A program made the translations under genes and the position numbers. From Verrucomicrobiota bacterium (GTDB taxonomy: Bacteria; Verrucomicrobiota; Verrucomicrobiia; Limisphaerales; J093): a stretch of DNA of 64,000 nucleotides. Below are positions 1 through 64,000 of this stretch, in pieces. Where the stretch lies: positions 268-64,267 of the forward strand of contig JAAYVR010000068.1 of the NCBI GenBank assembly GCA_012517065.1, in the 5' to 3' direction. Under the pieces are notes generated by a model. It ran no database searches. It was not told the DNA's origin and was given only the letters and a program-made list of their open reading frames with translations. Numbering within the stretch: the stretch's first letter is position 1; every line of letters starts with the position of its first letter.

Positions 1-190
1 GGCAATTTGCGGGCCGCGCCCCAATCAGGGGGCAAAACCCAAACTGCGAGCCTGTCACCTTATCCAGCTGGCTCCCAAAAATCGCACTGTTGGGACCGCC
101 TTACTGACGGCCAGAGAAGCCGATACAGAGAAGCTGAGCAAACTCGCGGCGTGAAAATCTTCTCAAACATGAATGATTCTTCAATATAGC
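1..190 (+). repeat. R1 dispersed intergenic repeat, 3' portion (modules iv-v), cut by the window start
   Basis: 1-75 aligns with 4561-4635 and with the reverse complement of 18405-18510 (ggcaaYttgcgggcc...gagcctgtcacYttatcc). 95-190 aligns with the reverse complement of 18290-18385, and both end in caatatag. Confidence 0.8.
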
Positions 191-393
191 AATATACTCT
201 GAGCAGTCTGTGAACCTGGTGTCTTCAAGAAACCAAGGCATATGCGGGCTCTGGGAAACCCGCGCCAAACCTGACAAATGGTGATATGCTCTAAAGTGTG
301 TCAGTAGTCGCGTTGCCGGAATTGGCTCCGGAAGTGAGCACGGGGCGCGGTTTGGAAATCGAGATTCTCTCGTCTGGGCGCGGGTTTTCTTGG

Positions 394-460
394 CCCCGAA
401 ATCTCCCCGCTTGACCGGCCAAAGACAACCAAAGCTTTCATTGCGGTGAGATTTCCGGGC
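394..460. repeat. Hairpin repeat H (imperfect copy)
   Basis: Left arm ccccgaaatctccccgc (394-410) and right arm gcggtgagatttccgggc (443-460) are inverted repeats with 2 mismatches. It belongs to the same family as 26758-26824 and 18191-18253. It lies directly downstream of the stop of the minus-strand gene ending at 491. Confidence 0.7.
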
Positions 461-490
461 TAGTGTTGCAACCAATCCCCGCACCCGGAC

Positions 491-3400
491 TCAATAGAAT
501 GCGCGGATTTTCATAGGTTTTTCTGCGGACTTCAGCCGGATCGTCGATTCATCCTTTCTCGATATTTGATTCCTCTTTCCCTCGAGTTCGAAACCCTGCA
601 AGGGCTTTGAATCCGGATGCCGCAGCCTGATCACAATGTTGCGCGGCGGGTTCCGCGTCGGAGGAACGACTGTCACATCCACATACCCACGTGCCAGATG
701 CGATTCAATTCTGTAACTCACCGGACCGAAGAACGTTGGCGCGTTGTCGATCTTCACCTGTTTACCATCCTCCAACCAGCGCGAAGGGACAAACGGCGCC
801 AGCCACAGTTCGTTCTCGCGCTCCTGCACAAACATTGTGCGCGTCTGATGGAGGAAATAGCCGGTTTCGTGGGTCTTGTCCCAGGCACCGCTGTGGTTGA
901 AATGCTCCCATAGTGTCAGCACCTCCTGGTTCAACAGTGAAGCAAGGCTGTTGAAATAACTGCGCAGGAACGGCTTCACGTCGTCGCGCATGGCGTAGAT
1001 TTCAGCGTTACGGCAATAATACGGTTGCACTTTTGAAAAGCCACCGAGGTTGAACCAATCCCGCTCGTTTTCCGCCGCCGGATAATCAAACCAACCGCTT
1101 TCGAGAAACGATACGTCTTCCATGTGTTCCATCATCAGGGTTGTTCTGGGCGACAAATGCGGCAGCACGCCGGTCGGCACCATCTGGTGTGCGCCGATCT
1201 CGACGTTGTACGCCCAGCTCCGGCCTGCGTCTTCGCCGGGGAACGATCGTGCGACCATGCCCGGCGTGTGCGCTTGTGCGGGATAGAAGGGCACCCAAAT
1301 TCCGTTTCTGAGCGGGACAACTGGCGCCTCTTTCGCGGTTGCTTCGAACGCGCGAAGTGTGGCATCGGCGAGTTGGCGGCTGGCGGAATCGAACACACGC
1401 GCATCAGGGTGGCTGATAGCGGCGAGCGCGTTGCCCAATTCGCGCAATCCGGCCGCGTAATACGCGCTCATGCAGAAATGTTGCGCGAACGCGTTCCAGT
1501 CGGCCAAAACGCCCGGTGGCATAAGGCCGAAACCGCGGACAGGCGCGCCTGAGGATGTGAAATGGCGTGTCTTTTCGATCTGCCGCAATGTCCAGTGGCC
1601 GACTCGTGAAAACTCAGAAACATTTGCTCGGAGCCAGTTCGTGTCATGTGTCAGGCGCCAATGCTCGCCCAATGTCCAGAGGTGCCAACCGGTGCCGAAG
1701 GTCGTGTAGCCGGTCGTCAGAAAACCATTTGTGTTGTAACGGTGAACGAAATATTCGAGCGAGCGCCGTGCAAAATCGCCGTGGCCGAGGTAATCCATTC
1801 CCCGGATGACCGAATGCGCCTCGCTTTCGAGCGGTCCGTAAGCCATTGCGGCAATCCAGGCCGCGACGCGTTCGCCTTTTGCCTCGCTTCGCGCGTCAAT
1901 CAAACACCGCACGCGCGACGAACGGATCACATCATCAAGAAATGGTTCCGGCGTCTTGATCTGTGTTGCCGAGTCAATAGCCGCGTTCCAGTAACGCTCG
2001 ACCTCGGAAAACAGTTCTGCAGGTGATGTGTCTGCCGGGATCGGTTGCCCTGCCAAGGACAGATACACCGTCACGGACAGATTCGTGCGCGGTCCAAGTT
2101 CGCCTTGGAAAACAAGGACGCCATCTGATGCACTGGCCTTGAGGCCCGGATTGCCCGAGTCGAAGGACACTGTGCCAATAATGTTCTGCTTGTCTTTCAC
2201 CAACCACGCGCCGGGCGCGGCACCGGCCAGCGCGATTTCAGCCGATTGGTTGGATTGGACATTGGCATGGAAAGAAATCCTCAGGTCCGTGTTGGTTCCT
2301 GCGGGTGCTGCGTTGCTCAGGGCAATCTGCACCACGCAAACAGACGGGCGATTGAGTCGGAACGGATTGCTGCCGGGCGCATCTGTCGGGGCGACAAATG
2401 TCCGCTGGACCAGTGTCAAAGGACCGGATTTTGTGGTAATGACCGGCACCGGCAACCAACCGCCGTCGAGCCTTCGCTCATGCGCCGCTTTCTCTTGGCC
2501 GATTAATCGCACGCGCATGCTTGCGGCTTTGCTCAACCAGTCCGAGCCGCTGGTTTGAAACGTGTGCCAGCGCAAATCTCCGTTCCTGTCCACGACGACC
2601 TTGGCGTTGTCGCATGCCAGTGAAAGCATTACAGGCCCTTCATTTTGCGCGAGATGGTGCGTTCTTGACATTGCTTGTTCCAGCGTTTGCTCCGGCATCG
2701 AGCGCACGCGTTCAAGGACCGTCTTCTGTCCTGCGACTTGCCAAAGGTATTCCTGCACAGTGGTAGGACGGTCAATCGAACAAACGAGCACGCCTGCAGA
2801 CGGCACATAAACCGCGCCTTTCGAAAGCACATCCTCGACGGCCACGCTCGTTGTTTCTTTGCCGCGGTGGATTCGCAAGGTTGTCAGCTCCGACAGCAAT
2901 GCCGACGGCCTGGCGTACCTCACAGTCACAGCCGTTTGCTTGAGCGATGCCAGCTTGCCGTTTTCTGGCGCAATCAGAAGGCCATCGATTACCTCGATCT
3001 CAGCCTTATTCGGCAGATTCGAGACCGCGCCTGTGCCCGTCGGTTTGCAGAGCTCCACTTGGAACACACCGGTGGTCCACCGCGATCGCGTGTAAACAAC
3101 AGGAGCTTTGCTCGTGACAACGTTCCCGCCCGCTGGAATCAACCATCTCACCTTCCATGTCCTGAGCAGGTTGCCCGAAGGCGATTTCACGGGCACAAGA
3201 AAACTCAACCGGTCGCCGTCGCGCTCGATCTCTCCCTCGAGATCGTGCCACCTGCCCTGCCAAAGCGATTCACCAAACCATGCTTGCACACGCACTTTGC
3301 CCTCAGCAGACAACGCCGCTCCGGACAACAGTTCAATCGACATCGACTTTATCACGCGGCGGTTGAGCCATTCCACCCCGATGCATGCAATGTTGTTGCT

Positions 3401-4141
3401 GCTGACCGGCAAGCGGTAAATACCTGCCCCATCAGGCTCAAGGTCTGTCGAGAGCATGAAATCTTCGGCTGGAAATTCTTCTATTCGGCTTGCGCGAGTG
3501 CCATCGTGACGATTTGGGTCGAAGGCCACCACTCGTCCGAACGGCACGATGTCCACCGGCGAATCGCTGCCGGCAATCGACTGGTCTGAAGGCGTGAGAC
3601 AGGCGTTGGCCCAGTTTGCCATGTCACAATCGATGCCGTCCCCGGCGTCGTGCGACTCGAGCCGCAGTTCTGACGCGCCTTCGACGTTTACACGCACCAA
3701 ACGGGCCGGATCAGTCGCTCGCATCACCCCGCTGTCGAACCGTTGTTCTCCATCGACAAAAACCCTGAAAACAACGCTGCCGTTGACGTTGCCGCAGGGC
3801 TGAAGTCCAACAAAGCTCTCGAATGCGGAAAACGCGCCATCCAGCATGATAGTGATTGTGCCTGACGCGTGATGCCCCAACCCCTTGTCGAAAAACCGAT
3901 CGCCTATTTGCAGAGGCGTGCCAGGGCGATCGGGCGCATGTGCGGCGGTGTTCAGGCCAAGCACACCCCATGCCTGCTGCGCAGTCACAATGAGCTCCGG
4001 ATGTTCCGAAATCTGAATTTGCCCCGAAACAGTCGCGCCGACACATAGAATTGCCGTGCACACGCTCGATACAGATACGACCTTGAAAGAACAGCCGCGA
4101 ACCACGGCAAAGAGGTCTGTGAGATATGGCATGTGGCGCAT
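491..4141 (-). CDS. Secreted NPCBM-domain protein with a large C-terminal glycoside-hydrolase-like (alpha/alpha-barrel-like) region
   Basis: 1216-aa ORF with a hydrophobic N-terminal signal-like segment. The NPCBM/NEW2-type motif run is KGLGHHASGTITIMLDG...GSVVFRVFVDGEQRFDSG...LRLESHDAGDGIDCDMANWANACL. The catalytic family of the remaining ~1000 aa was not identified. Confidence 0.8.
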   Translation of the reverse strand: MRHMPYLTDLFAVVRGCSFKVVSVSSVCTAILCVGATVSGQIQISEHPELIVTAQQAWGVLGLNTAAHAPDRPGTPLQIGDRFFDKGLGHHASGTITIMLDGAFSAFESFVGLQPCGNVNGSVVFRVFVDGEQRFDSGVMRATDPARLVRVNVEGASELRLESHDAGDGIDCDMANWANACLTPSDQSIAGSDSPVDIVPFGRVVAFDPNRHDGTRASRIEEFPAEDFMLSTDLEPDGAGIYRLPVSSNNIACIGVEWLNRRVIKSMSIELLSGAALSAEGKVRVQAWFGESLWQGRWHDLEGEIERDGDRLSFLVPVKSPSGNLLRTWKVRWLIPAGGNVVTSKAPVVYTRSRWTTGVFQVELCKPTGTGAVSNLPNKAEIEVIDGLLIAPENGKLASLKQTAVTVRYARPSALLSELTTLRIHRGKETTSVAVEDVLSKGAVYVPSAGVLVCSIDRPTTVQEYLWQVAGQKTVLERVRSMPEQTLEQAMSRTHHLAQNEGPVMLSLACDNAKVVVDRNGDLRWHTFQTSGSDWLSKAASMRVRLIGQEKAAHERRLDGGWLPVPVITTKSGPLTLVQRTFVAPTDAPGSNPFRLNRPSVCVVQIALSNAAPAGTNTDLRISFHANVQSNQSAEIALAGAAPGAWLVKDKQNIIGTVSFDSGNPGLKASASDGVLVFQGELGPRTNLSVTVYLSLAGQPIPADTSPAELFSEVERYWNAAIDSATQIKTPEPFLDDVIRSSRVRCLIDARSEAKGERVAAWIAAMAYGPLESEAHSVIRGMDYLGHGDFARRSLEYFVHRYNTNGFLTTGYTTFGTGWHLWTLGEHWRLTHDTNWLRANVSEFSRVGHWTLRQIEKTRHFTSSGAPVRGFGLMPPGVLADWNAFAQHFCMSAYYAAGLRELGNALAAISHPDARVFDSASRQLADATLRAFEATAKEAPVVPLRNGIWVPFYPAQAHTPGMVARSFPGEDAGRSWAYNVEIGAHQMVPTGVLPHLSPRTTLMMEHMEDVSFLESGWFDYPAAENERDWFNLGGFSKVQPYYCRNAEIYAMRDDVKPFLRSYFNSLASLLNQEVLTLWEHFNHSGAWDKTHETGYFLHQTRTMFVQERENELWLAPFVPSRWLEDGKQVKIDNAPTFFGPVSYRIESHLARGYVDVTVVPPTRNPPRNIVIRLRHPDSKPLQGFELEGKRNQISRKDESTIRLKSAEKPMKIRAFY

Positions 4142-4178
4142 TTGCCGTATTATCCCGCCATTGTCAAATCAAGATTAA

Positions 4179-4735
4179 CCCGCACATTTCCCAGCCCGGC
4201 GTAGCCGGAACCAAAGTGGCCTGACAGGCAGCGCCCCGGCTCCAGAGCCCCCTGTGGCTGTCAGCAACGCCAAGCTGGGAAATGTGCCCTGCGACTCCAT
4301 CGCAAGCAAAAGTGCTCTGATTAAGCCCCCACTGGATCGCGCCGCTGATCCCGAGGGTTTCTTACGCGCTGCCGCCGATGCAGTGGGCGTTGGTAGGCGC
4401 CAAGCGCTTGGAGTGCGGCAGCTTGCTGCCGCTTTGTTTCTATGCACAAACAACGTGCCTGGAACCAGATCGGCATGACGTAGAAAACTACGTGTCTGTC
4501 CCCATATCTGCGTCCGGGGCGTTCCTCGGCAGACTTCGGCAACCGCCGATCGGAACAAGGGGCAACTTGCGGGCCACGCCGCAATCAGGGGTCAAAACCC
4601 AAACAACGAGCCTGTCACTTTATCCAACTCACCCCCAAAGGCGGTGCTATTGTGACCAGAGCCCCCTGCGGCTGTCAGCCGCGCCGGTCTGCGAAATATT
4701 TGCTGCGACTCCATCCCTGAACAAAGCACAGCTAG
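4179..4735 (+). repeat. R1 dispersed intergenic repeat, long copy (modules i, ii, T, linker, iv, plus a second partial module ii)
   Basis: It starts at cccgcacatttccc, like the copies at 13606 and (reverse complement) 18901. The core 4377-4510 is about 92% identical, without indels, to 13777-13910. 4561-4635 matches 1-75. There is no coding-like ORF. Confidence 0.85.
4415..4441 (+). terminator. Intrinsic-terminator-like hairpin inside R1 core
   Basis: gcggcag-cttg-ctgccgc (7-bp GC stem, 4-nt loop) is followed by tttgtttct. It is conserved in all three R1 cores. Confidence 0.5.
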
Positions 4736-4840
4736 CGGCAAGTACACGTCAGGCAACATGGCATCGCATGCTTGGCAGGACTGAGGCGGAGCCCAGCTAG
4801 CTATCGAACGGAATCATACGAGGACCGGGACTGATGCGAA

Positions 4841-5455
4841 CTATCTGTTCGCGGGAGCGCGGGGACCAGAAAGGAACGGCCGGCGGAATCCGTTTGTGAC
4901 CGCGCATGTTGAAGGCAGCGACGCTGCTGCTGTTGTGCCATTGGCCACAAATCCATACGCCGGCGCACGTCTGTTGAACGCCGCACCATTGAGATTCCTC
5001 TGGCCGCCTGCAACAAAGTTCAGATCAGGCTTTTCCGCCGCGACGGCCGGCTGCGGAGCGGTTCGTGTCGCCAACCGGCTCGCATAGCCTTGCTGCATCC
5101 GACTGTTGCCAGCAGAGACGTAACCTTGTTGACCCGAGAAACCGTTGGCAGTTTGAACCGGAAGCTGCACTCCGCCGCTTGCAAAATACCTCGCCGCGAC
5201 CGCGTTCGCATCGCCCATAAACGTGCGCCGGGTAACACCGTAAATGCCCCGTCCACCACCGGCTTGAAAACCGCCGCCGTTGAACAAACCGCCCGCACCG
5301 CCAGCGGCCACGTTCACGCCGGGAACAACAGCGCCAGCCGCGTAGCCCCCGCCGGCGTACGCGCCGCTGTATGGCCCCGCACCAGGTGAGATCACGACCT
5401 GGGCCCTGATATTCGCGATCAACAAAGCAACGCATGTCAGCACAACCGCTCGCAT
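4841..5455 (-). CDS. Glycine-rich secreted hypothetical protein
   Basis: Internal ATG at 5455 gives MRAVVLTCVALLIANIRAQ (signal peptide), followed by G/A/Q/N-rich low-complexity sequence. The longer ORF to 5686 adds a non-signal Arg-rich extension, so the shorter start is preferred. Confidence 0.55.
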   Translation of the reverse strand: MRAVVLTCVALLIANIRAQVVISPGAGPYSGAYAGGGYAAGAVVPGVNVAAGGAGGLFNGGGFQAGGGRGIYGVTRRTFMGDANAVAARYFASGGVQLPVQTANGFSGQQGYVSAGNSRMQQGYASRLATRTAPQPAVAAEKPDLNFVAGGQRNLNGAAFNRRAPAYGFVANGTTAAASLPSTCAVTNGFRRPFLSGPRAPANR

Positions 5456-5553
5456 AATCGCTCTCGAATCTGATTCGAGAATGTATCTTGAACCAACACT
5501 GGTCAAGGCCGAGTTGGACAATCGTTTGATTGCGCCTGCATCGCGTTGTGCTG

Positions 5554-5748
5554 TCACTCGGTGGTGGGATCGCGACCTGCGGTGTCCCGCAACCTGGCTG
5601 CCGCGGATTTCCTCCGCCGCAGCACAGCCTGGCGCAACAGATACTCGATCTGACCGTTCACACTGCGCAACTCGTCCTGCGCCCACGCTTCAATCTCCTT
5701 CATGAGCGCGGGATCGATCCGCAGCAAAAACGCCTTTCGTTCCTCCAT
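5554..5748 (-). CDS. Ribbon-helix-helix (Arc/MetJ-like) DNA-binding protein
   Basis: 64 aa. [38 protein letters not shown] fits the beta-strand/helix/helix RHH pattern. It starts 9 nt after the SPFH gene stop. Confidence 0.6.
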
Positions 5749-5757
5749 TGCGCGTTA

Positions 5758-6774
5758 TCAGGAGTAAAGAGTGCCGGTGTTGATCACAGGATGAACTTCC
5801 GATTCACCGCACAACACAACCATGAGATTGCTCACCATCGAGGCTTTGCGTTCGTCGTCGAGGTCGAGAACTTTTCTTTCTGTCATTTCCTTGAGAGCCA
5901 TCTCAACCATGCTCACCGCGCCAAACACTATCTTTTTCCTTGCGGCGATGACCGCCTCTGCCTGTTGTCGCCGGAGCATTGCCTGTGCGATTTCCGGTGC
6001 GTATGCCAGATGCGTCAGCCGTGCTTCATCCACTGTCACGCCGGCTTTGATCAGTCGCTCCTGCAACTCGGTTCTGAGTGCGACCGAGACCTCCTCGACA
6101 TTGCTGCGCAGGGTGATCTCGTTTTCTTCGCCGTGATCATAAGCGTATGCCGAGGCAAGGTGTCGCAGGGCCGATTCGCTCTGCATCTCGATGTAATTCT
6201 CGTAATCATCCACGTCGAAGGTTGCCTGGGCGGTGTCTTGCACGCGCCAGACGACGACTGCGCCAATCTCGATGGGGTTCCCGCGTTTATCATTCACCTT
6301 GAGTCTTTCGATGTTGTGAGTGCGGGCGCGCAACGAGATTTTGTACCGTCCCATATGCCGTTTCCATTGTGCCGCGGCAGCGGCCCGCGATCCACCGGGT
6401 TTCCCGAGGGGCTCGGTGGTTTGAGCCGCCATGGCTGTGCGCGGGCCGTTCGAGTAAAACGGGTTGCCCCAATGAAACCCACTTTCACGCACCGTGCCCT
6501 TGTATTCGCCGAACAAGATCAGCACGCGCGCCTCATTTGGCTGCAACGTAAAGAACCCGGTCGTCATGATTATGTCCAATGGCAGCAGCAACATGCTGGC
6601 CAGAAACGGCGCCAGAAGCGGCCCTCCTCGTTGTCCGGCGGCGATCGAGTAAATGAGCAGGCCGATGGTGCCAAGATACAGCAGGATTATGACGAAGAGC
6701 ATGACCCAGCCGTTGTGGACCGACACGACTTTTTCGCGGCTTGGCGCGATCTGGATTTGATTCGTTTTGTTCAT
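5758..6774 (-). CDS. SPFH/band-7 (stomatin/prohibitin-like) membrane protein
   Basis: 338 aa with two N-terminal TM segments. The typical SPFH core and C-terminal coiled region is [31 protein letters not shown]. Confidence 0.85.
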
Positions 6775-6801
6775 TTGACTAGATAGCTTTGTTATAGCTT
6801 A

Positions 6802-7662
6802 GTGATATCATACTCGTTGGGTCGAGATTGTCAATGCCTGTCTTCACCATTTTGTCTTGGGCACGGAATCCGGAATGCAGGTTTCACGCTCTGCCCTGGG
6901 CACAGTTTCACGAACGCCGGGGTCCACCGGTGGCACGCCGCTGTTATGACAGAAGCTGTGAACATTTCCGCGCACACGCAGCGAATGGGATTTGTGGCGT
7001 TCTGTCCCGACTCGACGCACGTAATTGACCTGCCAATTGGTTTGTGCCCGATCGGATTGATGACATGGAATAACATGCGCGCACTTGATTTTCTCCAGTC
7101 GCTTGAAGATGTGGACCCTGAACGGCTGGGTTGTACCGGTGGGTCTGGCGGCGGGCAACAGGCATTGTATCTGGCCGCCCTTGACAGCCGCGTTAAGGCA
7201 ATTGTGCCCGCCGTGCTGGTCTCGTGGTTCAGACGAATTCTTTTTGTCAGCGAGCAGACGCACTGTTTCTGCAACCACGCCCCCGGTATTGCGCGCCTCA
7301 CGGACGAACCCGAGTTGGCAGGGCTCTTCGCGCCGCGCCCGGCCCTGTTCATCTGTGCCACCGGCGACTGGACACGCGATTTCCCGAAGGAAGAGTTTCC
7401 TGAGATCAAGCACATCTGCCAGTTGGTGGGCGGAGAGGTCAGTTGCGTTCAATTCGACAAGCCACACAACTATGACCGCGACAGCCGCGAGCAGATGTAC
7501 GCCTAGATGAACAAGCATCTCCTCAACGCGCGCGGACCGGATTCATTCGTCGGGGAAATTCAGACGATCCGACCTTGCCCAGGCCGAGTTCGAGCAGGAG
7601 CTGATTGGCTGGGCCAAAGGAGAACGGCGCTGATCGGCTGCATTGAGTTTCAAACAGAATGA
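6802..7662 (+). pseudogene. Decayed alpha/beta-hydrolase (acetylxylan-esterase/dienelactone-hydrolase-like) gene
   Basis: The nucleophile elbow GCTGGSGGGQQALY and a C-terminal HNYDRDSRE region are present. Only ~110 poorly conserved residues precede the elbow and no credible N-terminus exists. An in-frame TAG at 7504-7506 is followed by 51 more open codons (MNKHLLN...). Confidence 0.5.
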
Positions 7663-7714
7663 ATATTGTGCCAGGCGCGTTGTGCCGGGCCATCGTTTCA
7701 GCGAGATTTCCGGG

Positions 7715-8596
7715 CTAATGCGCTCGCCGCAGGCCGCGCTCAACCAAGAACCGCACAAAGTCCGCCGGCCGATCTGTCTGATACCCGTCGGCGAGCAAAG
7801 AAATCGTATTATCCCAGAAGGAGGTGTCTTCCTTCGGCCCTTGGATATCGGGCCAAACGGCTAGCCCGCACTTCTGCGCTTCGCGAACCAAAGCCGGTGT
7901 GTAGAGCGCAACCGGCCCATCCAGAATATCTACTTGCAGGCGCGCCTTGAGCGTTGGCAGTGACTCTGCCGATAGATCCTCCGGTTTGGGAGACATCATG
8001 GTCCGCAAGGCCGGTTCGAGTATCTTCCACAGGCGAAGCGCGTCGCGCTGGTCATAAACGACGGTGGAACTTACCATCCGGTAATCTCGCAGCAACTGCA
8101 CCACCTTCGCACGGTCGCCGCTCTTGAAGTCTAGATAAAGCCCGGCTTTGTCCTGCAGCGCGGCCAGCGCCTCGGTTAGGCGCGGCACTTTGGACGGCTG
8201 CAGGTGTGGCCTCTGGCGGTCCACCAAATGAAGACGCGCGATTTCGGCGATGGTCAACTCCTCGACACGCCCATGCCCGTCTGTAGTGCGGTCCACGGTT
8301 GCGTCGTGCATCAGCACCAACTCGCTATCCCGCGTGGCGCGGACATCGAGCTCGATGTAATCCGCTCCTGCATGGTGAATCGCGCGCTTGATGGCTTCGA
8401 TGGAGTTCTCATGAGCTGCCGTGTGATCGCCGCGGTGCGCCACGACGATCGGCCTCGGCGCGGCACGGCCTCGCCCCAAAGATTCAGTCGTGGAACTTCC
8501 GTCATCCTGTTTCCTGTCAAACGCCAAAGCCGCGAAGACAGTTGCGAGCACCGCTGTGGCGGTAGCAATGGTTTCTAGAGGGGATCGCCCGTTCAT
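7715..8596 (-). CDS. Glycerophosphodiester phosphodiesterase (GDPD) family protein
   Basis: 293 aa with an N-terminal TM/signal segment. GDPD motifs are VVAHRGD...ENSIEAIKRAI..GADYIELDVRATRDSELVLMHD. Confidence 0.85.
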   Translation of the reverse strand: MNGRSPLETIATATAVLATVFAALAFDRKQDDGSSTTESLGRGRAAPRPIVVAHRGDHTAAHENSIEAIKRAIHHAGADYIELDVRATRDSELVLMHDATVDRTTDGHGRVEELTIAEIARLHLVDRQRPHLQPSKVPRLTEALAALQDKAGLYLDFKSGDRAKVVQLLRDYRMVSSTVVYDQRDALRLWKILEPALRTMMSPKPEDLSAESLPTLKARLQVDILDGPVALYTPALVREAQKCGLAVWPDIQGPKEDTSFWDNTISLLADGYQTDRPADFVRFLVERGLRRAH

Positions 8597-8670
8597 GCCG
8601 TTGCCAAGCTACACCAGCTCGCCGGCGAAAGTGAACAGTGAAGATAAGGCTGCAGAACAGCCAATCTCGA

Positions 8671-8957
8671 GACCGGTTTCGATAATGCAAATCCAGCGCC
8701 CCACCGTTGACCTGCTGGGGGGCAGAACCACGTGCCTGTCCCCATATCGCATTACCGGCCCCATCAATCCGACGACCGATCTTGCACCGGTTTCGAACAC
8801 CCAGATTCGGGGTGCTACCGTTGACGGGTTGGCGGCGCCGAAACTATGTGTCTGTCCCCATATCGCTCCATTGGATCAATCTTGTTGTGGCGCAGCTTCT
8901 TGACCGCGGATGGCACGGATGACACGGATACGCAAACTATGTGCCTGTCCCCATATG
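8671..8957 (+). repeat. R2 repeat cluster carrying three CCCCATATC boxes
   Basis: ggtttcgat.atgcaaatccagcgccccaccgttgacc...cgtgcctgtccccatatc (boxes ending near 8750, 8866 and 8957). It is related to the 147-bp array and its terminal module at 24960-25113. Confidence 0.75.
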
Positions 8958-9103
8958 CTTCTAAAATCTCAGCGCTCGCGGGCGGCCGAGTGCGGCCAAG
9001 AATAAGCCAACTGGGGCAAACAAACGGTTTGATTTTGACCCGGGGCGTGCTAAAAGAGTGGTTCCGACAGACAACATTGAATAGAAAACTTTTGTAATCG
9101 TTT

Positions 9104-9256
9104 ATGTCACAACATAGAAGTCTGCGTGCGGCGGCTGTTTTGGGCGCCAAACGAAATGTGCTGAAACGGTATGAGCGGGTTGAATTGCTCAAGAAGCGCG
9201 GGCAATGGAAAGAAGGCAATCGAGTGACTGGTTTGCCCAAGACGAAGGCCACGTAA
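9104..9256 (+). CDS. Small basic protein (50 aa), below the ORF-track length cutoff
   Basis: ATG at 9104 and TAA at 9254. The product is MSQHRSLRAAAVLGAKRNVLKRYERVELLKKRGQWKEGNRVTGLPKTKAT, with 14 of 50 residues K/R. It ends 7 nt before the pseudouridine synthase start. From memory, it resembles the conserved PVC 'small basic protein' family. Confidence 0.55.
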   Translation: MSQHRSLRAAAVLGAKRNVLKRYERVELLKKRGQWKEGNRVTGLPKTKAT

Positions 9257-9263
9257 CGCGGCG

Positions 9264-10055
9264 ATGGCCGGATCGGAACACCACACGCCGGGTGCGACAG
9301 TGCGCCTTCAGAAGTATCTGGCGCAATGTGGTGTGATGTCGCGGCGCGCGGGTGAACAGGCGATTCTTGACGGCCGGGTCGAGGTGAATGGCGAGGTTGT
9401 CCGGCGCCTTGGGACCTGCGTTGATCCTGTCCACGACATTGTTTGTTTGGACGGGCGGATGGTGCGTCCGCGTTCCAAGCTCTACGTAGCGCTGAATAAG
9501 CCACGTGGATTTGTGTGTTCAAGGCGCAAACAGGGTCGGCACCTATTGGTGAGCGAGCTGGTACCTCCTGAGTGGAACGGATTGCAGACCGTCGGCCGAC
9601 TGGACCGCGACACTGAAGGCTTATTGTTTCTGACCAACGACGGTGATTTTGCCCTGCGGCTGACGCACCCGCGTTATGCTGTGCCGAAAACGTACGTGGC
9701 CACCGTGAACGGGCGGGTTGAATCAGAAACCTTGAACAGGCTCATCCGCGGCGTTTGGGACAAGGGAGAACGGCTTAAGGCGGCGAGCGTACGACTCTTG
9801 TCGGCGAGCAACAAGCGGAGCGTGGTGGAACTGACCCTTGTTGAGGGCAAAAACCGGGAGGTGCGGCGACTTTTTGCGGCGCAAGGCTTGACTGTTTCAA
9901 GGCTGGTGCGAACGCGGATCGGTTCAATTCGTCTTGGCGAACTCAAACCTGGCAGATGGCGTGCATTGACGCCGCCGGAGTTGAAATCGCTGTTGCAGGG
10001 CAAATCGACAGCGCAACAAGCGAACTCTGGCAAGGACGGGGCAGAGGTTGATTGA
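9264..10055 (+). CDS. Pseudouridine synthase, RsuA/RluB family, with N-terminal S4 domain
   Basis: S4 motif is RLQKYLAQCGVMSRRAGEQAILDGRVEVNG. Catalytic motif is GRLDRDTEGLLFLTNDG. Confidence 0.9.
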   Translation: MAGSEHHTPGATVRLQKYLAQCGVMSRRAGEQAILDGRVEVNGEVVRRLGTCVDPVHDIVCLDGRMVRPRSKLYVALNKPRGFVCSRRKQGRHLLVSELVPPEWNGLQTVGRLDRDTEGLLFLTNDGDFALRLTHPRYAVPKTYVATVNGRVESETLNRLIRGVWDKGERLKAASVRLLSASNKRSVVELTLVEGKNREVRRLFAAQGLTVSRLVRTRIGSIRLGELKPGRWRALTPPELKSLLQGKSTAQQANSGKDGAEVD

Positions 10056-10091
10056 CACCTGCTCTTGTTGGTTTTCTACTTGGGGCGAGCT

Positions 10092-11222
10092 ATGAGCCGA
10101 CACACGACACGCTCTTTTGTCTTGCTTCTTGCGGGGGCGTGCGCCGCGTTGTCTGCAGAAGCACAAATCAAGGCCCGCATCAACACCGACCGTGTGAGTG
10201 CGCGGGCAAAAGCGTCGATTTTCAGCGAGGTCGTGGCACAACTTCGGCAGGGTGACGAAGTCACTGTGCTGGAAGTGATCAAGCACCAGAACCCACGACA
10301 GGGCGAGCCGGCCGAGTGGGTGAAGATCAAGATGCCCGCGGACGCGCTCTTGTGGGTTAATGCCTCGCATGTTGATTCTGGGAAAAAGACTGTCAGTGCG
10401 ACGCGGCTTAATGTGCGGGCTGGTCCGGGTTTGAACTTCAGCATTGTTGGTTCATTGAATCAGGGAGATGTCATTCGGCCAGTCCGTGTGCTGGATGAAT
10501 GGGTTGAAATCGAAGCTCCCTCGAACAGTTGGGCTTATGTTAACAGCCTGTATCTCACTTGGGGAAAACCCCGACAGGTCCGGGAATCGAGCGGGTCAAA
10601 CGGGTTGAGTGGGTCAAACGGGATGTCCGGGGCGCCGGTTTCAAAGACAGCCGAGACTCAATTACCGGCATCTCGACAGACCCCATCGGCTCAAAACGCG
10701 TCTGGTCCCGCAGTAACGGCGGTGCGCCTTCCTCCGAGCAGCTCGGCAAGCAGCGGTGCGGTTCAGGCTTTGCCCACTGAGATTTCTTCTGCAAATGTGA
10801 AATCGGCGCTTGCAGATGGAGGGGAGCAGTCGACTGCGCCGAAATTGTCACAGAAGGGGACAATTTCTTCCTTGGGGGGTGCCGGAGCTGGAAGCGGAGC
10901 AGGAAGGACTGGAGAGGCTCGCAAGGCCGAGCTGGCGGCGGGCCAAACGGTCCAGAGAGTTGAGGCCGGTCTTGGCAAACGGCCGGTGAGACGCGAAGGG
11001 GTGCTGACGCGGAGCATGATGTCGCGGATGCCGTCGCCTTACCGACTTAAGAGCATTGATACGGGGCGTGTGATTGGCATTGTGCGTTTTGGGAATGAGA
11101 TTGGCGAAATCGGCCGGTTTGTTGGGCGACGGGTCGTAATCGAGGGAATCGAATCGTCAAACAAGGCTTCGCCGGAGATTCCAGTGATAGATGCCGAGGA
11201 AATAGCGTTGGTTGAACAATGA
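10092..11222 (+). CDS. Secreted protein with two bacterial SH3 (SH3b) domains and a low-complexity linker
   Basis: ATG at 10092 gives the signal peptide MSRHTTRSFVLLLAGACAALSAEA. The SH3b-like segments are VSARAKASIFSEVVAQLRQGDEVTVLE and LNVRAGPGLNFSIVGSLNQGDVIRPV..DEWVEI. Confidence 0.75.
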   Translation: MSRHTTRSFVLLLAGACAALSAEAQIKARINTDRVSARAKASIFSEVVAQLRQGDEVTVLEVIKHQNPRQGEPAEWVKIKMPADALLWVNASHVDSGKKTVSATRLNVRAGPGLNFSIVGSLNQGDVIRPVRVLDEWVEIEAPSNSWAYVNSLYLTWGKPRQVRESSGSNGLSGSNGMSGAPVSKTAETQLPASRQTPSAQNASGPAVTAVRLPPSSSASSGAVQALPTEISSANVKSALADGGEQSTAPKLSQKGTISSLGGAGAGSGAGRTGEARKAELAAGQTVQRVEAGLGKRPVRREGVLTRSMMSRMPSPYRLKSIDTGRVIGIVRFGNEIGEIGRFVGRRVVIEGIESSNKASPEIPVIDAEEIALVEQ

Positions 11223-12130
11223 GTACGACGGGGAACTTGATAGACGGGCGGGCAATCGCGGACGCGATTCATCTTCAGACCTCGCAGCGGATACAGGCTC
11301 TGAAGGCACGGGGCATTCAACCTGGGCTTGTATTTGTGCGGGTTGGGGAGGACCCGGCTTCACAGGTGTATGTGGGGATGAAAGAGCGGTGCAGCGTGCG
11401 GCTGGGCATTGCATCCGAAACACGCGTGTTGCCTGAAAAGACGAGCGAAGACGAACTGCTGGCGTTGATCGACGCTCTGAACCGTGACCCGAAGGTGCAC
11501 GGCATTCTTGTGCAAGCACCACTGCCAAGGCACATCAGCGCTGCTCGTGTTTATGCCGCGGTTGATCCGCACAAGGACGTGGACGGTTTTCATCCTGCGA
11601 ACATGGGGCGGTTGCTGTTGGGAGATGGGAGCGGGTTTGTGCCATGCACTCCGGCCGGCGTGCATGAATTGCTCTTGCGTTCAAACGTCAAGGTTGAAGG
11701 CTCAGAAGTTGTGATTTTGGGGCGGGGCAACATCGTTGGGAAGCCGTTGGCCGCCCTACTGATGCAGAAGGCGTCCGGCGCAAATGCGACGGTGACAGTT
11801 TGCCATTCGGCGACTCGGGACATAGCGGCTCATTGCAAGAGAGCGGACATTTTGGTGGCAGCGATGGGCGTGGCACGGTTTGTCAGAGCCAACATGGTCA
11901 AACCGGGAGCGGTGGTGATCGATGTTGGGGTCAACAGGGTCCCTGACCCTGCTACCAAGAGCGGCTACAGGCTGGTCGGTGACGTAGCTTTCGATGAAGT
12001 CCAACCCGTGGCCGGCTTGATCACACCAAATCCGGGCGGAGTGGGGCCAATGACGATTGCGATGCTCATGCAGAACACGGTTCGCGCGGCCGAAATGCAG
12101 ACCGGCCTGAGCCGTGCGGATGCGAAATGA
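11219..12130 (+). CDS. folD: Bifunctional methylenetetrahydrofolate dehydrogenase/cyclohydrolase
   Basis: 303 aa with LIDGRAIA...PGLVFVRVGEDPASQVYVGMK...GILVQAPLP...VVILGRGNIVGKP...PNPGGVGPMT. Its start forms an ATGA overlap with the upstream stop. Confidence 0.95.
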   Translation: MSTTGNLIDGRAIADAIHLQTSQRIQALKARGIQPGLVFVRVGEDPASQVYVGMKERCSVRLGIASETRVLPEKTSEDELLALIDALNRDPKVHGILVQAPLPRHISAARVYAAVDPHKDVDGFHPANMGRLLLGDGSGFVPCTPAGVHELLLRSNVKVEGSEVVILGRGNIVGKPLAALLMQKASGANATVTVCHSATRDIAAHCKRADILVAAMGVARFVRANMVKPGAVVIDVGVNRVPDPATKSGYRLVGDVAFDEVQPVAGLITPNPGGVGPMTIAMLMQNTVRAAEMQTGLSRADAK

Positions 12131-12181
12131 ATTAGCTGGTTGTTCTTCACTTCAGGAGCAACAATGAGGAATCTTTGATTT

Positions 12182-12628
12182 ATGCAACCACCAACTCGTA
12201 TTTTGCCTGATCTACAAGCTTCCTTGCTTTGCGAGGACGTGCGGCAGGACACATCCGGCAGTTTTATTTTGATAGGGGTGATTGGATTCATCCGCGTGCC
12301 GCAAGTCCCGATCACAGCATGGAAACTCTGTCTGTACAACAGATGGACGGCCGGGATAGGGACTTTTACCCAGGCCGTTCGGCTTGTTGGTCCCGACGGC
12401 GCAACTCCCATTCGCCAGAGCACATGCCGCTTTGGATTGCAGGACGCTACCCATCACGCCATCAACGTCACAGTGTTCACCCAGATCGAGTTTACCACCG
12501 CAGGTGTGTACTACGTGGAAGTCCTCGTCGATGACGTGATGAAACTGCGGTTCCCGGTGCCGGTTATCGTGGTTACACCGCCCAATCAACAGCAGCAACA
12601 ACCGCAGCCGCCGCCCGAAACCAAGTAG
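12182..12628 (+). CDS. Hypothetical protein (beta-rich, Gln/Pro tail)
   Basis: 148-aa ORF with coding-like composition (LLCEDVRQDTSGSFILIGV...). The family is not confidently recognised. Confidence 0.5.
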   Translation: MQPPTRILPDLQASLLCEDVRQDTSGSFILIGVIGFIRVPQVPITAWKLCLYNRWTAGIGTFTQAVRLVGPDGATPIRQSTCRFGLQDATHHAINVTVFTQIEFTTAGVYYVEVLVDDVMKLRFPVPVIVVTPPNQQQQQPQPPPETK

Positions 12629-12729
12629 CGCCGACCGCCTCAAACGCGGCTGGCGGCCAGTCACTCTCAGGCATCAGGGGCGGCAGCAGTTGGTTGCGGC
12701 AAGGGTGTTGAACATCCGCATGGTTTGCA

Positions 12730-13605
12730 ATGACTGCGCAACTCTCTCACGATGACAGTGCTGAGGCGAACGGCTGGCAGCCGGTCACGTTTGGAGGCGC
12801 AGCCGCTCTTGCCAGAACAACAGCAGGCCGCGTGCTCCTCGTGGGCATGGTCATAGCGAGCCTGATGGCCGGCGCGGTCGCGCGCACGTTCCACGTAGCA
12901 TGGATGCCGGTCATTGAGGGCGCGATCAAATCTCTTCCGGCGCGCGCCAGCATCGTCGATGGCCGACTCCAGTGGTCAACGAACGCCCCTATGCGGCTGG
13001 CCGACAATTCGTTTCTCGCGCTTGCAGTTGCCGATGAAGGGTCTTCGGGGCTGACCGAGGCCGACCTTGCCATCGAATTTATGGAGAACGGTTGGCGTGC
13101 GACCTCGTTGCTTGGTTCGCTTTTCATCCCTTACCCGCCGGGGCTGACGATTTCACTGGACCCGGTGAGTCTGCTGGCAGGCTGGCTGGCGTGGAAACCG
13201 CATATCGTGGCGGGAGCGTTCATTGTTACGATTGTGTTTGTGTGGCTGATTTGGTTGATGGTTGGCCTTGTTGTGACACCTTTTTTGAGGGTTTACACCG
13301 CAGTATTGCAGCGCGCAGCGACTGCGGGTGACTGTTTGCGTCTTGGGATTGCCTGTTGCATGCCGGGGGAAATTGTCATGGCTGTCGGCGTTCTCGTTTA
13401 TGGCTTGCGCAGGATCAACCTTCCTGAACTGATCGCAGTTGCAGCATTGCACGTCATTGTTGTCGCCTCGTACATGCTTATCACGCCGCTCTGGTTACCA
13501 AGGAGGGAATCGCCTGAAGAGACGACCGAGTTCAAAGGCACCGCTTCCGCCAAAAAGAACCCGTTCGCTGCGCCGCCAACAAACGACAGCGAGGAACGCC
13601 CTTAG
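12730..13605 (+). CDS. Hypothetical integral membrane protein
   Basis: 291 aa with about 5 hydrophobic TM-like segments and no recognised motifs. Confidence 0.55.
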   Translation: MTAQLSHDDSAEANGWQPVTFGGAAALARTTAGRVLLVGMVIASLMAGAVARTFHVAWMPVIEGAIKSLPARASIVDGRLQWSTNAPMRLADNSFLALAVADEGSSGLTEADLAIEFMENGWRATSLLGSLFIPYPPGLTISLDPVSLLAGWLAWKPHIVAGAFIVTIVFVWLIWLMVGLVVTPFLRVYTAVLQRAATAGDCLRLGIACCMPGEIVMAVGVLVYGLRRINLPELIAVAALHVIVVASYMLITPLWLPRRESPEETTEFKGTASAKKNPFAAPPTNDSEERP

Positions 13606-13910
13606 CCCGCATATTCCCCAGCCTGGCGTCGCCGGAACCAAAGTCGCCTGACGGGCAGGCCCCCACCGGCTCTTGCACCACCCGGACCTTCAGTCACGCC
13701 GGGCTGGGAAATATGCCCTGCGACTCCGTCGCAAGGAAGAGCGCGCTGATTCCGAGGTCTCTCACCCGCTGCTGCGGATGCAGTGGGCGTTGGTAGCCGC
13801 GAAGCGCTTGGAGTGCGGCAGCTAGCTGCCGCTTTGTTTCTATGCGCAAACATCGTGCCTGGAACCATATCGGCATGGCGTACAAGACAACGTGTCTGTC
13901 CCCATATCTG
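13606..13910 (+). repeat. R1 dispersed intergenic repeat, short copy (modules i, ii, T)
   Basis: It begins at the nucleotide after the stop codon of 12730-13605 (cccgcatattcccc) and ends at gtctgtccccatatctg. It is collinear with 4179-4510. Confidence 0.85.
13815..13841 (+). terminator. Intrinsic-terminator-like hairpin inside R1 core
   Basis: gcggcag-ctag-ctgccgc followed by tttgtttct. It lies 210 nt downstream of the 12730-13605 stop on the same strand. Confidence 0.5.
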
Positions 13911-14040
13911 CACCGGTGAGATTCTCGAGCCGAGCCATTCAACGCCAAACAACCCGCTTGCGCTCCTCTCAAGAAACGTGAATCATTACGTCCGACCCGC
14001 AGCCGTGCACAGAATGCTGGCGCGGGAAGATTGATAGATT

Positions 14041-15390
14041 ATGAGTTCATCCCGCAACGAGTCCGATTCGGTTACCTCCCGCCGACAGTTTCTCAAACAA
14101 TCATCCCATGCCATCGCAGGCGCGGCGCTTGCAGGGGCGTTCGCCCGGCCCGGGTATGTGGCAGAAAACAACACGATAAAGATCGCGTTGATTGGCTGTG
14201 GCGGCCGTGGCACGGGCGCTGCAGCACAGGCTCTTTCGACCAAAGGCCCGACAACGCTCTGGGCCGTGGCCGACTTTTTCCCTGAACGGATGCAGCAGGC
14301 CCTCAACAACCTCAGGGGTAGGTTCGCAAAACAGATGGACGTCCCGCCGGAAAGGCAGTTTGTCGGTTTGGAGGGATTCAAGAAGGCCATGGACAGCCTC
14401 GACAAGGGCAGTGTGGTTCTGCTGGCGACGCCGCCTGCTTTTCGGCCGATCCACGTTGAATACGCCATTGAAAAGGGGCTGCACGTTTTCATGGAGAAAT
14501 CGTTTGCCGTGGATGCACCGGGCATCAGGCGTGTTCTCAAGGCCGGCAAGGAAGCCAGCCGCAAGAACCTCAAGATCGCCGGTGGTTTGATGAGCCGGCA
14601 TTACAAACCTTTGGAAGAAGCAATCGCACAAATCCACGATGGTGCGATCGGCCAGGTCATAATCGCATGGGCATACCGAATGCACGGACCAGTCGGATTC
14701 AATCCGCGACCGCCGGGCAGAAGTGAGCTTGCACACCAGATTGCCAACTACAGTTGTTACACGTGGTTGAATGGGAGCTTTATTGTGGACTGGCTGATTC
14801 ACAACATTGATGTCTGTTGCTGGGTCAAGAACGACTGGCCGGTGTCAGTCCAGGGCCAGGGCGGCCGCCAAGTGCGGACTGATCCGGATCAGCTCTACGA
14901 CCATTACGCCGCTGAATACACGTTTGCGGACGGCACGCGCATGTTCGCACAGGGCAGGCATATCTCGAAATGCTTCGATTTCTTCGGCGACATAATCCAC
15001 GGCGCAACCGGGTCGGCCATTTTGGGCGAGGGCCAGCCCGACCCGCGTATCTACAAAGGCCACAAACAAACAGCAGAAAACCTGGTCTGGCGCTACAAAG
15101 GCCAGCCGTGCGATCAGTATCAGGTCGAACATGATCTGTTGTTTGACGCGATTCGGAACGACAAGCCCTACAACGAAACTGAGCGTTGCTGCAAATCCAA
15201 CCTGACGGCCATCATGGGCCGAATGGCGTGCGAATCGGGGAAACTCATTACTTGGGACGAAGCGTTCAATTCGAATCTGGAACTTGCGCCCGGCTTGGAC
15301 AAACTGACTGACACATCAAATCCGCCCGTTATGCCCGACGCCAGCGGCAATTATCCGGTTGCCATGCCGGGGCGCACCGAGGCGCTGTAG
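14041..15390 (+). CDS. Gfo/Idh/MocA family oxidoreductase with twin-arginine (TAT) signal
   Basis: TAT motif SRRQFLKQSSHAIAGAALAGA, then the Rossmann motif IKIALIGCGGRGTGAA. 449 aa. Confidence 0.9.
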   Translation: MSSSRNESDSVTSRRQFLKQSSHAIAGAALAGAFARPGYVAENNTIKIALIGCGGRGTGAAAQALSTKGPTTLWAVADFFPERMQQALNNLRGRFAKQMDVPPERQFVGLEGFKKAMDSLDKGSVVLLATPPAFRPIHVEYAIEKGLHVFMEKSFAVDAPGIRRVLKAGKEASRKNLKIAGGLMSRHYKPLEEAIAQIHDGAIGQVIIAWAYRMHGPVGFNPRPPGRSELAHQIANYSCYTWLNGSFIVDWLIHNIDVCCWVKNDWPVSVQGQGGRQVRTDPDQLYDHYAAEYTFADGTRMFAQGRHISKCFDFFGDIIHGATGSAILGEGQPDPRIYKGHKQTAENLVWRYKGQPCDQYQVEHDLLFDAIRNDKPYNETERCCKSNLTAIMGRMACESGKLITWDEAFNSNLELAPGLDKLTDTSNPPVMPDASGNYPVAMPGRTEAL

Positions 15391-15486
15391 CAAGCAGCTG
15401 GTAATTCCAGACTGCCTTCTTCATCCGGGGACCTGATGGTGAAAGGCTGGTCTGAGCTTTTGGGGCATTGGCAAGAGAATCCTTTG

Positions 15487-15780
15487 TCACGCCGCCCCGT
15501 GAGCCGAGTCTCTTCTTTGATTCATTTGCCAACGCCCCTCTGCGTTTGATTTCAGATGTTTGTTGTTGCTCATGCACATTATGCCCTGGGCTTTGGTCTT
15601 GGCTTTGCCAAGTGCGGGAAGGAGCATGCCCGCGCGAATCACGATGATGGCTATTACCACCAGCAACTCGATCAACGTGAAAGCTCCGTCAGATGTTCGT
15701 CGCTCTTCGATCGTTTTGTTTTCAGGTCGGATGTTCAAACATGGGTTGGCACTCAGCAGCTCTCGACCTTGGCCAAGCAC
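15487..15780 (-). pseudogene. Remnant of a prepilin-type N-terminal cleavage/methylation-domain (DUF1559-like) gene
   Basis: [45 protein letters not shown] is the conserved N-terminal ~45 aa only. The ORF then runs into non-homologous sequence and stops after ~25 more codons. No normal Met lies just upstream of the motif. Confidence 0.6.
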
Positions 15781-15922
15781 CCGGCCACCGAGTCAAGATC
15801 GTGTTCTGAAGTTCCGATTGACATTGGGACTGTAGTGCAGGATTGTGGGTTCATCAAGCGGGAACGGTGGACGGTTTGGCGTGACGATGCAACGAACATC
15901 AGTTGCTGGTGTTAGACATGGT

Positions 15923-16936
15923 ATGAAATTGCGCGATGTGACGGCAGTTTATGCTGCGGCATTGTTGGCGGCGCTGGTTGGGCTTGATTTGACCGTTCGG
16001 TGCGCCACCAGTGGCCCGGCAGCCTCCACGAACGCACCGCCCGCTCCAGCAATGGACGGGGAACAACAGGGCGACGTCGATTCAACCGAACCCGCCCAGG
16101 AACAATCGGATGCCGAGCAGGGCACAGACGCCAACACTGCAAAACCTGCCGAATCGCCTTATCAATCGATCATAACGCGAAATGCGTTTGGCCTTCGGCC
16201 ACCGCCACCGCCTACGCCTCCGCCTGACCCCACGCCGCAGGTAACGCCTTCAGCTCTGAAGCTGACGGGCATTACGACACTTTACGGCGGCAAACGTGCT
16301 ATGTTTGTCCTTCAAGAGCCAAACAAACCACAGCTCATTTCTGATCTGGTCCGCGAAGGAGAGAAGGACACTGTGATAACAAACCTCGAGGTGCTTTCGA
16401 TCGATGAGCGGGCAGGTGTGGTGCGCGTTGTGTATGGCGGGAAGGAGCTGAGCCTGAACTTCCAAGACAACGGTCTGAAAGCGCCAGTAGCACCCGCGCA
16501 AGGCAAACCCGGCGTACCACAACCGGGCGTGGCTGTGGCTGGCGTTCAGCCCGGGGCGCCTGGCGGCGCGGTGACATCGGGCGCGCGACCAGGAATGCAG
16601 CCGACGGTGCAGCCGGCGGCCGGCGCGTTCCCACCCACAGCCTCGCAAAACCCGAGCGGGATGAGATCGATCCCGACACGGCCAACTCGATTGCCAGCGA
16701 GCGGGGGCGCGTTTGTCACACCAAATCTGGCTGGCGCACAGGATGCCCAGGCAACTCAGCCGAATATTTCGCCGGAACAACAGATACAGAACATGCGGGC
16801 GCAGCAGGAGCTGTTGCGGAGGTACGGAATTCCGGCTCCGCCGCTCCCGCCTGTGCCAGGGGAACCGACCGCCTCCCAACCTGGCGACGTGATGATCCAG
16901 CAACCAGTGCCAGTGCCGCCAGCTCCGGGCATGTAG
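15923..16936 (+). CDS. Proline-rich membrane-anchored/secreted hypothetical protein
   Basis: ATG at 15923 gives MKLRDVTAVYAAALLAALVGLDL (an anchor or signal), then Pro/Gln/Ala-rich regions around a small beta-rich core (LKLTGITTLYGGKRAMFVLQE...). Confidence 0.6.
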   Translation: MKLRDVTAVYAAALLAALVGLDLTVRCATSGPAASTNAPPAPAMDGEQQGDVDSTEPAQEQSDAEQGTDANTAKPAESPYQSIITRNAFGLRPPPPPTPPPDPTPQVTPSALKLTGITTLYGGKRAMFVLQEPNKPQLISDLVREGEKDTVITNLEVLSIDERAGVVRVVYGGKELSLNFQDNGLKAPVAPAQGKPGVPQPGVAVAGVQPGAPGGAVTSGARPGMQPTVQPAAGAFPPTASQNPSGMRSIPTRPTRLPASGGAFVTPNLAGAQDAQATQPNISPEQQIQNMRAQQELLRRYGIPAPPLPPVPGEPTASQPGDVMIQQPVPVPPAPGM

Positions 16937-17161
16937 TGAAACACACGCGCGAGTTTGGGGAACGAGCGAAGCACAAAATGCGACGGGACTTTGAGCGGGG
17001 CTGAGCATGGGGTGGTTTCGCGAGCTACAACATCCAACGCTCAACGTGTAACAACCAGCGGTAGAGGATCAACGCGGAACACTCAACTTGGCGAAGGCGT
17101 GGCTGTACGGCGCAGACTGCTCAGGGTATGAAATATGCGGCCTATGGTCTGTTGTCCGCGG

Positions 17162-18139
17162 TCAGGAGCCTGGCAGACGTTGAACGCGCCAAATGGCCGG
17201 CTTGACGTCGGCGGGATCAATCTCGAGCACGCCAAATCCGCCATCTTTGAGCAACTGTGACCCTGACAGCGACGGGCAGAGTCGAACGTTGAAAGGTCGC
17301 CATTTGCGGGCCATGCGGAGGGCTTCGGTCATGCGGCGGACGGTGTTACCGGCGAACCTCACGGGCGGGATGCCGGACAAGACGCGGCTGGCGCGCAATA
17401 TGAACTGCGTGTGCAAATGACCAATCACCGTGAGTTCGATTTGGGTGATCTTGTCTCGGATTTGTTCATCTGCCGCGAGGAACGGGAGAGCCGTTGGATC
17501 GTGGCAGAACAGGATGATTCGTTGGTCGGCGCGCAACGCAGCGAACGCAGAACGGATGCTGTTCATGTGAATTTCACGGAGGCGCTGCCACGCGGGTCGT
17601 TCTTCAAGCAACGTCTCGGGTTCAAATACAGGGAAAGCAATCAATGACGACACGACGCCGATGAAAACATAACGGCCGACGGTGCTCTGCCAAAACGGTT
17701 CCAGCCCAAGTTCATTGACTGCGCGTTCCCAGCTCGCCAGACGCAGGCCACCGACGCCGCCAAAAAGGCTGACCTTGCCAAGTTCATGGTCGCCAAAAAC
17801 GGGCCTGAACCGCTGGCCAAACCGCGCGCGAATGGCTTCGAGGCAGGCGGCAGCACTTTGAAATGCAGCATGATCGGACAACCCGACAAATGCTGTGTCG
17901 CATGAATAGTCGCCGTTGGCGACGACAAGGTCCGGTTCGCCTGCAGCTTCGATGAAATAACCCAACAGATGGTTATGCGAGAATGGGTCGCCGACCCAGA
18001 TATGGCGTCGATACGCTTTGACAAAAAGACGAAGCAGCGGATTGCCTATCACGCGGGTTTCAAATCCGCCTCGTTCCTGCTCTGCAGGGCACGCGTAATG
18101 AATGTCACTGACAACAACGATTTTGAAACTTGCCTGCAT
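17162..18139 (-). CDS. Metallophosphoesterase (calcineurin-like) family protein
   Basis: Motifs VVVSDIHY, ANGDYSCD, FGDHELG and a later GHLH. 325 aa. Confidence 0.85.
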   Translation of the reverse strand: MQASFKIVVVSDIHYACPAEQERGGFETRVIGNPLLRLFVKAYRRHIWVGDPFSHNHLLGYFIEAAGEPDLVVANGDYSCDTAFVGLSDHAAFQSAAACLEAIRARFGQRFRPVFGDHELGKVSLFGGVGGLRLASWERAVNELGLEPFWQSTVGRYVFIGVVSSLIAFPVFEPETLLEERPAWQRLREIHMNSIRSAFAALRADQRIILFCHDPTALPFLAADEQIRDKITQIELTVIGHLHTQFILRASRVLSGIPPVRFAGNTVRRMTEALRMARKWRPFNVRLCPSLSGSQLLKDGGFGVLEIDPADVKPAIWRVQRLPGS

Positions 18140-18190
18140 TCTTGCAGCCGCGAATTTAGCCTGCTGATTGTGATCAAATCAAACGGCTAA

Positions 18191-18253
18191 ACCGGAAATC
18201 TCACCGCCCCCCGACATTTACCCATGCCTTCATTCCAGTGAGCTTTCCGGGCT
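18191..18253. repeat. Hairpin repeat H (imperfect copy)
   Basis: accggaaatctcaccg ... ccagtgagctttccgggct. The loop ends in cttcattc, as in the 26758-26824 copy. Confidence 0.7.
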
Positions 18254-18289
18254 GGGCAACCTTGGTTCCGGCTACGCCGAGCTGGATTG

Positions 18290-18901
18290 CTATATTGAGA
18301 AGTCATTCATATTCGCGAAGATTTTCACGCTACCACATTGGTCAGTATCTCCGTATCTGCTTCTCTGATCGCCAGTAAGAGGGTCAAAACAGCACGGCCT
18401 TTGGGGTGAGTCGAATACAGTGACAGGCTCGGTGCTTGCGTGCGGACCCAAATAGGGTGACAGGCTCGGTGTTTGAGTTCTGACCCCGGATTGCGGCATG
18501 CCCCTCAGATTGTTCCTTGTTCCAAACGGCGGTAGCCGAAGTCTGTGGAGGAACCCCCTTGCGCCGATATGGGGACAGACACGTTGTTTTCTACGCCGTG
18601 CCGATATGGTTCCAGGCACGTTGTTTGGGCATGAAAAGAAAGCGGCAGCAAGCTGCCGCACTCCAAACGCTTCGCGTCCACCAGCGCCCACTGCAACCAA
18701 ACGCTTCGCGCCCACCAACACCCACTGCAACCGCGGCAGCGCGTTAGAAACCATTGGGATCAACGCGCTCTTCCTTGCGACTGAGTCGCAGGGCATATTT
18801 CCCAGCTCGGCGTGAGTGAAGGTCCGGGGGTGCAAGAGCCGGGGGGCGTTGCCAGTCAGGCGATTTTGGTTCTGGCTACGCCGGGCTGCCAAATATGCGG
18901 G
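18290..18901 (-). repeat. R1 dispersed intergenic repeat, full-length copy in reverse orientation (modules i to v)
   Basis: The reverse complement is collinear with 4179-4635 plus 95-190. Module iv is duplicated (18418-18470) and part of the core is duplicated (18660-18732). Confidence 0.85.
18633..18659 (-). terminator. Intrinsic-terminator-like hairpin inside R1 core (minus strand)
   Basis: On the minus strand, gcggcag-cttg-ctgccgc is followed by tttcttttc. Confidence 0.45.
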
Positions 18902-18991
18902 TGTGTCCGGGGTGGCCGGCGGTTCCTTGGAAGGAGTTCGATGATATTTGCTTGCCGGCCCGAGACTCGCTGCGCACTCTTTTGGGCGGGC

Positions 18992-20050
18992 ATGGTCAGG
19001 AAAACCACCGAAGGCAAGAAACCGGTACGACGCGGTTCGGTGCGCGCAAAGCGCCAAACCGAGTGTCAACCGGACTTGTTGTCCACATCGCAGAAGGACC
19101 GCACCGACGCGGCTCCCAAACCCGACGCGGAGCAGTCGGTGCTGCGTGAGCAAACTGATACTGGAGCAAAGCCTGAGGAGCCTGTTCAGCTCGACGACAC
19201 CCACCAACGGGAAGAGTACGACGGGGACACGGCGATCAAGCTGTACCTGAGGGAGATTGGGCAGGTAAAACTGCTCACGCCAGAGGAGGAAATCGAGCTG
19301 GCTGCGCGAATCAAGAAAGGCGACAAGAAAGCTCGCGAGCGCATGATCAAGGCGAACCTCAGGTTGGTGGTGAAGATTGCGCACGACTACGACGGTTTGG
19401 GGTTGCCATTGTTGGATTTGATAAACGAGGGCAATATCGGCCTGATGAAAGCGGTCGAGCGTTTCGACCCTTCAAAGGGCGGCAAGCTTTCGACATACGC
19501 TGCGTGGTGGATCAAACAATCGATCAAACGCGCGCTGGCGAATCAGTCCAAGACAATCAGGTTGCCGGTGCATTTGGTGGACAAGATATCGCGTTTGCGG
19601 CGCGTTGCGCTTCAACTTCAGGAAGTGTTTGGCCGGGAACCAACAAACGATGAGCTTGCGGAGGAACTCGGCATTCCTGTGCGCCGCGTGGCATTGTTGC
19701 GGTCAATCGCCGCACGACCGACGTCGTTGGACGCGCCAATTGGCGATGACGAGACCAGCACGTTTGCCGAGATCGTCGAGGACGAAAGAGCGACGGACCC
19801 TTACGAGCAACTCGAAGAAAAGACGGTGACGGCAATGGTGACTGAACTGCTTAGCAGGCTTGATCCGCGCGAGCAGGAGATTCTCCGCCAGCGATTCGGT
19901 CTGGACGGCGGGCCGGAGAAAACTTTGGAAGAAGTCGGGGCAAACCTTGGGGTCACACGCGAGCGAATTCGCCAGATACAGAACATTGCTTTGTCCAAGT
20001 TGCGCCGGATGATTCAGAAACTGGAACAAACTGGTGATGCAAAGAAGTGA
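18992..20050 (+). CDS. RNA polymerase sigma-70 factor, RpoD-like (group 1/2), lacking a long region 1.1
   Basis: Region 1.2 is IKLYLREIGQVKLLTPEEE. Region 2 is ANLRLVVKIAHDY...LINEGNIGLMKAVERFDPSKGGKLSTYAAWWIKQSI. Region 4 is TLEEVGANLGVTRERIRQIQNIAL. The ATG at 18992 was chosen because the ORF upstream of it lies in repeat R1. Confidence 0.85.
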   Translation: MVRKTTEGKKPVRRGSVRAKRQTECQPDLLSTSQKDRTDAAPKPDAEQSVLREQTDTGAKPEEPVQLDDTHQREEYDGDTAIKLYLREIGQVKLLTPEEEIELAARIKKGDKKARERMIKANLRLVVKIAHDYDGLGLPLLDLINEGNIGLMKAVERFDPSKGGKLSTYAAWWIKQSIKRALANQSKTIRLPVHLVDKISRLRRVALQLQEVFGREPTNDELAEELGIPVRRVALLRSIAARPTSLDAPIGDDETSTFAEIVEDERATDPYEQLEEKTVTAMVTELLSRLDPREQEILRQRFGLDGGPEKTLEEVGANLGVTRERIRQIQNIALSKLRRMIQKLEQTGDAKK

Positions 20051-20066
20051 AGCGCGGACACAATTC

Positions 20067-20603
20067 ATGAACGAGCAATCGACCACCATTGGAGAAATTG
20101 AAGCGGCGATTCGAACAATCCCGGACTTTCCGAGGCCCGGCATTCAATTCAAAGACATAACACCTGTTCTGGCCGATCCACGGCTTTTTGCTGGAAGCGT
20201 CCGGCTTCTCGCGAGTTCAGTGGGCGGGCAGCGCATAGACACCGTTGCCGGCATTGAAGCGCGCGGGTTCATTTTTGCATCGGCTGTGGCATTGCAGCTT
20301 GGCGCCGGCTTCGTTCCCGTGCGTAAGAAGGGTAAGCTCCCTTACAAGACGCTCGAAGCGAGTTACGATCTCGAGTACGGGACAAACACGATCGAGATGC
20401 ACGTCGATGCGGTGAAACCCGGGAGCAGGGTGCTGCTTGTGGATGATCTGCTTGCGACGGGTGGAACAGCGGCCGCCGCAGCAGGCCTCTTGGCCAAACT
20501 CGGCGCGGAAGTTGTTGCTATTTCATTTCTGGTGGAGCTGACGTTTTTGAACGGGCGCAAGCGATTGAGTGGCTATCAGGTTCACTCGTTTATCAGGTAC
20601 TGA
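20067..20603 (+). CDS. apt: Adenine phosphoribosyltransferase
   Basis: IRTIPDFPRPGIQFKDITPVL...VAGIEARGFIF...VLLVDDLLATGGTAAA (PRPP-binding motif). The start at MNEQ is preferred over the overlapping upstream ATG. Confidence 0.9.
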   Translation: MNEQSTTIGEIEAAIRTIPDFPRPGIQFKDITPVLADPRLFAGSVRLLASSVGGQRIDTVAGIEARGFIFASAVALQLGAGFVPVRKKGKLPYKTLEASYDLEYGTNTIEMHVDAVKPGSRVLLVDDLLATGGTAAAAAGLLAKLGAEVVAISFLVELTFLNGRKRLSGYQVHSFIRY

Positions 20604-20619
20604 CCTGCTGCGTTTTTTT
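20594..20619 (+). terminator. Possible weak intrinsic terminator after apt
   Basis: caggt-actg-acctg stem-loop spanning the stop codon, then ctgcg and a T7 run (20613-20619). Such a T run is unusual in this GC-rich sequence. Confidence 0.3.
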
Positions 20620-20685
20620 AATGGCATACTCAATTCAAACCCGGGCAGCACACTGCGTTAGCCCGAGCTCCGACGCACTTGAGAC

Positions 20686-22938
20686 ATGAGCTGGGCGCTG
20701 TCGATTGACACTGGCCTGTTCCGCTGGATCAACCAGGGCTGGGCAAACCCGTTTTTTGACTTTTTGATGCCGGTAGCGAGCGGGAACCCGTTTTTTGGGC
20801 CGGCGCTGATTGTTGTATTGATTCTGCTGTGGCTGCGTGGGGGGCCACGTGGGCGGCTTTGTGTGGTGATGTTTGTTCTTCTTGCGCTGATCCTGAACAA
20901 CATGATTGTAAGCGATTGGCTCAAGAAAGCGATTCAACGGCCGCGCCCGTTTATTGATTTGCCGGATGTGCGTTTGCTGGTGGGACGCGGTTCGAGCTAC
21001 AGCATGCCGTCATCGCATGCGTCGAACTGGTTTGCGACTGCTGCGGTGGTATGGGTGTATTACCGTCGGAGTTGGGTTTTCATGGTGCCGCTGGCTTGTT
21101 TGGTGTCGCTTTCACGGATTTACAATGGGGTGCATTATCCTTCGGACGTTGCAGCGGGGGCGGTGCTTGGTGCTGCAGTAGGTTTTGGCGGGGTGTGGGG
21201 GTTGAACGCCTGCTGGCAAATCATTGGTCCACGGTGGTTCCCGATTTGGTGGAGACAGTTGCCATGCCTTGTTCGAGCCGAGTACAGGCGCGATCCGATG
21301 CTGTGGCGGCCCGGAGTTGCCGTGGTGCGGAATCCTGAAGTGGTCGAAGAACGGCAATGGATCAACCTCGGATACGCTTTGATTGCGGTGCTGTTTGTCG
21401 GCCGGCTTGCATATCTGCGGTCCGGGATTATTGAACTCAGCAAAGATGAGGCCTACCAATGGTTGTGGTCGAAACATCTTGATCTGTCCTATTACAGCAA
21501 GCCGCCGTTGATTGCGTGGCTTCAGTTTGTTGGGACGAGTTTGTTTGGCGACACGGAGTTGGGGGTGCGGTTTTTCGCGCCGTTTCTGGCAGCGGTTGTG
21601 GCGCTGATGGTTTTGCGGTTTATGGGACGCGAGGTTGGCGGGCGGCCAGCGTTTTGGACTTTGATTGGGCTGAATGTGGCGCCCCTGGCTGTGTTGGGCA
21701 CGATTCTGTTCACTGTCGATGGGCCGCTGGTTTTCTCTTGGGTAGCAGCGATGATTTCGGGCTGGCGCGCGGTTCAACGCGAGGGGCGCACGCGCGACTG
21801 GGTATGGACGGGGTTTTGGATAGGGGTTGGTTTTTTAAGCAAATACGCAGGTTTGCTGCAATGGGTGCCGTTCGTTCTTTTCATGCTGTTGTGGCCACGT
21901 GCGAGGATGCATCTCCGGAAACCGGGGTTTTACATTGGCGTGTTGGTGAGCCTTGTTTTCACAATCCCGGTCATTGTCTGGAACGCGAACCACGACTGGA
22001 TAACTCTCACGCACCTTCAGAGCCGTGCGGGGGTAACAGAACCGTGGCGGCCAACACTGCGTTTTTTTACTGAATTCTTTTTTGCCGAGGTTGCACTGTT
22101 AAACCCGGTGCTGTTCTGCGGCATCGCATGGGCGGCCGTGATCGCATGGCAACGACGGAAGAGCAATCCGCTCTTGTTTTACCTACTCATGATGGGAATG
22201 CCGCTTTTCCTTGGGTTCTTGTTATACAGCTTCAGGGCGCGTGTGTACCCGAACTGGATTGCGCCGGCGATTGTGCCGTTGTTTTGCATGCTGTTCGCTT
22301 GTGCGCATTCACGTTGGCAGGCAAGCGCGCGGCTGTTGAGACGGTCCCTGATTTTGGCATTGGCAATTGGATTGCCGGTTGTTGCGGTGCTCCACAAGAG
22401 CGAGCTGGTGAGCAAGCTTGTTGGCAAGCATTTGCCCCCTGAAGCCGATCCGTTGCGCCGCGTACGAGCATGGACGGAGACCGCCAGTGCAGTGGCCGAA
22501 GCCCGCCGAAACCTCGAGTCAGAAGGCAAACCTGTTTTCGTTGTGTGCGCGCACTACGGAATCGCAGCTCAGTTCTCGTTCTACACGCCGGAAGCGAAAG
22601 CGGTTGTGCGCAAGGACCCGATCGTGTACTACCAAAGCAGTGCCCTGCCCGAGAACCAGTTTTACTTTTGGCCGGGGTACAAGGGCCGGCGCAGCGGTCA
22701 AAACGCCATCTACGTTGTGGAACTTGACCCGTACAAGCTCAGTTCGGGCTGGTTTTGGCAGTGGATTCGAGGAAAGCCAGTCTCACGCAGGACCACTTCG
22801 CCTGACAACGTCACTCCTCCGCAACGGTTGCTCGATGAGTTCGAGTCCGTCGAGGACCTTGGGATGCGGGAGATTGAATGGCGGAACCGCGGAGTTTACC
22901 GGCGCATTTGGTTGTTCGCGTGCCGCAACTTGAAGTGA
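20686..22938 (+). CDS. Fusion protein: N-terminal PAP2 lipid phosphatase and C-terminal GT39/ArnT-like (PMT_2) polyprenyl-phosphate-dependent glycosyltransferase
   Basis: PAP2 motifs are KKAIQRPRP, MPSSHAS and SRIYNGVHYPSD within the first ~190 aa. The GT-C/ArnT-like start SKDEAYQWLWSKHLDLSYYSKPPLIAWL follows, with about 10 further TM segments. Confidence 0.8.
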   Translation: MSWALSIDTGLFRWINQGWANPFFDFLMPVASGNPFFGPALIVVLILLWLRGGPRGRLCVVMFVLLALILNNMIVSDWLKKAIQRPRPFIDLPDVRLLVGRGSSYSMPSSHASNWFATAAVVWVYYRRSWVFMVPLACLVSLSRIYNGVHYPSDVAAGAVLGAAVGFGGVWGLNACWQIIGPRWFPIWWRQLPCLVRAEYRRDPMLWRPGVAVVRNPEVVEERQWINLGYALIAVLFVGRLAYLRSGIIELSKDEAYQWLWSKHLDLSYYSKPPLIAWLQFVGTSLFGDTELGVRFFAPFLAAVVALMVLRFMGREVGGRPAFWTLIGLNVAPLAVLGTILFTVDGPLVFSWVAAMISGWRAVQREGRTRDWVWTGFWIGVGFLSKYAGLLQWVPFVLFMLLWPRARMHLRKPGFYIGVLVSLVFTIPVIVWNANHDWITLTHLQSRAGVTEPWRPTLRFFTEFFFAEVALLNPVLFCGIAWAAVIAWQRRKSNPLLFYLLMMGMPLFLGFLLYSFRARVYPNWIAPAIVPLFCMLFACAHSRWQASARLLRRSLILALAIGLPVVAVLHKSELVSKLVGKHLPPEADPLRRVRAWTETASAVAEARRNLESEGKPVFVVCAHYGIAAQFSFYTPEAKAVVRKDPIVYYQSSALPENQFYFWPGYKGRRSGQNAIYVVELDPYKLSSGWFWQWIRGKPVSRRTTSPDNVTPPQRLLDEFESVEDLGMREIEWRNRGVYRRIWLFACRNLK

Positions 22939-22941
22939 TCA

Positions 22942-23796
22942 ATGGACGGTCTAAGGGCATTGTTCCGAGTGCGCAACTACGATCTTGCATCGACTCTCAA
23001 CTCCGGCCAGGCGTTTCGGTGGGTTCCGTACGGCGACGGATGGGAAGGAGTTGTTGGCAACTATTGGGTCTGGCTGCGGCAAACCTCCACCGGCATTGAA
23101 GCCCGAACAGCGCGTCCGGTTCCTTGTTGGGATTGGCTGAGCGATTACCTGCAGATTGATGTGGATATCCGCTCGGTATTGCGGTCGTTCCCAAAAGACG
23201 CGCCTATGCAGGCTGCGGTTCGGGCGTGCCGCGGGCTGAGACTTCTTCGGCAGGACACGTGGGAATGCCTGGCTTCGTTCATCTGCTCGTCAAACAAGCA
23301 GATCGTGCAAATACGCCAGATTATCGCCGCGCTCTGCGAACGTTACGGGCAGCCTTTGGACGTGCCGTCGGGACATCCGCCCGCTTTCGCTTTTCCAACC
23401 CCGGCAACGCTGGCTCAATGCACCGAAAACGAGTTGCGCCAGTGCCGTATGGGATTCCGCGCGCCACACGTCCGCGCCGCAGCCATCGAGGTTGCGACCG
23501 GCAGACTGCGTCTCGATGCCCTTGCAGAATTGCCGTTGGACTCGGCACGCCAAGCGCTTGTCAGATTGCGGGGCGTCGGACTGAAAATCGCCGATTGCGT
23601 CCTGTTGTATAGCGGAATTCATCCGCGGGCGTTCCCGCTCGACACGTGGATTCGACGCGCGCTTTCGAAGCTCTACTTTCCGGGCCGGCGCGTGACCGAC
23701 AAACAGCTTCGCGAGTTCGCAGCTTCACACTTCGGCCCATGGGCCGGTTACGCGCAGCAGTATCTCTTCCACTACACCAGAGTGATCGCCGATTGA
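22942..23796 (+). CDS. ogg: 8-oxoguanine DNA glycosylase/AP lyase, OGG1 type (HhH-GPD)
   Basis: STLNSGQAFRW, LLRQDTWECLASFICSSNKQI, and the HhH-GPD segment LRGVGLKIADCVLLY...FPLDTWIRR. Confidence 0.85.
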   Translation: MDGLRALFRVRNYDLASTLNSGQAFRWVPYGDGWEGVVGNYWVWLRQTSTGIEARTARPVPCWDWLSDYLQIDVDIRSVLRSFPKDAPMQAAVRACRGLRLLRQDTWECLASFICSSNKQIVQIRQIIAALCERYGQPLDVPSGHPPAFAFPTPATLAQCTENELRQCRMGFRAPHVRAAAIEVATGRLRLDALAELPLDSARQALVRLRGVGLKIADCVLLYSGIHPRAFPLDTWIRRALSKLYFPGRRVTDKQLREFAASHFGPWAGYAQQYLFHYTRVIAD

Positions 23797-24557
23797 AAAC
23801 CAAGATTGAAGTCCTGTTTACGCCTGCAGATTTTGGCGCGCTGGCAAAGCGTGACCTTGCCAACAGTATGTGCGTCGTGTTCGACATCCTGCGCGCTACT
23901 TCGACCATGCTCACGGCCCTCGCCAACGGCGCTGCAGCAGTTGTCCCTGCAGAAGACATACCCGAGGCTCTCGAGTTGCACAAACGCAACCCCGGCGCGC
24001 TCCTCGCCGGTGAGCGTAACGGTGTCCGCATACGCGCCAACCTGACGGGCAGCATCGATTTCGACCTCGGCAACTCACCGCGCGAGTTCACATCAGAGCG
24101 CGTCGCAGGCCGTACAATCGTGATGACAACGACCAACGGCACTCGCGCGTTGCGTGCAGCGTCATCCGCAAAGCGGGTCATCGTCGGCGGGTTGTTGAAC
24201 CTGAGCGCAATCGCCAGAGACGTCCAATCCCATCACCATGACGAACTAATTGTGGTGTGCAGCGGCACGCTTGAACAGGCGTCCATCGAGGACGCGCTGG
24301 CGGCAGGCGCGCTCTGTGATCTGTTGTGGCATCAATACTTGCCCAGGGAAATTGCTGATTCGGCACAAATAGCCCGAGAACTGTACCTTGCGCATCGCGG
24401 CGATCTGTTTGCAGCGATGCGGCTGTCGCGCAACGGGCGACGCTTGCTGGGAATGCCCGAGCTTCGTGACGACGTGCAGTTTTGCCTTCAACGCGACACA
24501 ATACAGCGCGTGGCTTTATTGGGCACCGACGGCGTGGTGCGATTTGCTGGTTCGTGA
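23793..24557 (+). CDS. comB: 2-phosphosulfolactate phosphatase (ComB) family protein
   Basis: VVFDILRATSTMLTALANGA, GERNG, FDLGNSPREF, MTTTNGTRAL. Homology begins at KTKIEV, directly after a TTG at 23793 that overlaps the ogg stop (TTGA). The ATG at 23646 would add 49 non-homologous residues inside ogg. Confidence 0.75.
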   Translation: MKTKIEVLFTPADFGALAKRDLANSMCVVFDILRATSTMLTALANGAAAVVPAEDIPEALELHKRNPGALLAGERNGVRIRANLTGSIDFDLGNSPREFTSERVAGRTIVMTTTNGTRALRAASSAKRVIVGGLLNLSAIARDVQSHHHDELIVVCSGTLEQASIEDALAAGALCDLLWHQYLPREIADSAQIARELYLAHRGDLFAAMRLSRNGRRLLGMPELRDDVQFCLQRDTIQRVALLGTDGVVRFAGS

Positions 24558-24617
24558 TGAGCGGGCCAGCGACCGGAGGAAAGGCCCTTACTATTCCAGT
24601 TTTGTGCGCGCAAGAAC

Positions 24618-25113
24618 GCCCGCGCTCGTGCCGAAGCGCTGGACAAAGCAACCGCGCCGGGAGCGCGGCCGTCCTCGGCCGGGTCAATCCGATGGCCGAT
24701 CGTGCATCTGTTTCGATCAAGCAAATCTTGAGCCCGAACTTAGACTGGTTGGGTGCGGCGAAGAATTGCCGCGCTCCTGCACGCGGTGGAAAAATCAACG
24801 GCCCCGGGAGCGCGGCCGTCCTCGGCCGCATCAATCCGATGGCCGATCGTGCACCTGTTTCGATCAAGCAAATCTTGGGCCCGAGCTTAGACCGGCTGGG
24901 TGCGGCGAAGAATCGCCGCGCTCCTGCACGCGTTGAAGAAAGCAACGGCCCCGGGAGCGCGGCCGTCCTCAGCCGCATCAATCCGACGACCGACCTGACA
25001 CAGATTACGATCCTGCGAATCCAGCGCCCCACCGTTGACCGGTTGGCAGCAGAACTATGTGCCTGTCCCCATATCTGGCTGCGGGTCGGAAACTACGTGC
25101 CTGTCCTCATATG
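24618..25113 (+). repeat. Tandem array of a 147-bp unit (about 3 units) ending in an R2 terminal module with two CCCCATATC boxes
   Basis: gggagcgcggccgtcctc recurs at 24659, 24806 and 24953 (period 147). Units are about 90% identical. A 10-bp inverted repeat (gccgcgctcc / ggagcgcggc) spans each unit junction. Confidence 0.85.
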
Positions 25114-25132
25114 CACCGTGCCGCCGTAAGGC

Positions 25133-26503
25133 CTACGGTGTTGCAGCCAGCGCGGCGTCGGCTGTGGCCAAGCCCGCTCCAGTAGCGTCCGCCCCCCACG
25201 AAATGGTTGTGGTAGTGCCGTATGGCGTGTAAACCGTGCGGGAGCCAGGGGCCAGGTAGATCGCGCTGCCCTCGAGAATGGCTTCAGCTTGAGCCGCAGT
25301 CAGTGCTGGATTCTTCTGTGCCATCAATGCAACGATACCTGTCACGTGAGGGGCGGCCATGGAAGTGCCGCCGAGGAAGTAATAGCTGATCTTGCCGCTT
25401 TGGAGTTGATAGGGGCCGACAACCCATGACCCCGGCGCTGCAACATCGAGGTCTTGACCCGCCTTCTGCCGACTTGAGAACTCGGTGATGTAGAAGTGAT
25501 CTGGGTTCGTTGGATCAGCCACATTGAGAGCATACCACCACCCTTGGCTTCCTTGGCACCATTCACCCACCCACCCGCAAGCTGCGACTGAGATGACCGG
25601 TGCATAAGCTCCGGGGTAACCCATGCCGGCTGTTCCAGCATTCCCGGCAGATGCAACAATGATCACGCCCTTTGAAATGGCGTAATCAATCGCAACCTCT
25701 TCGACAGCGTCCAAGGCAGGCCCGCCCAAGCTCATGTTAATGACCACCGGGTAGTCCGCCAATGGACCGGCCTTGAGGTCTGCGACGTAGGTTATGCCCT
25801 TGGCAATGACTGATGACCAGCCCGAGCCGTTCTGGTTCAGGACCTTGACTGGAATCACAGTAGCTTTGGGCGCGACGCCGTTAATCGGAGTCCCACGCAA
25901 GCTGTAACCGATGATTGTGCTTGTGACGTGCGTGCCATGAGAGTTTTGGTCGTGCTCCCATTTGTTTGGCTGGGTGGAAACAAAGCCCATGTCACCGCCA
26001 CCGCCACCGAAACATGTTGCATACTCGGTTGCTATGCGTTCCTCCGGAAAATACTGTCGCCATGAATCAAGCAATCCGGTATCAAGTACAGCCACATAAA
26101 CGCCAGTGCCATCATAGGTGACCTGACGATTATTGAAGCCGAAGTCGGTTACGTTAATTGCGTCTAGGTTCCATGTGCTCAGACCGTTGGCAAAGTTTTC
26201 CACCAAAACCGTGTCAATTGGCGCGCCGTAGCGTTCGGCGTCGGGGTTCGCCGCAGCCACGTACGGAAGGTCTTGGATCGAGGGCAGCAAACTTGCTTTC
26301 GCTCTGATTGTGACTGCGTTGAGCTGCGGGATGGCGTCCGTGACACGGCCGTACTTGCTGAGGTCAGCGAGGATTTGGTCGGTAACATCCGTGTTTAAGA
26401 GGACGTTGATGCCGATCATGCGGTTTGGCGGCGCCGCGCTGGTGGGGAGGGCGATCGCGAGTGTTGTTGCGAGCAAAACAATAGTGAGCAGAATGCGTTT
26501 CAT
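25133..26503 (-). CDS. Secreted subtilisin-like serine protease (peptidase S8)
   Basis: Signal peptide MKRILLTIVLLATTLAIALPTSA from the ATG at 26503. Catalytic triad motifs are VAVLDTGL, HGTHVTSTI and GGTSMAAPHVTG. Confidence 0.9.
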   Translation of the reverse strand: MKRILLTIVLLATTLAIALPTSAAPPNRMIGINVLLNTDVTDQILADLSKYGRVTDAIPQLNAVTIRAKASLLPSIQDLPYVAAANPDAERYGAPIDTVLVENFANGLSTWNLDAINVTDFGFNNRQVTYDGTGVYVAVLDTGLLDSWRQYFPEERIATEYATCFGGGGGDMGFVSTQPNKWEHDQNSHGTHVTSTIIGYSLRGTPINGVAPKATVIPVKVLNQNGSGWSSVIAKGITYVADLKAGPLADYPVVINMSLGGPALDAVEEVAIDYAISKGVIIVASAGNAGTAGMGYPGAYAPVISVAACGWVGEWCQGSQGWWYALNVADPTNPDHFYITEFSSRQKAGQDLDVAAPGSWVVGPYQLQSGKISYYFLGGTSMAAPHVTGIVALMAQKNPALTAAQAEAILEGSAIYLAPGSRTVYTPYGTTTTISWGADATGAGLATADAALAATP

Positions 26504-26757
26504 GGTATCGATTTTCTCTCCTTTCTGATTTCGTGTTCGAATTGGTTGTTCACAAGGGCTTTCCAAGCTTCCGCCTGTCGTTGCCGATTGCATCACACTA
26601 ACGGAACGGATGCAATCCGTAATTCAGAGGAATGCCGGGCCGAAAGGCCGAGGCGCATTTGAGATTTGTTCGCAGCGCCGTGGCCAATGGAGGACGGGCT
26701 TTTTCTTGTCGGTTTTACTCCTGATGTTGATCGCCCTTGGAATGATCTTGCTGTTAA

Positions 26758-26824
26758 CCCGGAAATCTCACCGTCTGACCAGACCAAGGCACCCAAGACT
26801 TCATTCCGGTGAGATTTCCGGGCT
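26758..26824. repeat. Hairpin repeat H (perfect 16-bp stem)
   Basis: cccggaaatctcaccg (26758-26773) and cggtgagatttccggg (26807-26822) are perfect reverse complements separated by 33 nt. Confidence 0.85.
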
Positions 26825-27198
26825 AAAGGCGGGACTCCAAACAGCCGCGGGCGTAACATCGCCAAGGGTGCGGAACAATCAGTCGCGGGCAGAGTTCCGC
26901 GTTTAATCGGGGCACAAGACCGTTCACCGGGCGGCGCTCATGCTCGGTTACAGGAAAGGGTTCCGCCTAAAGGCGGGACTCTAAACAGCCGCGGGCGTGA
27001 CATCGCCAAGGGTGCGGAACAAACGGTCGCGGTCAGAGTTCCGCGTTTAAGCGGGGCACAAGACCGTTCACCGAGCTGCGCTCATGTTCGGTTACAGGAA
27101 AGGGTTCCGCCTAAAGGCGGGACTCTAAACAGCCGCGGATGTGACATCGCCAAGGGTGCGGAACAAACGGTCGCGGGCAGAGTTCCGCGTTTACGCGG
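26823..27198 (+). repeat. Tandem array of a 144-bp unit (2.6 units)
   Basis: ctaaaggcggg recurs at 26823, 26967 and 27111. Units are about 92% identical. Each unit carries the hairpins gttccgcc-taaa-ggcgggac and gcggaac-N17-gttccgc. Confidence 0.9.
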
Positions 27199-27246
27199 AA
27201 AGGTTGGAAGTTCACCTCTCAAACACGGCTCGCGGAGCGGCGAGTC

Positions 27247-27840
27247 CTACCTTTGCGAAGGCCAATGAAGCAGGTCGCAGCCGGGCCATTGGCCGAGAGT
27301 GCGCGCATGAGCGAGAATGACCGGCACTGCAGATGCGAAGTCTTGTGGTCTTTCGGCAAGCCATTTTTCGATATGATCAGGCATGAACCAGGCGCCGTCG
27401 TCGATTTCGATCGGGTGAAGCCTGAACGGACCGTTGTGATACGCGCGATAGACCCAGACGAATTCGTGATCGGTTTCGGGGCGGGCTTCGACTTTGAACC
27501 ATCGGGTCAGGTTTGAAGGTGGTTTGACGCCGAGTTCCTCTTCGAATTCGCGAATTGCAGCGGTGTCGTAGTCTTCGCCGTGATCGACGTGGCCGGATGC
27601 AGATGAATCCCAGAGGCCCGGTTGCCGGTCTTTCTTCATCGATCTTTTCTGCAGGAACAGTTGGCCGGCGTCGTTGAATACGAGGACGTGGACAGCGCGG
27701 TGCAGAAGGCCGAGCGCGTGAACTTCACGCCGTGGCCGGACTGCAATCACGCGATCGAGTTCATCTACCACGTCAAAGAGGTCGTCAGGTTTGGGCACGA
27801 GATTCTGGTCGGACATTGATTTGACGGATAATAGGGTCAT
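27247..27840 (-). CDS. NUDIX hydrolase
   Basis: Nudix box GHVDHGEDYDTAAIREFEEELGV. 197 aa. Confidence 0.85.
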   Translation of the reverse strand: MTLLSVKSMSDQNLVPKPDDLFDVVDELDRVIAVRPRREVHALGLLHRAVHVLVFNDAGQLFLQKRSMKKDRQPGLWDSSASGHVDHGEDYDTAAIREFEEELGVKPPSNLTRWFKVEARPETDHEFVWVYRAYHNGPFRLHPIEIDDGAWFMPDHIEKWLAERPQDFASAVPVILAHARTLGQWPGCDLLHWPSQR

Positions 27841-28063
27841 CGGTTTCTTTCATGCCAATTCAAAAACAATCTGTGGCGTGGATATTGTGCCAGGCTCCGA
27901 CTTTTGTTGGCGTGTCGCGCGCCTTCAGGGCCAAGACGTTTTTGCGGCGGGATTATTGGAGGCGGCGTTCGCGTTGCGGCGCCCTTGCCCGGGCTTGAAT
28001 GTTGTCGGCCCTTCGCCCCTTACGGAACACGCTGCGATGTTGGGCGCGGCTTTGGAGGAGATG

Positions 28064-31000
28064 TCAGTATCGGACGCGGAAATAACTTTCCTTGCCGGTA
28101 GGAACGACGATGTACGACGTGACGTTGCTGACGACGGGTGTCCATGAACCGCCCAGTGCGGAAGCGCGCAGCAATGTGGCTCTGCCGGGCCATGTGAGTT
28201 CGATGCCAGTTGAAGTGAGTTTGGTCCTGATGAGCTTCTCGCAAACGACGGTGACGTTGAAGTAACACGTGTTTGATTGCCCGGCGAGGCTGGTGGCGAC
28301 GTTGGTGACGGTGGTGGTACCGGCTGGGAAGAAACTGCCGGATGGCGGCGTCGAGACGACTGTGACGTTGGTGTCGTAAGTTGTCCGAGCGGTGACGGTG
28401 AATTCGACGAATGCGCCGCCGTTGGTGGTGCAATTGGCGACGATCTCTTTGGGACAAGTGATTGTGACCGGCGAGGGATCAAGCACGGTAAACAGCACAG
28501 TTGCTTCGCCCTCGTTGCCCGTTGAATCCGTGCTGGTGATTGTAAGCCGGTGGACGCCGGGGCCGAGCAAAGTGCCGGCGGGTGGGTCCTGTGTTGGTTT
28601 GCCGACCTCGGGAGAACAATTGTCGGCTATTTGGACTCCGCCCACAATGCTTGGGACGGGGGCTTGACCGGGGGTGTTGGGGTAATTGTTCACGTTATCG
28701 GTGAATGCAGCGGTGGCTGGGGTGATCTGCGGGCCGGCAACATCGCCGAAGTAGAAGCAGGCGGGATGACCGTAGGAATCATATTCTGCCCAGCCGTACA
28801 CGGAGGCGCCAAAAGGCTGATCGCCGCTGACGATGTGCGAGCCGACTGTGACGGGCACGCGGGCGAATGAGTATGTTGTGCCGGGTATTGCTGAGAAACT
28901 GGCGGCGCCGATTACGACGCCGTCGAGGCGGACGCCGCCGACGGCTGCGGTTGGCGAGATTATCTGGAGATAATTGGTTGGGAAATCGTTTGTGGGGGTC
29001 GAGAAGAGGTAGGCGGTGGTGTAATGGCGAACGGCTTGGACCTGGGACATGAACGGATCGGAATTGACGACGCCGTCGTAGTCGGAGCTATTGGCGAATT
29101 GAGCGACGAGGACGGGTTTGGTGGCTGTGATTCGGGAAGCGAAAGCCAGTTGCATTTGGTGGAACTGGCCACGGTTGAGATTTGTGACGGGGACACCGTT
29201 GACAGCGACAGTCGTGGCATTGTATGCGGCGAGGACTCTGAAGACATCGCCATTTGAGCGCGTTGCCAGTGGCGCGGTGTAGAAGTCGTTGCCCCAAGTA
29301 TTGACCGGCAGGAGTTGTTCGACAAGGTGATCGCAGTACCAGAAGCTGCTGGATGAAACGCTGGTGCAGAGATGGCTTCCGAAGACAGCGATAGGTTTAT
29401 CGGATTTGATCAGCGTGCCTGTGAGGTCGGCCGGTGCTTCGCTTGTGTTGCGGAGCTGATAAGTTTCGCCTGGCTGCATGAGCAGCTCATAGGGGACGTT
29501 CGCGGGGTGCACACCGGTTCCGACTGAGGGAACGATGGTCACGACGGTGTCAGGTTCGGCCGCGGCGATAACGAACTGTGTACCATTAAGAAGCGGCACA
29601 TCAGTGAGAACGTTTCCGTATGCCATGACAACGTAACGCGTGCCAATAACAGACGCGGGGAGTGCCTGGTAGCTGTCGGTGGTGTAACGTGCGTGGTTGA
29701 ACGCAGTGACACCGACGTCTTCCGATGCGATCAAATGGACGCCTTTCTTTGTGATCTCGTCGTTGGAATCGCCGAGTTCAGCATTGCGTGGCAGTTGAAC
29801 AACGGCCAGCCGGCTGGCAGGAATGGCGAAGTTCGTGCTGAATCCAATTGAATCGATGGTTATTTTACAGGTTGTTCCGGGGACACCGTGGACATGGAGG
29901 TTGAGCTGAGGCGGGTTTGCCGGGTCGGGCGCGTAATTACCGGGGAATGCGAGCCAAAACTCGCGGCCGATACAACCGAGATCGCACCGTTCACGATCGG
30001 TAATGACCGAGACCAGGTGATCTTCGACCTCTCCGTCCGGGGCGAGGCCAACGAAGTCGAGGTCAGGCCCTTGCACGGTGAATCGCCAACGTGAGTAGGT
30101 CCTGCCGGTGACAGCGTTTTGGGGGACGCTAAATGTGAGCGTATTGGGTCCCGAGACGAGAGCGGTGCCCGCGAAGACTTTCTCGCCTGGATCAGCCCAT
30201 GAACCGTTTCGGTTGAAATCGATCCATGCGTACAAACGGCCAGCGCGCGATGCGGTTACCTGGACGGTTGCGGTGCGGCCGGAAATAAGGGGACCGGCAA
30301 AGACCACGCCGTCTTCGTCGTCGGCGTCGGGGGTGGGATGTATATCGTCACCATCGGCGGCGGCTGAGGGTTGGCCGTCTGGTTCGAGGTCTATTCGCTG
30401 GCCGAGGTTATGATCGCGCAGGTAAGCGTGACGTGCGCCGTTGTCTTTGAGCAAAGTCGGGTATGGAGCTGGTGCGTCACCGAAGTCGAATGGTTGCTCG
30501 ATATTGACCTTGTAATCCTCGACTTCGCCGTTGCTGGCTTCGCCGACGAAACTTAGTTTTCCCTGCACGCTGATGCGGAACCGGGCGAAGGTGGGGCCGG
30601 CTTTGGCATTTGCGGGGACAGTGAACGCGAGCAGGTTGACGCCAGCGACGACTGATTTCGAAGTGAAGACTTGCTCACCGGCATCGGCCCAACTGCCGTT
30701 GGCGTTGAAGTCGATCCACGCGTCGATCAGAGCGCGGTCAAAACTGCCCGACGCGGTTATTTGGACCTGGGCTTCTTGGCCGGCGTAAAGAGGAGTGACG
30801 AACACGACACCGTCTTCATCATCCGGGAGGTCGGGTGGGTTTTTATCGTCGCCGAGTGCTTCGGGTTCGGGTTGACCGTCTTCTTCGGTATCGAGTTGGG
30901 AACCGAGGCGGGGGCCGGTGGGTGAATGCCGAGCGCCGTTGTCTTTGAGTGTGGTTGGGTACGGAGGTGGAGCGTCGCCGAAGTCGTAGCGCGGGCGAGT

Positions 31001-32614
31001 GATAGTAACGATGTAATCCTCGACCTCGCCGTTGTTTGCTTCACCTGTGAAACTCAGTTTTCCATTTATGCTGATGCGGAAACGGGCGAAGGTGGTGCCG
31101 ATTCTGGCGTTCTCAGGGACTGTGAACGCAAGGAGGTTGACGCCTGCGGTGACTGACTTGGAGGTGAAGATTTGCTCGCCTGGGTCGGCCCAACTGCCAT
31201 TGGCGTTGAAGTCGATCCATGCGTCGATCAGAGCGCGGTCAAAGCTGCCCGACGCGGTTATTTGGACCTGGGCTTCTTGGCCGGCGTAAAGAGGAGTCAC
31301 GAACAAGACACCGTCTTCATCATCCGGGAGGTCGGGTGGGTTTTTATCGTCGCCGAGTGCTTCGGGTTCGGGTTGACCATCTTCTTCGGTATCGAGTTGG
31401 GAACCGAGGCGCGGGCCGGTGGGTGTATGCCGAGCGCCGTTGTCTTTGAGTGTGGTTGGATACGGAGGTGGAGCGTCGCCGAAGTCGTAGCGCGGACGAG
31501 TGACGGTAACCATGTAGTCCTCGACCTCACCGTCTGGCGAATAACCGATAGGCGAAGTGACGCCCTGGTTGCTGAGTCTGAATCTGGCGTAAGTTGTGCC
31601 CGGCGTGGCCGTGGACGGGACGGTGAAGTTTATGACGGTGTTGCCCGCGTAGATGAGATAGTTGGTGCAGATTTGTTCGCCGGCGTCGGTCCAGCTTTGA
31701 TTGAGGTTGAAATCGATCCATGCGTCGAGGTAACCGCGGCCTGGAGCGACAGCGCCCGGGGCGGTGAGATAGACCTGGATCGAGGCGGTTTTTCCGGGCT
31801 CGAGGGCAGTGAGGAACGTGACGCCGTCTTCGTCATCGGCGACGCCGGGAGGATTATTGTCGTCGCCGAGAGCGTTGGCATCTGGTCGGCCGTCGGATTC
31901 GGCATCGATGGCAGTTCCGAGACAGAAGTTATTTGTGATGGCGTGTCTTGCACCATTGTCAGCCAAAGTGGTGGGGTACTTGTAAGGGGCATCGCCGTAA
32001 TCGTAGAGCGGCTGAGAGATTGCGACGGCGTAATCCTCGACCTCACCGTTGCTTGCTTCACCTGTGAAACTCAGTTTCCCACTTATGCTGATGCGGAAAC
32101 GGGCGAAGGTGGTGCCGATTTTGGCGTTCTCAGGGACTGTGAACGAGAGGGTGTTGACGCCGGGGCTGACGGATTTGGAGATGAAGATTTGCTCGCCTGC
32201 GTCGGCCCAACTGCCATTGTCGTTGAAATCGATCCATGCATCGATGAGAGCGCGGTCGAAGTTGCCAGAGGCGGTTATTTGGACTTGAGCTTCTTTGCCG
32301 GGAGAGAGGGGGGTTAGGAAGACGACGCCGTCTTCGTCATTAGCGGCACCGATTGGGTATCTGTCGTCGCCATCGGCTTTAGCGGTTGGTTGGCCGTCTA
32401 GTTCTGAATCGACCAAGGACCCGAGTCTTGGGCCGGCGATAGTATGGTGCGCGCCGTTTTCTTTGAGTGTGGTAGGGTACGGGGATGGGGCGTCACCGAA
32501 GTCGAGCGCCCTGGTTTGCGTGAGTGCGGTGTTGGGCAGGAGCAAAGCGATGCCCGCTGCCAGGAGCGGTGGGAATTGCACTGCCGCCAAAAGGAATGTG
32601 TGCTTAGCTTTCAT
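28064..32614 (-). CDS. Secreted 1516-aa protein: five GEVED domains, an IgGFc-binding-N-terminal-like domain, HYR-like domains and a C-terminal FYRV-type tail
   Basis: Signal peptide MKAKHTFLLAAVQFPPLLAAGIALLL. Five ~167-aa units each begin FGDAP.PYPT and end GEVED[YH]. The middle region reads REFWLAFPGNY... HYR-like segments include ITCPKEIVANC...TCYFNVTVV. The protein ends ESYFRVRY. Confidence 0.8.
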   Translation of the reverse strand: MKAKHTFLLAAVQFPPLLAAGIALLLPNTALTQTRALDFGDAPSPYPTTLKENGAHHTIAGPRLGSLVDSELDGQPTAKADGDDRYPIGAANDEDGVVFLTPLSPGKEAQVQITASGNFDRALIDAWIDFNDNGSWADAGEQIFISKSVSPGVNTLSFTVPENAKIGTTFARFRISISGKLSFTGEASNGEVEDYAVAISQPLYDYGDAPYKYPTTLADNGARHAITNNFCLGTAIDAESDGRPDANALGDDNNPPGVADDEDGVTFLTALEPGKTASIQVYLTAPGAVAPGRGYLDAWIDFNLNQSWTDAGEQICTNYLIYAGNTVINFTVPSTATPGTTYARFRLSNQGVTSPIGYSPDGEVEDYMVTVTRPRYDFGDAPPPYPTTLKDNGARHTPTGPRLGSQLDTEEDGQPEPEALGDDKNPPDLPDDEDGVLFVTPLYAGQEAQVQITASGSFDRALIDAWIDFNANGSWADPGEQIFTSKSVTAGVNLLAFTVPENARIGTTFARFRISINGKLSFTGEANNGEVEDYIVTITRPRYDFGDAPPPYPTTLKDNGARHSPTGPRLGSQLDTEEDGQPEPEALGDDKNPPDLPDDEDGVVFVTPLYAGQEAQVQITASGSFDRALIDAWIDFNANGSWADAGEQVFTSKSVVAGVNLLAFTVPANAKAGPTFARFRISVQGKLSFVGEASNGEVEDYKVNIEQPFDFGDAPAPYPTLLKDNGARHAYLRDHNLGQRIDLEPDGQPSAAADGDDIHPTPDADDEDGVVFAGPLISGRTATVQVTASRAGRLYAWIDFNRNGSWADPGEKVFAGTALVSGPNTLTFSVPQNAVTGRTYSRWRFTVQGPDLDFVGLAPDGEVEDHLVSVITDRERCDLGCIGREFWLAFPGNYAPDPANPPQLNLHVHGVPGTTCKITIDSIGFSTNFAIPASRLAVVQLPRNAELGDSNDEITKKGVHLIASEDVGVTAFNHARYTTDSYQALPASVIGTRYVVMAYGNVLTDVPLLNGTQFVIAAAEPDTVVTIVPSVGTGVHPANVPYELLMQPGETYQLRNTSEAPADLTGTLIKSDKPIAVFGSHLCTSVSSSSFWYCDHLVEQLLPVNTWGNDFYTAPLATRSNGDVFRVLAAYNATTVAVNGVPVTNLNRGQFHQMQLAFASRITATKPVLVAQFANSSDYDGVVNSDPFMSQVQAVRHYTTAYLFSTPTNDFPTNYLQIISPTAAVGGVRLDGVVIGAASFSAIPGTTYSFARVPVTVGSHIVSGDQPFGASVYGWAEYDSYGHPACFYFGDVAGPQITPATAAFTDNVNNYPNTPGQAPVPSIVGGVQIADNCSPEVGKPTQDPPAGTLLGPGVHRLTITSTDSTGNEGEATVLFTVLDPSPVTITCPKEIVANCTTNGGAFVEFTVTARTTYDTNVTVVSTPPSGSFFPAGTTTVTNVATSLAGQSNTCYFNVTVVCEKLIRTKLTSTGIELTWPGRATLLRASALGGSWTPVVSNVTSYIVVPTGKESYFRVRY
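30479..31483 (-). repeat. Intragenic tandem duplication (2 x 501 bp) covering GEVED domains 3 and 4
   Basis: Long identical nucleotide runs at a 501-nt offset (for example 30781-30990 vs 31282-31490). The antisense ORFs 30531-30788 and 31032-31289 are near-identical. The encoded domains are about 90% identical. Confidence 0.85.
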
Positions 32615-32703
32615 AGGCTGGCTTATCCGCTGTGCGGAGCGCGTCTGTCGGGTTGAGACATAGAAGATGTGGCTGTGTACGGGGTGCTTTTCATGTGGAG
32701 GTG

Positions 32704-35700
32704 TTAGAATGAGAACTCGACTGTTGAAGCCACTAACAGGGTGAGTTTCAAGTTGGTAAACAGTTGTTGGGTGGTAATGTGCAGGTTCACTGTCAGACCG
32801 CTGGGTCCGATGCCCAAGAGGGTATCCGCGAAACCTTGAGCGGCATCCTCGCGGAGGGTGTCTTCGCCCTGGTCAAAGCTCAGGTCGAAGATATACGTAT
32901 CGTTGCCGTAGCCACCGAAGAGGCTGTCGTTGCCGCCGTTACCGCGGAGTGTATCGTCGCCGGCGCCGCCGACCAAGATGTCGTTACCGCTACCGCCATA
33001 GAGCGTGTCGTTACCGCCCATTCCGACGAGCGATGCAATGCCCGAGAACATGGTAGCGTCGATGATGTTGTTGGATTTGCCGCCGACCAGGAGAGCTGCG
33101 CGGATGTCGATCAGTGTGTCAGTTTCGGTGCCTATTCTGAGGGATGCGTCACTGAGTTCGAAGTTGGCGTCGCGTGTTTCCCAGATTGTGTCGAGTGTGC
33201 CGCCGTTGCCAATGATCAAGTCGTCGCCAAGTCCGCCGATGAAGATGTTGTTCAGGTCGTTGCCGATGAGGACGTCGGCGTTGCGGGTGCCAATGATATT
33301 CTCGATTGCGTTGTCGTCTGAGAGGGTGAGCTTGAGGTTAGTAGCGTGCACGGTTTGCTGGGTCGTGAGTGAGAGATCGCCGATGACGCCTGTGGAAGTT
33401 GTGGCTGAAAAGTCGAGAGTGTCGAATCCGCCGGCGGCACCGGGCGACTCGAGGATGAAGTCCTCTCCGAGGGCGTCATCCACGTTGAAGCGGTAAGTAT
33501 CATCCCCGCCGTTACCGCTGAGGATATCGTCACCTGCTCCGCCGACGAGGACATCCTTGCCGGAACCGCCGGATAGGAAGTCGTTGCCGCCGAGGCCGAT
33601 CAATGTTGTTTGGCCGGTGAAGGCCGAGGCATCGATGGTGTTGTCGGAGGAGCCGCCGGTGAGGACAGCCTTTTGGATGCTCGAGAGGGTTGTCGAGACA
33701 CCTGCGATGGTGATCTCGGTGTCGGTGAGTGTGAAGTCGGCGTCGGCTGTTTCTACGATTGTGTTTGTACCGCCAGCGCCATGGATGAAGTTCTCGCCGG
33801 GCCCGCCGGTAAACGTATTGTCGAGGTCATTGCCGAGGAGCATGTCGTCGCCCGAGCCACCGATTATGTTTTCGATGTCAGGCAGAAGGAAGTAGAAGTA
33901 CAGCTCATCCGTGGCGGCAGTTTGTGTGGAGCCGAGGGTGCTGAGGTCGATTGTGAGGTCGAGGGCGAACGCTGACAAATCCAACGTATCGATGCCGTTG
34001 TCAGTGCCGTCGGAGTTGCCACCCACAACCACGTTGATATCCATTCCTGCCTGGCCGTCTTGAAGGAAGATGAATAGGTCATCACCGTCGCCGCCTTCGA
34101 GCCAGTTTGCGCCGGGGCCGGGCATGATTATGTCGTCGCCGGCTTTGCCGTAGATGAATGCCGCGCCCGTGAAAGCCGAAGCATCAATGGTGTCATTGTT
34201 GGCGGTGCCAACGATGAATGCTTGTTCGACCGAGTCGAAGAAAATAGAGCTGTCGCTATTAGTGAATGTGACGCTTGAATTAGTGATCGTTGTTGAGCTG
34301 CCGGGTTGTGTGGGGTCTGTTGGGGTTGGGATATTGAGTTTGACGGTGTCGGTGCCGCCAGCAGCTTGGATGATGAGGGAACCGGTGGTCCATCCGCTGA
34401 CGTCGAAACTGTCATCATTAGCGCTGCCGACCATGACAGCCGTTTCGATTCCGATCAGCGTATCGACATCTATGATCGACTTGTCGATTGGGAACGGTAT
34501 TGGATCGTGTTGTGTGATGAAGAGTAGATTATTCTGGAGGACGAAGCTGACCTTCCATGTGACAGCAGAGAGGTCTTCAGCGATCGAGTTGTCGCCGGCA
34601 CCGCCGTCGAGGATGTCGTTGCCGCCGTTGCCGGTGAGGGTATCATTGCCGGGGCCGCCGCGGAGGATGTCTGCGCCTGAACCGCCGATCAGGGTATCAT
34701 TGCTCTCGTTGCCGACGAGGGTAGCTCGACCGGAGAAGTTGGACGCGTCCAAGCTGTTGTCGTTTTGGCCGCCGACTAGAGTTGCGCGTTCGACTGAGGA
34801 CAGAGTCATGGACGCTGAGGTGGCGCCGGTGGTCATTGTCACGGAGGTGTCAGTGAGGATGAAATTGGCATCAGCTTCCCAGACGATGGTGTCGATTCCG
34901 GCCGCGCCATTGATGGAGCCGGTACCTGTCCAGCCTGTGAGGGTGAAAGAGTCTGCTCCGGGACCGCCTGTTAGATTGGCGATTTCGATACTGTCGAGTG
35001 AATCTTCTTCTATTCCGCGTATGAGCTTTTTGTTTGTGAGGGTGAAACTGGCGTTTGCGGATTCGTCAATTCTGTCTGTGCCCTCGCCGCCGAGGAGGGT
35101 ATCATTGCCGGGTCCACCGTCGAGGATATCGTCACCGTTCTTGCCATCGAGCAGGTCCACTCCGGGTCCGCCGTGGAGGATGTTGTTGTTGCCGTTGCCA
35201 CGGATGACGTCGTTTAGCGCGCCGCCGAAGACTTCCTCGATGCCTTCACCGACCAACTTGAGCTGGAGGTTAGCGTTGACAGCTTGGAAAGCGTCGAGAA
35301 TGCCCATGTTAAGGTTGATTTGTTGGCCGGTTGTGGGCGAGAAATCGAGGGTGTCGGTTCCCGGGTCGGACAATAGCTCGACGATGGTTTCACTGCCCCA
35401 AGCGAGGTCAGTATCAAAGACATAAGTTTCGTTTCCGGGGCCGCCTGCGAGCAGGTCATCGCCGGGTCCGCCGATGAGGACATTATCGAGGGCGTTGCCG
35501 TAGAGTTTGTCATTGCCAAAGCCGCCTGTGACGTTTTCGAGGTAATCTTTGAGTATGAGGGTGAGGTTGCCGTTGACGTCCTGAGTTGAGTTGAGCGTTT
35601 CGAGGTGAACGATGAGCTCGGCGACGGTGCCGGTGAAATCGAGAGTATCGGCGCCGCCGTTCCCGGTAACGGTGATGGTATCGAGTGGTGAATCTGCGAG

Positions 35701-38700
35701 GAACTGGAAGGTATCGTTGCTTGAACCGCCAATGTAGGTGTCATTGCCTTTGGTTGCGACGAATGTTACTGGGCGGGAATAACCTGCTGCGTTGATTGTG
35801 TTGGAGCCGTCACCGCCTGTCAGGACGACATTTTCGAGGGAGCTGAGGTGATAAGTCACGCTTGTTGGCAGGTTGATCGAGGCATCTTTTCTGAAACCAT
35901 AGAGGTAGGCGAACACAATCTTTTCGTAATTGGACGCGTCCTTGAGGATCATGTCGGTGTCGCTTTCGACGACGAGCGTGTCGTTGCCGCCTGCGCCATC
36001 GATGAAAGCTGTGGTGGTCCAACCCTTGAGTTCGAAGCGGTTGGCCTGGCTGTCGCCGGTGAGCTTTGCCACTTCGAAGGTATCGTGGAGAATGTGTTCG
36101 TTCAGTGTGACATATGACCCGAGCTGTATTTGTTGATGAACAAGGGAGGTGGGAGACAAGACGATGCCAGCAACACTCCGGACGGAAATGACAGTATCTT
36201 TTCCATGATCTCCGCGAATATCGTCGTCGCCCTGGCCGACGGTGATCTCGTCGTCGCCGAGGCTGCCCATCACGATATCGACTCCATCGCCGCCGGCGAG
36301 GACATCGTCGCCCAACTGGCCGTCGATGTAGTCTGCGCCGATGCCAGCGTCGATGGTGTCATTGCCCGGGCCACCGAAGAGGCGGATGTGACCGAGCTTT
36401 TCTGGGGGTTCGATACCGGTACCGTCTTGGTATTCAGCGACGACTGCGTAACCGGGGATGTTGCCAGAGTCGCCAAGGATGATGTCCCAGTCTAGGCCGC
36501 CCTGGATGTTGTCGTCGTCTGAGATGGTCGGGTTTGCCTCGCCTACGATATACACGGTGGCGGTGTCGTAGGGTCTGCCTGTGGCGTCGTTCAGAGTGAG
36601 GGTGAAATAGCGGAATTCGGTGAATCCAAGGTGGCGATTGAAGACACGTATGCGGAGCGTTTTGACCTGTTCACCGACGTCGAAGACGAGTACAGCGATT
36701 GTGGCTTCGTAATTGCGGGTGAGGTCGGGTGATGATTTGGCGCCGTTTGGGCCTGTGCCGTCCTGGGTCTTAACCACGACGACGCCGGGGACGGAGGTAT
36801 CTTTGCGGGTGACGATGATTTCGACGTAGCCGGGCTTCACTTCTGAGACGCTGTATGTGGCACGGCTGAACTGGTAGGTGCTGCCAAGGGTCAGAGCGCT
36901 GGTCGAGATCACACCGGCGTCTATTGATGTTTTTGTTGGGGACGCTGCGCTGATTGCGATCGCACGGGTGCGATTGACGAATTCGGCGTCACTGTCGGTG
37001 CCGGTGGTATCTTTGTCAGGATCAGGGTCTCCTTGGTTGGGCTCGACGAACGTGTAGCCATCGGGGAGCTCGAATTGGACGACGTATTTTGTCTCTACGG
37101 TTGGATGGTCGGAGTCAACAAAGAGGTTTGTGAACAAGTATTTGCCGTCGGTGGAGAAGACAGCGTTGACGGGGTTACCAACTTCGTCGAGCAGGACCAC
37201 GAGCACGCCTTCAGTGAAGAGAGTGTCACCAAGGTTCTGGACGTTGTTGCCGTTCCCATCGAGCCAGATTTCGCCGCTGATTGCGCCGGGGAACAATTGG
37301 GGTGTGACGGAAAAGATCGGGCCGCTGTCGTAAATTGGGTGGAGCTGAGTTCCGGCGGGCAGGCCATATACCGCGTGGAGGTCGGTGTCTTTGGTGACAG
37401 TTACGACAGTTGCGTTGTAAGCGGTATTGTTGACCGGCATGTGGGAGTCGGTGGCGGTTTGCCAGTGACCACCGATGACGTGGTCATCGCCTGCGCCGGC
37501 GTCGATGGTATCGTTGCCGGGGCCGCCGAAGATTGTGTCATCGGTGCCGCCCCGGCCTACGGCTTTGGCTTTTTCTGGGAGGGTGAAACTGAAGCTGTTC
37601 TTGTAACCGACCGGTGTGAACGGGGATATGCCGACAACACCGTCGAACTTTTCTGCCTGAACCTCATTGTTCGTAGTAGTTACATACGAACCTGAACCGA
37701 AGAGTGGGAACAGAAGGGTTGGCCACAAGTCCTGGAACGGTGATTTGACGGTGGTGCCATCGACAGAGATTGAGACCTGGCCGAGGGCAACGTTGGCGGT
37801 GTACTTGCCGGCATCGATTCCTTTGGCTGTCTTGACGGTGGTCTGTTTATGGATGCCACTCTGCATCCAAGTGATTGTGACGGAGACATCAGCAATGCCG
37901 TTTTCACCGATGTCGAGAAAACCGTTGCCGTTGGTATCATAGAAAACCATTCCTTCAACAGGATACAGGTCATCGTCATAGATTGGGCATGCGGCGATGA
38001 AGTCTTTCTTTGCGAGAGTGGCGCGGACAGGGCTGCTGAGTCGGACGTAGAATTGCTCGGTCAATTCCGGGTCTGCATCGCGTGTGATTATCACCTCGAC
38101 AGTTGTGCTTGTACCGTGCTCTGGGATGGAGGCTGTGCCTGAGGCGAAGGTGTAATCGTCGCCTGTCAAAGCTGTGCCGCGCACAGTGGCCCAGTCAACG
38201 GTCACGCCGCCGGGCGGGGCGGGTTTATCGAGGCTGATTGTGAACTTTGCGGTGGTCGAACCCGGGCCAGTACCTTCGTTGACGCCGTAAACCACTTTGA
38301 AGCGCTTCTCGACGTCGTCGTAGAAGATGCCGATCAGGGGGGCGCGGATGGAAACCACGGGAACGTCGGCATCGTGTATGGTCAGGGTTGCGGTGTCAGG
38401 AGCGGCTCGGACATTGCCGCCGGTTGGGTTGCGGAGGTACAAGAACACTGTTTCGTCGCCCTCGGACAGGTCGTCGGCGTATATTGGTATGCGCACGGCC
38501 TTGGTTGTTTCATTGCCGGCGAAATAGACGAGCTGGCGGAAGAGCGCGCCGTAATCGGCGCCGGCTGTGGCGGTACCGTTTGTGGTGTAGAAGACCGCGA
38601 CTGGTTGTGAGGAACCCGGGGTGCGATGGATTGTGATGTTGGCGTACGCGATGCCCGAGTCTGGTTCTTGCACTTCATAGTCCAGGCTTCCGAAGAAAAC

Positions 38701-41700
38701 GCTCCAGGGTCCGATGTCGTGTGTGAACGCATCATCGTTATTGATCGTGATGGTGTAATGGTTGCTTTCGTTGGGCGGGTTTGCGGCGATGTCGGCGTTG
38801 TCAGCGTTGATCAGGTTTACGAAAAAGGTCTCATTCGGCTCGCGTCGTGTGTCGCCAAACACCTTTACTCTGATGGTCCTGGTTAGCTCGCCGGGGGCGA
38901 ACACGATCGTCTGCTGGCTTTTCGGCATGGAGTCATTTGGACTTGGCTCGTAATCGGGGCCGTTGCCGGGGTCATCTGTATAAACAGCTTCGACGGCAGT
39001 ACCCGGCGAGGTGGCATAAGAGACGGTGATTTTGTGGCCGCTGACCTTGGAGAGGCTGACCTCGATGGGGACGCTTGTGTAACCCCAACTGCCTTCGTTA
39101 ATGGCTGTCGAGAACACGAGTGGTTCGCCCGGCTTGTGTATCGAGACGCTTACGGGCGCATCGTCGTCAGGGATTATGCCGTAGGCGCGGCCGTCGCTGA
39201 TCCGGGCGTAAGCGGGGTTGAAAAGATCGACGTAGATTCGTTCGTCTGGTTCATCAAGGTCATCGTCTCTGTAGTGGACTTTGATGCTCTTGAACATCTC
39301 GCCCGCCTTGAAAGTGATCTCGGCCGGGGCGGGCTGGTTATAATCGCCATCCAAGTAAGCGGGATATGGTTTGGCCGGGTTTTCACCGCAAGCGCAACTG
39401 TAGTCGGAATCCACGAGGTACCAAACGGTGACATCGTACTCACTTGGATTGGAGAGAGAAACGATGAACTCGGCGGTTGTGTTTTCCGGGACAGTGTAAA
39501 CTCGCTGGCCGTTTGCGAGGAGTGTCGAGGGCGGGACATAGTCGGCGATGGAAATCTGGGGTACAGCGTCATCGTTGATTATTGTAACGAGGGCGGTCGT
39601 TTCGGGAAGCGTTGGCAGTTTGATACCTGCAGATGGGTTTGAGAGGATAACTTGGAATTGTTGGTGCTCTTCGTAAGTGATGTCGCCAAGTACGACGACG
39701 TTGATTGTCTTGGACGTTTCGCCGGGCGCGAAGACGAGCGTGCCGGACGTTGGTATGTAATCACCCGAATCGGCGATTGCGTTGCGGTGTGAAGCCGGGG
39801 GTGCGTCACCATCCTTAGTACGGTAATTGAGGGAGACGGTTGTACGCTGGGGGCCTGAAAGGGTGACGGTCAATGTGACTGTGGTTTGGCCGGTATTGCC
39901 TTCTGTGACTGATACATCGTTGATTGAGACGAGCGGGTCGCCTTCGTAGCCAGCGGTGACGTTTCGTTCAGTTTCATCGAAGGTTAGTTGAAAGTCGGGC
40001 GTGCGACCTTTGAGCGGTCCGGTTGGGTAAACGTCGCTGTCGTTGGCAGCGGATTCGGCGTCAGGTGCACTGCCGCCAGCGATGAAGTTCATGCCAGCAA
40101 CGGAACTGAAGGTCATGTAATAGCGGTCAGGGTCAAGGCCGGTGAACTTGAATGATCCGTCCACATCGGTTTTGGTTGAGCCGATAAGCAGATCATCATT
40201 GCGGTAGAGGGTCACCGTTACCCCGCCGAAGCCGAGTTCATCGGCGTCTTTGAGGCCATTCTTGTTGAGGTCAAAGAAGATGGCGGACTGTATGGCGATA
40301 CCGGTATCGCGGTCGCCGGTTTTACCCATCGAATCATCGCCGAATATGGAATCGTTGCCCGGACCGCCATCGAAGAAGTCGTTGTCATCTTCCTCGATCG
40401 GTTCGGTTTCACCGTTGTTGAGGAAATTGCCGCCGTACAGGAAATCGTCGCCCGGACCGCCGAAGAGGACATCGATGTTGCCGCCGCCGATCAAGATATC
40501 GTTACCGATGGCCGTGCTGGTGTCACCGGGGATATTGCGAAGGGTGATTCCGTTGGTGGGGATGGCGGCTATTGCAGTGCGAATTGCGTCAAGGTTTGTC
40601 TGAGTGATTGGAAGGCTGTTTATGGTAGCTGGGTTCGCGGGGTCGTCGTCGCCGATAAGAAGGTCAATGCCGCCGTGGCCATTGGCCCAGTCGCTGCCGC
40701 CGCCGCCGAGGAGGAGATCATTGCCCGAGCTGCCGTAGAGCTTGTCGTCGCCGGTGCCACCTTCGAGGAAGTCGTCACCGCGGCTGCCGCGGACGATATC
40801 ATTGCCACCGTCGCCGCGGATCCAGTCGTTGCCCGGGCCGCCTTCGATTGTGTCGTTGCCGAGACCGCCGCGGACGAGGTCGTTGCCGTCGCCGGCGTCG
40901 ATTGTATCATCGCCATCTGGGCTTGTGCCGGTGCCATCGTCGCCGTAGAGCTCATCGGCTTCGGGGCTGCCGGTGATGGTATCGTTGCCGGCGTCACCCC
41001 AGATTTTGATGGCGGTCGGACCGGCGACGAGGATGTCATTGCCGGCTCCGCCATGGATTTCGACGCCTGTGACATCGGTGTTGGGGCTGGCTGTGATTGT
41101 GTCATTGCCGTCGTCACCGAAAGCTTTGGAGTCTTTGCCGTCGCCGAGGAAGATTGTGTCATTGCCCGAGCCGCCGTGGACTTCGACTGTGGAGAGGACA
41201 CCGCGGAAATCGAGGTAATCGTCGCCCTGGCCGGCGTCAGAGACAACGATGTGGCCGACATGCTCGAAGGTTTGTTTGTAGTTGGCCCACTGGACTTCAA
41301 CGGTTTCGTCACCGGCGGCGCCGCCTGTGTGTTTGATGATGAACGTTTCCGAGCTGTCGGAGGTATCGATTTCGAGGCGATTGGGTGCGCGGCTGCCGAT
41401 GTTGATCAACAGATCGGTGCCGGAGCGTTCGGCCAACACTGGTTGCGGGCAGGTGATTTCAAATGAAAAGAGTGTGATTTCGGCGAACCGCCATGTCTTG
41501 TCTATGCTGAAAAAGAACAGATCGATTTTCAGGAATGCCTCGAGGAACAGGTATATTTTGCCTGCGATATCGAAGATGCAGCGCGGGTCTTGCTGGGCGT
41601 TGGCGATGATTTCACTGACGCGCACTTTGCCGTCGTCATTGACGTCGTTGAGGTCGAAAGTGAGTTCGAAGCCGAGGCCGCCTTTGACGCCGGCTTCGAC

Positions 41701-44700
41701 GATGACGAGGTTGATTGAAGCGCCGGCGAACAACTCGCCGTAGAGGCGCAGTTCGGGCTGTTCGTTGCCGCTGGCATCGAAGTCGAGGACGTAGAATCCA
41801 TCGAGAATATCGACCCAGTTCTTGTCTTCGGAACTGATGTATTTCTGGATGCCGTAGGTGTCGTAGCCGAATCCGATATTGATATCAGCGCCGATGGTGC
41901 CGCCGAACTGTGCATAGAGAGGCGGATAGATGGGAATCTTCTGGGTGTAAGTAAACTTGAATTTGAACGTTGGCATGCGCCATTCGACAAGCCGGACGGG
42001 CTCGCCGATGAAGAGGTTGAACAGCTCGGCCGGGTTGTCGAAGATGGGTATGCTGAAGTTGCTGAGACTACCGACGTCGCTCACGAAACCGGAGACCGCC
42101 GAGGTGTAGGTTGAACTGGCGCCCGAAGCTGTTGCAGCGGCAGCAGCGGCCGCGATCTCGTCCATTGTTCTGCTGGCGATGTTTTCGAGGGCCTGGATGT
42201 TGGTGCGGCGCCCGTCTGAACCTTCGAGGAGATTGAAGGACCCGAATGGGATCAGGATTGTGCCTTCGCCGAGGCCTTCGAGTTTGTTGATGAGGCTAAC
42301 CACATCAAGGACGCCCTGGATGAAGTCAACGGTCGAAGGTTCAAGGAGACCAAACAACTCGGCGAGGTCGAGCAGTGTGATTTTTTGGCCAGCGAGGTCT
42401 GAGATGACCGGCAGCCGTGCAGTGACGATGTCGATGATCGGCTGGACGGGTTCAGTGACCTTTCGGATTTCTTTCAGGATCGGGCCGAGGAAATCCGATA
42501 TGAATGTGCCGAGATCAAGGCGGATGTTTGTAAAGGAGATTTGGGGGTCACCGGCGCCATTGTTTGTGTCAAACGTCCAGCCGAGGTGGAAATCGGCGAG
42601 CACGCGCGGGAACGCGGTGTTACCGCCGAAGCTGGCGATGAGGTTGAGGTTGACGTCGGCCTCGGCTCCGAGAACGGCGTGGATGATGTCTTTGAATCTT
42701 GTTCCGCTGGAGAACAACTCGGCCATCGTCAACTTGTTATCGTGGTTGGGATCGGCCAGATCGACCTCGAATGCGCCCTCGAAGAAGCTGGGCGAGTCGG
42801 AGTCATCCATGACGTCGAGTTGCAAGAACAGCAATTGGCCGGCTGCGTGCAAGCCGGGTATTTCGGCGCGGAAGTAGATTCTCAGTTCGGGGTCGGAGGC
42901 AGGCGCGGAGGTGTTGAAATAGAAGCCGTTTGTGAGATCGACGCCAAAGCCGAACTTGAGGTCGAACCCGAGCGACACGACAACGTTTCCATCGACTTCG
43001 AGGCCGAAACCGGGCACGCCGATATCGAAGTCTATCGGGTTCTCTGTGGTATCGAGGAGAGCGATGGACTTGGCGATCCGGATGTTCACTTTGAGGCCGG
43101 TCTCGCAATCCAACGTGACGTCAAGCTGGCTGAACCCGGCGGAGACGTCGAGCGGATCACCTGTTTCGTAATCGACGAGCCAGTTGAGGCCACCGGGGCC
43201 GAGAGAATTCCAGAGGGCCTTCTTGATGGCATTTTCCATTGCGGTAAGGCCGTTGCCGCCCGCGGCTTCGATCTCTTGCTGGAGCTCGCGGAGGAGGCCA
43301 TTCCTGAAATTGCTGATGAAGTTGGCAGCGCCTTTGAGGCCCTTGCCTACGAGCGGGAGGTCAGTGTTGAAAACGATCTCGTTGAGGCCGTCTTCGATCC
43401 AACCAAGGAGCTTGTCAAGGCCGGCCAAGATTTCGTCAAGGCTGTTTGCTATGACATCACAGATTTGCAGGCCGTCGAAAAGGGAACTGAAATTGGGGGT
43501 GACAATAAAGAGCTTCTCGAGTTTGCCGGTGCCGTCGTTGCCTGTGGTGGTGGGGTTGCCGTCGTCGTCGGCCAATTCAGTTGGAGCGAAGTGGCCTGCG
43601 GCGCCGGTTGCGGTTTTGATTGCGTTGAGTGCGACGGTTGCGGTGGTGACACCCGCGTCGATGTTAACTGTAAGCGTGTTGGTTGCAGTGTTGAACGAAG
43701 CGTTGGCGTTGTTGCCACTGAGAGTGTCGAGGAAAATGATTTTGAAATCGGTGTATGTGCCGTCGCTCTTGACGAGGATGTCGTTGTTGAGGCCGGCGAA
43801 CTTGACGGTTTTTTGGCTGCCAGTGGCACGTGTTGAGACTGCTTCGGAGATGAACAGCGTGACAAGGTCGGGGATTTCGATGACAAGGTAATTGTCTGGG
43901 TAACCATCAGTGTTGTTGTCCGCACTGCCACTGAGCGGGGATGACTCGAGTGGGGCGAAGATTGGCAACTGGGCGCTTACGCCGCCTTCGAGTCGCAGGT
44001 CGATGCTGTCGAGATTGAACCAGTTTTCGTCGAAGTAATAACGGCCGCTTGATCTCTTGTTGAGGCCCAATCGGAAGACAGCGCCGCGGTCGTTTGGCGG
44101 GCCGGTGTCGGGGTCACCGTCCTTGTCCAGGGTAACCCGTCCGTTCTTGATGAAGATGCCGAAGACAGAACCGAGCGAGGCTTCGATGTTGATATTTGTG
44201 CCGGTGACTTTGGCGAGCAGATCGACGCCGGTGCTGTCGTAGAAGAACGGTTTGGCTGTGCCCGGCGTGGAAACATCGAACCCGAAGTCGAGGGTCAAGG
44301 CTGCGCTTGCGCTGACGGTAATCTGGCCTTCGCCTTTGATTTGGACCAGAGTGGTTGCGAGGTCGAGGAAAGATCGGATGGTTGGGTTGTCGCCGGCGAG
44401 TTTGCCAAGCAGGTCTTTGAGGTCGAGCTGGAATGGGAGTGAATTGGCGTATGCAGTCGAGAAGACGAAGGAGAACTTGAGGGCGACGGTTGTGATTGTG
44501 CCCTGGCCGGTGTTTGTGCCGGATGGGTCCGGTGGAGCGAGGCTTGCGTTCCAAGGGGAGCTGGCGGCGTTTATGGCGGTGACGATTGCGCTAGCGGTAG
44601 TTTTGCCCGGGTTAATCTTGATGGTGAGACGTTTTGCATTCGCGTCCCACACGACTCTGGCTGAAGCATCAGTGATTGCGGAGTCGCCGACGACCCTGAT

Positions 44701-47700
44701 TGTGGAGCCGTTGAGTCCGGAGCCATTGTCTTTGGCGGTGATAGTGAAGGCGTTGTTATCGCCGTTGTAATTAACTATGAGCGAGCTTTTGGCAGTGGCT
44801 GATCCGCCGGCGGTCACGAGACTGGCTGCAGGAGCCCCGTTTTCATCCAAGGACACTGTCAGGGTGTTGGGGTTGAGATTGAAGAGCACCTCGATTTGAT
44901 GTTCGAGCTCAGCCAACGTCTTCTGGAGCGAGCTTTGCGACCCGCTGCTTGCTGCGGCGTCGATCAGGTCGGCGAATTTGGATGCGTAATCGAGCATGTC
45001 GTTGACGCTGATGTTGACGAACGGGAGTGGCTCGTCGAGGAATGAGAATGCCGAGAGCTGGCTTAGCGTATCGGCGATCATGTTGAGGGCTTTGATGATC
45101 TGAGTGAAGTTGAGGTTTGTGAAATTATCGAGGTTGCCGAGGTTCGGGTAGGTGAGAAAGATGCCCTTGTTGTTGGTTTCCGGGTCGTAGGGATTGGAGT
45201 TGTAATTGAGCTCTGTTATATCGGGTATCCAGATTGAGATTTCGGGGTTTGACCCCAGAGGGAAGGTGAACCCGAGGCCGCCGACGGAGATGTTGGCCAG
45301 GCGCGCGAGGAGGCTGCCTCCGAATTCGAATGCTGGCCCAAGATTCGAGATGTTGTTCGATGAAGTGTTGCTGAGCAATTCGTTGATGTAAAAGCGCTTT
45401 TCGCCAGTGGTTTGGTTTTCTATGGACAATGTTGCGCTGATTGGCGCGGTCGTAACACCGTCATAGGCAAGCGTGCCAAACGCACCGCCCGAAGTGCTGA
45501 TTTCAACGAACCCGAAATTGATTGAACCGTTGATGCCCGCTGCGGTCGTGTTGATCGAGAGTGCCCCTGTGAGTGTGGCGTCCTGGATGAACAAACCTTT
45601 CATCGGGCTGGTGGCGATCGAAACAAAAATGTGGTCGGATTCATCTAGCGGATCGTTCACGGGGTTGAGATCGACCGCTTCCATGCCAAAGCCCATTTCG
45701 GTCGCAAAGGGATCGTTCTTTGGTGAGATGACGATGATTCGGTTGATGATGCCGAGCTTGTCTGGCTTGGCGGAGATTGCGAGTCCGTTGCCTGCCTTTT
45801 GCGCGATGATCACGTCGCTGAGTTTGCCGCCAGCGTAAGATACGGTGGCGAAGACCTGGTTCAGGTCTTCTGCGAGGTTTTCGATGCTATTGTTTCCGGA
45901 TGTCAACCCCAGGGGAAGGGTGATAGGGAAAAGAGTGCTGTATGATGCTGTCGGGATTGGCTCGGCTTCGTTGAGGTAGATTCCGAAGTGGGCGTCAGCG
46001 CTCAGCTTTCCGTTGGCTGGGACCGGGACCATGCCCGAGGTAAAGACACGCGGCACCTCGGCAGCGCCGAGGTCAAATCCGAGTGTGATTTGGAAGCCCA
46101 CGGTGGCGGTGAACTCGAGAGCGCCATTGAGTGCTGCGCTGCCAATCGGGCCCAGGCTGATGTCGAAGTTGAACGGGAGAGTGGGCGAGCCAAAAAGGTC
46201 ACTTGTGCCGTATTGTTTAGTCAGGTTGAGCAGATAAGTATAGACGTTCTGTCTCGGGTCATAGACAGCGCCGCCGTCTCCATCAAGCGTACCATCATTA
46301 AGTATATCAGCCATCGCGCTGAAGAAGCCCTCGGTGCTCCAGCGTTCGACCAGCACCCCTGTGCCGGGCTCGAAGCCGAGCGCGGCAGCAGCGGCGTCTG
46401 CCTCGACCAAAGTCAAGGTGGTGCCCTTGGCGATTTCGTCTTCCGTGAGCGCGATGACGACGCGCTTATCCTTGTTGATGCGTGCCACGACGCGCCCGCT
46501 CAAGGCTGCCGCACCTATTGCTGTGTTGATCAAGGTAACGAGCTCGTTGCCGTCTCGTGTGTTGTTGTCACCCACGTCATCTTGGATCAAAAGCGTAACG
46601 GCTGGTTCTTCGCCGAGTTGGATTGTGAGGATGCCGTGGTGCTCGCCCGAAGTGTCATCATCGCCCAACGTGCCTTCATTCACGGTGGTGTCGAACATTG
46701 AACGGGATTGGAGCTCGACGCTCACCATGTACTTGTAGATTGAGTCGAGGAAAAGCTTCGACCAGTCGAACGCATCGCCGAGAGTCTTTCCGCCGGTGAA
46801 AGGTATCTCGACATCGAACAAGCTCGAGTCGCGGAGTGAATCAAACCACTGCCCAAGCTGGCGCAGCAGAACAACCCATTCGATCGGGCTGGCTTTAGCG
46901 AAATCGAAGTTGGCTATCGCGGCCAGGGGCGGGCCGAGGGTGAAATTGCCGGCACTGTCCACTGCGACGAGCAACACGTTATCACCGGCTCTGCGGAATT
47001 CGACGGTGTCACCGGCCACCTTTACGATCAATTGGAACGGCAGGGCAACGGATCCGATGTGAATGTGTCCGTCAACTGCTATCTGGACATAATTGCCCGA
47101 CGAAAGAGAAAGCGCGCGTGTCCCGTTGGGTGTCGTAACCGAGGCGTTTACGGCAGCGCCAGTGGTATTGAGCTTCAGCCCGATGGTGCCGCTCAACTGG
47201 ACCAACCCGGTCTCGAACTGGAGATCAGCATCGGCTGCGAGCCCTGCACTCGAGAGGACCATTGCTCCGGTGCCGTGGTCGAAAGAGACAACGCTGAGCG
47301 ATCCGGCGTTGAGCGAGAGATGCAGGTCGGTTACACCGATCTTGAAGACTGACTCGAGGGTGGAATCGCCGTTGGTGTCGATTTGAGCTCGTTCGATGAC
47401 GAAGTTGCCGCCGAGTGTGATGGCTTCGAGGATACCGGTGATTTCTGCTGTTCCGGCCACTGCAAGATAGTTGTGGTAGTACGGACCGACGAATCTGATC
47501 GATACGTTGTCGGCGGGATTATCGTTGATCGGCACCACGACGGGGCTGGGGTTGCCAACGTCAGCGCCGGTGTTGTTGAGCTGCAGCTTGAGGTTCTGAG
47601 CGGTGATGTTCAGGACACCCGCACCGCTCAGGCTGGCAGACTGCACTTTGACTTCGCCCGCAATGCCTGATGAGTAAATCACGAACGCGCCTGACCCTTG

Positions 47701-50700
47701 TGACACCTGCAGTCCGATCGTCCCCGACCCGATCAGTGCGCTCACGTCAGAGGCGGCCACGGTGAGGTAGCCGGGTGTTCCGTTGACAAGGGTGATGATG
47801 AACCGTCCGGAAATCGAAATCGATTGAGTGTCGCCGTCGATTGGAACGTTGATTGTAATCGGCGTTGGTCCTGAATCGAGTTTGTTGAACGGACCAGCGG
47901 GGAGGTCGAGGGCGGTTGGGTTGCCAAAGACCTGGTTAACCGCATTTCCCATTGTGTTGAAGGCCCAGTCGAAAGTGTGTGAGAAGCCTGTGCCGAAAGC
48001 GTTCACATGGACGGTTATCGAGCCCTTGCCGGCAATACCGGCGTCGTTGATTGCGAAGAAGCCGTTGCCGTTATCGGCCGTGAGGAGGCTGGTCCCGAAA
48101 TTGAAGCTCACCGAGTTTGCGGTCACGGTTATCATGCGGGAGCCGCTTTGAGAAGTGCGCTGCTCGAAGGTGAAGTTACCGGTCAATGTGGCTCCGAGGA
48201 AACCGAGTGAAACTCCCGTGCCACTGACGCGCAGGTAAGGGCCGGCCGGAAGATCAATGGTGACCGTTGATGCGCCCACGCTGACGGTTTCGCTGACGGC
48301 TGATGTCGAATTGTTGATGCTGACGGCGAATGAGCCTCCGATGGTCACACCGGGCACGTTGAGCGAGACTGTCGCGCCAGCCGTGCCGGCCAGGCTTGTG
48401 GCTGTTATAATGAAAGCTCCACTGCCGCCTGTAACGCTAAGCAGGTTGTTCGCTGTTGCGCCCAGATTCAGCGACAGACCGGACGCTGCCACTGTCACTA
48501 CCCATTCGCCGCCTGTTGTGGTTTGGGTGCGCTCGAACGTGAAGTTCCCTGTAACGCCTATGCCCTGCACAGTGAGGGATGCGCTCGTGGCGCTAACCCT
48601 GAGGAACGGTCCGGCGGGCACGTTCACTGTGACGCTGGTGCCGTTTACGTTTAAGGTCTGGTTGTAAGCGGTGTTCGAGTTGTTAAGCGAAACTGAGAAA
48701 GAACCGCTCAGGCCAAGGCCGGATACTGCCAGAGCGACGGTGGCCGACGCCGAACCAACGATGCCCTGGCTGCGGAAAACAAACGCACCTGTGCCGTTGG
48801 TGACGCTCAGGATCGGATTCGTGCCATCACCAAAACCGAATGACAAGTTAGCGACTCCGACGGCAACTTCCTCGTACCCGTTGCCGGGGTTCGAGTCCGC
48901 ATCGCGCGGCTCGAATGCGAAATCGCCCTCGAGGCTTGCCTGCGGCGTGGTCAGGCCGATAAGCCCATGGCCACGCACGCGGTAATATCGTCCTGCGGGC
49001 AGGTTAACAGTTGTACCGGCGATTTCAGAAACAGCGCTTTCAGAGGTGTTTAAGGCCAAAGTCAACCCTGTCGCGCTCAAAGTGATGTTCGGGATGGCCG
49101 GCCCAAGGGCGAAATCGAGGGTCAAAACACCCGCCAAATCGCCGCCGATCAGCGCGAATGTGCCGAAGCCATTCTGGACGCTCAACACACGGCTTGTGCC
49201 CGCGCCGAGCTGGAAACTGACGTTTTCGGCTTCGAGCACGGTTTGTGTGCCAGTGTTTCTGAACGTGAAAGTCCCGGTGAGCGTTTGTCCCATTATGGTC
49301 AAGGTGCTGGCCACACCAAGGCTCAGCTCTGGGGCGCGCGTGAACAGATCATCAGATTGAACGTACACGACATATGTTCCGCTCAGGGAAAACCCTGCAA
49401 AACTGAGCGAGCCAGTCAACGGAAGGACCGCATCGAGCGTGCCGATCTTGTTCAAGTTGAACGCATTTCCGATGTTGGATGCGCCAAGTCCCGCGAGGGT
49501 TGACTGGGTTATTCGGCCGCCGGTGAGAATGCTCTCGTCCGGCGTTGCCAGGACGGCAGCGTCGAGGTTAATTGAACCGCCGTTCACATTCAGACTCTGA
49601 GTCCCACCGGGTGTGTTGAAACTGAACCCGAAGCCGCTCAAACCCGTCGCATTGATTCGCGCGCGCAATCCAATCGAACGAACGCCAACAAAGAATCCCG
49701 TCCCGCTCTCATAACCAAAGGAAATGTCCAGCACAACGGCGCTGCTCACGTTAACCGTGGGGCTCCCATTGAACATCGCGCCAAACACCCCGCCGAGCAC
49801 GTCTTGCAGGGACCGATTTACTGCCGCCGGCGACAGTTCAAGATTGATGTCCCACCACACTGGTTCTGCCCCAGACGACCCGTAGTGGCCGAGAACACCT
49901 TTCACGTCAGCGGTGAATCCAGCGTAGTTTGTGCCGTCCCAGCCTTCGATCGATGACGTCACCTGTGAGACTCGGGGCAGCGTGGCGAGCAAGGAGGAAA
50001 TCCGGCCCTGGATGGCATTCAGGATTGCGGTTTGGGGATCGATCAAGCTGGCCACGCCAGTGCCGATCATGGGGATCGATTCGGCGAAAGCCTCGAGCCC
50101 CTCGAGTGCGTTACTCACATTCGCCAAGGTTCCCAGTCCGGCGTTGATTGCACCTGTGGCGTCACCGGTTAGAGCAGGAGTCTCGACCACGGTGAGCGTC
50201 AGGCCAGTGGCTGAGTAAGTCGGCTTGAACGACCAGGTCGGATGCCCGGGGATCGACGCGGTGCCGAGCCAGTTGGCGAACTCACCTTCAACGGTCGTCC
50301 ATGTGAAAATGAGGAAACTGTTCCCCAAGCTGGGAACAAATCCCCCGTAAAGTTGAATTTGGACAGTGCCACCGAGCCGTGCGAGCCCTGAAACATTGAT
50401 CTGGTCCCAGCCATTGGGATCGATTCCGGGGCCGGCGGTTCCGCCGATCTCGATGAGTGTGGTGCCCTCCGAGCCCTGGGTAAACTCGGAAACGTTTACT
50501 ATGCCTGGTGAATTGCCGGGCGATACCAAACCCGCGTTGAACAACCCACCTTGCAATGTGACATTGCCCGCCAGGACTTGCCCGACTTCAACAACCAAAC
50601 TTCCCCCATCCGCACTGCCTGTACTGGTCCCTATCAACTGACCTGGTGTTTCAGCAGCCGAATCCGCCGGGGGACCATTAGCCGCGCGCAGAGTTTCTGT

Positions 50701-51210
50701 CAGTTGTTGCGCAGCCGTTTCAACAAATTCCGGACGGGTCGAAACAGGTTGCGTTGGTGCAAATGGATCAAGTGTGATTTCCGGACTGGCCGGACCGGGT
50801 GACAGATCATCAGACTGTTCCTGCTCGGCCGGGCAGGACGGCGCGGGCGAGTCAGGCGCGGGCGATTCTTCGGATGCCGCGGCCTGTTGCGAGGCGTCTT
50901 GGTCTTCAAAACTGAACAAGTCGATCGGTTCCGACTGGCGGGCTGAGCTTGGCTCGAGGGCGGAAAAAGGCTCCATTTCAACAATCTCGGTTGCCCGGGC
51001 ATCGGCTGTGAATTGGGGGGCTTGAGCAGCCGCGGCTCCAAGCAGGAGACCGTCACCGGAAAGCAGAATTCGCGGCTCCAACGCCTCGAGCTCGAATTCA
51101 CGCTTTGACGGTCCAGTTCTCACAGTGAACCTTTGGAGATGGCTCTCGGGGTTTTGTTCAGTGAAGCCTTGTCCTCTTTGTGGTGGCCACGGAAGGAACA
51201 GCTTTTTCAA
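32704..51210 (-). CDS. Giant 6168-aa secreted RTX/Calx-beta adhesin-like protein
   Basis: A single uninterrupted 18.5-kb ORF with a TTG start. The N-terminus carries LEALEPRILLS. Degenerate ~110-aa beta-rich repeats occupy ~46.9-49.4 kb. The first GGxGxD block is at ~40.64-41.23 kb (EIHGGAGNDILVAG...). SdrD-B-like domains are present (FFDLNKNGLKDADELGFGGVTVTLY). Five tandem Calx-beta-like domains lie at ~37.98-39.96 kb, with one more at ~36.5-36.9 kb. Dense GGxGxD nonapeptide repeats run over 32.7-36.5 kb to within ~60 aa of the C-terminus. Confidence 0.85.
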   Translation of the reverse strand: MKKLFLPWPPQRGQGFTEQNPESHLQRFTVRTGPSKREFELEALEPRILLSGDGLLLGAAAAQAPQFTADARATEIVEMEPFSALEPSSARQSEPIDLFSFEDQDASQQAAASEESPAPDSPAPSCPAEQEQSDDLSPGPASPEITLDPFAPTQPVSTRPEFVETAAQQLTETLRAANGPPADSAAETPGQLIGTSTGSADGGSLVVEVGQVLAGNVTLQGGLFNAGLVSPGNSPGIVNVSEFTQGSEGTTLIEIGGTAGPGIDPNGWDQINVSGLARLGGTVQIQLYGGFVPSLGNSFLIFTWTTVEGEFANWLGTASIPGHPTWSFKPTYSATGLTLTVVETPALTGDATGAINAGLGTLANVSNALEGLEAFAESIPMIGTGVASLIDPQTAILNAIQGRISSLLATLPRVSQVTSSIEGWDGTNYAGFTADVKGVLGHYGSSGAEPVWWDINLELSPAAVNRSLQDVLGGVFGAMFNGSPTVNVSSAVVLDISFGYESGTGFFVGVRSIGLRARINATGLSGFGFSFNTPGGTQSLNVNGGSINLDAAVLATPDESILTGGRITQSTLAGLGASNIGNAFNLNKIGTLDAVLPLTGSLSFAGFSLSGTYVVYVQSDDLFTRAPELSLGVASTLTIMGQTLTGTFTFRNTGTQTVLEAENVSFQLGAGTSRVLSVQNGFGTFALIGGDLAGVLTLDFALGPAIPNITLSATGLTLALNTSESAVSEIAGTTVNLPAGRYYRVRGHGLIGLTTPQASLEGDFAFEPRDADSNPGNGYEEVAVGVANLSFGFGDGTNPILSVTNGTGAFVFRSQGIVGSASATVALAVSGLGLSGSFSVSLNNSNTAYNQTLNVNGTSVTVNVPAGPFLRVSATSASLTVQGIGVTGNFTFERTQTTTGGEWVVTVAASGLSLNLGATANNLLSVTGGSGAFIITATSLAGTAGATVSLNVPGVTIGGSFAVSINNSTSAVSETVSVGASTVTIDLPAGPYLRVSGTGVSLGFLGATLTGNFTFEQRTSQSGSRMITVTANSVSFNFGTSLLTADNGNGFFAINDAGIAGKGSITVHVNAFGTGFSHTFDWAFNTMGNAVNQVFGNPTALDLPAGPFNKLDSGPTPITINVPIDGDTQSISISGRFIITLVNGTPGYLTVAASDVSALIGSGTIGLQVSQGSGAFVIYSSGIAGEVKVQSASLSGAGVLNITAQNLKLQLNNTGADVGNPSPVVVPINDNPADNVSIRFVGPYYHNYLAVAGTAEITGILEAITLGGNFVIERAQIDTNGDSTLESVFKIGVTDLHLSLNAGSLSVVSFDHGTGAMVLSSAGLAADADLQFETGLVQLSGTIGLKLNTTGAAVNASVTTPNGTRALSLSSGNYVQIAVDGHIHIGSVALPFQLIVKVAGDTVEFRRAGDNVLLVAVDSAGNFTLGPPLAAIANFDFAKASPIEWVVLLRQLGQWFDSLRDSSLFDVEIPFTGGKTLGDAFDWSKLFLDSIYKYMVSVELQSRSMFDTTVNEGTLGDDDTSGEHHGILTIQLGEEPAVTLLIQDDVGDNNTRDGNELVTLINTAIGAAALSGRVVARINKDKRVVIALTEDEIAKGTTLTLVEADAAAAALGFEPGTGVLVERWSTEGFFSAMADILNDGTLDGDGGAVYDPRQNVYTYLLNLTKQYGTSDLFGSPTLPFNFDISLGPIGSAALNGALEFTATVGFQITLGFDLGAAEVPRVFTSGMVPVPANGKLSADAHFGIYLNEAEPIPTASYSTLFPITLPLGLTSGNNSIENLAEDLNQVFATVSYAGGKLSDVIIAQKAGNGLAISAKPDKLGIINRIIVISPKNDPFATEMGFGMEAVDLNPVNDPLDESDHIFVSIATSPMKGLFIQDATLTGALSINTTAAGINGSINFGFVEISTSGGAFGTLAYDGVTTAPISATLSIENQTTGEKRFYINELLSNTSSNNISNLGPAFEFGGSLLARLANISVGGLGFTFPLGSNPEISIWIPDITELNYNSNPYDPETNNKGIFLTYPNLGNLDNFTNLNFTQIIKALNMIADTLSQLSAFSFLDEPLPFVNISVNDMLDYASKFADLIDAAASSGSQSSLQKTLAELEHQIEVLFNLNPNTLTVSLDENGAPAASLVTAGGSATAKSSLIVNYNGDNNAFTITAKDNGSGLNGSTIRVVGDSAITDASARVVWDANAKRLTIKINPGKTTASAIVTAINAASSPWNASLAPPDPSGTNTGQGTITTVALKFSFVFSTAYANSLPFQLDLKDLLGKLAGDNPTIRSFLDLATTLVQIKGEGQITVSASAALTLDFGFDVSTPGTAKPFFYDSTGVDLLAKVTGTNINIEASLGSVFGIFIKNGRVTLDKDGDPDTGPPNDRGAVFRLGLNKRSSGRYYFDENWFNLDSIDLRLEGGVSAQLPIFAPLESSPLSGSADNNTDGYPDNYLVIEIPDLVTLFISEAVSTRATGSQKTVKFAGLNNDILVKSDGTYTDFKIIFLDTLSGNNANASFNTATNTLTVNIDAGVTTATVALNAIKTATGAAGHFAPTELADDDGNPTTTGNDGTGKLEKLFIVTPNFSSLFDGLQICDVIANSLDEILAGLDKLLGWIEDGLNEIVFNTDLPLVGKGLKGAANFISNFRNGLLRELQQEIEAAGGNGLTAMENAIKKALWNSLGPGGLNWLVDYETGDPLDVSAGFSQLDVTLDCETGLKVNIRIAKSIALLDTTENPIDFDIGVPGFGLEVDGNVVVSLGFDLKFGFGVDLTNGFYFNTSAPASDPELRIYFRAEIPGLHAAGQLLFLQLDVMDDSDSPSFFEGAFEVDLADPNHDNKLTMAELFSSGTRFKDIIHAVLGAEADVNLNLIASFGGNTAFPRVLADFHLGWTFDTNNGAGDPQISFTNIRLDLGTFISDFLGPILKEIRKVTEPVQPIIDIVTARLPVISDLAGQKITLLDLAELFGLLEPSTVDFIQGVLDVVSLINKLEGLGEGTILIPFGSFNLLEGSDGRRTNIQALENIASRTMDEIAAAAAAATASGASSTYTSAVSGFVSDVGSLSNFSIPIFDNPAELFNLFIGEPVRLVEWRMPTFKFKFTYTQKIPIYPPLYAQFGGTIGADINIGFGYDTYGIQKYISSEDKNWVDILDGFYVLDFDASGNEQPELRLYGELFAGASINLVIVEAGVKGGLGFELTFDLNDVNDDGKVRVSEIIANAQQDPRCIFDIAGKIYLFLEAFLKIDLFFFSIDKTWRFAEITLFSFEITCPQPVLAERSGTDLLINIGSRAPNRLEIDTSDSSETFIIKHTGGAAGDETVEVQWANYKQTFEHVGHIVVSDAGQGDDYLDFRGVLSTVEVHGGSGNDTIFLGDGKDSKAFGDDGNDTITASPNTDVTGVEIHGGAGNDILVAGPTAIKIWGDAGNDTITGSPEADELYGDDGTGTSPDGDDTIDAGDGNDLVRGGLGNDTIEGGPGNDWIRGDGGNDIVRGSRGDDFLEGGTGDDKLYGSSGNDLLLGGGGSDWANGHGGIDLLIGDDDPANPATINSLPITQTNLDAIRTAIAAIPTNGITLRNIPGDTSTAIGNDILIGGGNIDVLFGGPGDDFLYGGNFLNNGETEPIEEDDNDFFDGGPGNDSIFGDDSMGKTGDRDTGIAIQSAIFFDLNKNGLKDADELGFGGVTVTLYRNDDLLIGSTKTDVDGSFKFTGLDPDRYYMTFSSVAGMNFIAGGSAPDAESAANDSDVYPTGPLKGRTPDFQLTFDETERNVTAGYEGDPLVSINDVSVTEGNTGQTTVTLTVTLSGPQRTTVSLNYRTKDGDAPPASHRNAIADSGDYIPTSGTLVFAPGETSKTINVVVLGDITYEEHQQFQVILSNPSAGIKLPTLPETTALVTIINDDAVPQISIADYVPPSTLLANGQRVYTVPENTTAEFIVSLSNPSEYDVTVWYLVDSDYSCACGENPAKPYPAYLDGDYNQPAPAEITFKAGEMFKSIKVHYRDDDLDEPDERIYVDLFNPAYARISDGRAYGIIPDDDAPVSVSIHKPGEPLVFSTAINEGSWGYTSVPIEVSLSKVSGHKITVSYATSPGTAVEAVYTDDPGNGPDYEPSPNDSMPKSQQTIVFAPGELTRTIRVKVFGDTRREPNETFFVNLINADNADIAANPPNESNHYTITINNDDAFTHDIGPWSVFFGSLDYEVQEPDSGIAYANITIHRTPGSSQPVAVFYTTNGTATAGADYGALFRQLVYFAGNETTKAVRIPIYADDLSEGDETVFLYLRNPTGGNVRAAPDTATLTIHDADVPVVSIRAPLIGIFYDDVEKRFKVVYGVNEGTGPGSTTAKFTISLDKPAPPGGVTVDWATVRGTALTGDDYTFASGTASIPEHGTSTTVEVIITRDADPELTEQFYVRLSSPVRATLAKKDFIAACPIYDDDLYPVEGMVFYDTNGNGFLDIGENGIADVSVTITWMQSGIHKQTTVKTAKGIDAGKYTANVALGQVSISVDGTTVKSPFQDLWPTLLFPLFGSGSYVTTTNNEVQAEKFDGVVGISPFTPVGYKNSFSFTLPEKAKAVGRGGTDDTIFGGPGNDTIDAGAGDDHVIGGHWQTATDSHMPVNNTAYNATVVTVTKDTDLHAVYGLPAGTQLHPIYDSGPIFSVTPQLFPGAISGEIWLDGNGNNVQNLGDTLFTEGVLVVLLDEVGNPVNAVFSTDGKYLFTNLFVDSDHPTVETKYVVQFELPDGYTFVEPNQGDPDPDKDTTGTDSDAEFVNRTRAIAISAASPTKTSIDAGVISTSALTLGSTYQFSRATYSVSEVKPGYVEIIVTRKDTSVPGVVVVKTQDGTGPNGAKSSPDLTRNYEATIAVLVFDVGEQVKTLRIRVFNRHLGFTEFRYFTLTLNDATGRPYDTATVYIVGEANPTISDDDNIQGGLDWDIILGDSGNIPGYAVVAEYQDGTGIEPPEKLGHIRLFGGPGNDTIDAGIGADYIDGQLGDDVLAGGDGVDIVMGSLGDDEITVGQGDDDIRGDHGKDTVISVRSVAGIVLSPTSLVHQQIQLGSYVTLNEHILHDTFEVAKLTGDSQANRFELKGWTTTAFIDGAGGNDTLVVESDTDMILKDASNYEKIVFAYLYGFRKDASINLPTSVTYHLSSLENVVLTGGDGSNTINAAGYSRPVTFVATKGNDTYIGGSSNDTFQFLADSPLDTITVTGNGGADTLDFTGTVAELIVHLETLNSTQDVNGNLTLILKDYLENVTGGFGNDKLYGNALDNVLIGGPGDDLLAGGPGNETYVFDTDLAWGSETIVELLSDPGTDTLDFSPTTGQQINLNMGILDAFQAVNANLQLKLVGEGIEEVFGGALNDVIRGNGNNNILHGGPGVDLLDGKNGDDILDGGPGNDTLLGGEGTDRIDESANASFTLTNKKLIRGIEEDSLDSIEIANLTGGPGADSFTLTGWTGTGSINGAAGIDTIVWEADANFILTDTSVTMTTGATSASMTLSSVERATLVGGQNDNSLDASNFSGRATLVGNESNDTLIGGSGADILRGGPGNDTLTGNGGNDILDGGAGDNSIAEDLSAVTWKVSFVLQNNLLFITQHDPIPFPIDKSIIDVDTLIGIETAVMVGSANDDSFDVSGWTTGSLIIQAAGGTDTVKLNIPTPTDPTQPGSSTTITNSSVTFTNSDSSIFFDSVEQAFIVGTANNDTIDASAFTGAAFIYGKAGDDIIMPGPGANWLEGGDGDDLFIFLQDGQAGMDINVVVGGNSDGTDNGIDTLDLSAFALDLTIDLSTLGSTQTAATDELYFYFLLPDIENIIGGSGDDMLLGNDLDNTFTGGPGENFIHGAGGTNTIVETADADFTLTDTEITIAGVSTTLSSIQKAVLTGGSSDNTIDASAFTGQTTLIGLGGNDFLSGGSGKDVLVGGAGDDILSGNGGDDTYRFNVDDALGEDFILESPGAAGGFDTLDFSATTSTGVIGDLSLTTQQTVHATNLKLTLSDDNAIENIIGTRNADVLIGNDLNNIFIGGLGDDLIIGNGGTLDTIWETRDANFELSDASLRIGTETDTLIDIRAALLVGGKSNNIIDATMFSGIASLVGMGGNDTLYGGSGNDILVGGAGDDTLRGNGGNDSLFGGYGNDTYIFDLSFDQGEDTLREDAAQGFADTLLGIGPSGLTVNLHITTQQLFTNLKLTLLVASTVEFSF

Positions 51211-51329
51211 CCCCTCCAGTTGTTGGTATTATCGATAAGCAGCTCAGTCTTGTTGGTTTTCCTAACGGCTGGGCGGACAACCCACATGTTCCCCGATTCT
51301 ACCGCCCGCTTCTCTTAATGTTGCGCCCA

Positions 51330-51356
51330 GAATTACCATCCGCCGCTACATGTCAA
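51330..51356 (-). promoter_or_regulatory. Possible sigma-70-type promoter for the giant gene
   Basis: The minus strand reads cttttttcTTGACAtgtagcggcggatggTAATTCt, about 120 nt upstream of the start. The spacer is only 15 nt and the -10 element is weak. Confidence 0.2.
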
Positions 51357-51379
51357 GAAAAAAGATTTTGCGCCCCCAC

Positions 51380-53863
51380 TCACGGGTATATGGCGCGAAA
51401 GAACTTGTTCGAGCCGGTGTTGATCTGAGTGTCGATGTACTCGGCAATACCGAGTTCGTTTGCTTTGACAGACGCAAGGGGCGCCCAAAGCACCGGGGCG
51501 AGGGCATCGGACTGCTGAAGCCGGTACGTGACACCAGAAACGCCTTCGAAGCTGAGCCGGTAGAAGTTGTTATCGGTCCTTGTGACGTGCAGGGTTGGGG
51601 CCGGTACTATGTTTGGGTTGCCGACAACTATGCGTATTGGAGAGATTTCAAGGCCCATAACAGATGTCATTTCTGCGCTGGCATACGTTTGCAGCAAGGC
51701 ACCTTCGGAGCTGAGCCTGAGCACCTGAGCGCCTGCGGGATCGTGGACAGCGACGAAGACCTGTCCATTGCCATCGGTTGCGAGGCATGCCGGCGCGGTT
51801 TGCTCGGGTTGGTAGAATGGTTGGAGCGATCCATTCGCGGCCCGCAGGATGATGCGCGAGCCGTAATTCGCCACATACAGGCCAGAGTCTGAGGTTGTCA
51901 CACCCCACGGCAGGTCCAATCCATCCTCGTCAGTGACTGCTGTCTGGCTGCCGTCAGCAAGGCTTACGACGACAAGTTTGTTGTTGTACATGGAACTGAC
52001 GATCAGGTGGTCGGCATCCAGAAAACCGATACCATGCGGGCCGAACAACAATCCGTCCTGGGTGAGCACAGTCGTCTCGCCCGAATCCGGGACGATTTTC
52101 ACGACGCTGTTTTGGTCGGCGCTTGTAACGAATATGGTACCGTCTGGGGCTGTGACAATCCCCCAAAGTTCGGAGAGCAACGTTGATTGGCTGACCAAGG
52201 TGATGCCGCCGGTAGCAAGGTCAAGGCGCTTCACAGTTCCATTCCATTCGCAAACGTACAAGCTGCCGTTTGTGCAGAAAGAAACGTCCGTCGGACCATC
52301 AAAACTGCCAAGCACAGCTTGATCACCGGATTTCGCATCGATTCTGAAGACCGTGTTTGCGTCGAAGTCAGCGGCAATAATGTCGCCAACTTCAACCGTG
52401 ACAGGGGCAAGGACATTGATTGTGAACGATTGTTTGCTTGTCAATGCGGGGACGAAACTATCTGAGACCGTGACCGTGACTGTATGGCTGGTACCAGCTT
52501 GTTCAGGTCCGGGTGTCCATGAGAATTGGCCGTCGGGTGAAACGCTAGATCCAGGCGGTCCTTGTTCCAGAGCGAATGTCAGTGTCTGCGCAGGCAGGTC
52601 CGGGTCGGAAGCATGCAGAGCAACCGAAACAGTCTGACCCGGACGGAGGACATGGTCACCAACGTAATCAAGCGTCGGGGGTAGATTCACTTCTCGGACG
52701 ACGATATTCACAGTGGCGGTGCCATAGAGAGGGGGAACACCGTTGTCGGTCCCGCGTATGGCTATTTGGTATGTGCCGGGGCCATGGGTTTCGTTTGGAG
52801 TCCATGAGAATCTGCCGTCTTGTGATATGGTTGCGCCGGGAGGCGCGCCCGGCTCGAGCGTAAAAGTTACGACTTGCGGCGGGGAATCCGGGTCAGTCGC
52901 TGTCACGCGGAACGAGACCAATGAGCCCTCGTTCACAGTCTGATCGGGTACAGGGTCGATCTGTGGCTGGGAGTTTGTTGGAGGAGTTCCGACTCGGACA
53001 GCGGACACAACTATTCCGCTGATTTGCTGTCGCGGTCCCGCGTCGAAATTGGCAATGATTACACCTTCCGGGCTGAGGCGAATCAGCATGTCGTTTTGGC
53101 CGGGAGCGCTGGCTGCTGCGCCGATTAGGAGGTTGCCGGTGGGCTCGACTGCGAATCCGTAGGGAAAACCCGGGACGTTGCCCACCTTGATTATTGCGCC
53201 GGTATCAGTGGTGACACTGTTGATTTGTTTTGAGTCGTAGTGGCCGCTGTAAACCTTGTTGCCGAAGACAGCCAAACCCCATGGATGATCAATCCAAACG
53301 CCGCCCTGGGCTATAACAGACTGCTTGCCGGTGGCAGAATCGATTGTGACAATCGCATTGTTCAGGAACGAAGCCACGACGATGGTTTTGTCGTCAAGGA
53401 ACTCGATGCCTGTTGGCAAGGAAAGCTTGTCGCTCTGGGTCAGAATTGTCTCGGTGCCGGTCACGGGATCGATCTGCATGACTACGTCGAGGCTGCCGCT
53501 GCGCCCGGTGGCGTAAAGGCTCCCATTGGGACCAATGGCGAGACCGCGAACCGACGTTAACGCCGAGGCCGGGTTGAGGATGGTGACAGTGCCCTCAGCG
53601 ATAGATAGGCGCTTTATGGCCCCCCCAAGTTCGCCCACGTACAACTCGCCGCCGGTTGACATGGCGATGTCCATTGGCGCGGTGAATGTCCCCAGCGTTT
53701 GCTGTGATCCGGTAATTGGATTGAATTTGGCGACCTTGTTCCCAAGGTAGTTCGCGGTGATGATATCGCCGACCTCAACAAAGTGGCCCGCGGGAAATGC
53801 ATTGTGCGACACGAGTATCCCAAATGTCGCGACTCCAATTAGAATGACTCTTTGCATGCTCAT
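51380..53863 (-). CDS. Secreted protein with two six-bladed beta-propellers (NHL/SGL-like) flanking two cadherin-like (CADG/He_PIG-type) Ig domains, with a C-terminal FYRV-type tail
   Basis: Signal peptide MSMQRVILIGVATFGILVSHNA. The Ig-like repeats read VNEGSLVSFRVTATDPDSPPQVVTFTL...ISQDGRFSWTP and a second copy. Propeller blade repeats surround them. The protein ends GSNKFFRAIYP. Confidence 0.75.
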   Translation of the reverse strand: MSMQRVILIGVATFGILVSHNAFPAGHFVEVGDIITANYLGNKVAKFNPITGSQQTLGTFTAPMDIAMSTGGELYVGELGGAIKRLSIAEGTVTILNPASALTSVRGLAIGPNGSLYATGRSGSLDVVMQIDPVTGTETILTQSDKLSLPTGIEFLDDKTIVVASFLNNAIVTIDSATGKQSVIAQGGVWIDHPWGLAVFGNKVYSGHYDSKQINSVTTDTGAIIKVGNVPGFPYGFAVEPTGNLLIGAAASAPGQNDMLIRLSPEGVIIANFDAGPRQQISGIVVSAVRVGTPPTNSQPQIDPVPDQTVNEGSLVSFRVTATDPDSPPQVVTFTLEPGAPPGATISQDGRFSWTPNETHGPGTYQIAIRGTDNGVPPLYGTATVNIVVREVNLPPTLDYVGDHVLRPGQTVSVALHASDPDLPAQTLTFALEQGPPGSSVSPDGQFSWTPGPEQAGTSHTVTVTVSDSFVPALTSKQSFTINVLAPVTVEVGDIIAADFDANTVFRIDAKSGDQAVLGSFDGPTDVSFCTNGSLYVCEWNGTVKRLDLATGGITLVSQSTLLSELWGIVTAPDGTIFVTSADQNSVVKIVPDSGETTVLTQDGLLFGPHGIGFLDADHLIVSSMYNNKLVVVSLADGSQTAVTDEDGLDLPWGVTTSDSGLYVANYGSRIILRAANGSLQPFYQPEQTAPACLATDGNGQVFVAVHDPAGAQVLRLSSEGALLQTYASAEMTSVMGLEISPIRIVVGNPNIVPAPTLHVTRTDNNFYRLSFEGVSGVTYRLQQSDALAPVLWAPLASVKANELGIAEYIDTQINTGSNKFFRAIYP

Positions 53864-53936
53864 TTAACTGCGCGGACCACGCACCACGCACAAGAGACCA
53901 CGCACCAGGACAAAGAGGCCGTGGCGTCGGCCATGT

Positions 53937-56120
53937 TTAACGTTGCACACTGACGCGGTAGAATCGTGTCTCATATCCGGCGTTTGGATCGATGAAAATG
54001 TTTGTTGGCTGGGTGGCAACGATGTTGTTGGTAAGCAAGGTGAAATTATTGCCTGCGATTCCTTGGGAAACCCAAACTGAGTAGGTACGGCCGATCGCGC
54101 TTGGCCATTCCAGTGAGACTGCATTGCCCAGTCCATGGCGTTTGATGCGCAGGCCAAGCACTGATGACGGGTTTGCCGGGTCTGTGCCGGCAATTTCTTC
54201 ATCTCGGTCAAGGACACCGTCGCCGTCGGTGTCGGCTAACGATGGAACTGGCATCTGCCATTCTACGTGCGGATCGCCGAAAAGCGTGATTTCGTAGTAA
54301 CACCAGCGATAAGTCATGATGCCGCCGGACTCGACATGAGCAATCAAGTCCTGCTTCCCGAACTGGTTGGCGACACCAAGGTAATGAGATTGTTGGGTCA
54401 GAAGCTGATAAAAGAACTGGCGCTGGAATTCGCCGCTGTACTTCGACTCGTCCTGTGAATCATACCAGCCGAGCCTGGAATTCAGGATGGCGGCGAAAGC
54501 GCCGCGGTTGTTCCGTTTCAACAACTCCTCGCCGATGCTGTCAGGGGAGTACCGATCGTTATCGAATTGTCCAACATTGCAACCAACGCTGTATGCGAGA
54601 AATGGGTATGCGTTGCCCAACGCATCGAGATCGGCGGTCTCAATTGCGCGAACCGGGTAGTTTTGCAGTCCGATCAATGTGAAATCGTTGCCATGGCCAT
54701 TGAGGAGCACCAAATGAGGCGATTGATTGAGGGCCGTGATGGCGTCGGCCTTCGTCCACGGGGGCTTGGTGAACCGATCATCCAGCCATGTGATTCTGTA
54801 ATCCGCAAACAGCGGAAGCAGCGGATCGAACATGTCGCCGCCCTGGGCGAGTCCAGTGGATGTTTCGGAGAGCACTTCAGCGAGGAACAGCGCTGTGTCA
54901 GGCCACGGATGGCCGTTAATAGCGTAGCGGATGGTCTTTTCGACAAATATCATCACTTCGGCCGGAGTATCCACCGGGGCGCGGCCGACGAATACTTCGG
55001 AAAGCAAGTCCACGTCTCCGCCGTCATCGCCGTCGTCCGGCTCGCCCCAGCGGCTGTCGCCGTCGCCATTCCAAGAGCCGTCCAAACAGGCAAAATAGGT
55101 ATCGGTCGGAACAATTGGCTGTCCTTGGACGAGCGAACCCATCCCAACGTATGCGTAGCGGCATGGGATAGTTGCAACATCGCCTCCCAGCAACACGTAA
55201 GTTATGCCCCAGTTCGTGTAAGCGTACCTGATGTAATTGCGGATTTGCTCAGGGAGATCGCGTCCGGCATACGAAGAGGCAATTGACTCGACCGTCTGTA
55301 CTTTGACATTGAGACCGCTTGCGGCCTTTGCCGTGACGAGAGGAGAAAACGCCTGGACAAGGTTGCTGCGGGTGATCAACAGATAGTCGAAGACCGGCGT
55401 AATCGCCTGCAGTTTTGCGACCGGTCTCTGCTCGTATTCAGCCAAGAGCGCCGGGTTGTCTATCATGTGTTCTATGCTCTGGCGGGCACGGTGTTTGGCT
55501 CTGGCTGGAACTGATGCGGTTTGAACCGGGCTCTTTGTGACATCGAGAACTACCGTCAGGCACTTGGCAAACACAAGCTCGCCCGTAGCCGGCTTGTACT
55601 GAATGGGATAAACCCGGACAAACGCAACATCGTAATCTGCCATGCGCTGGACCGACGCCAGCTCGGCGCGCACGGCTGGGTAAGGATTCTCGGAAGCGTA
55701 GATGGCCGGATCTGGCCCGTCGTCGATATTGCTCTGTTGCGCAGCGTGGCTGTCGCGCGTGGGGTTAACCGGAGGCCTTGCATGGCCGATTCGCCAAGAC
55801 CCTGGCAATACGCTGGCTGATTCACGCATTCGAGCGAAGACGGCTTCAACTCTTGTTCCCGGCGGAATCAGTAGCCTGATCGTGCGGAACGGCAGAATTG
55901 GCGCACCGGTCCGAAGCAATTGCTGGCAGCCAGCGACGCTGACTTGATCGGACTCTTCCGATGCAATAACCACTGGGTCGGCGAAATCGCAGTCCGCCAA
56001 AATCTGGCGAGCACCGGCGATGTTGGCCGCGCTGACACCGGCTAGCAATGTCATGCACGCCACAACCACCGTAATACGGCGCAGAATTGCGAGCGAGTTG
56101 TGCTGTCCGGGTCTGATCAT
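53937..56120 (-). CDS. Secreted peptidase C25 (gingipain-like cysteine protease) with a TSP3-like Ca-binding linker and C-terminal FYRV-type tail
   Basis: YLLITRSNL...YVLLGGDVATIP (C25 N-terminal region), catalytic-type LLNGHGNDF and YSVGCNVGQFD, then DTDGDGVLDRDEEIAGTDP. The protein ends ETRFYRVSVQR. Confidence 0.8.
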   Translation of the reverse strand: MIRPGQHNSLAILRRITVVVACMTLLAGVSAANIAGARQILADCDFADPVVIASEESDQVSVAGCQQLLRTGAPILPFRTIRLLIPPGTRVEAVFARMRESASVLPGSWRIGHARPPVNPTRDSHAAQQSNIDDGPDPAIYASENPYPAVRAELASVQRMADYDVAFVRVYPIQYKPATGELVFAKCLTVVLDVTKSPVQTASVPARAKHRARQSIEHMIDNPALLAEYEQRPVAKLQAITPVFDYLLITRSNLVQAFSPLVTAKAASGLNVKVQTVESIASSYAGRDLPEQIRNYIRYAYTNWGITYVLLGGDVATIPCRYAYVGMGSLVQGQPIVPTDTYFACLDGSWNGDGDSRWGEPDDGDDGGDVDLLSEVFVGRAPVDTPAEVMIFVEKTIRYAINGHPWPDTALFLAEVLSETSTGLAQGGDMFDPLLPLFADYRITWLDDRFTKPPWTKADAITALNQSPHLVLLNGHGNDFTLIGLQNYPVRAIETADLDALGNAYPFLAYSVGCNVGQFDNDRYSPDSIGEELLKRNNRGAFAAILNSRLGWYDSQDESKYSGEFQRQFFYQLLTQQSHYLGVANQFGKQDLIAHVESGGIMTYRWCYYEITLFGDPHVEWQMPVPSLADTDGDGVLDRDEEIAGTDPANPSSVLGLRIKRHGLGNAVSLEWPSAIGRTYSVWVSQGIAGNNFTLLTNNIVATQPTNIFIDPNAGYETRFYRVSVQR

Positions 56121-56147
56121 GGCGCCTTCATGGCCAATGTCACAGAG

Positions 56148-56723
56148 CTATTCCACCGTTAGATTCTCGATTCTGCAGTCGCCTATGACGACGGTGACCT
56201 TGCTGCCGTGCTTGATGAGGCCTCGTGAATTCCCGAAGAACACGAAATAGGTCCGCCCTTCGAGCAATTGAACCGCTGTTTGCCGCAAAGATCCGAGTTT
56301 GGGTGTCGTGGGCACGCGAAGCGTGCTTCCGGTGGCTTGGTCAATCAGATATGGTTTCCATTCTGCCTTGGCCAGAGGCGCGGCTTTCTGTGGGTCCAGC
56401 ACTTTGTAACGAAAATCGACGAAGTAACCTTGCCCAGAGAGTCTTACGCTTGCTATCGCGACACCCCATTTATCGCGCAGCTCCTCGGGCGCTGTAGTTG
56501 AAGACACGGCGGGCTGAGTTACAGCCGCGTCGGAAGTGCAGCAACTCTTCTCTATACTGCACTGTGGAGCGTTGTTTGCGCAGCACGGCGATGAGCCAGC
56601 ATCGTTGGCTTTCAACGGATTCGAGCCCATTACAGCGCATAGGATAAATGCGGCGAAAAAGGCTGGGCGTTCGTGATTAATATTCATGAGGATGGCTTTC
56701 ATTTTGCAACTGCGATTGACCAT
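56148..56723 (-). CDS. Small secreted Cys-rich hypothetical protein (possible metal-handling partner of the oxidase genes)
   Basis: 191-aa ORF with alternative ATGs at 56702 and 56687. It has a hydrophobic signal segment FFAAFILCAVMG and the Cys cluster SSPCCANNAPQCSIEKSCCTSD, followed by a beta-rich ~110-aa domain. The stop lies 27 nt before the C25 start. Confidence 0.6.
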   Translation of the reverse strand: MVNRSCKMKAILMNINHERPAFFAAFILCAVMGSNPLKANDAGSSPCCANNAPQCSIEKSCCTSDAAVTQPAVSSTTAPEELRDKWGVAIASVRLSGQGYFVDFRYKVLDPQKAAPLAKAEWKPYLIDQATGSTLRVPTTPKLGSLRQTAVQLLEGRTYFVFFGNSRGLIKHGSKVTVVIGDCRIENLTVE

Positions 56724-56792
56724 CGCATCTTGTGTACTGGTTTCAGAAGCAGGATTAACATTTTGCGATGCCGATCGAGTTTGACGCTGAGC

Positions 56793-57725
56793 TCATTGCC
56801 TGGACAGCGACCGTCTGTCATACACAGTCAATGGCGAGGAGCTGGCCGTTTCAAGCAACGCGTCGCGGGTCTTTAAAGCCGGAAGATTCACCGCGTTTTC
56901 AAGCTTTGGATAGCTATACTTGCGGCCGTCTTCGGCAACGATCTTGAGGTGTGTGCCGTTGACGACGGGTATTCGCTCGTCGTAACACGCATTGAGCATC
57001 CTAATCAAAGTTGCTCCCTGAGGACCACCCGAGACAGACGTGGTGATAAACGGCTCGCCATTCAAGAGATAGACGTCTGGTGTCGAATGGATCATGCTCT
57101 TTACAGTGGTGCCGTAGGTGCCATCGCGCACGGCATCATGAACATCGAAATCGATTTCACCAAAAACCCACACCTTTTCCCTGGTGAAAAAGTAGGGCAC
57201 TCCCTCGTACGCCTGGCTCAGAGGACGGGTGTTCGTGAAATTCTTTCTGAGGAGACCGTACAAGCCCATTTGTACTTGAAGTGCCGGATGGGACCCGCTG
57301 TGGTAAAGGTATGTGCCGGCGCTAACGTTCTTCCAGACGTATTGGACTGTTTGACCAGGCTGTGTCTCCTTGACGAACGACCGAGCCCGAGTTCGTCCAA
57401 ATGCGTCTTCAAAAGTGGTGTGCGATGCGTCACGAACGAATCCGTTCTGGCCCGGGATTACCAACGATACTGGCACATTCAGCTCGTTCTTCAGATTGAT
57501 GATCAGTTGGGTGTCTGCGACCGACACTGTAAGCGCGGGGCCGGGCGAGGTGGGCGCGCCATTTCCTATTGCGAATCCCCACATCAATACTTGGCGTCCA
57601 TTGACGGTTTTCGTGTAACTCGCGGCACGCATATTGAAGGTTGCCGCCGAAGCCCGAGGGGCAATGAGCAGGCAGAAGATACTCAGCATGGCGGGTGCAA
57701 GTGACTTGATAAGTAATCGGTTCAT
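56793..57725 (-). CDS. Two-cupredoxin multicopper-oxidase-like protein C, with all copper ligands lost
   Basis: Signal peptide ...LLIAPRASA. It is paralogous to protein B and to the C-terminal region of protein A (PGPALTV..., GTYLYHSGSHPALQVQMGLYGLL), but has VSLVIPGQNG in place of HxHxHG and no HCH or HSH motifs. Confidence 0.7.
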   Translation of the reverse strand: MNRLLIKSLAPAMLSIFCLLIAPRASAATFNMRAASYTKTVNGRQVLMWGFAIGNGAPTSPGPALTVSVADTQLIINLKNELNVPVSLVIPGQNGFVRDASHTTFEDAFGRTRARSFVKETQPGQTVQYVWKNVSAGTYLYHSGSHPALQVQMGLYGLLRKNFTNTRPLSQAYEGVPYFFTREKVWVFGEIDFDVHDAVRDGTYGTTVKSMIHSTPDVYLLNGEPFITTSVSGGPQGATLIRMLNACYDERIPVVNGTHLKIVAEDGRKYSYPKLENAVNLPALKTRDALLETASSSPLTVYDRRSLSRQ

Positions 57726-57779
57726 GTGTTCTCCTGTTTTTCGTTTTCGAGTAATGTTGGTCAGAATAGCAACTGGCCG

Positions 57780-59078
57780 TTAATGAGTAGGGTGAGCGGC
57801 AATGAGAAGGAATGTCATCATGCCGCCTCCAAAGATGTTGTTGTTACAGAGCTCTTTCTCGGCGTGTGAGTGCCACATGTACATGAAGCCCCCGACCGGG
57901 TTGAATCCGCCTTCGCCTGGCGGCAAGGTTCCCAGAGAACCAAGGAACGGACTGCCAGAATACATTTGGCCAAAAGTCAGGTCTTGATCTGGCGGGAGCT
58001 TGACGGGGAAAGGTTTCCCGTGGTCTTCGGCGTATTCATGAGGAGCCAACGGATCCTCTGGGCTGTGGCCATAGACATCCCAGCCGAGCTTTTCCCCCGT
58101 CCATGAGAAGAGAGCATCGTAGGTGCTGCCCGGGCTTGATGGAATTGTAAATACATGGTAGGCAAGGTCTGCGCCCACCGTGCCGCCGGTTTGTCCAGCG
58201 GTTGAAAGGTATCTGCCGTCGCGCGCAATGACTTTTGCGTGGTTTCCGTGGTGATGGAATGGGTGTGAATCACGTCCAGCACCTACCACTCGCATGAGCG
58301 TGACATCGCCGGCGTGGATCATGGTGAGAGCGTCATAGGGCTGGTGCGGCAGCCACGGCGCGTTGGCTGGCAGAACAGTGTCCGGGCCAGTACGCCCGTT
58401 GATGAACCAATATACTGGCCACCGCTTTGTCATATCGACCTGTATTGGTTTGCCTGTTTTTACTTGTTCTTCGACCTGGTCATGGATGTTTTCGTCCATC
58501 TCGCTCAACACGTAGAGGAACTCGTGTTCATAGGTGCTGTCGCTATGAGCATACGCTTTGCGATTGGTGACCGGGTGGTAACCGGTCGGGCGCACGATGA
58601 GCGCGCCCACCAAGCCCATCTCAGTTTGGAGGTCCGGCTGTGAGCCGCTCTCGTAAATGTAGGTTCCGGGCTGAGTTGCAACAAAAGTGTACTGTACACT
58701 CCCGCCAGGTGCAGCCTGGCGTGCAATGGTCCCCTGAATTCCGCCCTGGCTTCTAATTCCCTGCTGTCCAGGGAATATCATCGACACCGGCACTGGCAGC
58801 TCGTTGTTCAATGTGACTTTCACGAGCTGGCCCTGGATAACAATCATGGTCGGACCGGGGTATTGAGCCAGGCCGCTTGCATTTGCGAATCCCCAAAAAT
58901 ACACGCTATTGCCTTCGGCGGTGCTAAGGTATCCAGATTTCGCCGTGAACGTGAAATTCGGGCCGGTGACGCCGTCCACATCGTGCACGGCATGCGCGCT
59001 TCTTGCATTGCTGCAGGCTGCTACAAACCCCAGTATGCATGCCATCAGCAGGGTTGTGTTCTTGGTCGAGCGTTTCAT
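57780..59078 (-). CDS. Two-cupredoxin multicopper-oxidase-like protein B (probable lipoprotein). Domain 1 is degenerate. Domain 2 carries HPFHHHG and WHSH
   Basis: ATG at 59078 gives MKRSTKNTTLLMACILGFVAAC (lipobox-like VAAC). An upstream ATG at 59129 would overlap the stop of gene A (ATGA). HPFHHHGNH is encoded at ~58239-58265 and MWHSHAEKELC has its WHSH at 57864-57875. Confidence 0.8.
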   Translation of the reverse strand: MKRSTKNTTLLMACILGFVAACSNARSAHAVHDVDGVTGPNFTFTAKSGYLSTAEGNSVYFWGFANASGLAQYPGPTMIVIQGQLVKVTLNNELPVPVSMIFPGQQGIRSQGGIQGTIARQAAPGGSVQYTFVATQPGTYIYESGSQPDLQTEMGLVGALIVRPTGYHPVTNRKAYAHSDSTYEHEFLYVLSEMDENIHDQVEEQVKTGKPIQVDMTKRWPVYWFINGRTGPDTVLPANAPWLPHQPYDALTMIHAGDVTLMRVVGAGRDSHPFHHHGNHAKVIARDGRYLSTAGQTGGTVGADLAYHVFTIPSSPGSTYDALFSWTGEKLGWDVYGHSPEDPLAPHEYAEDHGKPFPVKLPPDQDLTFGQMYSGSPFLGSLGTLPPGEGGFNPVGGFMYMWHSHAEKELCNNNIFGGGMMTFLLIAAHPTH

Positions 59079-59125
59079 TTTCACAATGTCCTTTCGCGGT
59101 GAGTTGCTGTGGTGAATTGGTGTTG

Positions 59126-62100
59126 TCATTGGACGATGATCTCGGTCATCATGCCGCCGAAGTCTTCCTCATCATTGCAGAGATGGTTTAGTCTGGCGTC
59201 GTATAAGAAGTATGTGCCAGGTGCCACACCCGCCGTGTCCAGTATTACGTCGGCAGTTTCACCAGCACCGATCGTGATTGAGGTTGTCTCGTAAGAAAGA
59301 TCCAGACCAGTTGGACCGCGCAGCAATTTGGCGTCCTTGCCGATTACCCGCATTGGGATACCGAGCACTGTAACGGTATGGAAATCGGACAGCGACACGT
59401 TCGATAGCCGCAGCAGGATTCGTTGTCCTGCCGTCGCCACAACGCGCGAGTCGATCTTTTGAGATGGGTATGGGTCTTCAAGTCCGAGAACCTCTTGGAC
59501 CTTGGAATTGACGACCGGCGCGGAGGCAACTGTGTCCGGGTAGCCGCGCCCGTTGATTAGCGGGTAGCTCTCGTCAAGTTCAGAGAACGGCAGTGGCTGA
59601 ACAAGGATGTGCTGTTCGTGGAAGTTGCGGTCGAAAGCCGACAACTGCAATTCCTTTTCGACATCGTAGTAGGTTGAGCCATCGCCGTCGTTGTAAGCGT
59701 ACTTGTAGCCTGGCTGGTGTTTTGGGCCTTTACCAGGTGGTAGCTTTGCGAATGTCGGGTAGTCAGCCGGGTCAAGGGGGCCATTGGGACCAATGTGAGC
59801 GTAATTCTGCCTTGGTGTAATGTACAGGGAACCCAGCATGCCCATTTCCATGTGCTCGGTGGCCTCTACGTGGCAGTGGTAAATGTAGGTGCCGGGATCG
59901 ACAATGTTGTAGAAGTATCTGAACGTAGCGCCCACATTGATCACTGCAGACGCGAAAGGCTCGCCATCGAATATCGAGGCCGCCTGCGGGTAACCGTGAA
60001 AGTGCACTGAGTGCGGATCGAACAGATCAGGCCTCATGAGCATCCCAACGTTGGACAGGTCAAGATAGAATTTCTGACCTTCTTTGAGCTTGATGGTAGG
60101 GGCCGGAATCTCTGCCTTGAGCATCCCATCTCGCATGACATGGGTTGGATCAACTTCTGTAAGGTTTGCAAAGCCGAACTGGTAAAGCTCGTTACCGTCA
60201 GCCATTTTCGAGAAACCGTCGCCGCCGGTGACGCGCATGTAATAGTGGTCGTTGTTCGCGTCGCCGTCGCCATCAGTGTCCAGTCCGTCTTGATCTGCTG
60301 GCATCGGCTCAAACACTGGTTGGACAGGATCACCAGGCGGAACGCCTGCGCCGTTGGGCGGAGTGGTAACAGGTGGCGCGACGCCGCTTGGCAATGGTCC
60401 TGTCGCTGGGGCTGTTGTCCCGACATCCACTGAAACAGCGGTGGAGTTGGCCTCGTCGGCGCCGATGTCTGCGGCACTGCCCGAGGGGCGCGCCTGCAGG
60501 TCAATGTCAAAGGCAACTGGAGATGAAGTGGACGCAGCATCGCTTGCTGCTGAACCGCTGTTGATGTGGTAATCACCGTAGTTCGCCTGAACAGGGGGAG
60601 TTGCAGTGACTGACTGTTCGAGACGAACCGAGATATTATTGCCCGCCTCATCTATGACGACTGCCGAATGAAGTGTGTTGTAATACGGCGCAAGGAAGTT
60701 TGGCGTGCCGTAAATGTTGCCGCTGCCACCCGCGTAAGCTGCTGTGAGCACGCAATTGACGGGGTTAAGGGTGGCGGAAGGCTGCTCTACGACGCCGAGG
60801 TCCCATGTTATTGGGTTCTCGAGGGTTTGGACACCGGTGTTGCCGTTGAATTGATACGACCTGTTTTCGTATATGATATTGTTCTCGAGCACCGGGTTGG
60901 CGAACGTCTCTGGAGCGAGGAAAGAAGCCAGGAGAATACCATGCTGGTGGGCCGCTATTCCTGCGACCTGGCGGTCGGATACACTCGAGCCAGGGGCAAA
61001 CACAGAGCGCGAGGTGGCTGTGCTGTCATTTCGTGCGATGGTGTTATGAATTATGCGAGCACGGGCGATATCTTGAAGTGATATGCCCCCGCCAGCCCAG
61101 CCAGCGACATTGTTGACAATGACGTTGTTGATAATGTCGAGCGCGTACCAGTTTTCTTTGGCGGATTGCACGTCTGTGCCGTTGAATGAAGCGACGCGTA
61201 TGCCGCCGCCGTGCCCTGATCCAGCAAGATTGCCCTGGATTAAATTGTTGATGATGGTGAGCGACCCGGCGCCTTGTCCAAGCCCAGCCGGCACAGGCTC
61301 GCCTGCGACATAGATGCCACCGCCATCGCCGCCCACAAGTATCCCGTAGAACACTTCGTTGAAAGCTATGCGGTTGCCAGCAATAAGCCCGTTGGGGCTG
61401 AGCCCTTCATGTGCGATGCCGCCGCCATTCTGACGGCAGAAATTGCCGATGATATCGTTGTTAATGATTCTGTAGCCTGTGGCGCCTGTGTAGATAGCTA
61501 TGCCGCCGGCGCCTGTCACACCGCCGTTCTTGAGAATCTGGTTCCTTTCGATCGTCACGTTGGTGTTGTCATAGAGAATCCCTGCGTTGCCTTGCATGCC
61601 GATTGACACGCCGCCACCGTAAGTTCCCTGATTGCCAATGATGCGGTTGTTACTGATGCGGAGGTCGTGCACGTTGTTGAACAAGCTAATGCCGCCGCCG
61701 GCAATCGAGCCTTTGATCTGGAAACCGTCAATGCGCGCTCCCGCGCTCTTGAACGCGTCCGGGGCCGTGCTGAAGACAATGATGCCCGGCAGTTCATTAG
61801 CGACGAACGGGTCACCCCCAAGCCTGGCTTCTATCAACTCATGCCATGTTGTCACTCTGTCCAGTGGATTCGGGTTGGCGAGTATCACCGTGCCTGCACC
61901 TGAACCCTGTAACCGCACCGGTTTCCACAAGATTGGGTTTTCGTTGTAGTTCCCCTCGCCAACGAGAATGAGATCGCCGGGTGCTGCCGCGTCGATAGCA
62001 TCCTGGATTGGATTCGGTATCGGGTCTGCTTCGGATGGCGATTGAGGGGTAACATAGTGAACATTGCCCGGCCCCCCGAGAGTCAGTGTGACGCCGATTG

Positions 62101-64000
62101 GCGAATGTTTGCCATTGTCGCGAGTGACTTCGAGCTGCCATGCATTACCCGAGGGCAGGGTTGACGGGAGGCGGGCTTTGATTTCGTTGTTTGTCCATGA
62201 AACGACCTCGAGAGCCACGCCGTTGATGGTCACGCTTCCATTTCCCTGGGTGTCGCCAAAGCCGTAATCCCGGGTGATCGTCGCCGAGTTCTGGTATCCC
62301 AGCGAAGTTGGGTCTGGAACTTGAGTATTCCCCAGCGAGGTTATGGTAATTACGTCGGTTGGACTGGCAAGGTAAGGGCCGACGCCGGTGCCTGAGACTG
62401 ATTTGATCACGGGCGTGCTGTCCGGTGGTTCGACATCCAGTTGGTTGTTGGGAAATCCAACCAACCCCGCTATCGGTACGATGGGAGTATCAAGGTAGGA
62501 AACACTGCCGGGGTAGTACATGAACGTCCATGGTGTTGTCGAGAAGTTTGGATTGTAGAACGGGTCGGGTATGCGCGGGCCGTTTGGGTTTGCAGGGTCG
62601 GGCATTGTGGGATCGTTCAGCACCAGCGTGAGCATGTTCGGTGAAACGCCGCTTGGTGAGGGCACATTGGCGGTGTAGGTCGATGGCAACATCGCATTGT
62701 AGGTGCCGTATTCGTCCGAATACACACGCACGATTTCGTTGCCGGCCCAGTCACGGAACGAAATGGGCAGCCAGCCGGGCGAGCCCTTTTCGCCAAAGAT
62801 CGGACTGAACGCGTTGAATTCGGCTGTGAAATCGTTCAGAACGAAACCCATGACACGGGCAGCTTTGGGAACCTCTGTGTACATATGAAAGTCGGCAGCC
62901 GCATTTTGACCGTCAGATACACGCACCCATTTCATGTCAGCCAGTGGCCTGACCTGTCCTGCGAAGGGCGCCGGTTCACCCGCGTCGGGGAACAGACTCA
63001 AGGTTGGTGCGACAGTGTAAGGATCGGTTCTGATACTTGGGACGAATGTCTTGACGAAATCGTCCGCAGAAGCGCCACCGTGATTTGGCCGAGTGCCAAC
63101 AAGTTCCGGGGGTAAAACCAGTTTGCTCGGCTTGTAGGATTCGCCGAATCCAACGTTCATGCTTTCTTCGGTCTGGATCAGGTACGTTGGCGGCGGGACC
63201 GCGTGGACGACATAGAAACCTGCAGGCAGCGGGATGTCATCGTCGGGGTTGTTATTCCAGCCCGTTGGATCGTAGCCGTTGAATGCGTAGCCGCCGTCAA
63301 AGACGCCTGGGCGGACCTGATTCCATGTGCCGTAATTGTCGGCACCGACTATTGGTTTGCCGAGGACAGATGCGGGATTGGTTTGGATGGCGCCCAATGT
63401 ACCGCCGGTTCCATCAACAAAATCATCCCAGCTATCGGTCCAGACAATGTTGATTGCGTCGCCGGCGTCGAATACGCCGTTGTTGTTGTGGTCGTAGTCT
63501 TCAGGGCCCTTCGCACCGCCTGAAGCCCAGCCCAGCGGGTAATTGTCAACGTCAGCCAATTGAATCCCAGGGACGCCGTTGATGTCATCAATGAGCTTGT
63601 CACCGTCGCTGTCGCGGTAAAGCGCAACCTGCACTCTTGGAATTCCGGGTTCCCACGGATCAATGACAGCGTCGCGCGGGTTTTGTTCTGCTCTGGTGGT
63701 TTGGTAACCAACGACACCGGAAATTCCACCATTCTCGCCAGGACCGTAGCTGACTTTGCCCCAGTCAATGCGATTGTTTTGGTTCAGAAACAAGTGCATC
63801 GCCTGAAGGAGGACAGGGCCGGTCTCAGTGCGAGAGAGGTTGTCACCTGTATTTGGGTTAATAATTGGTTCATCTGTGAGCGCAATGCCCGTCAGTGGAT
63901 CAACAGCATATTGTGGCTGCGGATTGCGGACTCCTTCTGCCGGCCAGTCAGGTCCAGGAATGAACCCTCCCTCATCGGTGACTGCGGTCAAGCCCGTGGC
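59126..64000 (-). CDS. Large (>1620 aa, 5' end outside the window) secreted protein A: SdrD-B-like and IPT/TIG-like domains, a right-handed beta-helix (PbH1 repeats) and a C-terminal two-cupredoxin multicopper oxidase module with a type-1 copper site
   Basis: The frame stays open to position 64000, and the track's 'M' at 63991 is a TTG. Beta-helix repeats read NNRIIGNQGTYGGGVSIG, ILKNGGVTGAGGIAIY, NLIQGNLAGSGHGGGIRV. Copper motifs are PHSVHFHGY (~59990-60016) and YIYHCHVEATEHMEMGM (59837-59878). Confidence 0.8.
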   Translation of the reverse strand, partial: ATGLTAVTDEGGFIPGPDWPAEGVRNPQPQYAVDPLTGIALTDEPIINPNTGDNLSRTETGPVLLQAMHLFLNQNNRIDWGKVSYGPGENGGISGVVGYQTTRAEQNPRDAVIDPWEPGIPRVQVALYRDSDGDKLIDDINGVPGIQLADVDNYPLGWASGGAKGPEDYDHNNNGVFDAGDAINIVWTDSWDDFVDGTGGTLGAIQTNPASVLGKPIVGADNYGTWNQVRPGVFDGGYAFNGYDPTGWNNNPDDDIPLPAGFYVVHAVPPPTYLIQTEESMNVGFGESYKPSKLVLPPELVGTRPNHGGASADDFVKTFVPSIRTDPYTVAPTLSLFPDAGEPAPFAGQVRPLADMKWVRVSDGQNAAADFHMYTEVPKAARVMGFVLNDFTAEFNAFSPIFGEKGSPGWLPISFRDWAGNEIVRVYSDEYGTYNAMLPSTYTANVPSPSGVSPNMLTLVLNDPTMPDPANPNGPRIPDPFYNPNFSTTPWTFMYYPGSVSYLDTPIVPIAGLVGFPNNQLDVEPPDSTPVIKSVSGTGVGPYLASPTDVITITSLGNTQVPDPTSLGYQNSATITRDYGFGDTQGNGSVTINGVALEVVSWTNNEIKARLPSTLPSGNAWQLEVTRDNGKHSPIGVTLTLGGPGNVHYVTPQSPSEADPIPNPIQDAIDAAAPGDLILVGEGNYNENPILWKPVRLQGSGAGTVILANPNPLDRVTTWHELIEARLGGDPFVANELPGIIVFSTAPDAFKSAGARIDGFQIKGSIAGGGISLFNNVHDLRISNNRIIGNQGTYGGGVSIGMQGNAGILYDNTNVTIERNQILKNGGVTGAGGIAIYTGATGYRIINNDIIGNFCRQNGGGIAHEGLSPNGLIAGNRIAFNEVFYGILVGGDGGGIYVAGEPVPAGLGQGAGSLTIINNLIQGNLAGSGHGGGIRVASFNGTDVQSAKENWYALDIINNVIVNNVAGWAGGGISLQDIARARIIHNTIARNDSTATSRSVFAPGSSVSDRQVAGIAAHQHGILLASFLAPETFANPVLENNIIYENRSYQFNGNTGVQTLENPITWDLGVVEQPSATLNPVNCVLTAAYAGGSGNIYGTPNFLAPYYNTLHSAVVIDEAGNNISVRLEQSVTATPPVQANYGDYHINSGSAASDAASTSSPVAFDIDLQARPSGSAADIGADEANSTAVSVDVGTTAPATGPLPSGVAPPVTTPPNGAGVPPGDPVQPVFEPMPADQDGLDTDGDGDANNDHYYMRVTGGDGFSKMADGNELYQFGFANLTEVDPTHVMRDGMLKAEIPAPTIKLKEGQKFYLDLSNVGMLMRPDLFDPHSVHFHGYPQAASIFDGEPFASAVINVGATFRYFYNIVDPGTYIYHCHVEATEHMEMGMLGSLYITPRQNYAHIGPNGPLDPADYPTFAKLPPGKGPKHQPGYKYAYNDGDGSTYYDVEKELQLSAFDRNFHEQHILVQPLPFSELDESYPLINGRGYPDTVASAPVVNSKVQEVLGLEDPYPSQKIDSRVVATAGQRILLRLSNVSLSDFHTVTVLGIPMRVIGKDAKLLRGPTGLDLSYETTSITIGAGETADVILDTAGVAPGTYFLYDARLNHLCNDEEDFGGMMTEIIVQ

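Follow-up and report, generated by a model that had tools for sequence, protein, structure and literature searches.

A Short Asymmetric Box as a Possible Joining Site of Mosaic-like Intergenic Repeats in an Uncultured Verrucomicrobiota Clade

Introduction

Mosaic intergenic repeats of bacteria are known mainly from the Proteobacteria, as BIMEs and NIMEs, and the conserved unit in these systems is a hairpin, handled by a single-strand-specific enzyme (RAYT or SsnA). In the NIMEs, "RS" modules of 50-150 bp are each bounded by the 20-bp repeat dRS3 (PMC11893778, PMC1797815), and the NTS, an extended dRS3, is a single-stranded substrate of the GIY-YIG nuclease SsnA, which cleaves it (PMC11893778). 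The REPs, which are RAYT-associated, are imperfect palindromes with a GTAG/CGTC tag, and inverted dimers predominate in REP families, head-to-tail dimers being rare or absent (PMC3733652).

The locus considered here comes from the Verrucomicrobiota. In the window, by which is meant the whole 64-kb stretch of DNA that was analyzed, a sequence-only reading had noticed a short conserved box common to two otherwise unrelated families of intergenic repeats. That observation holds, and in related genomes the box is shared by far more families than two.

The Box and Its Copies in the Window

The box had been said to be 20 nt long and to recur at least eight times, and this is borne out: ACGTGYCTGTCCCCATATC is present in eight copies, six of them exact and two variant, against about 0.04 expected in the 64 kb. 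With up to three mismatches allowed, RYGTGYCTGTCCCCATATC gives 10 window matches (0.04 expected from dinucleotide-preserving shuffles), and the 13-mer core CTGTCCCCATATC gives nine with up to two mismatches (1.07 expected). The sites first reported are the right ones, their positions being off by only 1-2 nt.

Written as ACGTGTCTGTCCCCATATC, the main box is found in exact form at 4490-4508 (+), where it follows an R1 core and a GGAACC half-box within a composite element at 4175-4657; at 8730-8748 (+), where it closes a first R2-type module (8669-8729); and at 8846-8864 (+), 116 nt past the previous box, where it closes a second such module (8758-8845). The copy at 8939-8957 (+) has one mismatch, a final C replaced by G (...ATATG), and closes a "GACCGCGGATGGCACGGATGACACGGAT" module; this box is the final unit of its array, with unique DNA beyond. 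Further exact copies close the second R1 copy at 13890-13908 (+), where repetitive DNA ends 7 nt later, belong to the third, inverted R1 copy at 18566-18584 (-), and close the third unit of a 147-nt tandem repeat (24636-25076) at 25057-25075 (+). A variant box with two mismatches (CTGTCCTCATATG, ACGTGCCTGTCCTCATATG) lies at 25095-25113 (+), 38 nt past the previous box, and is likewise the final unit of its array. As had been proposed, the box closes both the R1 core (4356-4511, corresponding to 13756-13911 and, inverted, to 18548-18698 (-)) and the R2 module (8669-8748, corresponding to 24997-25075).

The degenerate half-copies that had been described upstream in the R1 cores are real and had rightly been grouped with the box. 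They constitute a GGAACC sub-family (ACGTGCCTGGAACCAKATC, ACGTGCCTGGAACCAGATC) and lie 37 nt upstream of a full box at three sites, 4453-4471 (+), 13853-13871 (+), and 18603-18621 (-). Two other kinds of variant had been left ungrouped. The TCAC sub-family (ACGAGCCTGTCACYNTATY) is represented at 46-64 (+; GCGAGCCTGTCACCTTATC), at 4606-4624 (+; ACGAGCCTGTCACTTTATC), 116 nt past a main box, and by a pair 37 nt apart at 18451-18469 (-) and 18414-18432 (-), and all of these copies share the ending ...GAGCCTGTCACYNTATY. A GGCAC sub-family box (ACGCGCCTGGCACAATATT; GCGCCTGGCACAATATT) lies at 7662-7680 (-), immediately downstream of the GDPD gene.

Beyond the eight main boxes, seven diverged copies are recognized in the window. 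All 15 box-like sites from a scan with the 19-mer fall within the approximately 6.3 kb of intergenic DNA and none in the approximately 57.7 kb of coding DNA, in agreement with the earlier view that every occurrence is intergenic. From Pfam searches of the window ORFs, the neighbors of the boxes include an NPCBM protein, Band 7, GDPD, a pseudouridine synthase, FolD, a GFO/IDH/MocA oxidoreductase, a metallophosphoesterase, a sigma-70 factor, ComB, a subtilase, and NUDIX. A small ORF at 4378-4800, which would have given R1 a coding interpretation, was rejected on a frame-test score of 0.6, compared with at least 12 for real genes.

Core, Sub-families, and Distribution

For a broader view, the window was pooled with related loci into a data set of 656 kb. 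Because the contigs were picked by exact match to the main box, the apparent perfection of that box is in part a matter of ascertainment, and copies and sub-families that had played no role in selection were used against this wherever possible. At zero to four mismatches, the pooled DNA contains 153, 117, 46, 39, and 97 sites for ACGTGYCTGTCCCCATATC, against about 0, 0, 0, 0.3, and 3.7 in shuffles. The pattern CTGTCCCCATAT occurs 285 times, or 200 times once redundant contexts are removed.

Comparison of these copies defines a conserved core of about 25-27 nt, CAAAC-AACGTGYCTGTCCCCATATC-gGc, with an information content that is high between about -12 and +16 and falls to about zero on either side. 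Within it, CG.GYCTG and a C four bases farther on are almost invariant, and the 3' half of the box comes in distinct versions (TCCCCATATC, GGAACCAGATC, TCACYYTATY, TCCCTCTATT, and GGCACTYTATT). Variation in the box is a matter of discrete sub-families rather than of random decay.

In a scan of one genome per species, the box was found on at least seven separate contigs of the Verrucomicrobiota MAG A05DMB-I-23 among the matches listed; the other 11 of the 18 stretches listed were lone matches in unrelated taxa and are taken as chance. A stricter 21-nt pattern matched at least 120 metagenome stretches, which came from only a few samples, and neither the box nor the composite element had a match among viral contigs, plasmids, or phages. 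The box-bearing contigs encode DUF1559 and prepilin-type N-terminal methylation domains, both of which are typical of the PVC group. The box is a high-copy feature of one uncultured Verrucomicrobiota clade and, as it is present in independent assemblies, it is not an assembly artifact. A literature search with the box sequence returned only chance matches in unrelated eukaryotic papers, and no paper was found on intergenic repeats of such a kind in Verrucomicrobia.

Genes in the related loci were called with a simple codon-frame gene finder of our own making, which missed none of the Pfam-supported genes in the window's first 28 kb. Although 70% of the pooled DNA is coding, only 15 of the 200 boxes lie within predicted genes (92% outside). 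A strand or position bias of the box relative to genes, which had been put forward as a check, is not seen in the pooled DNA: the gene downstream of a box is co-directional with it in 65 cases and opposite in 66, the gene upstream in 50 and 63, respectively, and the median distance from box to gene is about 450 nt in all classes. The absence of a bias in orientation (65:66) or distance also removes a gene-oriented promoter or terminator from consideration. The five tRNA genes near boxes, a small sample, are all co-oriented with the box. Orientation relative to GC skew on short contigs was 23 against 40, a weak test that is confounded by coding strand.

Arrays and Their Modules

Boxes that lie near one another are strung head-to-tail. 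Pairs no more than 400 nt apart have the same orientation in 264 cases and differ in four, and the spacings between boxes are discrete (37, 97, 107, 116, and about 146 nt). Inserts between boxes are non-coding, 18-130 nt long, and themselves fall into repeated families; the modules measure 20-150 nt. When the 50-nt flanks of the boxes were clustered, 64 upstream and 71 downstream clusters were obtained, the large clusters pairing in many combinations; in the pooled DNA, the box joins at least 10 upstream with at least eight downstream module families. Array lengths and copy numbers are minimum estimates, as short-read contigs break within the arrays. The longest example in this sense, on contig L022, contains about 50 boxes; an unbroken array in which two or three spacer modules alternate accounts for 45 of these. 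Tandems of the 37-nt unit are present on three other contigs (L028, L040, and L070).

The box is not strictly terminal. On the 3' side, 55 of 167 arrays give way to non-repetitive DNA no more than 10 nt from their last box, and on the 5' side 35 of 149 do so no more than 10 nt from their first; in most arrays, repeats continue past the last box. Only two boxes were found to have unique DNA on both sides.

One of the modules is the R1 core, about 97 nt long and known in 72 distinct copies. In the window it occupies 4344-4440 (+), with further copies at 13745-13840 (+) and 18634-18763 (-), and it ends with a terminator-like hairpin (4415-4432) and a T run. The hairpin, GCGGCAGC-TTGC-GCTGCCGC followed by TTTGTTTC, is nearly invariant in the 72 copies; two copies have a compensatory AU-to-GC change, and two have G-U pairing that is kept only on the strand of the box. 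These features fit a predicted intrinsic terminator that would share the direction of the box. The consensus structure of the R1 core contains only this hairpin and a weak second stem. About 14 nt separate the T run from the start of the box, and R1 copies are followed either by the box directly or by one extra 37-nt GGAACC unit exactly in box register. R1 together with the box forms 146-nt tandem arrays on two contigs (L030 and L038).

Larger combinations also recur. The composite element at 4175-4657 (+), with other window copies at 13597-13915 (+) and 18252-18902 (-), consists of a TIR hairpin module, the R1 core, the half-box, the box, a 92-nt module, and a TCAC box. Its module with 24-nt inverted arms (4178-4290) carries no box. 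In related contigs the composite is found at 65-80% identity, with up to about 125 partial matches over any position and 15 that are near full length, and within the young composite the box is conserved no better than neighboring sequence. A different picture is given by the module that follows the box, in an alignment of 63 copies: its second (TCAC) box, which had no role in contig selection, is the best conserved part, with a pairwise identity of 0.91 versus 0.77 for the module. RNAalifold finds a consensus structure of zero pairs for this module. In the R2-family tandem repeat (three units of 147 nt at 24636-25076 (+)), the box is carried by the last unit only.

Turnover at Orthologous Sites

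Three related contigs, L141, L142, and L143, share about 88-91% nucleotide identity with the window over the flanking genes, and two orthologous intergenic regions lend themselves to comparison. The one between the metallophosphoesterase and sigma-70 genes measures 852 nt in the window, where it includes the inverted composite element; 428 nt in L143, with one variant box (GGCAATATCGTGTCTGTCCCCAGATT) whose flanks are without a match elsewhere in the data set; and at least 800 nt in L142, with at least nine box variants. Only 87 nt beside the sigma gene can be aligned, and the boxes point the same way in all three. The region downstream of ComB measures 220 nt in L141 and L142, with two box-like sites, AAACATCGTGCCTGGCACTTTATTC among them; in the window it measures 2.7 kb and is made up of the 147-nt tandem array with two terminal boxes, a subtilase gene, and a 144-nt tandem array. 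Here too, box orientation is the same in the window and in both relatives.

As the regions of the relatives are unalignable and of different sizes, the arrays turn over completely on a short evolutionary scale, and the oriented box persists. A search of contigs sharing exact proteins for strain-level insertion polymorphisms gave no clean pair of empty and filled sites; short-read contigs come to an end within the arrays, as at 8922/8923, which is why no such pair with exact junctions was recovered.

Search for a Linked Enzyme

The earlier statement that no candidate enzyme is encoded in the window stands, as Pfam searches of its main ORFs gave no transposase, nuclease, HUH, GIY-YIG, or recombinase domain. 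Among 220 box-neighbor proteins, pooled for Pfam searches in which the 25 commonest families per batch were considered, no recurrent transposase, recombinase, or nuclease was found, and 17 individually scanned genes, either flanked by boxes or beside giant arrays, likewise included none. At that depth of listing, an enzyme gene present in single copy may have escaped notice in the pooled batches. No RAYT (Y1 transposase) gene was seen in any of these three sets, nor a GIY-YIG Ssn gene among the recurrent neighbor families of the pooled batches. An XerC/D-like Phage_int_SAM_4 match appeared once in these searches.

The proteins encoded beside boxes are housekeeping or secreted, and some stay unassigned after Pfam searches and, for those left over, NCBIfam searches. 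Single genes bracketed by boxes include PPK2, PhoU, TilS, a glycosidase, an HD-domain protein, a secreted protein of no assigned family, and similar ones. The giant arrays adjoin genes for a rhamnosidase, an ABC permease, and an aminotransferase, with no cas domains beside the largest.

What the Box Might Be

From the box, its flanks, the arrays, and their turnover, we infer joining at the box and some agent to carry it out. Head-to-tail arrays, combinatorial flanks, insertions and deletions of one box unit, and module turnover around a retained box are all expected if joining takes place there. The box is accordingly best explained, tentatively and with a likelihood somewhat short of even, as a site that acts at the level of DNA and at which the modules of a lineage-specific mosaic repeat system are joined or recombined. 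In such a system, unrelated non-coding modules would be strung head-to-tail in intergenic DNA with the box at essentially every junction, and the box would be where modules are gained, lost, duplicated, and traded among loci, with a single orientation throughout. One candidate agent is an orientation-specific recombinase or transposase that would act in trans from a gene elsewhere in the genome; the other is exchange with no dedicated enzyme, by homologous recombination anchored at the box, gene conversion, unequal crossing-over, or replication slippage. Both agents fit the data. A length of about 25 nt is near the minimum for efficient RecA-dependent recombination in E. coli. A bolder version of the enzymatic option, in which the box would be the attachment or crossover site of an undescribed, hairpin-free, orientation-specific joining system encoded elsewhere, with integron-like non-coding cassettes at hundreds of intergenic sites, is improbable.

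Several observations weaken the case for joining at the box. Neither an enzyme nor an exact empty/filled junction was found, repeats outrun the last box in most arrays, and the box in the young composite is conserved no better than its neighbors. Moreover, its conservation across relatives could equally come from a host function.

The pattern of a short conserved sequence at the boundary of unrelated repeats had earlier been taken to indicate a protein recognition site, and that some protein may recognize the box is plausible. The form of this idea that involves the host would have the box bound by an abundant DNA-binding protein, for instance a nucleoid-associated protein, a chromosome-organization factor, or a global regulator, with the box kept by host selection and the modules being carriers that spread or just lie around it. 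The same-orientation boxes at orthologous sites where all flanks have changed, one of them solitary, speak for such a site, as do the invariant core with sub-family variation in the 3' half, the greater conservation of the non-ascertained TCAC box relative to its module, and an asymmetric length of about 25 bp, as in iteron-, IHF-, or transposase-type sites. Gene polarity and a preferred distance to genes are lacking, however, and arrays of tens of boxes, some of them on the kilobase scale, together with composite elements in 100 or more copies, are unlike regulons; these features weaken in particular the DNA-binding regulator among the candidates first suggested. The spacings of 37, 97, 107, 116, and 146 nt are also out of step with the helical repeat. 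On balance a host-protein site is unlikely. The comparison with GC skew (23 against 40) is too weak on short contigs to bear on it. Resemblance of the box to a DnaA-box or to parS, judged by eye, is partial only, and both were set aside.

The terminator-like hairpin of R1 raises the possibility of an element acting at the RNA level, whether a lineage-specific sigma promoter for small RNAs or a C-rich processing or seed motif, the arrays then being tandem small-RNA genes. Near invariance of the hairpin and T run in 72 copies, with changes that preserve pairing, would be expected of such genes, and in the 146-nt R1 tandems about 14 nt separate the box from the terminator ahead of it and about 115 nt from the one that follows. 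Independent transcription units would also explain the missing polarity toward protein genes, and the GGAACC and GGCAC sub-families carry a sigma-54-like GG-N10-GC or TGGCAC; the five co-oriented tRNA genes, as so small a sample, are given no weight. Against this, the main box has GT where sigma-54 needs GG and shows no sigma-70 -35/-10 layout, a 37-nt box spacing is too tight for a transcript, R1 copies in composite elements have no upstream box, the 63-copy module is structureless in RNAalifold, and the flanks are unpaired around the box. Rfam gave no match for the whole window at the gathering score and nothing relevant for positions 1-28000 at E<=1. An RNA-level role is somewhat less probable than a host-protein site. 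As promoters in their own right, sigma-70, sigma-54, and ECF types were rejected by eye on the spacing or key bases of the main box; for sigma-54, the main box reads GT-N10-GC, GG is limited to the minor GGAACC and GGCAC sub-families, and there is no gene bias.

A box with no present function, a relic common to the modules of one ancestral repeat that were arranged into arrays by ordinary unequal recombination, would account for whole composites being conserved as well as the box, for discrete sub-families that resemble copy lineages, and for the failure to find an enzyme. It accounts poorly for a box that is near-identical between module families whose flanks cannot be aligned, for boxes kept at orthologous sites where all else has turned over, and for a non-ascertained TCAC box more conserved than the rest of its module; a relic is slightly less probable again than an RNA-level element.

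Mobilization of the box as a REP-like element by a RAYT or another hairpin-recognizing enzyme (IS200/IS605 TnpA or an Ssn-type GIY-YIG nuclease), which the sequence-only reading had offered as a candidate, is the least likely of these explanations and can very nearly be set aside. In its favor, the box is high-copy, extragenic, short, conserved, and clustered with other motifs as in BIMEs, and GTAG REPs abound in Opitutus terrae, also of the Verrucomicrobia (PMC3733652). It is unsupported because the box is no palindrome and lacks pairing flanks (a mean of 3.97 bp for the best closing stem, against 4.05 +/- 0.04 with the 3' flanks permuted), because there is no stem and no conserved GTAG/CGTC tag at a stem foot, because close pairs are head-to-tail rather than inverted (264 to 4 within 400 nt), and because no Y1 transposase or GIY-YIG gene was seen beside boxes in the pooled batches or single-gene scans. 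GTAG occurs only in some 37-nt linkers (in the window, at 4479-4482) and is not conserved among copies. A MITE was rejected as the box-delimited units have no inverted ends, and a CRISPR array as the spacers are repeated families of 18-130 nt with no cas domains by the largest arrays.

Whichever agent would serve the joining site favored here, each of its two forms has its own significance. If an enzyme reads the box, it would probably be unlike those already known and might become a sequence-specific tool; if none does, the system would offer a clean natural case of homology anchors of about 25 nt shuffling non-coding DNA. On the practical side, box repeats break the short-read assemblies of this clade.

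Comparison with Known Systems

Described systems in which a short conserved site alternates with variable inserts in one orientation include integron attC arrays and CRISPR arrays, and the likeness to the box system is one of architecture only. In integrons, the attC sites are imperfect palindromes and the cassettes carry ORFs beside an intI gene; in CRISPR arrays, unique spacers of uniform length lie beside cas genes. The box system differs from both in its non-coding inserts, in arrays spread over many loci, and in that no linked enzyme was seen. The pneumococcal BOX, with the layout boxA-boxB(n)-boxC, is a modular non-coding intergenic repeat of fixed orientation and variable unit number, and its modules are thought to fold together into a MITE-like structure. 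It is built from three fixed module types, whereas the box described here is a single linker for many unrelated modules.

Closer in kind are the REP/BIME repeats of enterobacteria and pseudomonads, which like the box are extragenic, high-copy, and composed of short conserved units mixed into mosaics; the box differs from them in having neither the palindrome, nor the GTAG/CGTC tag, nor the inverted dimers. The closest analogues are the NIMEs, as in both systems a short conserved repeat bounds diverse non-coding modules in concatenated intergenic arrays, and both are lineage-specific, high-copy, and variable between close relatives. The dRS3/NTS repeat is, however, a hairpin-forming palindrome (ATTCCC-N8-GGGAAT), and the box is asymmetric and stemless. 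The NTS flanks ssnA, and no such gene was seen among the recurrent neighbors of the box (25 commonest families per batch). The box arrays, unlike NIMEs, are strictly head-to-tail.

What sets this system apart is its occurrence in an uncultured Verrucomicrobia lineage, the asymmetric and hairpin-free nature of the linker, the strictly head-to-tail arrays, and intergenic regions wholly remodeled between relatives that are 89% identical in their flanking genes. An architecture like that of NIMEs and BIMEs, combined with such a linker, places these sequences among mosaic intergenic repeats that are neither REP nor NIME. By analogy with the dRS3-bounded NIMEs of Neisseria and the BIMEs of enterobacteria, the box system is best read as a new example of bacterial mosaic intergenic repeats.

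Variation between the Window and Related Contigs

The interval between the ComB and NUDIX genes occupies ~2.7 kb in the window (24563-27278), whereas the relatives L141 and L142 have 220 nt in its place. Within the longer interval, a subtilase gene on the minus strand (25133-26596) is situated between two tandem repeats, one of three 147-nt units (24636-25076) and the other of three 144-nt units (26823-27254). As the two relatives have so much shorter an interval, gain or loss of the subtilase gene between the two repeat arrays seems to have occurred.

A possible second site of variation is 8922/8923. Here L144, L145, and L001, which were assembled independently from short reads and represent either one strain or strains 99% identical to it, all break or diverge at exactly this position. 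The break point precedes the last box (the ~25-27-nt conserved intergenic segment that joins unrelated modules) by 17 nt, at a direct repeat of CACGGATGACACGGAT, and may represent either a strain-level difference in modules or a mere branch in the assembly graph.

Repeats of a different type occur within coding sequence. Several giant surface-protein-like genes take up the window from 28 to 64 kb. One of these, a single minus-strand ORF of 6168 amino acids (32704-51210), is rich in repeats of 27-nt period, with ~29 copies of a GC-rich nine-codon unit; its neighbors carry GEVED, IgGFc-binding, HYR, He_PIG/Big, and C25 peptidase domains. In the minus-strand ORF at 28064-32614, a tandem repeat of five units of ~500 nt each (30173-32504) corresponds to five GEVED domains.

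Terminator-like and Hairpin Elements

On the five box-bearing contigs with tRNA genes (L014, L051, L095, L099, and L102), a small sample, the tRNA gene is co-oriented with the nearest boxes in all five cases, with the boxes 100-600 nt downstream of the tRNA in four. The R1 core module ends in a hairpin and T run resembling a canonical intrinsic terminator (4415-4440, 13815-13840, and 18634-18659 on the minus strand), which is almost unchanged across 72 copies and shows two compensatory changes. Two candidate roles for R1 are that of a mobile terminator and that of the 3' terminus of a small RNA present in multiple copies. Only the third of the window copies carries a 34-nt tandem duplication (18663-18730; CCAAACGCTTCGCG.CCACCA.C.CCCACTGCAA, twice).

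A separate long-hairpin family, CCGGAAATCTCACCG-N33-CGGTGAGATTTCCGG, is present at 26758-26822 and 18192-18250, with partial copies at 428-462 and 7683-7717. Often positioned directly 3' of stop codons, as for the NPCBM and GDPD genes, it may function as a bidirectional terminator-type element.

A ~110-nt hairpin module (4178-4290, 13600-13710, and 18790-18902 on the minus strand) makes up the leftmost part of the composite element, in which R1 and box are combined with further modules. The box is absent from this module at 4178-4290 and from its copies. The module has inverted arms of 21-24 nt (GCAYATTTCCCAGCCCGGCGT ... ACGCCRRGCTGGGAAATRTGC) and resembles a MITE.

Follow-up and report, generated by a model that had tools for sequence, protein, structure and literature searches.

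A multicopy, sRNA-like intergenic sequence in uncultured Verrucomicrobiia is probably the left portion of a MITE-like mosaic repeat

The 5' part of the repeat R1, at positions 13606 to 13841 of the window (the whole stretch of 64,000 nucleotides that was analyzed), raises the question of what a short intergenic sequence is when it combines an inverted repeat with a terminator-like hairpin and recurs along the same chromosome. A previous reading, made from the letters of the DNA (referred to here as the sequence-only reading), took it to be a self-contained transcript of ~240 to 270 nt and offered two identities for it, a multicopy sRNA or a mobile terminator cassette. Our analysis points, with good though not complete confidence, to a different answer, namely, that this sequence is no gene but the left portion of a mobile repeat that neither encodes a protein nor moves autonomously and is built as a MITE-like mosaic. 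The family to which it belongs is abundant, intergenic, and restricted to one lineage of uncultured Verrucomicrobiia. As a family R1 is new, and the general kind of element that it represents, the bacterial MITE or REPIN-type repeat, is already known.

Four copies of R1 are present in the window, and at least 50 are present across 51 related loci. In the four-copy alignment, copy 4 is the long form (~715 nt, from 18905 to 18187 on the minus strand), copy 2 is without the last part, copy 3 (the copy that gave rise to the question) consists of only the 5' ~330 nt, and copy 1 corresponds to the 3' part. The neighbors of all copies are ordinary chromosomal genes, among them genes for an NPCBM-domain protein, an SPFH protein, FolD, a GFO/IDH/MocA oxidoreductase, a metallophosphoesterase, and a sigma-70 factor. 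The proteins encoded in the window are 92 to 95% identical to those of the Verrucomicrobiia MAG GCA_049971115.1, and its DNA is 94% identical to one metagenome contig, which places the host among the uncultured Verrucomicrobiia. A 19-mer from R1 matched at least nine contigs of the MAG "Verrucomicrobiota bacterium A05DMB-I-23," several of the matches lying at a contig end, and a gapped pattern running from module ii to the hairpin retrieved 42 contigs from three metagenomes. R1 is, in short, a lineage-wide, high-copy family.

Nothing in these copies resembles a coding sequence. No frame on either strand is consistently open across copies, the variability by codon phase (0.097, 0.111, and 0.077) exhibits no three-base periodicity, and indels of 28 and 34 nt occur among the copies; the antisense open reading frames (ORFs) at 4175-4558, 13602-13952, and 18498-18815 were rejected as artifacts of high GC. 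Searches for known RNAs were equally empty: Rfam at gathering thresholds returned no match in the whole 64 kb, the sole match at an E value of ≤10 in the first 20 kb was to a Cyp24a1 IRES model (13.3 bits, against a gathering score of 191) and was taken as chance, and a tRNA/tmRNA scan found none. Of the properties by which MITEs are recognized, R1 has copy number, non-coding nature, terminal repeats (except in its short forms), and insertion polymorphism. In the literature searched, MITEs in Verrucomicrobia are not described, apart from one survey of REP elements.

Mapping of consensus modules over all loci indicated that R1 is built of separable units: L with modules i and ii, a hairpin unit of ~146 nt, C1, C2, D, and E. 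In long R1 their order is L, module i, module ii, hairpin unit, M', M, C1, C2, D, and E, and the whole extends from L to the right arm of E, two boundaries that together form an imperfect inverted repeat (AGCCCGnAnATnTCA, 12/15 positions). Complete elements have the ends AGCCCGCATATTTC and GGTGAGATTTCCGGG, an imperfect terminal inverted repeat (12/15 positions) with YTAR on both sides. The left boundary is sharp, with a left end that reads (Y)TAG followed by CCCGCATATTTC; YTAG is the commonest left flank or terminus among 37 copies, and the sequence upstream of it is unrelated in every copy. D is a 72-nt mini-unit that opens with the same left end as R1, has the perfectly inverse termini GCCCGCATATT and AATATGCGGGC, and always precedes E. 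E, in turn, is a 65-nt palindromic element (CCCGGAAATCTCACCGG, ~30 nt, CCGGTGAGATTTCCGGG) with the terminal inverted repeats CCCGGAAATCTCACCG and CGGTGAGATTTCCGGG, which also stands alone (36 found); in the window, complete copies of it lie at 394-459, 18191-18251, and 26758-26822, and a solo arm lies at 7690-7714. Both the D+E unit and E have terminal inverted repeats of their own, and most of these units are flanked on both sides by YTAR or its transition derivatives.

The joints between units are also conserved. The hairpin unit (GGCNCCATTGGATC...GCTGATCC...hairpin...M) is found in at least nine places where modules i and ii are missing, and its 5' end is still recognizable inside copy 2. 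Units end with a directional motif M, AAC-N-AC-GTGTCTGTCCCCATAT, or with a diverged version of it (M', end of C1), and this 22-nt motif joins units head to tail. M has 8 matches in the window, versus 0.3 expected, and 79 in the loci; the modules that come before it are of at least six kinds, what comes after it is either a module of at least five kinds or unique DNA, and many short forms stop at M without a right terminal repeat. The possibility that the 3' half (M to C1) or the long form is a large structured RNA was considered and rejected, as the M-C1 alignment (26 copies) has a consensus energy of −2.4 kcal/mol and no covariation.

All four copies in the window can be resolved into these parts. 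In copy 3 (plus strand), L (AGCCCGCATATTCC) occupies 13604-13617, and a small hairpin, GCGAC-TCC-GTCGC, is predicted by RNAalifold at 13720-13732; it is conserved, compensatory changes are absent from it, and the search pattern covers part of it. M' (GTGCCTGGAACCATATCGGCA), at 13855-13875, is a duplicate of M that has diverged, M itself (GTGTCTGTCCCCATAT plus CTGC) lies at 13892-13911, and the right arm of an E (CCGGTGAGATTCTCGAGC) at 13913-13930 forms the right boundary of the cluster. M' is typical of the window-type copies; many others are without it and have M directly after the hairpin. Copy 2 (4175-4736, plus strand) starts with TTAA and L and has inverted-repeat arms at 4182-4201 and 4268-4287, the hairpin and T-run described below, M at 4492-4507, part of C1/C2, and an extra module-ii fragment (4657-4736) that ends at CTAG. 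The copy 4 cluster (18187-18905, minus strand) runs from L through arms at 18898-18879 and 18812-18793, a 34-nt tandem duplication, the hairpin, M at 18582-18567, C1, C2, a module-i fragment, and E (18251-18191) to CTAA. Copy 1 (1-463, plus strand) is cut by the window start and retains C1/C2 (1-193), D (194-252), a palindromic unit (~253-393), E (394-459), and CTAG.

Comparisons at orthologous sites establish that R1 is mobile and that its content turns over, the states found being empty, E only, R1 without the hairpin, and R1 with it. At the copy 3 site, the 92% relative L054 has an A-type sequence as in the window (its contig ends inside), and L053 (89%) and L052 (87%) have E directly after the same TTAG. 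In L053 this is a complete E with the derived CGAG variant that also marks the window arm at 13913-13930, and flank homology resumes right after it; the CGAG arm common to both indicates that the window version replaced the left arm and loop of an older E. The copy 4 site is the spacer between the sigma-70 and metallophosphoesterase genes. There, a 69% relative (L058) has an empty spacer of 73 nt, and a 95% relative (L057) has R1 without module ii, the hairpin, M', and most of C1, so that the RNA proposed by the sequence-only reading is dispensable at an orthologous locus. A further pair, L004 (from the MAG) and L012 (from a metagenome), with ~89% identity, differs by 415 nt bounded exactly by two M motifs, which could reflect either insertion at M or deletion between direct repeats. 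No clean pair of empty and filled sites displaying a target-site duplication was found, the only empty site (L058) being too diverged at 69%; L013, although 94% identical to the window, has non-homologous intergenic DNA and was of no use as an empty site. A 3-bp duplication, suggested by TAA or TAG on both sides of E, was rejected, since the flank trinucleotides agree in only about half of the E copies.

The position of copy 3 relative to its upstream gene is informative about how such elements may be accommodated. Copy 3 had been described as starting at the first nucleotide after a stop codon. It does adjoin the TAG of ORF 12730-13605, but its conserved terminus, the (T)TAG at 13602-13605, is itself that stop. 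The same arrangement recurs in the family: the terminal YTAR supplies the TAG or TAA stop of a long upstream ORF in ~10 copies, and in 11 cases, with L and E ends counted together and copy 3 among them, a gene predicted by a codon-usage-based caller has its stop at an element terminus. Orthologues of gene 12730-13605 (87 to 92% identity) are all 291 amino acids long and all end in ...CCTTAG; the gene thus has its native stop, which the element adjoins or overlaps. Contigs from short reads that encode exactly the 12730-13605 protein break off at the stop codon or 3 nt beyond, as would be expected at a repeat boundary.

Elements of the IS630 type target CTAG or TA and duplicate the TA, and the YTAR flanks of R1 match this rule. 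We propose that R1 would be inserted at YTAR by a transposase acting in trans, with duplication of TA, in the manner of IS630/Tc1-mariner-type MITEs. An element that starts with R after the TA would regenerate the stop upon insertion into a TAG or TAA codon, and such insertions would for that reason be tolerated and accumulate; in a GC-rich genome, stop codons would also be among the few TA sites available. Insertion would recreate target sites at the element borders, so that elements could pile up into mosaics. A comparable habit has been reported for GTAG-type REPs, whose terminus likewise supplies the TAG stop of the flanking ORF (PMC3733652).

The hairpin calls for separate consideration. 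Hairpins of the form GCGGCAGC-NN-GCTGCCGC followed by a T-run are located at 4415-4441, 13815-13841, and 18659-18633 (minus strand), just as the sequence-only reading had placed them, and in a ranking of terminator-like sites over the first 20 kb they take the first three places. With seven pairs (six of them GC), a 4-nt loop, and a T-rich tail (UUUGUUUCU), the structure agrees with the sequence definition of an intrinsic terminator; the T-runs read TTTGTTTCT or TTTCTTTTC. In copy 3 the conserved hairpin block spans 13799-13841 on the plus strand and comprises GCGAAGC (13799-13805), a stem formed by 13815-13821 and 13826-13832, the loop CTAG (13822-13825), and the T-run (13833-13841). Because the search pattern fixed the hairpin, conservation was assessed in 19 copies that had not been ascertained through it (copies in the window, copies in MAG loci that M had retrieved, and second copies present on metagenome loci). 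In these, the stem has no substitution at all (0 of 266 site-copies, i.e., 14 positions in 19 copies), compared with a mean divergence of 12.5% elsewhere in the module. The invariant stretch extends into the flanks of the hairpin (TTGGAGT...CTTTG) and is preceded by the conserved GCGAAGC. The loop does vary (CTTG, 63; CTCG, 2; CTAG, 1), and the tail varies in sequence while keeping its T-richness.

A retained stem and T-rich tail around a varying loop had been regarded as what is expected of a functional terminator. The pattern itself is borne out. Selection for stability alone should leave G-U or compensatory variants, and none are seen in the stem, which is more like the outcome of sequence-specific recognition or of selection on master elements. 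Hence, the invariance of the block points to a sequence-specific constraint. Orientation was assessed over 49 independent hairpin sites, 43 of which have an upstream gene on the contig. The hairpin is in sense with respect to that gene in 22 cases and antisense in 21 (p = 1.0). Downstream genes are convergent with the hairpin in 20 cases and co-directional in 11 (p = 0.15), and between genes of the same direction the hairpin is antisense in 8 cases versus sense in 4. Intrinsic termination by a GC hairpin with a T-run would be confined to copies that are read in sense. The placement typical of intrinsic terminators, downstream of a gene and in sense, is thus absent from the family as a whole and found for copy 3 individually, whose hairpin lies in sense 210 nt past the stop codon of gene 12730-13605. 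Given the random orientation, a terminator role under selection is not supported as a general property of R1, and what stands of the proposed mobile terminator cassette is a mobile repeat with a terminator-like hairpin.

It is unlikely, then, that R1 is a domesticated mobile terminator cassette, with copies selected by the host because the hairpin terminates or insulates transcription units. Such a cassette would account for the strength of the three hairpins among the terminator-like sites of the first 20 kb, for an invariant stem beside a tail that changes and stays T-rich, and for a class of copies that begin precisely at a stop codon and have their hairpin in sense ~204 nt further downstream. 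However, it would not predict equal numbers of sense and antisense placements or an excess of antisense ones between same-direction genes, and the reverse strand of the hairpin has no T-run; in addition, an invariant stem with invariant flanks and no compensatory variant fits sequence recognition better than stability, and the hairpin is dispensable at the orthologous copy 4 site. The likeness to an intrinsic terminator (7-bp GC stem, 4-nt loop, T-rich tail, and, in copy 3, sense orientation) is accompanied by clear differences, since the R1 hairpin is part of a randomly oriented repeat and has a stem that is invariant in sequence rather than covarying. As the block is invariant as a sequence and randomly oriented, it is probably kept for the element's own need and not as a service rendered to the host by each copy; that need is probably a recognition site for a protein or for single-stranded DNA (ssDNA), or protection from read-through. 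For copy 3 in particular, we predict that the hairpin probably terminates the transcript of gene 12730-13605, which would give that transcript a structured 3' untranslated region of ~240 nt and would involve no independent sRNA.

With R1 taken as a non-autonomous mobile repeat, the question of what moves it arises. The terminal inverted repeats and YTAR flanks favor a trans-acting DDE transposase of the IS630/Tc1-mariner or IS5 type. Over ~350 kb of short, repeat-selected contigs, no pair of inverted termini enclosing an ORF was found, as would mark an autonomous element; no protein was multicopy among the 202 predicted proteins of these loci, and no gene for a Y1 transposase or RAYT was seen among them. 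Two observations sit uneasily with a MITE moved in this way: the short forms ending at M are left unexplained by simple cut-and-paste, and the total invariance of the hairpin block exceeds the constraint predicted by neutral MITE decay.

A single-strand or site-specific mechanism may still have a place, in view of the directionality of the M junctions, the lack of a right terminal repeat in the short forms, and the invariance of the hairpin block. It is conceivable that GCGAAGC with the hairpin block and M are recognition and joining sites of an undescribed mobility system that adds non-coding units of ~110 to 150 nt head to tail at M, a proposal that we consider rather improbable. The same repeat might be moved by a single-strand mechanism (HUH/Y1, RAYT- or IS200/IS605-like) or a site-specific one in place of a DDE transposase, in which case GCGAAGC and the GC hairpin would be a folded recognition site and M would be the cleavage or joining site for head-to-tail addition. 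The sharing of a directional, non-palindromic 3' motif by units that form head-to-tail chains, the short forms lacking a right terminal repeat, and a hairpin block that is invariant as sequence would all agree with such a mechanism, as would the facts that REP-type elements donate TAG stops and that Opitutus terrae, a Verrucomicrobium, is rich in REPs (PMC3733652). On the other hand, the R1 hairpin has neither GTAG nor CGTC, the tags by which the known REP superfamilies are defined, E and D+E have classical terminal inverted repeats with YTAR on both sides, in a DDE-like manner, a Y1 transposase was not seen in the sampled loci, and the M-bounded indel can equally be a deletion between direct repeats. 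We therefore regard movement of this kind as quite improbable. An IS200/IS605-like interpretation of the short form that ends at M (TTAG at the left only, subterminal hairpins) was likewise set aside as minor, because D+E and E have true terminal repeats.

The remaining feature is the inverted repeat, on which the sRNA proposal partly rested. In copy 2, the 14-mers gcacatttcccagc (4182-4195) and gctgggaaatgtgc (4274-4287) are indeed perfectly complementary, the arms of copy 3 (13609-13622 and 13703-13716) have one mismatch, as had been claimed, and those of copy 4 have two. The inverted repeat is thus present, but 14 bp understates it: the family consensus is 20 bp long (GCATATTTCCCAGCCCGGCG and CGCCGGGCTGGGAAATATGC, ~66 nt apart), and the arms of copy 3 (plus strand) extend over 13609-13628 in module i and 13697-13716 in module ii. 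A 24-mer around the 3' arm has 3 matches versus 0.00 expected by chance. Covariation of the helix was assessed in an alignment (A2) of 37 distinct copies of the R1 5' part, in which the arms occupy columns 8-27 and 103-122, against a control in which the 3' letters were permuted among sequences (500 shuffles). Helix cells are paired in 87.2% of cases, compared with 87.0 ± 0.4% in the shuffles (202 of 500 being as high), the covariation score is 0.095 versus 0.096 in shuffles, and 5 pairs have a double change versus 3.7 expected. At columns 17/113, 16 of the 37 copies have a mismatch. Slid registers of the helix are only 29 to 47% paired, and RNAalifold found no compensatory pair anywhere in the alignment. 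The covariation that a conserved RNA helix should display in a larger alignment, and to which the sequence-only reading had tied its own fate, is absent from the 37 copies. Pairing is a property of the ancestral palindrome, and the two arms change independently. Since mobile copies descend from master copies and then decay, the absence of covariation indicates that single copies are not maintained as RNAs; for the same reason, it does not make the palindrome meaningless for the element.

Nor is there a conserved start for the proposed transcript. As the upstream flanks are unrelated, a promoter would need to be internal, and a scan for sigma-70-type promoters found none conserved at the 5' end of R1 (6 promoter-like sites versus 6.9 in shuffles); one such site in copy 4 results from copy-specific substitutions, and another lies in the flank before copy 2. 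Although no more frequent than chance, these sites might drive transcription of the two copies. The helix and the hairpin, moreover, reside in separable modules, so that the proposed transcript spans at least two independent sub-elements. Single-sequence folds of copies 3 and 2 do form the long helix and the hairpin in both the minimum free energy (MFE) and centroid structures (z = −2.09 and −2.34). An alternative, riboswitch- or attenuator-like pairing of the upstream GCGCTGCCGC with the 5' arm of the hairpin, chosen by RNAalifold, was rejected because the upstream segment is variable or gives way to tandem duplications and exhibits no compensation. A multicopy sRNA gene with its own promoter, producing an RNA of ~240 to 270 nt closed by a 14- to 20-bp helix and ended by an intrinsic terminator, would be in keeping with these folds, with the strongly conserved hairpin and T-run, and with the weak promoter-like sites at or before the 5' ends of copies 2 and 4 (which are at chance level overall), but it is very improbable given a helix without covariation across 37 copies, 16 of which mismatch at one column pair, the want of a conserved promoter within the element, the independent occurrence of helix and hairpin modules, the 95% relative that has neither module ii nor the hairpin at the orthologous copy 4 site, and the lack of any matching Rfam family.

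The MITE-like mosaic that we favor can be placed among known repeat systems. Neisseria NIMEs consist of RS units of 50 to 150 nt that are separated by the 20-bp palindromic dRS3 and are gained or lost between strains. They are the closest analogue of the M-joined chains, in that different units are joined by one short conserved junction repeat; unlike the palindromic dRS3, however, the M of R1 is directional, and the phylum is unrelated with no sequence similarity. Bacterial MITEs such as RUP of Streptococcus pneumoniae and the Correia elements of Neisseria form long hairpins in their transcripts and can bring regulatory signals with them (PMC2229807). R1 resembles them in being short, non-coding, multicopy, and intergenic, with terminal inverted repeats and TA-containing termini or targets, and differs from them in being GC-rich rather than AT-rich, in reaching ~700 nt, in its mosaic structure, and in the many copies without a right terminal repeat. 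REPs, which are defined by a GTAG or CGTC tetranucleotide tag at one end of a palindrome, have been reported in the PVC superphylum (PMC3733652). R1 shares with REPs, REPINs, and BIMEs its palindromic, intergenic, and mosaic character and termini that often supply the TAG stop of the flanking ORF, and its module i/ii pair (20-bp arms, ~66-nt spacer) and E (16-bp arms, ~30-nt spacer) recall REPIN doublets. In contrast to REP/RAYT systems, the palindromes of R1 have no GTAG or CGTC tag, the hairpin being flanked by GGAGT and TTTG, and the termini of R1 and E are YTAG/CTAR on both sides. R1 accordingly has neither the promoter and covariation of an sRNA gene nor the tag of GTAG/CGTC REPs. By analogy, it appears to work like a MITE or a REPIN-type repeat, its unit-plus-junction mosaics being most like the Neisseria NIMEs.

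These results bear on how genomes of this lineage should be read. In annotation, R1 repeats should be masked as mobile or mosaic repeats and not called as sRNA genes, and their presence explains why short-read assemblies of the lineage break exactly at stop codons. For the organisms themselves, a terminus that regenerates stop codons would be a low-cost way for an element to colonize a GC-rich, gene-dense genome, and insertion can be expected to place a strong hairpin and U-run behind genes, as in copy 3, which could rewire 3' ends and insulate neighbors. The invariant hairpin block and the directional junction motif are unexplained by standard MITE models and could point to the moving enzyme. 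If an undescribed system, HUH-like or site-specific, were indeed responsible, it would differ from both GTAG/CGTC REP-RAYT and classical terminal-inverted-repeat MITEs, and it would build intergenic chains and spread terminator-like hairpins through the genomes of these Verrucomicrobiia.

Several unrelated repeat units are arranged head to tail, each terminated by the directional 22-nt motif M, whose consensus reads AAC-N-AC-GTG(T/C)CTGTCCCCATAT. The window holds eight matches to M, against 0.3 expected, and the related loci hold 79. Besides the M sites within the mobile mosaic repeat R1, the motif is found outside it at 8732-8747, 8848-8863, 8941-8956, 25059-25074, and 25097-25112. In these mosaics, M is the point at which units join, or a hub.

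Two intergenic tandem arrays, each of 2.6 copies, have periods of 147 nt (24604-24993) and 144 nt (26823-27198), with 88 to 94% matches. The former belongs to a unit family shared with 8669-8836 and has M motifs at its end, and both the array unit and M are also present at the orthologous position of MAG contig L006. A giant minus-strand ORF (32704-51210; approximately 6,168 aa), flanked by further large repeat-rich ORFs at 28064-32614 and 51380-53863, is packed with repeats of 27-nt period (families D1 to D6) and shows 94% identity to metagenome contig L013.

The 65-nt palindromic element E has independent copies at 394-459, 18191-18251, and 26758-26822, flanked by TTAA/CTAA or CTAG, and a solo arm of E (7690-7714) directly adjoins the end of the minus-strand ORF at 7715-8596. 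A fragment of the mini-element D, gcagactgctcagggtatgaaatatgcggcCTA, lies in reverse orientation at 17106-17143, near the 3' end of the gene at 17162-18139. In copy 1 of R1, an additional palindromic unit, ctgggaaacccgcgcc ... ggcgcgggttttcttgg, occupies 253-393 between the D and E units, with arms of approximately 12 bp and a spacer of approximately 100 nt.

The start of the repeat coincides precisely with an assembly break in two Logan assemblies (SRR15712939/40). The contigs concerned (L055 and L056) encode a protein identical to the window's 291-aa protein, whose stop codon adjoins copy 3, and they end at that stop codon or 3 nt beyond it.

Approximately 20 nt past the conserved GC hairpin of R1 and pointing into the 3' half of the repeat is M', a diverged duplicate of M that reads cTGGaaccanatcgGCa (4459-4475, 13859-13875, and, on the minus strand, 18615-18599). 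M' resembles sigma-54 promoters (TGGCAC-N5-TTGC) in having GG and GC 12 nt apart, a spacing that could have arisen by chance in GC-rich DNA.

Immediately upstream of the hairpin in copy 4 is a 34-nt tandem duplication (18663-18732; 2.1 copies) of TGCAGTGGGCGTTGGTAGGCGCGAAGCGYTTGGA, a unit that has also been duplicated, independently, in L002, L012, and L020. The conserved block ahead of the hairpin contains GCGAAGC (13799-13805 in copy 3, with an equivalent position in all copies), a heptamer that forms a DNA mini-hairpin of unusual stability. The proximity of this mini-hairpin to the hairpin, both of them stable, could hint that the DNA is recognized in single-stranded form.

Follow-up and report, generated by a model that had tools for sequence, protein, structure and literature searches.

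A conserved 18.5-kb gene of a hot-spring-type Verrucomicrobiota bacterium for a giant, predicted calcium-binding surface protein with an N-terminal LEPR-XLL motif

Giant RTX adhesins of 0.5-1.5 MDa are exported via type I secretion systems (T1SS), as is the case for LapA of Pseudomonas, MpIBP of Marinomonas and SiiE of Salmonella, and the T1SS genes are often unlinked to such substrates. In the Verrucomicrobiota, cultured thermophilic Limisphaera strains aggregate, and strain VF2 forms aggregated cells within a fibrillar matrix. No investment of a bacterial genome is larger than that in giant surface proteins. The giants described in Planctomycetota and Omnitrophota are very long PVC single ORFs whose large N-terminal parts lack annotation and for which a role at the surface or in attachment has been proposed; they carry signal peptides as well as C39 or S8 peptidase domains, with type II or pilus genes nearby (bioRxiv 10.1101/2023.11.21.568195). 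A secondary SecA_DEAD/HlyD/Peptidase_M50/OEP locus of Planctomycetes, Verrucomicrobia and Proteobacteria was described by Kamneva, Poudel & Ward in 2015, with unknown role and no substrates (PMC4452313). The LEPR-XLL proteins (NF012209, model name LEPR-8K) form a family defined by the motif alone, and two papers that mention the name use it as an annotation label only.

The gene described here lies in a 64-kb window, by which we mean the whole stretch of DNA that was analysed. Its features and the gene that follows it are given below, with residues of the giant counted from the TTG start unless stated otherwise.

32704..51210, minus strand: whole ORF from TTG, 6168 codons plus stop; orthologous ORFs are colinear
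51121..51123, minus strand: GTG (codon 30), the probable true start from orthologue start spacing; the product then has 6139 aa
51043..51096, minus strand: LEPR-XLL N-terminal motif, FELEALEPRILLSGDG..., aa 39-56 from the TTG or aa 10-27 from the GTG (NF012209)
50614..51042, minus strand: low-complexity linker rich in Pro, Ala, Ser and Glu, aa 57-199, recognised by composition, not conserved in orthologues
49303..50613, minus strand: N-terminal beta-rich domain of no family, aa 200-636, no Pfam match, orthologue identity 33-60%
47095..49302, minus strand: six degenerate beta-repeats of ~120 aa, aa 637-1372, from internal HMM iteration and self-BLAST, no Pfam match
43456..47094, minus strand: unique region of no family, aa 1373-2585, colinear in orthologues
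41311..43455, minus strand: module X with two EF-hand-like loops, aa 2586-3300 (~715 aa), highest conservation
42718-42753, minus strand: EF-hand-like loop 1 of module X, aa 2820-2831
41611-41646, minus strand: EF-hand-like loop 2 of module X, aa 3189-3200
40291..41232, minus strand: RTX block 1, aa 3327-3640, from Pfam and motif count
36571..40284, minus strand: SdrD_B/Calx-beta stalk, aa 3643-4880, with three SdrD_B, six Calx-beta and a short RTX at aa ~4562
32890..36375, minus strand: RTX block 2, aa 4946-6107, nonapeptide runs alternating with spacer units of ~70-100 aa
32707..32889, minus strand: C-terminal 61 aa, nonapeptide-free, ending in STVEFSF, terminal copy of an internal spacer unit
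28064..32614, minus strand: downstream partner gene of 1516 aa with a Sec signal, five GEVED, IgGFc_binding and HYR (Pfam)

The 18.5-kb single-ORF gene claimed in an initial annotation of this DNA was found as described, running from the TTG over 6168 aa at 32704-51210 of the minus strand without any internal stop. Its orthologues are colinear single ORFs of 5,900-6,440 aa in at least 15 other Verrucomicrobiota genomes or species, including the cultured Limisphaera strains. A frameshift or stop artefact, against which the same annotation had cautioned, is disfavoured by these uninterrupted ORFs. The chance that the gene is an artefact of sequencing or assembly, or a pseudogene, rather than a functional single gene appears negligible: the orthologue in one Limisphaera MAG (L135) was called as several pieces, but the frame is open both here and, at 45-95% identity, in the at least 15 further species, and conservation differs from region to region. 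This is a genuine and conserved gene of a hot-spring-type Verrucomicrobiota bacterium, and its product is a ~640-kDa calcium-binding protein of predicted surface location. By sequence comparison it is a member of a conserved orthologous family of Verrucomicrobiota, and the locus shows one giant to be conserved as an orthologue across many species, among them the cultured thermophilic Limisphaera. A correlation between the gene and aggregation in Limisphaera was set aside as evidence, with three strains and absence unverified. The protein is very acidic (pI 4.13; Asp+Glu 756 against Lys+Arg 298), contains 8 Cys and did not show any stretch of transmembrane-level hydrophobicity in a hydrophobicity scan. 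Similar to LapA, MpIBP and SiiE, it combines large size and repetitive, acidic, Ca2+-binding sequence with RTX repeats near the C-terminus, no Sec signal and a likely role in surface attachment or aggregation.

Translation of the giant had been predicted from the TTG, 45 codons before LEPR and reportedly 2 nt after a GGAGGGG, with a GTG 29 codons downstream as alternative. The GGAGGGG directly abuts the TTG, and a 2-nt gap is obtained only from the GGAGG core. The distance from this GTG to LEPR is 16 codons. A GTG or TTG was found exactly 14 codons upstream of LEPR in 9 of 11 orthologues, L009 having no other possible start, and gene-caller annotations put LEPR at aa 12-16 of many members of the family. 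This comparison favours the GTG over the TTG, and translation most likely begins at position 51123. With that start, the ~20-aa LEPR-XLL motif would therefore stand at the extreme N-terminus, as it does in Verrucomicrobiota, Planctomycetota and Gammaproteobacteria with the consensus xF(E/D)LEA-LEPRxLL-S(A/G)D. The NF012209 model matched over profile positions 1-18 of 24 with 24.9 bits from the TTG and 27.8 bits from the GTG, the curated cut-off being 17 bits, so that an above-threshold motif occupies, from the GTG, aa 10-27 of a 6139-aa repetitive protein. The motif, at aa 39-56 of the longer product, had been overlooked in the initial annotation. As in other NF012209 proteins, the N-terminal motif stands at the head of a very long, repetitive PVC-group protein; beyond the motif that alone defines the family, the giant also has module X and an RTX C-terminus of T1SS-like type. 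Pfam and NCBIfam searches detected neither the N-terminal retention module nor the LapG-type site of LapA-like adhesins, the 20-aa LEPR-XLL being present instead, and gave no other family match for aa 1-3200.

The absence of a classical signal peptide, noted before, agrees with the hydrophobicity scan, which finds no Sec-type signal in the giant and obvious ones in the neighbouring secreted proteins. Sec export by an atypical signal peptide would take LEPR as a charged n-region, the weakly hydrophobic ILLSGDGLLLGAAAAQA as h/c-region and AQA as cleavage site, with another route then leading to the outer membrane or surface. The segment of highest N-terminal hydrophobicity does come directly after the motif (Kyte-Doolittle 15-residue mean 1.68, aa 48-62), and an Ala/Gly/Leu-rich stretch stands behind LEPRxLLS in many orthologues, but the segment contains Asp, falls far short of the neighbouring signal peptides in hydrophobicity and is conserved neither in this property nor in sequence, and we regard this route as improbable. 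The signal peptides, C39 or S8 domains and type II or pilus genes of the Planctomycetota and Omnitrophota giants are all absent here. Since the giant lacks a Sec signal peptide, we propose one-step export through an envelope-spanning machine of the adaptor/outer-membrane-channel (HlyD/TolC) type, whose genes would lie elsewhere in the genome.

The ~2.5 kb of degenerate beta-repeats reported earlier were resolved by an internal HMM into six copies of ~120 aa each at aa 637-1372. A stretch of ~1600 aa had also been described as free of any recognised motif; the stretch is real but its extent is larger, as aa 1-3200 are without Pfam match. These ~3,200 aa, for which no domain is known and of which the new module X forms part, set the giant apart from LapA, MpIBP and SiiE. 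Within this region, aa 1373-2585 gave no Pfam match even at E<=10 and no internal repeats in self-BLAST, and an AF2 model of aa 1400-2590 from a shallow alignment was poor (pLDDT 44.8). For the remainder, Pfam bears out the upstream RTX block, the six Calx-beta and the SdrD-B domains of the initial annotation, giving two RTX blocks and, over aa 3001-6168, HemolysinCabind in 17 stretches (E 3.6e-82), Calx-beta six times and SdrD_B three times. Internal HMMs place the Calx-beta domains at aa 3775-3863, 3910-4003, 4044-4140, 4188-4266, 4318-4398 and 4794-4880. From these domain types we infer an adhesin or matrix function.

Module X is the best conserved part of the protein, with 81% identity to L009 (other regions 48-67%) and 60% to L027 (other regions 30-43%). 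Word-indexed searches returned 7, 22 and 6 relatives, and an exhaustive search revealed a large family: at least 2,791 cluster representatives, almost all of them giant proteins, matched at E<=1e-3, and 1,151 still did so at E<=1e-30. Module X is a large, previously unannotated domain family; it had no sequence match in the PDB or Pfam. Its AF2 model (pLDDT 75, pTM 0.48) did not match any fold in a Foldseek search of the PDB and BFVD, where the best E values were 5e-3 and 6e-4 with TM ~0.1. Among these weak matches were maturation proteins of leviviruses and membrane beta-barrels, and both were dismissed as not meaningful. An OEP label given by Pfam to the homologue P0012 was also discarded; it falls mostly outside the module-X part, on a 2-kb contig that is probably a chimera. 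The large unannotated region and the strong conservation of module X, whose long beta-hairpins locally and weakly resemble membrane beta-barrels (Foldseek), could speak for a MARTX-like or contact-dependent toxin with an effector domain hidden in the 3,200 aa without family. We consider such a toxin very improbable: what is invariant in module X is Gly, Pro, hydrophobic residues and Asp rather than a catalytic set, the Foldseek TM is ~0.1, and neither a catalytic, CPD or RtxA-repeat match nor any toxin family was found over the whole protein with Pfam and NCBIfam.

At the other end of the protein, the repeats stop ~60 aa before the C-terminus as had been stated, the last strict nonapeptide beginning at aa 6099 and the tail measuring 61 aa. 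An RTX block is present there, but to call its GGxGxD repeats dense was an overstatement: 26 of the 39 strict nonapeptides of the protein fall within the last ~1,220 aa and are split by the ~70-100-aa spacers. The tail aligns to internal spacers at aa 5897-5970 (43% identity, E 5e-8) and aa 5254-5320 (34%), and on these alignments it is the last copy of the internal ~70-aa spacer unit and does not form a signal domain of its own. The protein matched none of the curated T1SS C-terminal models, and the matches of its last 200 aa to the RTX-family models of NCBIfam end ~40-45 residues short of the C-terminus. The end point ..VE-x-S-F is kept in 13-15 orthologues and many cluster representatives. 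The C-terminus has neither a transmembrane segment nor a basic tail, and Pfam and NCBIfam did not detect any TPS or autotransporter beta-domain, Por C-terminal domain or PEP-CTERM anchor. T5SS, T9SS, PEP-CTERM and MARTX readings of the giant were rejected, with no supporting family match.

The earlier statement that no ABC transporter, membrane-fusion protein or TolC gene lies nearby was confirmed, as Pfam found none of ABC, HlyD and OEP among 30 scanned ORFs of the window and no Walker A plus LSGGQ signature occurs in any of its frames. The flanks of ~23 orthologues contained no ABC transporter either, and the exceptions among secretion genes were one HlyD and two OEP, the latter being TolC-family genes immediately upstream of the orthologues in L021 and L031. 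The upstream neighbours are unrelated in ~20 of the ~23 Verrucomicrobiota orthologues. The lack of linked ABC and MFP genes and a C-terminal tail that copies an internal unit are further differences from LapA, MpIBP and SiiE.

The initial annotation had seen the arrangement of a T1SS substrate, and this stands in part. In a classical T1SS, an ABC/MFP/TolC transporter encoded elsewhere would read the uncleaved C-terminus and export the protein C-terminus first, with Ca2+-driven RTX folding as ratchet, and LEPR-XLL, emerging last, would act in retention or anchoring or have another role. An RTX block reaching to 61 aa from the C-terminus, the conserved end point, the missing Sec signal, the acidic pI (4.1) and the few Cys (8) agree with this, as does the standalone homologue P0005, which consists of module X and RTX without LEPR and ends in a typical RTX-type C-terminus; unlinked transporter genes are common for such substrates. 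The spacer-copy tail, the failure of any curated T1SS C-terminal model to match, the overlooked LEPR-XLL and the lack of an ABC gene in the window, in the ~23 orthologue flanks and in 757 kb around HlyD operons (0 ABC signatures) do not. Of the 102 module-X proteins that reach 3,000 aa or more, 62 carry LEPR-XLL, and 35 of these 62 have no RTX in their last 300 aa; among complete family members in genomes, the RTX C-terminus is missing in 7 of 22. On balance a classical T1SS is a serious though less likely alternative.

The SecA_DEAD/HlyD/M50/OEP locus is T1SS-related, lacks an ABC gene and shares its phylum distribution with the giants. None of its genes occurs in the window, and it is not homologous to the giant but a candidate for its export machine. 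In L039 and L046, both Phycisphaerae, and at the orthologue L026 from Verrucomicrobia, the immediate upstream neighbour of the module-X giant is a GAF-HlyD gene in divergent orientation. In a reciprocal scan, 6 of 49 metagenome loci had a divergent LEPR-XLL ORF at a distance of 0.6-1.8 kb from the operon, with identical orientation in all six; against ~1.3-2.3 expected from the remainder of those same 49 loci this is a moderate enrichment (Poisson p ~0.002-0.009). The HlyD proteins of the LEPR-bearing loci are only 45-58% identical to one another and their lineages are therefore independent. The locus adjoins LEPR-XLL giants in at least seven independent lineages, including one orthologue of the giant. 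The LEPR ORFs checked (L055, L087, L106 and L110) do not contain any RTX motif. The order GAF-HlyD, M50/HlyD, short SecA-like is kept in all 31 loci with enough downstream DNA, with an OEP in 16 of the 31.

These observations suggest that LEPR-XLL could be the export signal of the SecA_DEAD/M50-HlyD/GAF-HlyD/OEP system, in which a SecA paralogue would replace the ABC protein as motor of an envelope-spanning machine similar to a T1SS, giants would be exported N-terminus first, possibly co-translationally, and the 6,139-aa protein would be one cargo; stated in this specific form, the proposal is doubtful. If true, it names the substrates of an operon described in 2015 and gives a function to a label-only motif, and the link between LEPR-XLL and a SecA-like/HlyD/TolC operon would be a new route for very large proteins across both membranes. 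The locus makes this link to the orphan operon testable. The broader explanation that we prefer, tentatively and at somewhat under an even chance, is a secreted Ca2+-binding fibre or adhesin started at the GTG and exported via envelope-spanning machinery encoded elsewhere, with LEPR-XLL as the better-supported targeting determinant. The ~640-kDa, very acidic product would then be an extracellular or cell-surface fibre, either adhesin or matrix protein, targeted by its N-terminal LEPR-XLL with the ABC-less secondary system as proposed receptor. Outside the cell it would fold on Ca2+ through the RTX blocks, the Calx-beta domains and, within module X, the EF-hand-like loops. The N-terminal LEPR-XLL, more than the RTX tail, may explain how such giants exit the cell. 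Against this explanation, the conserved RTX C-terminus fits a classical T1SS equally well.

Sigma-70 and terminator scans were uninformative overall, and no terminator-like site was seen on the minus strand between the giant and the GEVED gene. This conserved partner gene starts 89 nt past the stop of the giant and also follows the orthologue in L008, L009, L011, L012, L013, L019 and L051.

The minus-strand ORF 32704-51210 is one open frame of 6168 codons from a TTG start with zero internal stops, as the initial annotation had stated, and its overall description of this giant gene was correct apart from small corrections. Pfam returned no match for aa 1-3200 of the product, and the domain-less region is ~3,200 aa rather than the ~1,600 aa first proposed. 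In aa 3001-6168, Pfam matched HemolysinCabind in 17 stretches (E 3.6e-82), Calx-beta in six and SdrD_B in three, bearing out the six Calx-beta-like and the SdrD-B-like domains described earlier. The repeats were mapped with HMMs trained on the protein's own copies.

Repeats of the giant protein (minus strand; residues counted from the TTG)
aa 637-1372: beta-repeats, six copies of ~120 aa
aa 3643-3755 and 4421-4471: SdrD_B (third stretch by Pfam count)
aa 3775-3863, 3910-4003, 4044-4140, 4188-4266, 4318-4398 and 4794-4880: Calx-beta

The 39 strict GGxGxDxUx motifs fall in aa 3346-3615 (12), at aa 4562 (one) and in aa 4946-6099 (26). RTX runs are thus present as reported, but spacers of ~70-100 aa part them and they are not dense. 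Self-comparison showed aa 1373-3300 to be unique sequence, and the AF2 model of aa 1400-2590 (pLDDT 44.8) was too poor for use. Ca2+-binding modules abound in the protein, which has an acidic pI of 4.13 and few Cys (8). We infer a fibre outside the cell or on its surface, which would cross the envelope via an adaptor/TolC-type conduit encoded elsewhere and whose folding outside the cell would be driven by Ca2+. It shares the theme of giant RTX surface proteins and adds an unannotated, widespread domain, module X (aa 2586-3300).

The nearest sequences to the giant are from Verrucomicrobiota, and a partial MAG protein (P0003) is 92% identical to it. In a pattern-based scan with one genome for each species, 47 loci encoded module X. 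Among them are Limisphaera sp. VF-2 (81% identity) and Limisphaera sp. 4302-co, many MAGs of Limisphaerales and Verrucomicrobiales, and also Planctomycetota, a few Gammaproteobacteria and a single cyanobacterium. At least 15 of the 47 carry one open frame of 5,900-6,440 aa, colinear with the giant from the N-terminal domain through the C-terminal tail; in the cultured strains VF-2 and 4302-co it has 6150 and 6173 codons. The downstream neighbour is shared by seven relatives:

28064-32614, minus strand: gene for a GEVED protein (Sec signal, five GEVED domains, IgGFc_binding and HYR), 89 nt after the giant's stop

No terminator-like site was found between the two genes. Given the colinear single frames and the shared neighbour, comparison of sequences indicates a real, conserved gene, and a hidden frameshift or stop splitting the ORF is excluded for practical purposes. 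In the Limisphaera sp. MAG GCA_026005195.1 (L135, 9139-25592) gene calling splits the orthologue into five consecutive genes on one strand (304, 1863, 639, 2235 and >1032 aa), for which frameshifts in the assembly or true decay of the gene in this lineage may be responsible. Both Limisphaera strains bearing the full-length orthologue form aggregates, those of VF2 surrounded by a fibrillar matrix, and L. ngatamarikiensis is non-aggregating (PMC13608581). The latter is absent from the 47 loci, from which a pattern-based scan could have missed the gene; we regard this as a phenotype lead that does not count as evidence.

Module X is a separate evolutionary module, since two RTX proteins of ~1,950 aa (P0005 and P0006) start with a counterpart of aa ~2586-3630. 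No other part of the giant is as well conserved, module X reaching 81% identity in the VF-2 orthologue (other regions 48-67%), 67% at L016 (42-55%) and 60% at L027 (30-43%). An exhaustive search gave 2,791 cluster representatives at a threshold of E<=1e-3 and 1,151 when the threshold was E<=1e-30; the listed ones are nearly all 2,000-8,000 aa long. Even at E<=10, Pfam found only two faint EF-hand matches in module X; they correspond to loops of canonical appearance at aa 2820-2831 (DPNHDNKLTMAE) and aa 3189-3200 (DVNDDGKVRVSE), each of which is kept in the family consensus. Invariant positions are taken by Gly, Pro, hydrophobic residues and Asp and do not make up a catalytic set. The AF2 model (pLDDT 75, pTM 0.48) mixes long beta-hairpins of 13-19 residues with long helices; Foldseek against PDB and BFVD gave nothing meaningful (TM ~0.1), and a PDB sequence search was empty. 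A 628-aa ENA protein on a 2,083-bp contig (P0012) has module X at residues 24-506 (71-73% identity) and matches Pfam OEP of the TolC family at residues 466-600 (E 1.9e-9), a match that the giant lacks; either the short contig is a chimera or the fusion is real. Two shorter module-X proteins (P0004 and P0011) are directly followed by giant ORFs, of >6,284 aa with RTX/FG-GAP/PKD (L003, 15916-25919) and >5,439 aa with PKD/dockerin (L006, 14876-23009), so that either module X tends toward giant-gene clusters or giant genes were fragmented by assembly.

The C-terminus had been described as of the T1SS type. A tail of 61 aa follows the last strict nonapeptide, and the last 72 aa of the giant align to internal units, with 43% identity to aa 5897-5970 (E 5e-8), 34% to aa 5254-5320 (E 4e-7) and 33% to aa 5155-5225. 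The terminal ..STVEFSF is equivalent to an internal ..IENIIGG, which normally leads on to a further run of nonapeptides. The tail that looks like a signal is therefore the last, cut-off copy of the spacer unit and no separate domain. For the last 200 aa NCBIfam returned RTX-family models only, with matches ending ~40-45 residues before the C-terminus. The cut-off point is conserved in 13-15 orthologues and many cluster representatives (ending ..VE(F/Y)SF, ..VEHSL, ..IEDSFP or ..VENVVP), and therefore some constraint acts on it, as a beta-roll cap or a signal. In the genome set, 7 of 22 complete family members have a wholly different, non-RTX C-terminus. Export by a classical ABC-type T1SS, for which the RTX arrangement, the conserved end and abundant precedent speak, is plausible but incomplete and supported only in part, and we hold it to be somewhat less likely than a competing route through the N-terminal motif described below.

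That motif is LEPR-XLL (NCBIfam NF012209, model name LEPR-8K), matched at aa 39-56 with 24.9 bits (cut-off 17) and, when counted from a GTG start, at aa 10-27 with 27.8 bits. Relatives from every phylum found carry the conserved pattern xF(E/D)LEA-LEPRxLL-S(A/G)D at their extreme N-terminus. In 9 of 11 orthologues the distance from a GTG or TTG to LEPR is exactly 14 codons, and in VF-2 this codon is the only possible start. In the giant the distance is 45 codons from the TTG and 16 from the GTG at codon 30, and the 29 codons between them have no counterpart in orthologues. The GTG at 51121-51123, first mentioned as an alternative, is thus the probable start in place of the predicted TTG, and the product would have 6139 aa. 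The GGAGGGG placed 2 nt before the TTG in fact abuts it directly. The giant has no Sec signal, as had been noted; the stretch after the motif is polar or weakly hydrophobic and not conserved, unlike the textbook signal peptides of neighbouring secreted proteins. LEPR-XLL is present in 62 of 102 large module-X family representatives, and 35 of these 62 are without RTX near the C-terminus.

The reported absence of ABC, MFP and TolC genes from the window was upheld: Pfam detected no ABC transporter, HlyD-family adaptor or TolC-family channel among 30 further ORFs, and no Walker A plus LSGGQ signature occurred in any frame. The upstream neighbour, readable for ~23 Verrucomicrobiota orthologues, is mostly unrelated (DUF6600, helicase, sugar kinase, PSCyt2); it is a GAF-HlyD adaptor gene at L026 and a TolC-family OEP at L021 and L031 (Pfam E 4e-27 and 6e-35). 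Two Phycisphaerae relatives (L039 and L046) have a divergent upstream cluster of three genes, encoding GAF-HlyD, a PqqD/Peptidase_M50/HlyD fusion and a SecA_DEAD plus SecA_PP_bind protein. With the GAF-HlyD protein as query, a metagenome scan yielded at least 443 relatives, and 80 loci were retained from these. The order GAF-HlyD, M50/HlyD, 660-aa SecA-like ATPase was found at 31/31 loci with enough downstream DNA, with an OEP nearby in 16 and a small HlyD in 21, and there were no ABC signatures in 757 kb around operon loci.

ABC-less operon loci
L055, 8637-16050
L110, 9105-17083
L039, 1-5760
L046, 2-5613

This operon is the one described by Kamneva et al. 2015, who called its role completely unknown and named no substrates (PMC4452313); our literature search found no later paper taking it up. 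LEPR-XLL proteins without RTX repeats often lie divergently beside it. Of the 49 metagenome operon loci that have 1.5 kb or more of upstream sequence, six have a divergent LEPR-XLL ORF 0.6-1.8 kb away, all in the same orientation, against 1.3-2.3 expected from the rest of the same loci (Poisson p ~0.002-0.009). Pairwise identity among the HlyD proteins of these loci is mostly 45-58%, so that the lineages are independent. The four LEPR proteins checked (L055, L087, L106 and L110) have no RTX motif, and the two scanned with Pfam carry unrelated domains (L055, DUF4394; L110, P_proprotein, PPC and Reprolysin).

We tentatively favour export of the giant by this LEPR/secondary-SecA route because the LEPR motif is constant across the family, LEPR proteins and operon are reciprocally linked by neighbourhood, the SecA paralogue keeps its preprotein-binding domain and, as a general argument, an N-terminal signal permits export of a 6,000-aa chain before synthesis ends. 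The giant gene points to LEPR-XLL as a signal that may mark the cargo of an orphan system related to T1SS.

Other features of the window were recorded. Within the GEVED gene, an identical 20-nt hairpin-plus-T-run occurs at 30819-30838 and 31320-31339 (plus strand, 501 nt apart); the pair is most likely due to GEVED repeat copies that are almost the same in DNA sequence, rather than to terminators. A similar C-terminal module of ~55 aa (..L.W....G..Y.L..S..L....W.P....FYRV / FFRAIYP / FYRVSVQR), with no Pfam or NCBIfam name, ends three minus-strand genes for proteins with Sec signal peptides, whose C-terminal ends lie at:

28064-28240, minus strand: GEVED protein
51380-51560, minus strand: He_PIG/Big_9/propeller protein
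53937-54120, minus strand: Peptidase_C25 protein

The Peptidase_C25 protein matched the T9SS sortase PorU weakly and below threshold (57.8 bits, cut-off 420), and the module and the peptidase may be a C-terminal sorting domain and its processing peptidase. Three consecutive multicopper-oxidase-like ORFs (310, 449 and 1621 aa) occupy 56793-63991 on the minus strand; the last begins ~10 nt inside the right edge of the window and may run past it.

Follow-up and report, generated by a model that had tools for sequence, protein, structure and literature searches.

How can a multicopper oxidase (MCO) site be built from a locus in which no gene encodes a complete set of copper ligands? This question is raised by three neighboring minus-strand genes of the ORF list, A, B, and C, in the window, a 64,000-nucleotide stretch of a Verrucomicrobiota contig. 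The trinuclear cluster (TNC) of MCOs needs eight His, and in two-domain MCOs (2dMCOs) these come from domain 1 (d1) and domain 2 (d2) of adjacent chains, four each in homotrimers. The original prediction held that A, B, and C are paralogous two-cupredoxin proteins with complementary ligand sets that join in a heterotrimer with a single catalytic interface.

Organization of the Locus

The three genes lie on one strand and are closely spaced or overlapping in the ORF list. Their extents and domains are as follows.

59126..>64000, minus strand: gene A, an ORF with a large N-terminal module and a C-terminal two-cupredoxin unit that runs past the window end
60254..60433, minus strand: Pro/Gly/Asp-rich linker between the N-terminal module and A-d1, with a DTDGDGD motif
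59813..60226, minus strand: A domain 1 (A-d1), from alignment to domain 1 of 3G5W
59129..59608, minus strand: A domain 2 (A-d2), a cupredoxin with a Pfam Cu-oxidase match and without copper ligands
57780..59129, minus strand: gene B, a two-cupredoxin protein with Pfam Cu-oxidase domains
58584..58967, minus strand: B domain 1 (B-d1), a degenerate cupredoxin (VSMIFPGQ, YESGS)
57795..58424, minus strand: B domain 2 (B-d2), with four TNC His and without the type-1 Cys
56793..57725, minus strand: gene C, a ligand-free two-cupredoxin protein with a Pfam Cu-oxidase_3 match and a signal peptide

Because its frame stays open up to the window end, A is longer than the 1621 aa listed; fused A orthologs span 2100-2400 aa. 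Pfam Cu-oxidase_3/_2/Cu-oxidase matches cover aa 1288-1599 of A, and stand-alone A genes start at the linker with a Sec signal peptide, followed by VQCPGDTNGDA...C.HL.AGDGF. The listed ATG of B overlaps the stop codon of A (ATGA), and the likelier start is M18 at 59078, after which a signal peptide follows. A lipobox had been proposed for B, but its Cys is kept in only 4% of orthologs, and B is therefore not generally a lipoprotein. In a MAFFT alignment, the C-terminus of A (∼430 aa), B, and C align as two-domain paralogs, with B and C sharing 33 and 24% identity with A, respectively, which together with the Pfam Cu-oxidase domains bears out the predicted paralogy. The prediction placed the three genes accurately but did not extend to the beta-helix module at the N-terminus of A or to a small downstream gene, D, both of them conserved partners.

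Copper Ligands Are Divided Between A and B

A-d1 is the only domain with a complete type-1 copper site, and it carries four TNC His in addition. B-d2 carries the other conserved motifs, and all four sequence motifs occur at the coordinates originally given.

59993..60016, minus strand: PHSVHFHG in A-d1, a type-1 His followed by HxH (two TNC His)
59837..59878, minus strand: HCHVEATEHMEMGM in A-d1 (HCH-x5-H-x4-M), two TNC His around the type-1 Cys, then the type-1 His and axial Met
58245..58265, minus strand: HPFHHHG in B-d2, with the kept pattern H-P-x-H-x-H-G
57864..57875, minus strand: WHSH in B-d2, HxH with Ser at the type-1 Cys position

These motifs stand in true ligand columns, since A-d1 aligns to HTIHWHG and HCHVNVNEH of 3G5W, a solved type-C 2dMCO, and B-d2 to the HAIHTHG and HDH motifs in domain 2 of the same structure. 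The retained His of A-d1 and B-d2 are exactly the eight TNC positions of 3G5W. The five-residue spacing of HCH-x5-H, once described as unusual, is the same in 3G5W, and the HPFHHHG motif was correctly located but overread, as its middle His (H293) is variable (42%).

Conservation was counted over 77-81 sequences from an ortholog set of 80 B-anchored loci in over ten phyla. In A, H196/H199/H201 are present in 79/81 sequences, the remainder being gaps, and the HCH motif and H249 in 80/81; in B, H289/H292/H294/H420/H422 occur in all 81 sequences and H370 in 80 of them. Conservation thus reaches 98-99% for the A-d1 ligands and 100% for those of B-d2, the few misses being gaps where ORFs are truncated. 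In the remaining four domains, the equivalent TNC columns hold no His in any aligned ortholog: none in A-d2 (0/81), in the three HxxHxH columns of B-d1 (0/81), or in either domain of C (0/77). The type-1 Cys is replaced by Ser in 100% of B-d1 (81/81) and C-d1 sequences. The most TNC His found on one gene product is accordingly four, the d1 set in A or the d2 set in B, with none in C; no B or C keeps a full ligand set. The complementarity claimed from a single genome therefore extends across the 77-81 orthologs, and this conservation rules out chance as the source of the pattern.

Several further residues are conserved. An invariant E-x-x-E adjoins the type-1 His of A-d1, and E190/E193/M197/M199 of A are invariant in a 17-row paired alignment. 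B-d2 carries a highly conserved ∼75-aa insertion (57885-58109) with a DHGKP motif, and its first His (H289), H370, and H216 are invariant or nearly so, in roles outside what the A-B-C model explains. An identity as NirK was considered for the three proteins and rejected: they reach 35, 45, and 22 bits with TIGR02376, whose cut-off is 296, and the A-d1 pattern is of the MCO HxxHxH/HCH type.

A Fixed Gene Cassette

The aligned orthologs belong to Verrucomicrobiota, Planctomycetota, Lentisphaerota, Nitrospirota, Acidobacteriota, Myxococcota, Desulfobacterota, Gallionellaceae, and other groups, and B is encoded in at least 583 species-level genomes; many hosts are anaerobes. Among the B-anchored loci with sufficient flank, the gene immediately upstream of B is A in 76/76 and the one immediately downstream is C in 75/75, and D follows C in 63/66. 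The order (Ant)-A-B-C-D, in which Ant denotes the N-terminal module of A, is fixed, and two A-anchored look-ups return the same cassette, so that A was found beside B and C in every case. C is the least conserved of the three, and it keeps a complete two-cupredoxin unit in all 75 loci. The genes and modules that accompany A, B, and C in the window are listed below.

60434..64000, minus strand: N-terminal module of A (Ant), with weak NosD-type beta-helix, choice-of-anchor Q, and TIG matches
56148..56723, minus strand: gene D, encoding a small protein, exported or anchored, whose C-terminal domain of ∼110 aa is conserved
53937..56120, minus strand: Peptidase_C25 (gingipain/PorU-like) protein with a TSP3 repeat (Pfam E=1e-57)
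51380..53863, minus strand: 827-aa Ig-like and NHL/beta-propeller protein, alongside the cassette in nine related loci

Ant has no Pfam match at E<=1e-3, and the weak matches point to a probable surface module of the beta-helix/TIG type. In 62 loci it either precedes A as a separate gene (43) or is joined to A (19); most Proteobacteria and Nitrospirota encode it separately, as a gene of ∼1700 aa, and some lineages have it fused to C, e.g., in locus L082. Long extensions of the kind seen in surface proteins, Ig/cadherin-like or beta-helix, are often present on C. Three types of natural fusion are thus found, Ant-A, B-C, and C-Ant. The B-C fusion proteins P0441 and P0427, which join two cupredoxin units, the most seen in relatives, keep the ligands of B in combination with a ligand-free C unit, and the cassette that contains P0441, A-(B-C)-D-CopCD, shows the same distribution of ligands.

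D, which is also found in loci L081, L082, and L083, has no Pfam or NCBIfam match and no conserved Cys, His, or Met in its conservation profile. The Peptidase_C25 gene, with homologs downstream of the cassette in 11 loci, is a lineage-specific accessory of Verrucomicrobiota-type loci; proteobacterial loci have a subtilase instead, and an S8 subtilase sits at the equivalent position in L025 and L083. It is uncertain whether the 827-aa protein belongs to the cassette. SCO1/SenC and MofC-like cytochrome genes occur in the Gallionella locus L025 and CopC-CopD genes in L081, while no SCO1 or cytochrome gene lies near the cassette within this window.

Structural Models and Covariation

The AlphaFold model of mature B (pLDDT 95.4, pTM 0.93) superposes over both domains on the protomers of 3G5W and 2ZWN with a target-normalized TM of 0.73-0.75 and an rmsd of 3.6-4.8 Å, at an identity of ∼17-18% to these type-C 2dMCO structures, and its next structural matches are other trimeric interface-site enzymes. 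Assignment of the two-cupredoxin protomer fold comes from this superposition for B and from sequence alignment for A and C. A concatenated A-C-B model was poor (pLDDT 43.6, pTM 0.29) because its input alignment had only nine rows, and it is uninformative either way.

Covariation was computed from 77 related sequences without phylogenetic correction. Nineteen of the top 50 inter-protein pairs fall on the hypothesized interfaces, versus six on those of the alternative ring order; A-d1/B-d2 pairs account for 12 of the 50, against 4.7 expected, and the top pairs adjoin the ligand motifs. Non-adjacent d2-d2 pairs are also enriched. Covariation weakly favors A-d1/B-d2 contact over the alternative order.

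Proposed Complex and Alternative Explanations

We regard it as likely that A, B, and C assemble into a single secreted, hetero-oligomeric MCO that descends from a type-C 2dMCO. The distribution of ligands over A, B, and C argues against functional homotrimers, and the enzyme can probably work only as a mixed complex. Gene triplication followed by subfunctionalization would have left exactly one competent domain pair, in which A-d1 would supply the type-1 copper, the Cys-His electron path, and four TNC His, and B-d2 the other four. The simplest assembly would be a six-domain ring with one copy of each subunit (1:1:1), arranged cyclically as A-C-B, in which B-d2 would abut A-d1 at the single catalytic interface and the A-d2/C-d1 and C-d2/B-d1 interfaces would be copper-free. 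Such an A·B·C complex would bind four Cu and would resemble ceruloplasmin in having a single TNC. C would be its third, non-catalytic member, a placement argued from co-occurrence, fusions, and the absence of ligands. The predicted heterotrimer with one catalytic interface thus finds support in the ligand columns, co-occurrence, B-C fusions, the joining of the beta-helix module to A in some lineages and to C in others, the fold of B, and covariation; the heteromeric assembly itself, its stoichiometry, its ring order, its activity, and its substrate are inferred.

Since A, B, and C would be exported unfolded via Sec, metallation and assembly would have to happen outside the cytoplasm, and the copper-handling genes of related cassettes (SCO1/SenC; CopC-CopD) fit such extracytoplasmic metallation. 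The ring would be tied to the large beta-helix module, which is part of A in this window, stands alone in most lineages, and is joined to C in others, and the small protein D would accompany the beta-helix-bound ring. Substrate electrons would be expected to enter at the type-1 copper of A-d1, beside the invariant E-x-x-E, and to pass to the composite TNC, where O2 would be reduced to water. As for the substrate, the foremost guess is an extracellular metal or mineral, e.g., Fe(II) or Mn(II). An O2-reducing enzyme is an awkward fit because many hosts are anaerobes.

The low conservation of C, together with its frequent surface-type extensions, could also mean that A and B make the composite site in some assembly other than an A·B·C ring (a heterodimer of the two, a larger oligomer, or a ring in which a second copy of A or B takes the third place), and that C is a separate surface or adhesin protein that merely lies in the operon. 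This arrangement seems unlikely to us: the two-cupredoxin unit of C is complete in all 75 loci and always directly follows B, B-C fusion proteins exist, known two-domain cupredoxin oxidases and reductases all close a three-protomer ring, and with a second A or B in the third place, one half-site would lack its partner.

Two other explanations dispense with the shared cluster altogether. A might be a type-1-only electron carrier with vestigial or repurposed His, and B and C non-catalytic structural or binding cupredoxins; none of the polypeptides carries all the MCO ligands, scores with curated MCO and NirK models lie far under the cut-offs, and many hosts are anaerobes. Vestigial ligands, however, would not stay 98-100% invariant on both partners over more than ten phyla while the other four domains are empty, the retained residues coincide with exactly the eight TNC positions of 3G5W, and related cassettes encode copper chaperones; we consider this explanation quite improbable. 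Least credible, and in our judgment very improbable, is that A, B, and C are each homotrimeric and owe any activity to an unconventional mono- or binuclear site, for instance, in A homotrimers, a type-2 site of the NirK kind. The structural and sequence neighbors include NirK-type reductases, which likewise have their type-1 site in domain 1, but the A-d1 pattern is that of an MCO (HxxHxH, HCH) and not of NirK, A-d2 has no His to complete an interface site, and the complementary four His of B, the obligate A-B-C linkage, and the fusions would be left unexplained.

Relation to Known Multicopper Oxidases

The best sequence and structural neighbors of A and B are the type-C 2dMCOs, represented by the blue copper oxidase of Nitrosomonas europaea (3G5W) and the metagenomic mgLAC (2ZWN). 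As in these enzymes, the type-1 copper is in domain 1 (here in A only) with the same HCH-x5-H loop, HxxHxHG and HxH are in domain 2 (here in B only), and the TNC would lie at the d1/d2 inter-chain interface. Type-C 2dMCOs are homotrimers in which one gene product carries all eight TNC His and three sites form per trimer, whereas here the TNC halves are on different paralogs and a third paralog has none. Division of the eight His between two polypeptides, originally put forward as novel, is already the case in every homotrimeric 2dMCO; what is new is their origin from two distinct genes, whose products each lack the other half. The proposed end state is that of ceruloplasmin/hephaestin-type MCOs, six-cupredoxin rings with one TNC at one of three pseudo-equivalent interfaces and the other two degenerate. 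Ceruloplasmin, however, is one polypeptide that arose by internal triplication and has type-1 sites in its even-numbered domains, unlike the three separate, sometimes pairwise-fused gene products here, with their one type-1 site in a first domain. The 2dMCO trimer of Nitrosopumilus maritimus Nmar_1354 (9CCK), a structural neighbor of B, has been called an alpha-alpha-alpha' 'heterotrimer', but its heterogeneity lies in one gene product with or without a pendant domain, and all chains have full ligand sets.

OmpB of Geobacter and MofA of Leptothrix are, as far as is known, single polypeptides with a full MCO motif set. Like A, they are large secreted proteins with MCO domains, and their neighbors include a MofC-like cytochrome and SCO1, as in proteobacterial cassettes (L025) but not in this window; A, though large, has only half of the TNC ligands. 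The Bacillus Mnx complex (MnxG with MnxE/MnxF) is a multi-subunit MCO that acts on a metal substrate outside the cell. In contrast to the cassette, MnxG alone has the complete type-1/TNC set, its partners are small and non-cupredoxin, and the cluster is not split.

A probable published counterpart is the Slit_1812-1818 cluster of Sideroxydans lithotrophicus ES-1, which, in the available portions of two reports, comprises three tandem cupredoxin/MCO genes, two with MCO motifs and a large third without them but with adhesin and polysaccharide-lyase-like domains, alongside genes for SCO1/SenC, a cytochrome, and small hypothetical proteins, with an extracellular location predicted for the proteins (He et al., 2017, PMC5566968; Keffer et al., bioRxiv 10.1101/2024.09.20.614158). 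The only expression evidence that bears on the cassette comes from these portions, with higher levels of the cluster proteins on magnetite than on Fe(II)-citrate (PMC5566968; 10.1101/2024.09.20.614158), and the tandem MCOs are classed there as non-homologous to the OmpB/MofA family (PMC5566968). This description, so far as available, matches the Gallionellaceae loci L025 and L013 and the C-Ant architecture of L082, and judged from it and these related loci the ES-1 cluster is probably the same as the window cassette. The same portions do not propose a shared site or heteromer (PMC5566968; 10.1101/2024.09.20.614158), and no description of a split copper site was found in the literature; the composite nature of the cassette thus appears to be previously undescribed.

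Biological Significance

The cassette, with its putative split-site MCO, is found across hundreds of bacterial species. A broader and more tentative reading, possible but on balance doubtful, is that it encodes an obligate heterotrimeric, single-site MCO on a beta-helix/adhesin scaffold, very widespread and previously unrecognized, that couples O2 reduction at the cell surface to the oxidation of metals, whether solid or dissolved (Fe(II) or Mn(II) minerals), or of a carrier cytochrome. Such a machine would be the copper-based equivalent of the extracellular electron-transfer modules built on cytochromes, and one that would be common to iron oxidizers, metal reducers, relatives of nitrifiers, and PVC bacteria.

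Gene Organization and Distribution of the Cassette

The genes for A, B, and C, whose products carry paralogous two-cupredoxin units (domains d1 and d2), lie with the small gene D and a C25 peptidase gene in a run of minus-strand ORFs at short spacing in the window:

59126 to beyond the window end, minus strand: A, an ORF with its frame unclosed at base 64000
57780-59129, minus strand: B, an ORF for which M18 at 59078, preceding the signal peptide, is the more plausible start
56793-57725, minus strand: C, an ORF
56148-56723, minus strand: D, an ORF of 191 aa
53937-56120, minus strand: Peptidase_C25 gene directly after D, gingipain/PorU-like, with one TSP3 repeat

By Pfam, B, C, and the final ∼330 residues of A contain multicopper oxidase (MCO) cupredoxin domains, and D has no match. 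Against the NCBI curated models of laccase, CopA, ascorbate oxidase, and NirK, every score falls far under the cut-off. In alignment, the last ∼430 aa of A and full-length B and C are two-domain paralogues, with identities to A of 33% (B) and 24% (C), and the motif coordinates of the original prediction proved correct.

Relatives of B number in the thousands at 50-76% identity in many phyla, and in a pattern scan that took one genome per species, B proved to be encoded in at least 583 species-level genomes. Loci were fetched for 80 of these 583 genomes, and all of their stop-to-stop ORFs were searched with the window proteins, which revealed a fixed cassette order of Ant (the large beta-helix-like module found N-terminal in A), the A cupredoxin unit, B, C, and D. 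The original prediction had named A-type genes without B as evidence against itself; among loci with enough flank, A stands directly upstream of B in 76/76, and the two look-ups that started from A-type proteins returned the same cassette. C lies directly downstream of B in 75/75 such loci (three apparent exceptions were ORF-boundary artefacts), and D follows C in 63 of 66. Distant genes of the window were rejected as cassette members, as they do not co-occur with it, except for the C25 peptidase, an 827-aa protein, and relatives of an S8 peptidase.

The D protein (window 56148-56723, minus strand, and downstream of C in loci L001-L083) is a small exported protein without a known family; it has a conserved ∼110-aa domain (WG..R.S..G..DFRY.V.D..KA...VP..K.G.LR) and a segment that is either signal or anchor. 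A role as copper chaperone was rejected as unsupported because its conservation profile contains no conserved Cys, His, or Met. In several PVC-type loci (e.g., L002, L005, L014, L021, L024, L027, and L029), another D paralogue of greater divergence lies a few kb downstream.

A and Ant form one fused protein in 19 loci, as they do in the window; Ant is encoded by a separate ∼1700-aa gene in 43, and is fused to the C-terminus of C in one Vicinamibacterales contig. An exhaustive search with concatenated proteins also found two database proteins, P0441 and P0427, in which a long linker joins a B unit (HPFHPHG, WHSH) to a C-type unit free of ligands; the divergent cassette of P0441 comprises A (HTVHWHG, HCHFEDSEH), the B-C fusion, a D homologue, and a CopC-CopD fusion. 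Since Ant, A, B, and C are fused pairwise in different lineages, these Rosetta-stone fusions predict that the four are tied into one assembly. Some A-type proteins (P0246 and P0352) carry additional PF22778 and PAP2 (PF01569) domains, and one protein of this type is named membrane-associated phospholipid phosphatase by one source.

Copper Ligands and Their Conservation

The solved protein closest to both A and B is 3G5W, a type-C two-domain oxidase from Nitrosomonas europaea; the PDB search returned no solved structure of a close relative, its best E-values being ∼1e-15. PHSVHFHG and HCHVEATEH of A-d1 align with HTIHWHG and HCHVNVNEH of 3G5W, and in a profile of B orthologues HP.H.HG and WHSH align with HAIHTHG and IHDH of its domain 2. 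With these motifs in the ligand columns, A-d1 and B-d2 jointly reproduce the full ligand complement of a type-C two-domain oxidase, of which each alone holds half. The HCH-x5-H spacing, previously regarded as unusual, is simply the type-C loop and is present in 3G5W.

This division is conserved. Of 81 sequences, 79-80 retain the type-1 and trinuclear cluster (TNC) ligands of A-d1, the others showing gaps in truncated ORFs, and all 81 retain the five His of B-d2. At the TNC-equivalent columns of A-d2, B-d1, C-d1, and C-d2, no His occurs in 77-81 sequences, and the type-1 Cys is replaced by Ser in every B-d1 and C-d1 of these sets. Orthologues of B or C with full ligand sets, which would speak against the original prediction, are therefore absent from the 77-81 sequences. 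It had also noted a lipobox-like motif in B; B as a conserved lipoprotein was rejected, as the lipobox Cys is found in only 4% of orthologues.

Two further features of these domains are conserved. An invariant Glu-x-x-Glu (EATE; window 59855-59866, minus strand) in the HCH...H loop of A-d1 comes directly before the His that binds the type-1 Cu; it is similar to the iron-binding motif EXXE that has been discussed for OmpB of Geobacter, and a site for a metal substrate may lie here. B-d2 contains an insertion of ∼75 residues (window 57885-58109, minus strand; B residues ∼341-415) that is almost invariant across phyla, with conserved W343, G345, W350, D351, Y353, H355, E365, and H370-G-K-P, and is shortened in actinobacterial-type B-C fusions. 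The B model renders this insertion with high confidence and little regular secondary structure.

Structural Model, Covariation, and Ring Order

A model of mature B from a 138-row alignment reached a pLDDT of 95.4 and a pTM of 0.93. Across both domains, the PDB entries most similar to it are the type-C structures 2ZWN and 3G5W (E ∼1e-19, 17-18% identity, target-normalized TM 0.73-0.75, rmsd 3.6-4.8 Å), followed by Nmar_1354, 3GDC, and copper nitrite reductases. Each of these is a trimer that holds the catalytic metal between d1 of one chain and d2 of the next. By this likeness, B would make up a third of a ring of six domains, its own d1 being free of ligands. A homotrimer of B, the arrangement of its structural relatives, could not on these ligand columns hold the cluster, and the same logic would apply to a homotrimer of A.

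Covariation bears on how unlike chains might be ordered around such a ring. Mutual information with average-product correction was computed over 77 genome-paired, related sequences, and among the top 50 inter-protein pairs 19 fall on the three hypothesized interfaces vs. 6 on those of the opposite ring order, with ∼12.5 expected for each. The A-d1/B-d2 interface accounts for 12 of these pairs (4.7 expected) and C-d1/B-d2 for 2 (6.5 expected), and several top pairs adjoin ligand motifs, such as the residue between the His of the A HFH motif paired with B427. Pairs between d2 domains are likewise enriched, and the signal from this small, related sample is only suggestive in favoring the hypothesized A-d1/B-d2 interface. 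A model of the concatenated A-C-B chain (1194 aa, in an order colinear with ceruloplasmin, 9-row alignment) gave a pLDDT of 43.6 and a pTM of 0.29 and was discarded.

Export and Accessory Genes

Stand-alone A genes encode a Sec signal peptide followed by VQCPGDTNGDA...C.HL.AGDGF. Tat export was rejected for most of them, an RRxFL-like motif occurring in only 2 of 42. Given these Sec signals and the scarcity of Tat-like ones, A, B, and C would have to fold, load copper, and assemble outside the cytoplasm. Two Cys conserved at 60-70%, along with an Asp-rich motif of TSP3-like type, occur in the mature N-terminus of stand-alone A (L007-L051 and others); the fused window protein has Met and Tyr in place of the two Cys.

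In a Gallionella locus, the cassette is followed, according to Pfam, by a subtilase with Ig domains, SCO1/SenC, and a MofC-like cytochrome c fused to a periplasmic-binding domain, together with an ORF that is GspG-like by its N-terminal sequence only. In Verrucomicrobiota-type loci, the window included, the place of these genes is taken by a C25 peptidase and a beta-propeller protein. The window also encodes an S8 subtilase (25133-26596, minus strand) with relatives directly after D in 23 proteobacterial-type loci. The secreted C25 (53937-56120, minus strand) and S8 proteases suggest that the complex is proteolytically processed or attached to the surface. Upstream of the Ant gene in 37 loci (L079 and 36 others) lies an ORF cluster that is LuxR/NarL-type response regulator-like, judged from an example sequence only, and L082 has Pfam-annotated two-component genes upstream, hinting that expression of the cassette may be signal-dependent.

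Elsewhere in the window, a 6168-aa ORF (32704-51210, minus strand) with Calx-beta, RTX nonapeptide, and SdrD_B repeats is probably a surface adhesin. Adjoining it is a gene for a 1516-aa protein (28064-32614, minus strand) with five GEVED domains, one IgGFc-binding domain, and one HYR domain; GC skew is strongly positive (0.13-0.23) over 28-46 kb. A 750-aa protein (20686-22938, plus strand) fuses PAP2 phosphatase and PMT_2 glycosyltransferase domains.

Proposed Enzyme and Its Significance

The best-supported reading, backed by the comparative tests run, has a type-C two-domain MCO as the ancestor of a secreted, hetero-oligomeric oxidase. Four TNC His, together with the type-1 Cu and the Cys-His path, would come from A-d1 and the remaining four His from B-d2, and C would close the ring without copper, in the order A-C-B and with four Cu held by the enzyme. 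The A-B-C heterotrimer originally proposed is supported, in refined form, by every comparative test available. Its claim to novelty stands in part: two chains share the TNC in every two-domain MCO, but the new feature is that the halves reside on two different gene products, which are mutually dependent because each carries one half. Literature searches for a heterotrimeric or split-site MCO found nothing equivalent, returning only the proteolytic "heterotrimer" of Nmar_1354 and fungal laccase small subunits.

In the portions of the literature consulted, the tandem-MCO cluster proteins of Sideroxydans ES-1 are predicted to be extracellular, with no function assigned (He et al., PMC5566968). 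The products of Slit_1816-1818 are described as higher in cultures on magnetite than in those on Fe(II)-citrate, two having canonical MCO motifs and the third, without them, having adhesin and polysaccharide-lyase-like domains (Keffer et al., 10.1101/2024.09.20.614158). As described there, this third protein fits the architecture of the C-Ant fusion. A paper of July 2026 describes the cluster in these terms too. From the E-x-x-E beside the type-1 His, the ES-1 extracellular prediction, the magnetite proteomics, and a host range that includes iron oxidizers and metal reducers, we infer that the substrate may be a metal or mineral, or that the partner may be a cytochrome.

If A, B, and C form a true heteromer, it would be an extant intermediate, lying between two-domain homotrimeric oxidases and six-domain enzymes of a single chain, such as ceruloplasmin; duplication and complementary ligand loss would have led to mutual dependence and reduced the copper required from twelve atoms to four. 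Thousands of database entries bear the label "multicopper oxidase domain-containing protein" and some even that of "manganese oxidase"; none of them would be active alone, so that single-gene expression or knock-out studies would be misleading. The analysis also draws attention to a cassette of five conserved parts (beta-helix module, A, B, C, and D) in at least 583 species-level genomes, and offers a testable model for the three Sideroxydans copper proteins that are higher on magnetite than on Fe(II)-citrate. The kind of enzyme is known; the proposed variant would be new, and it is widely distributed and testable.
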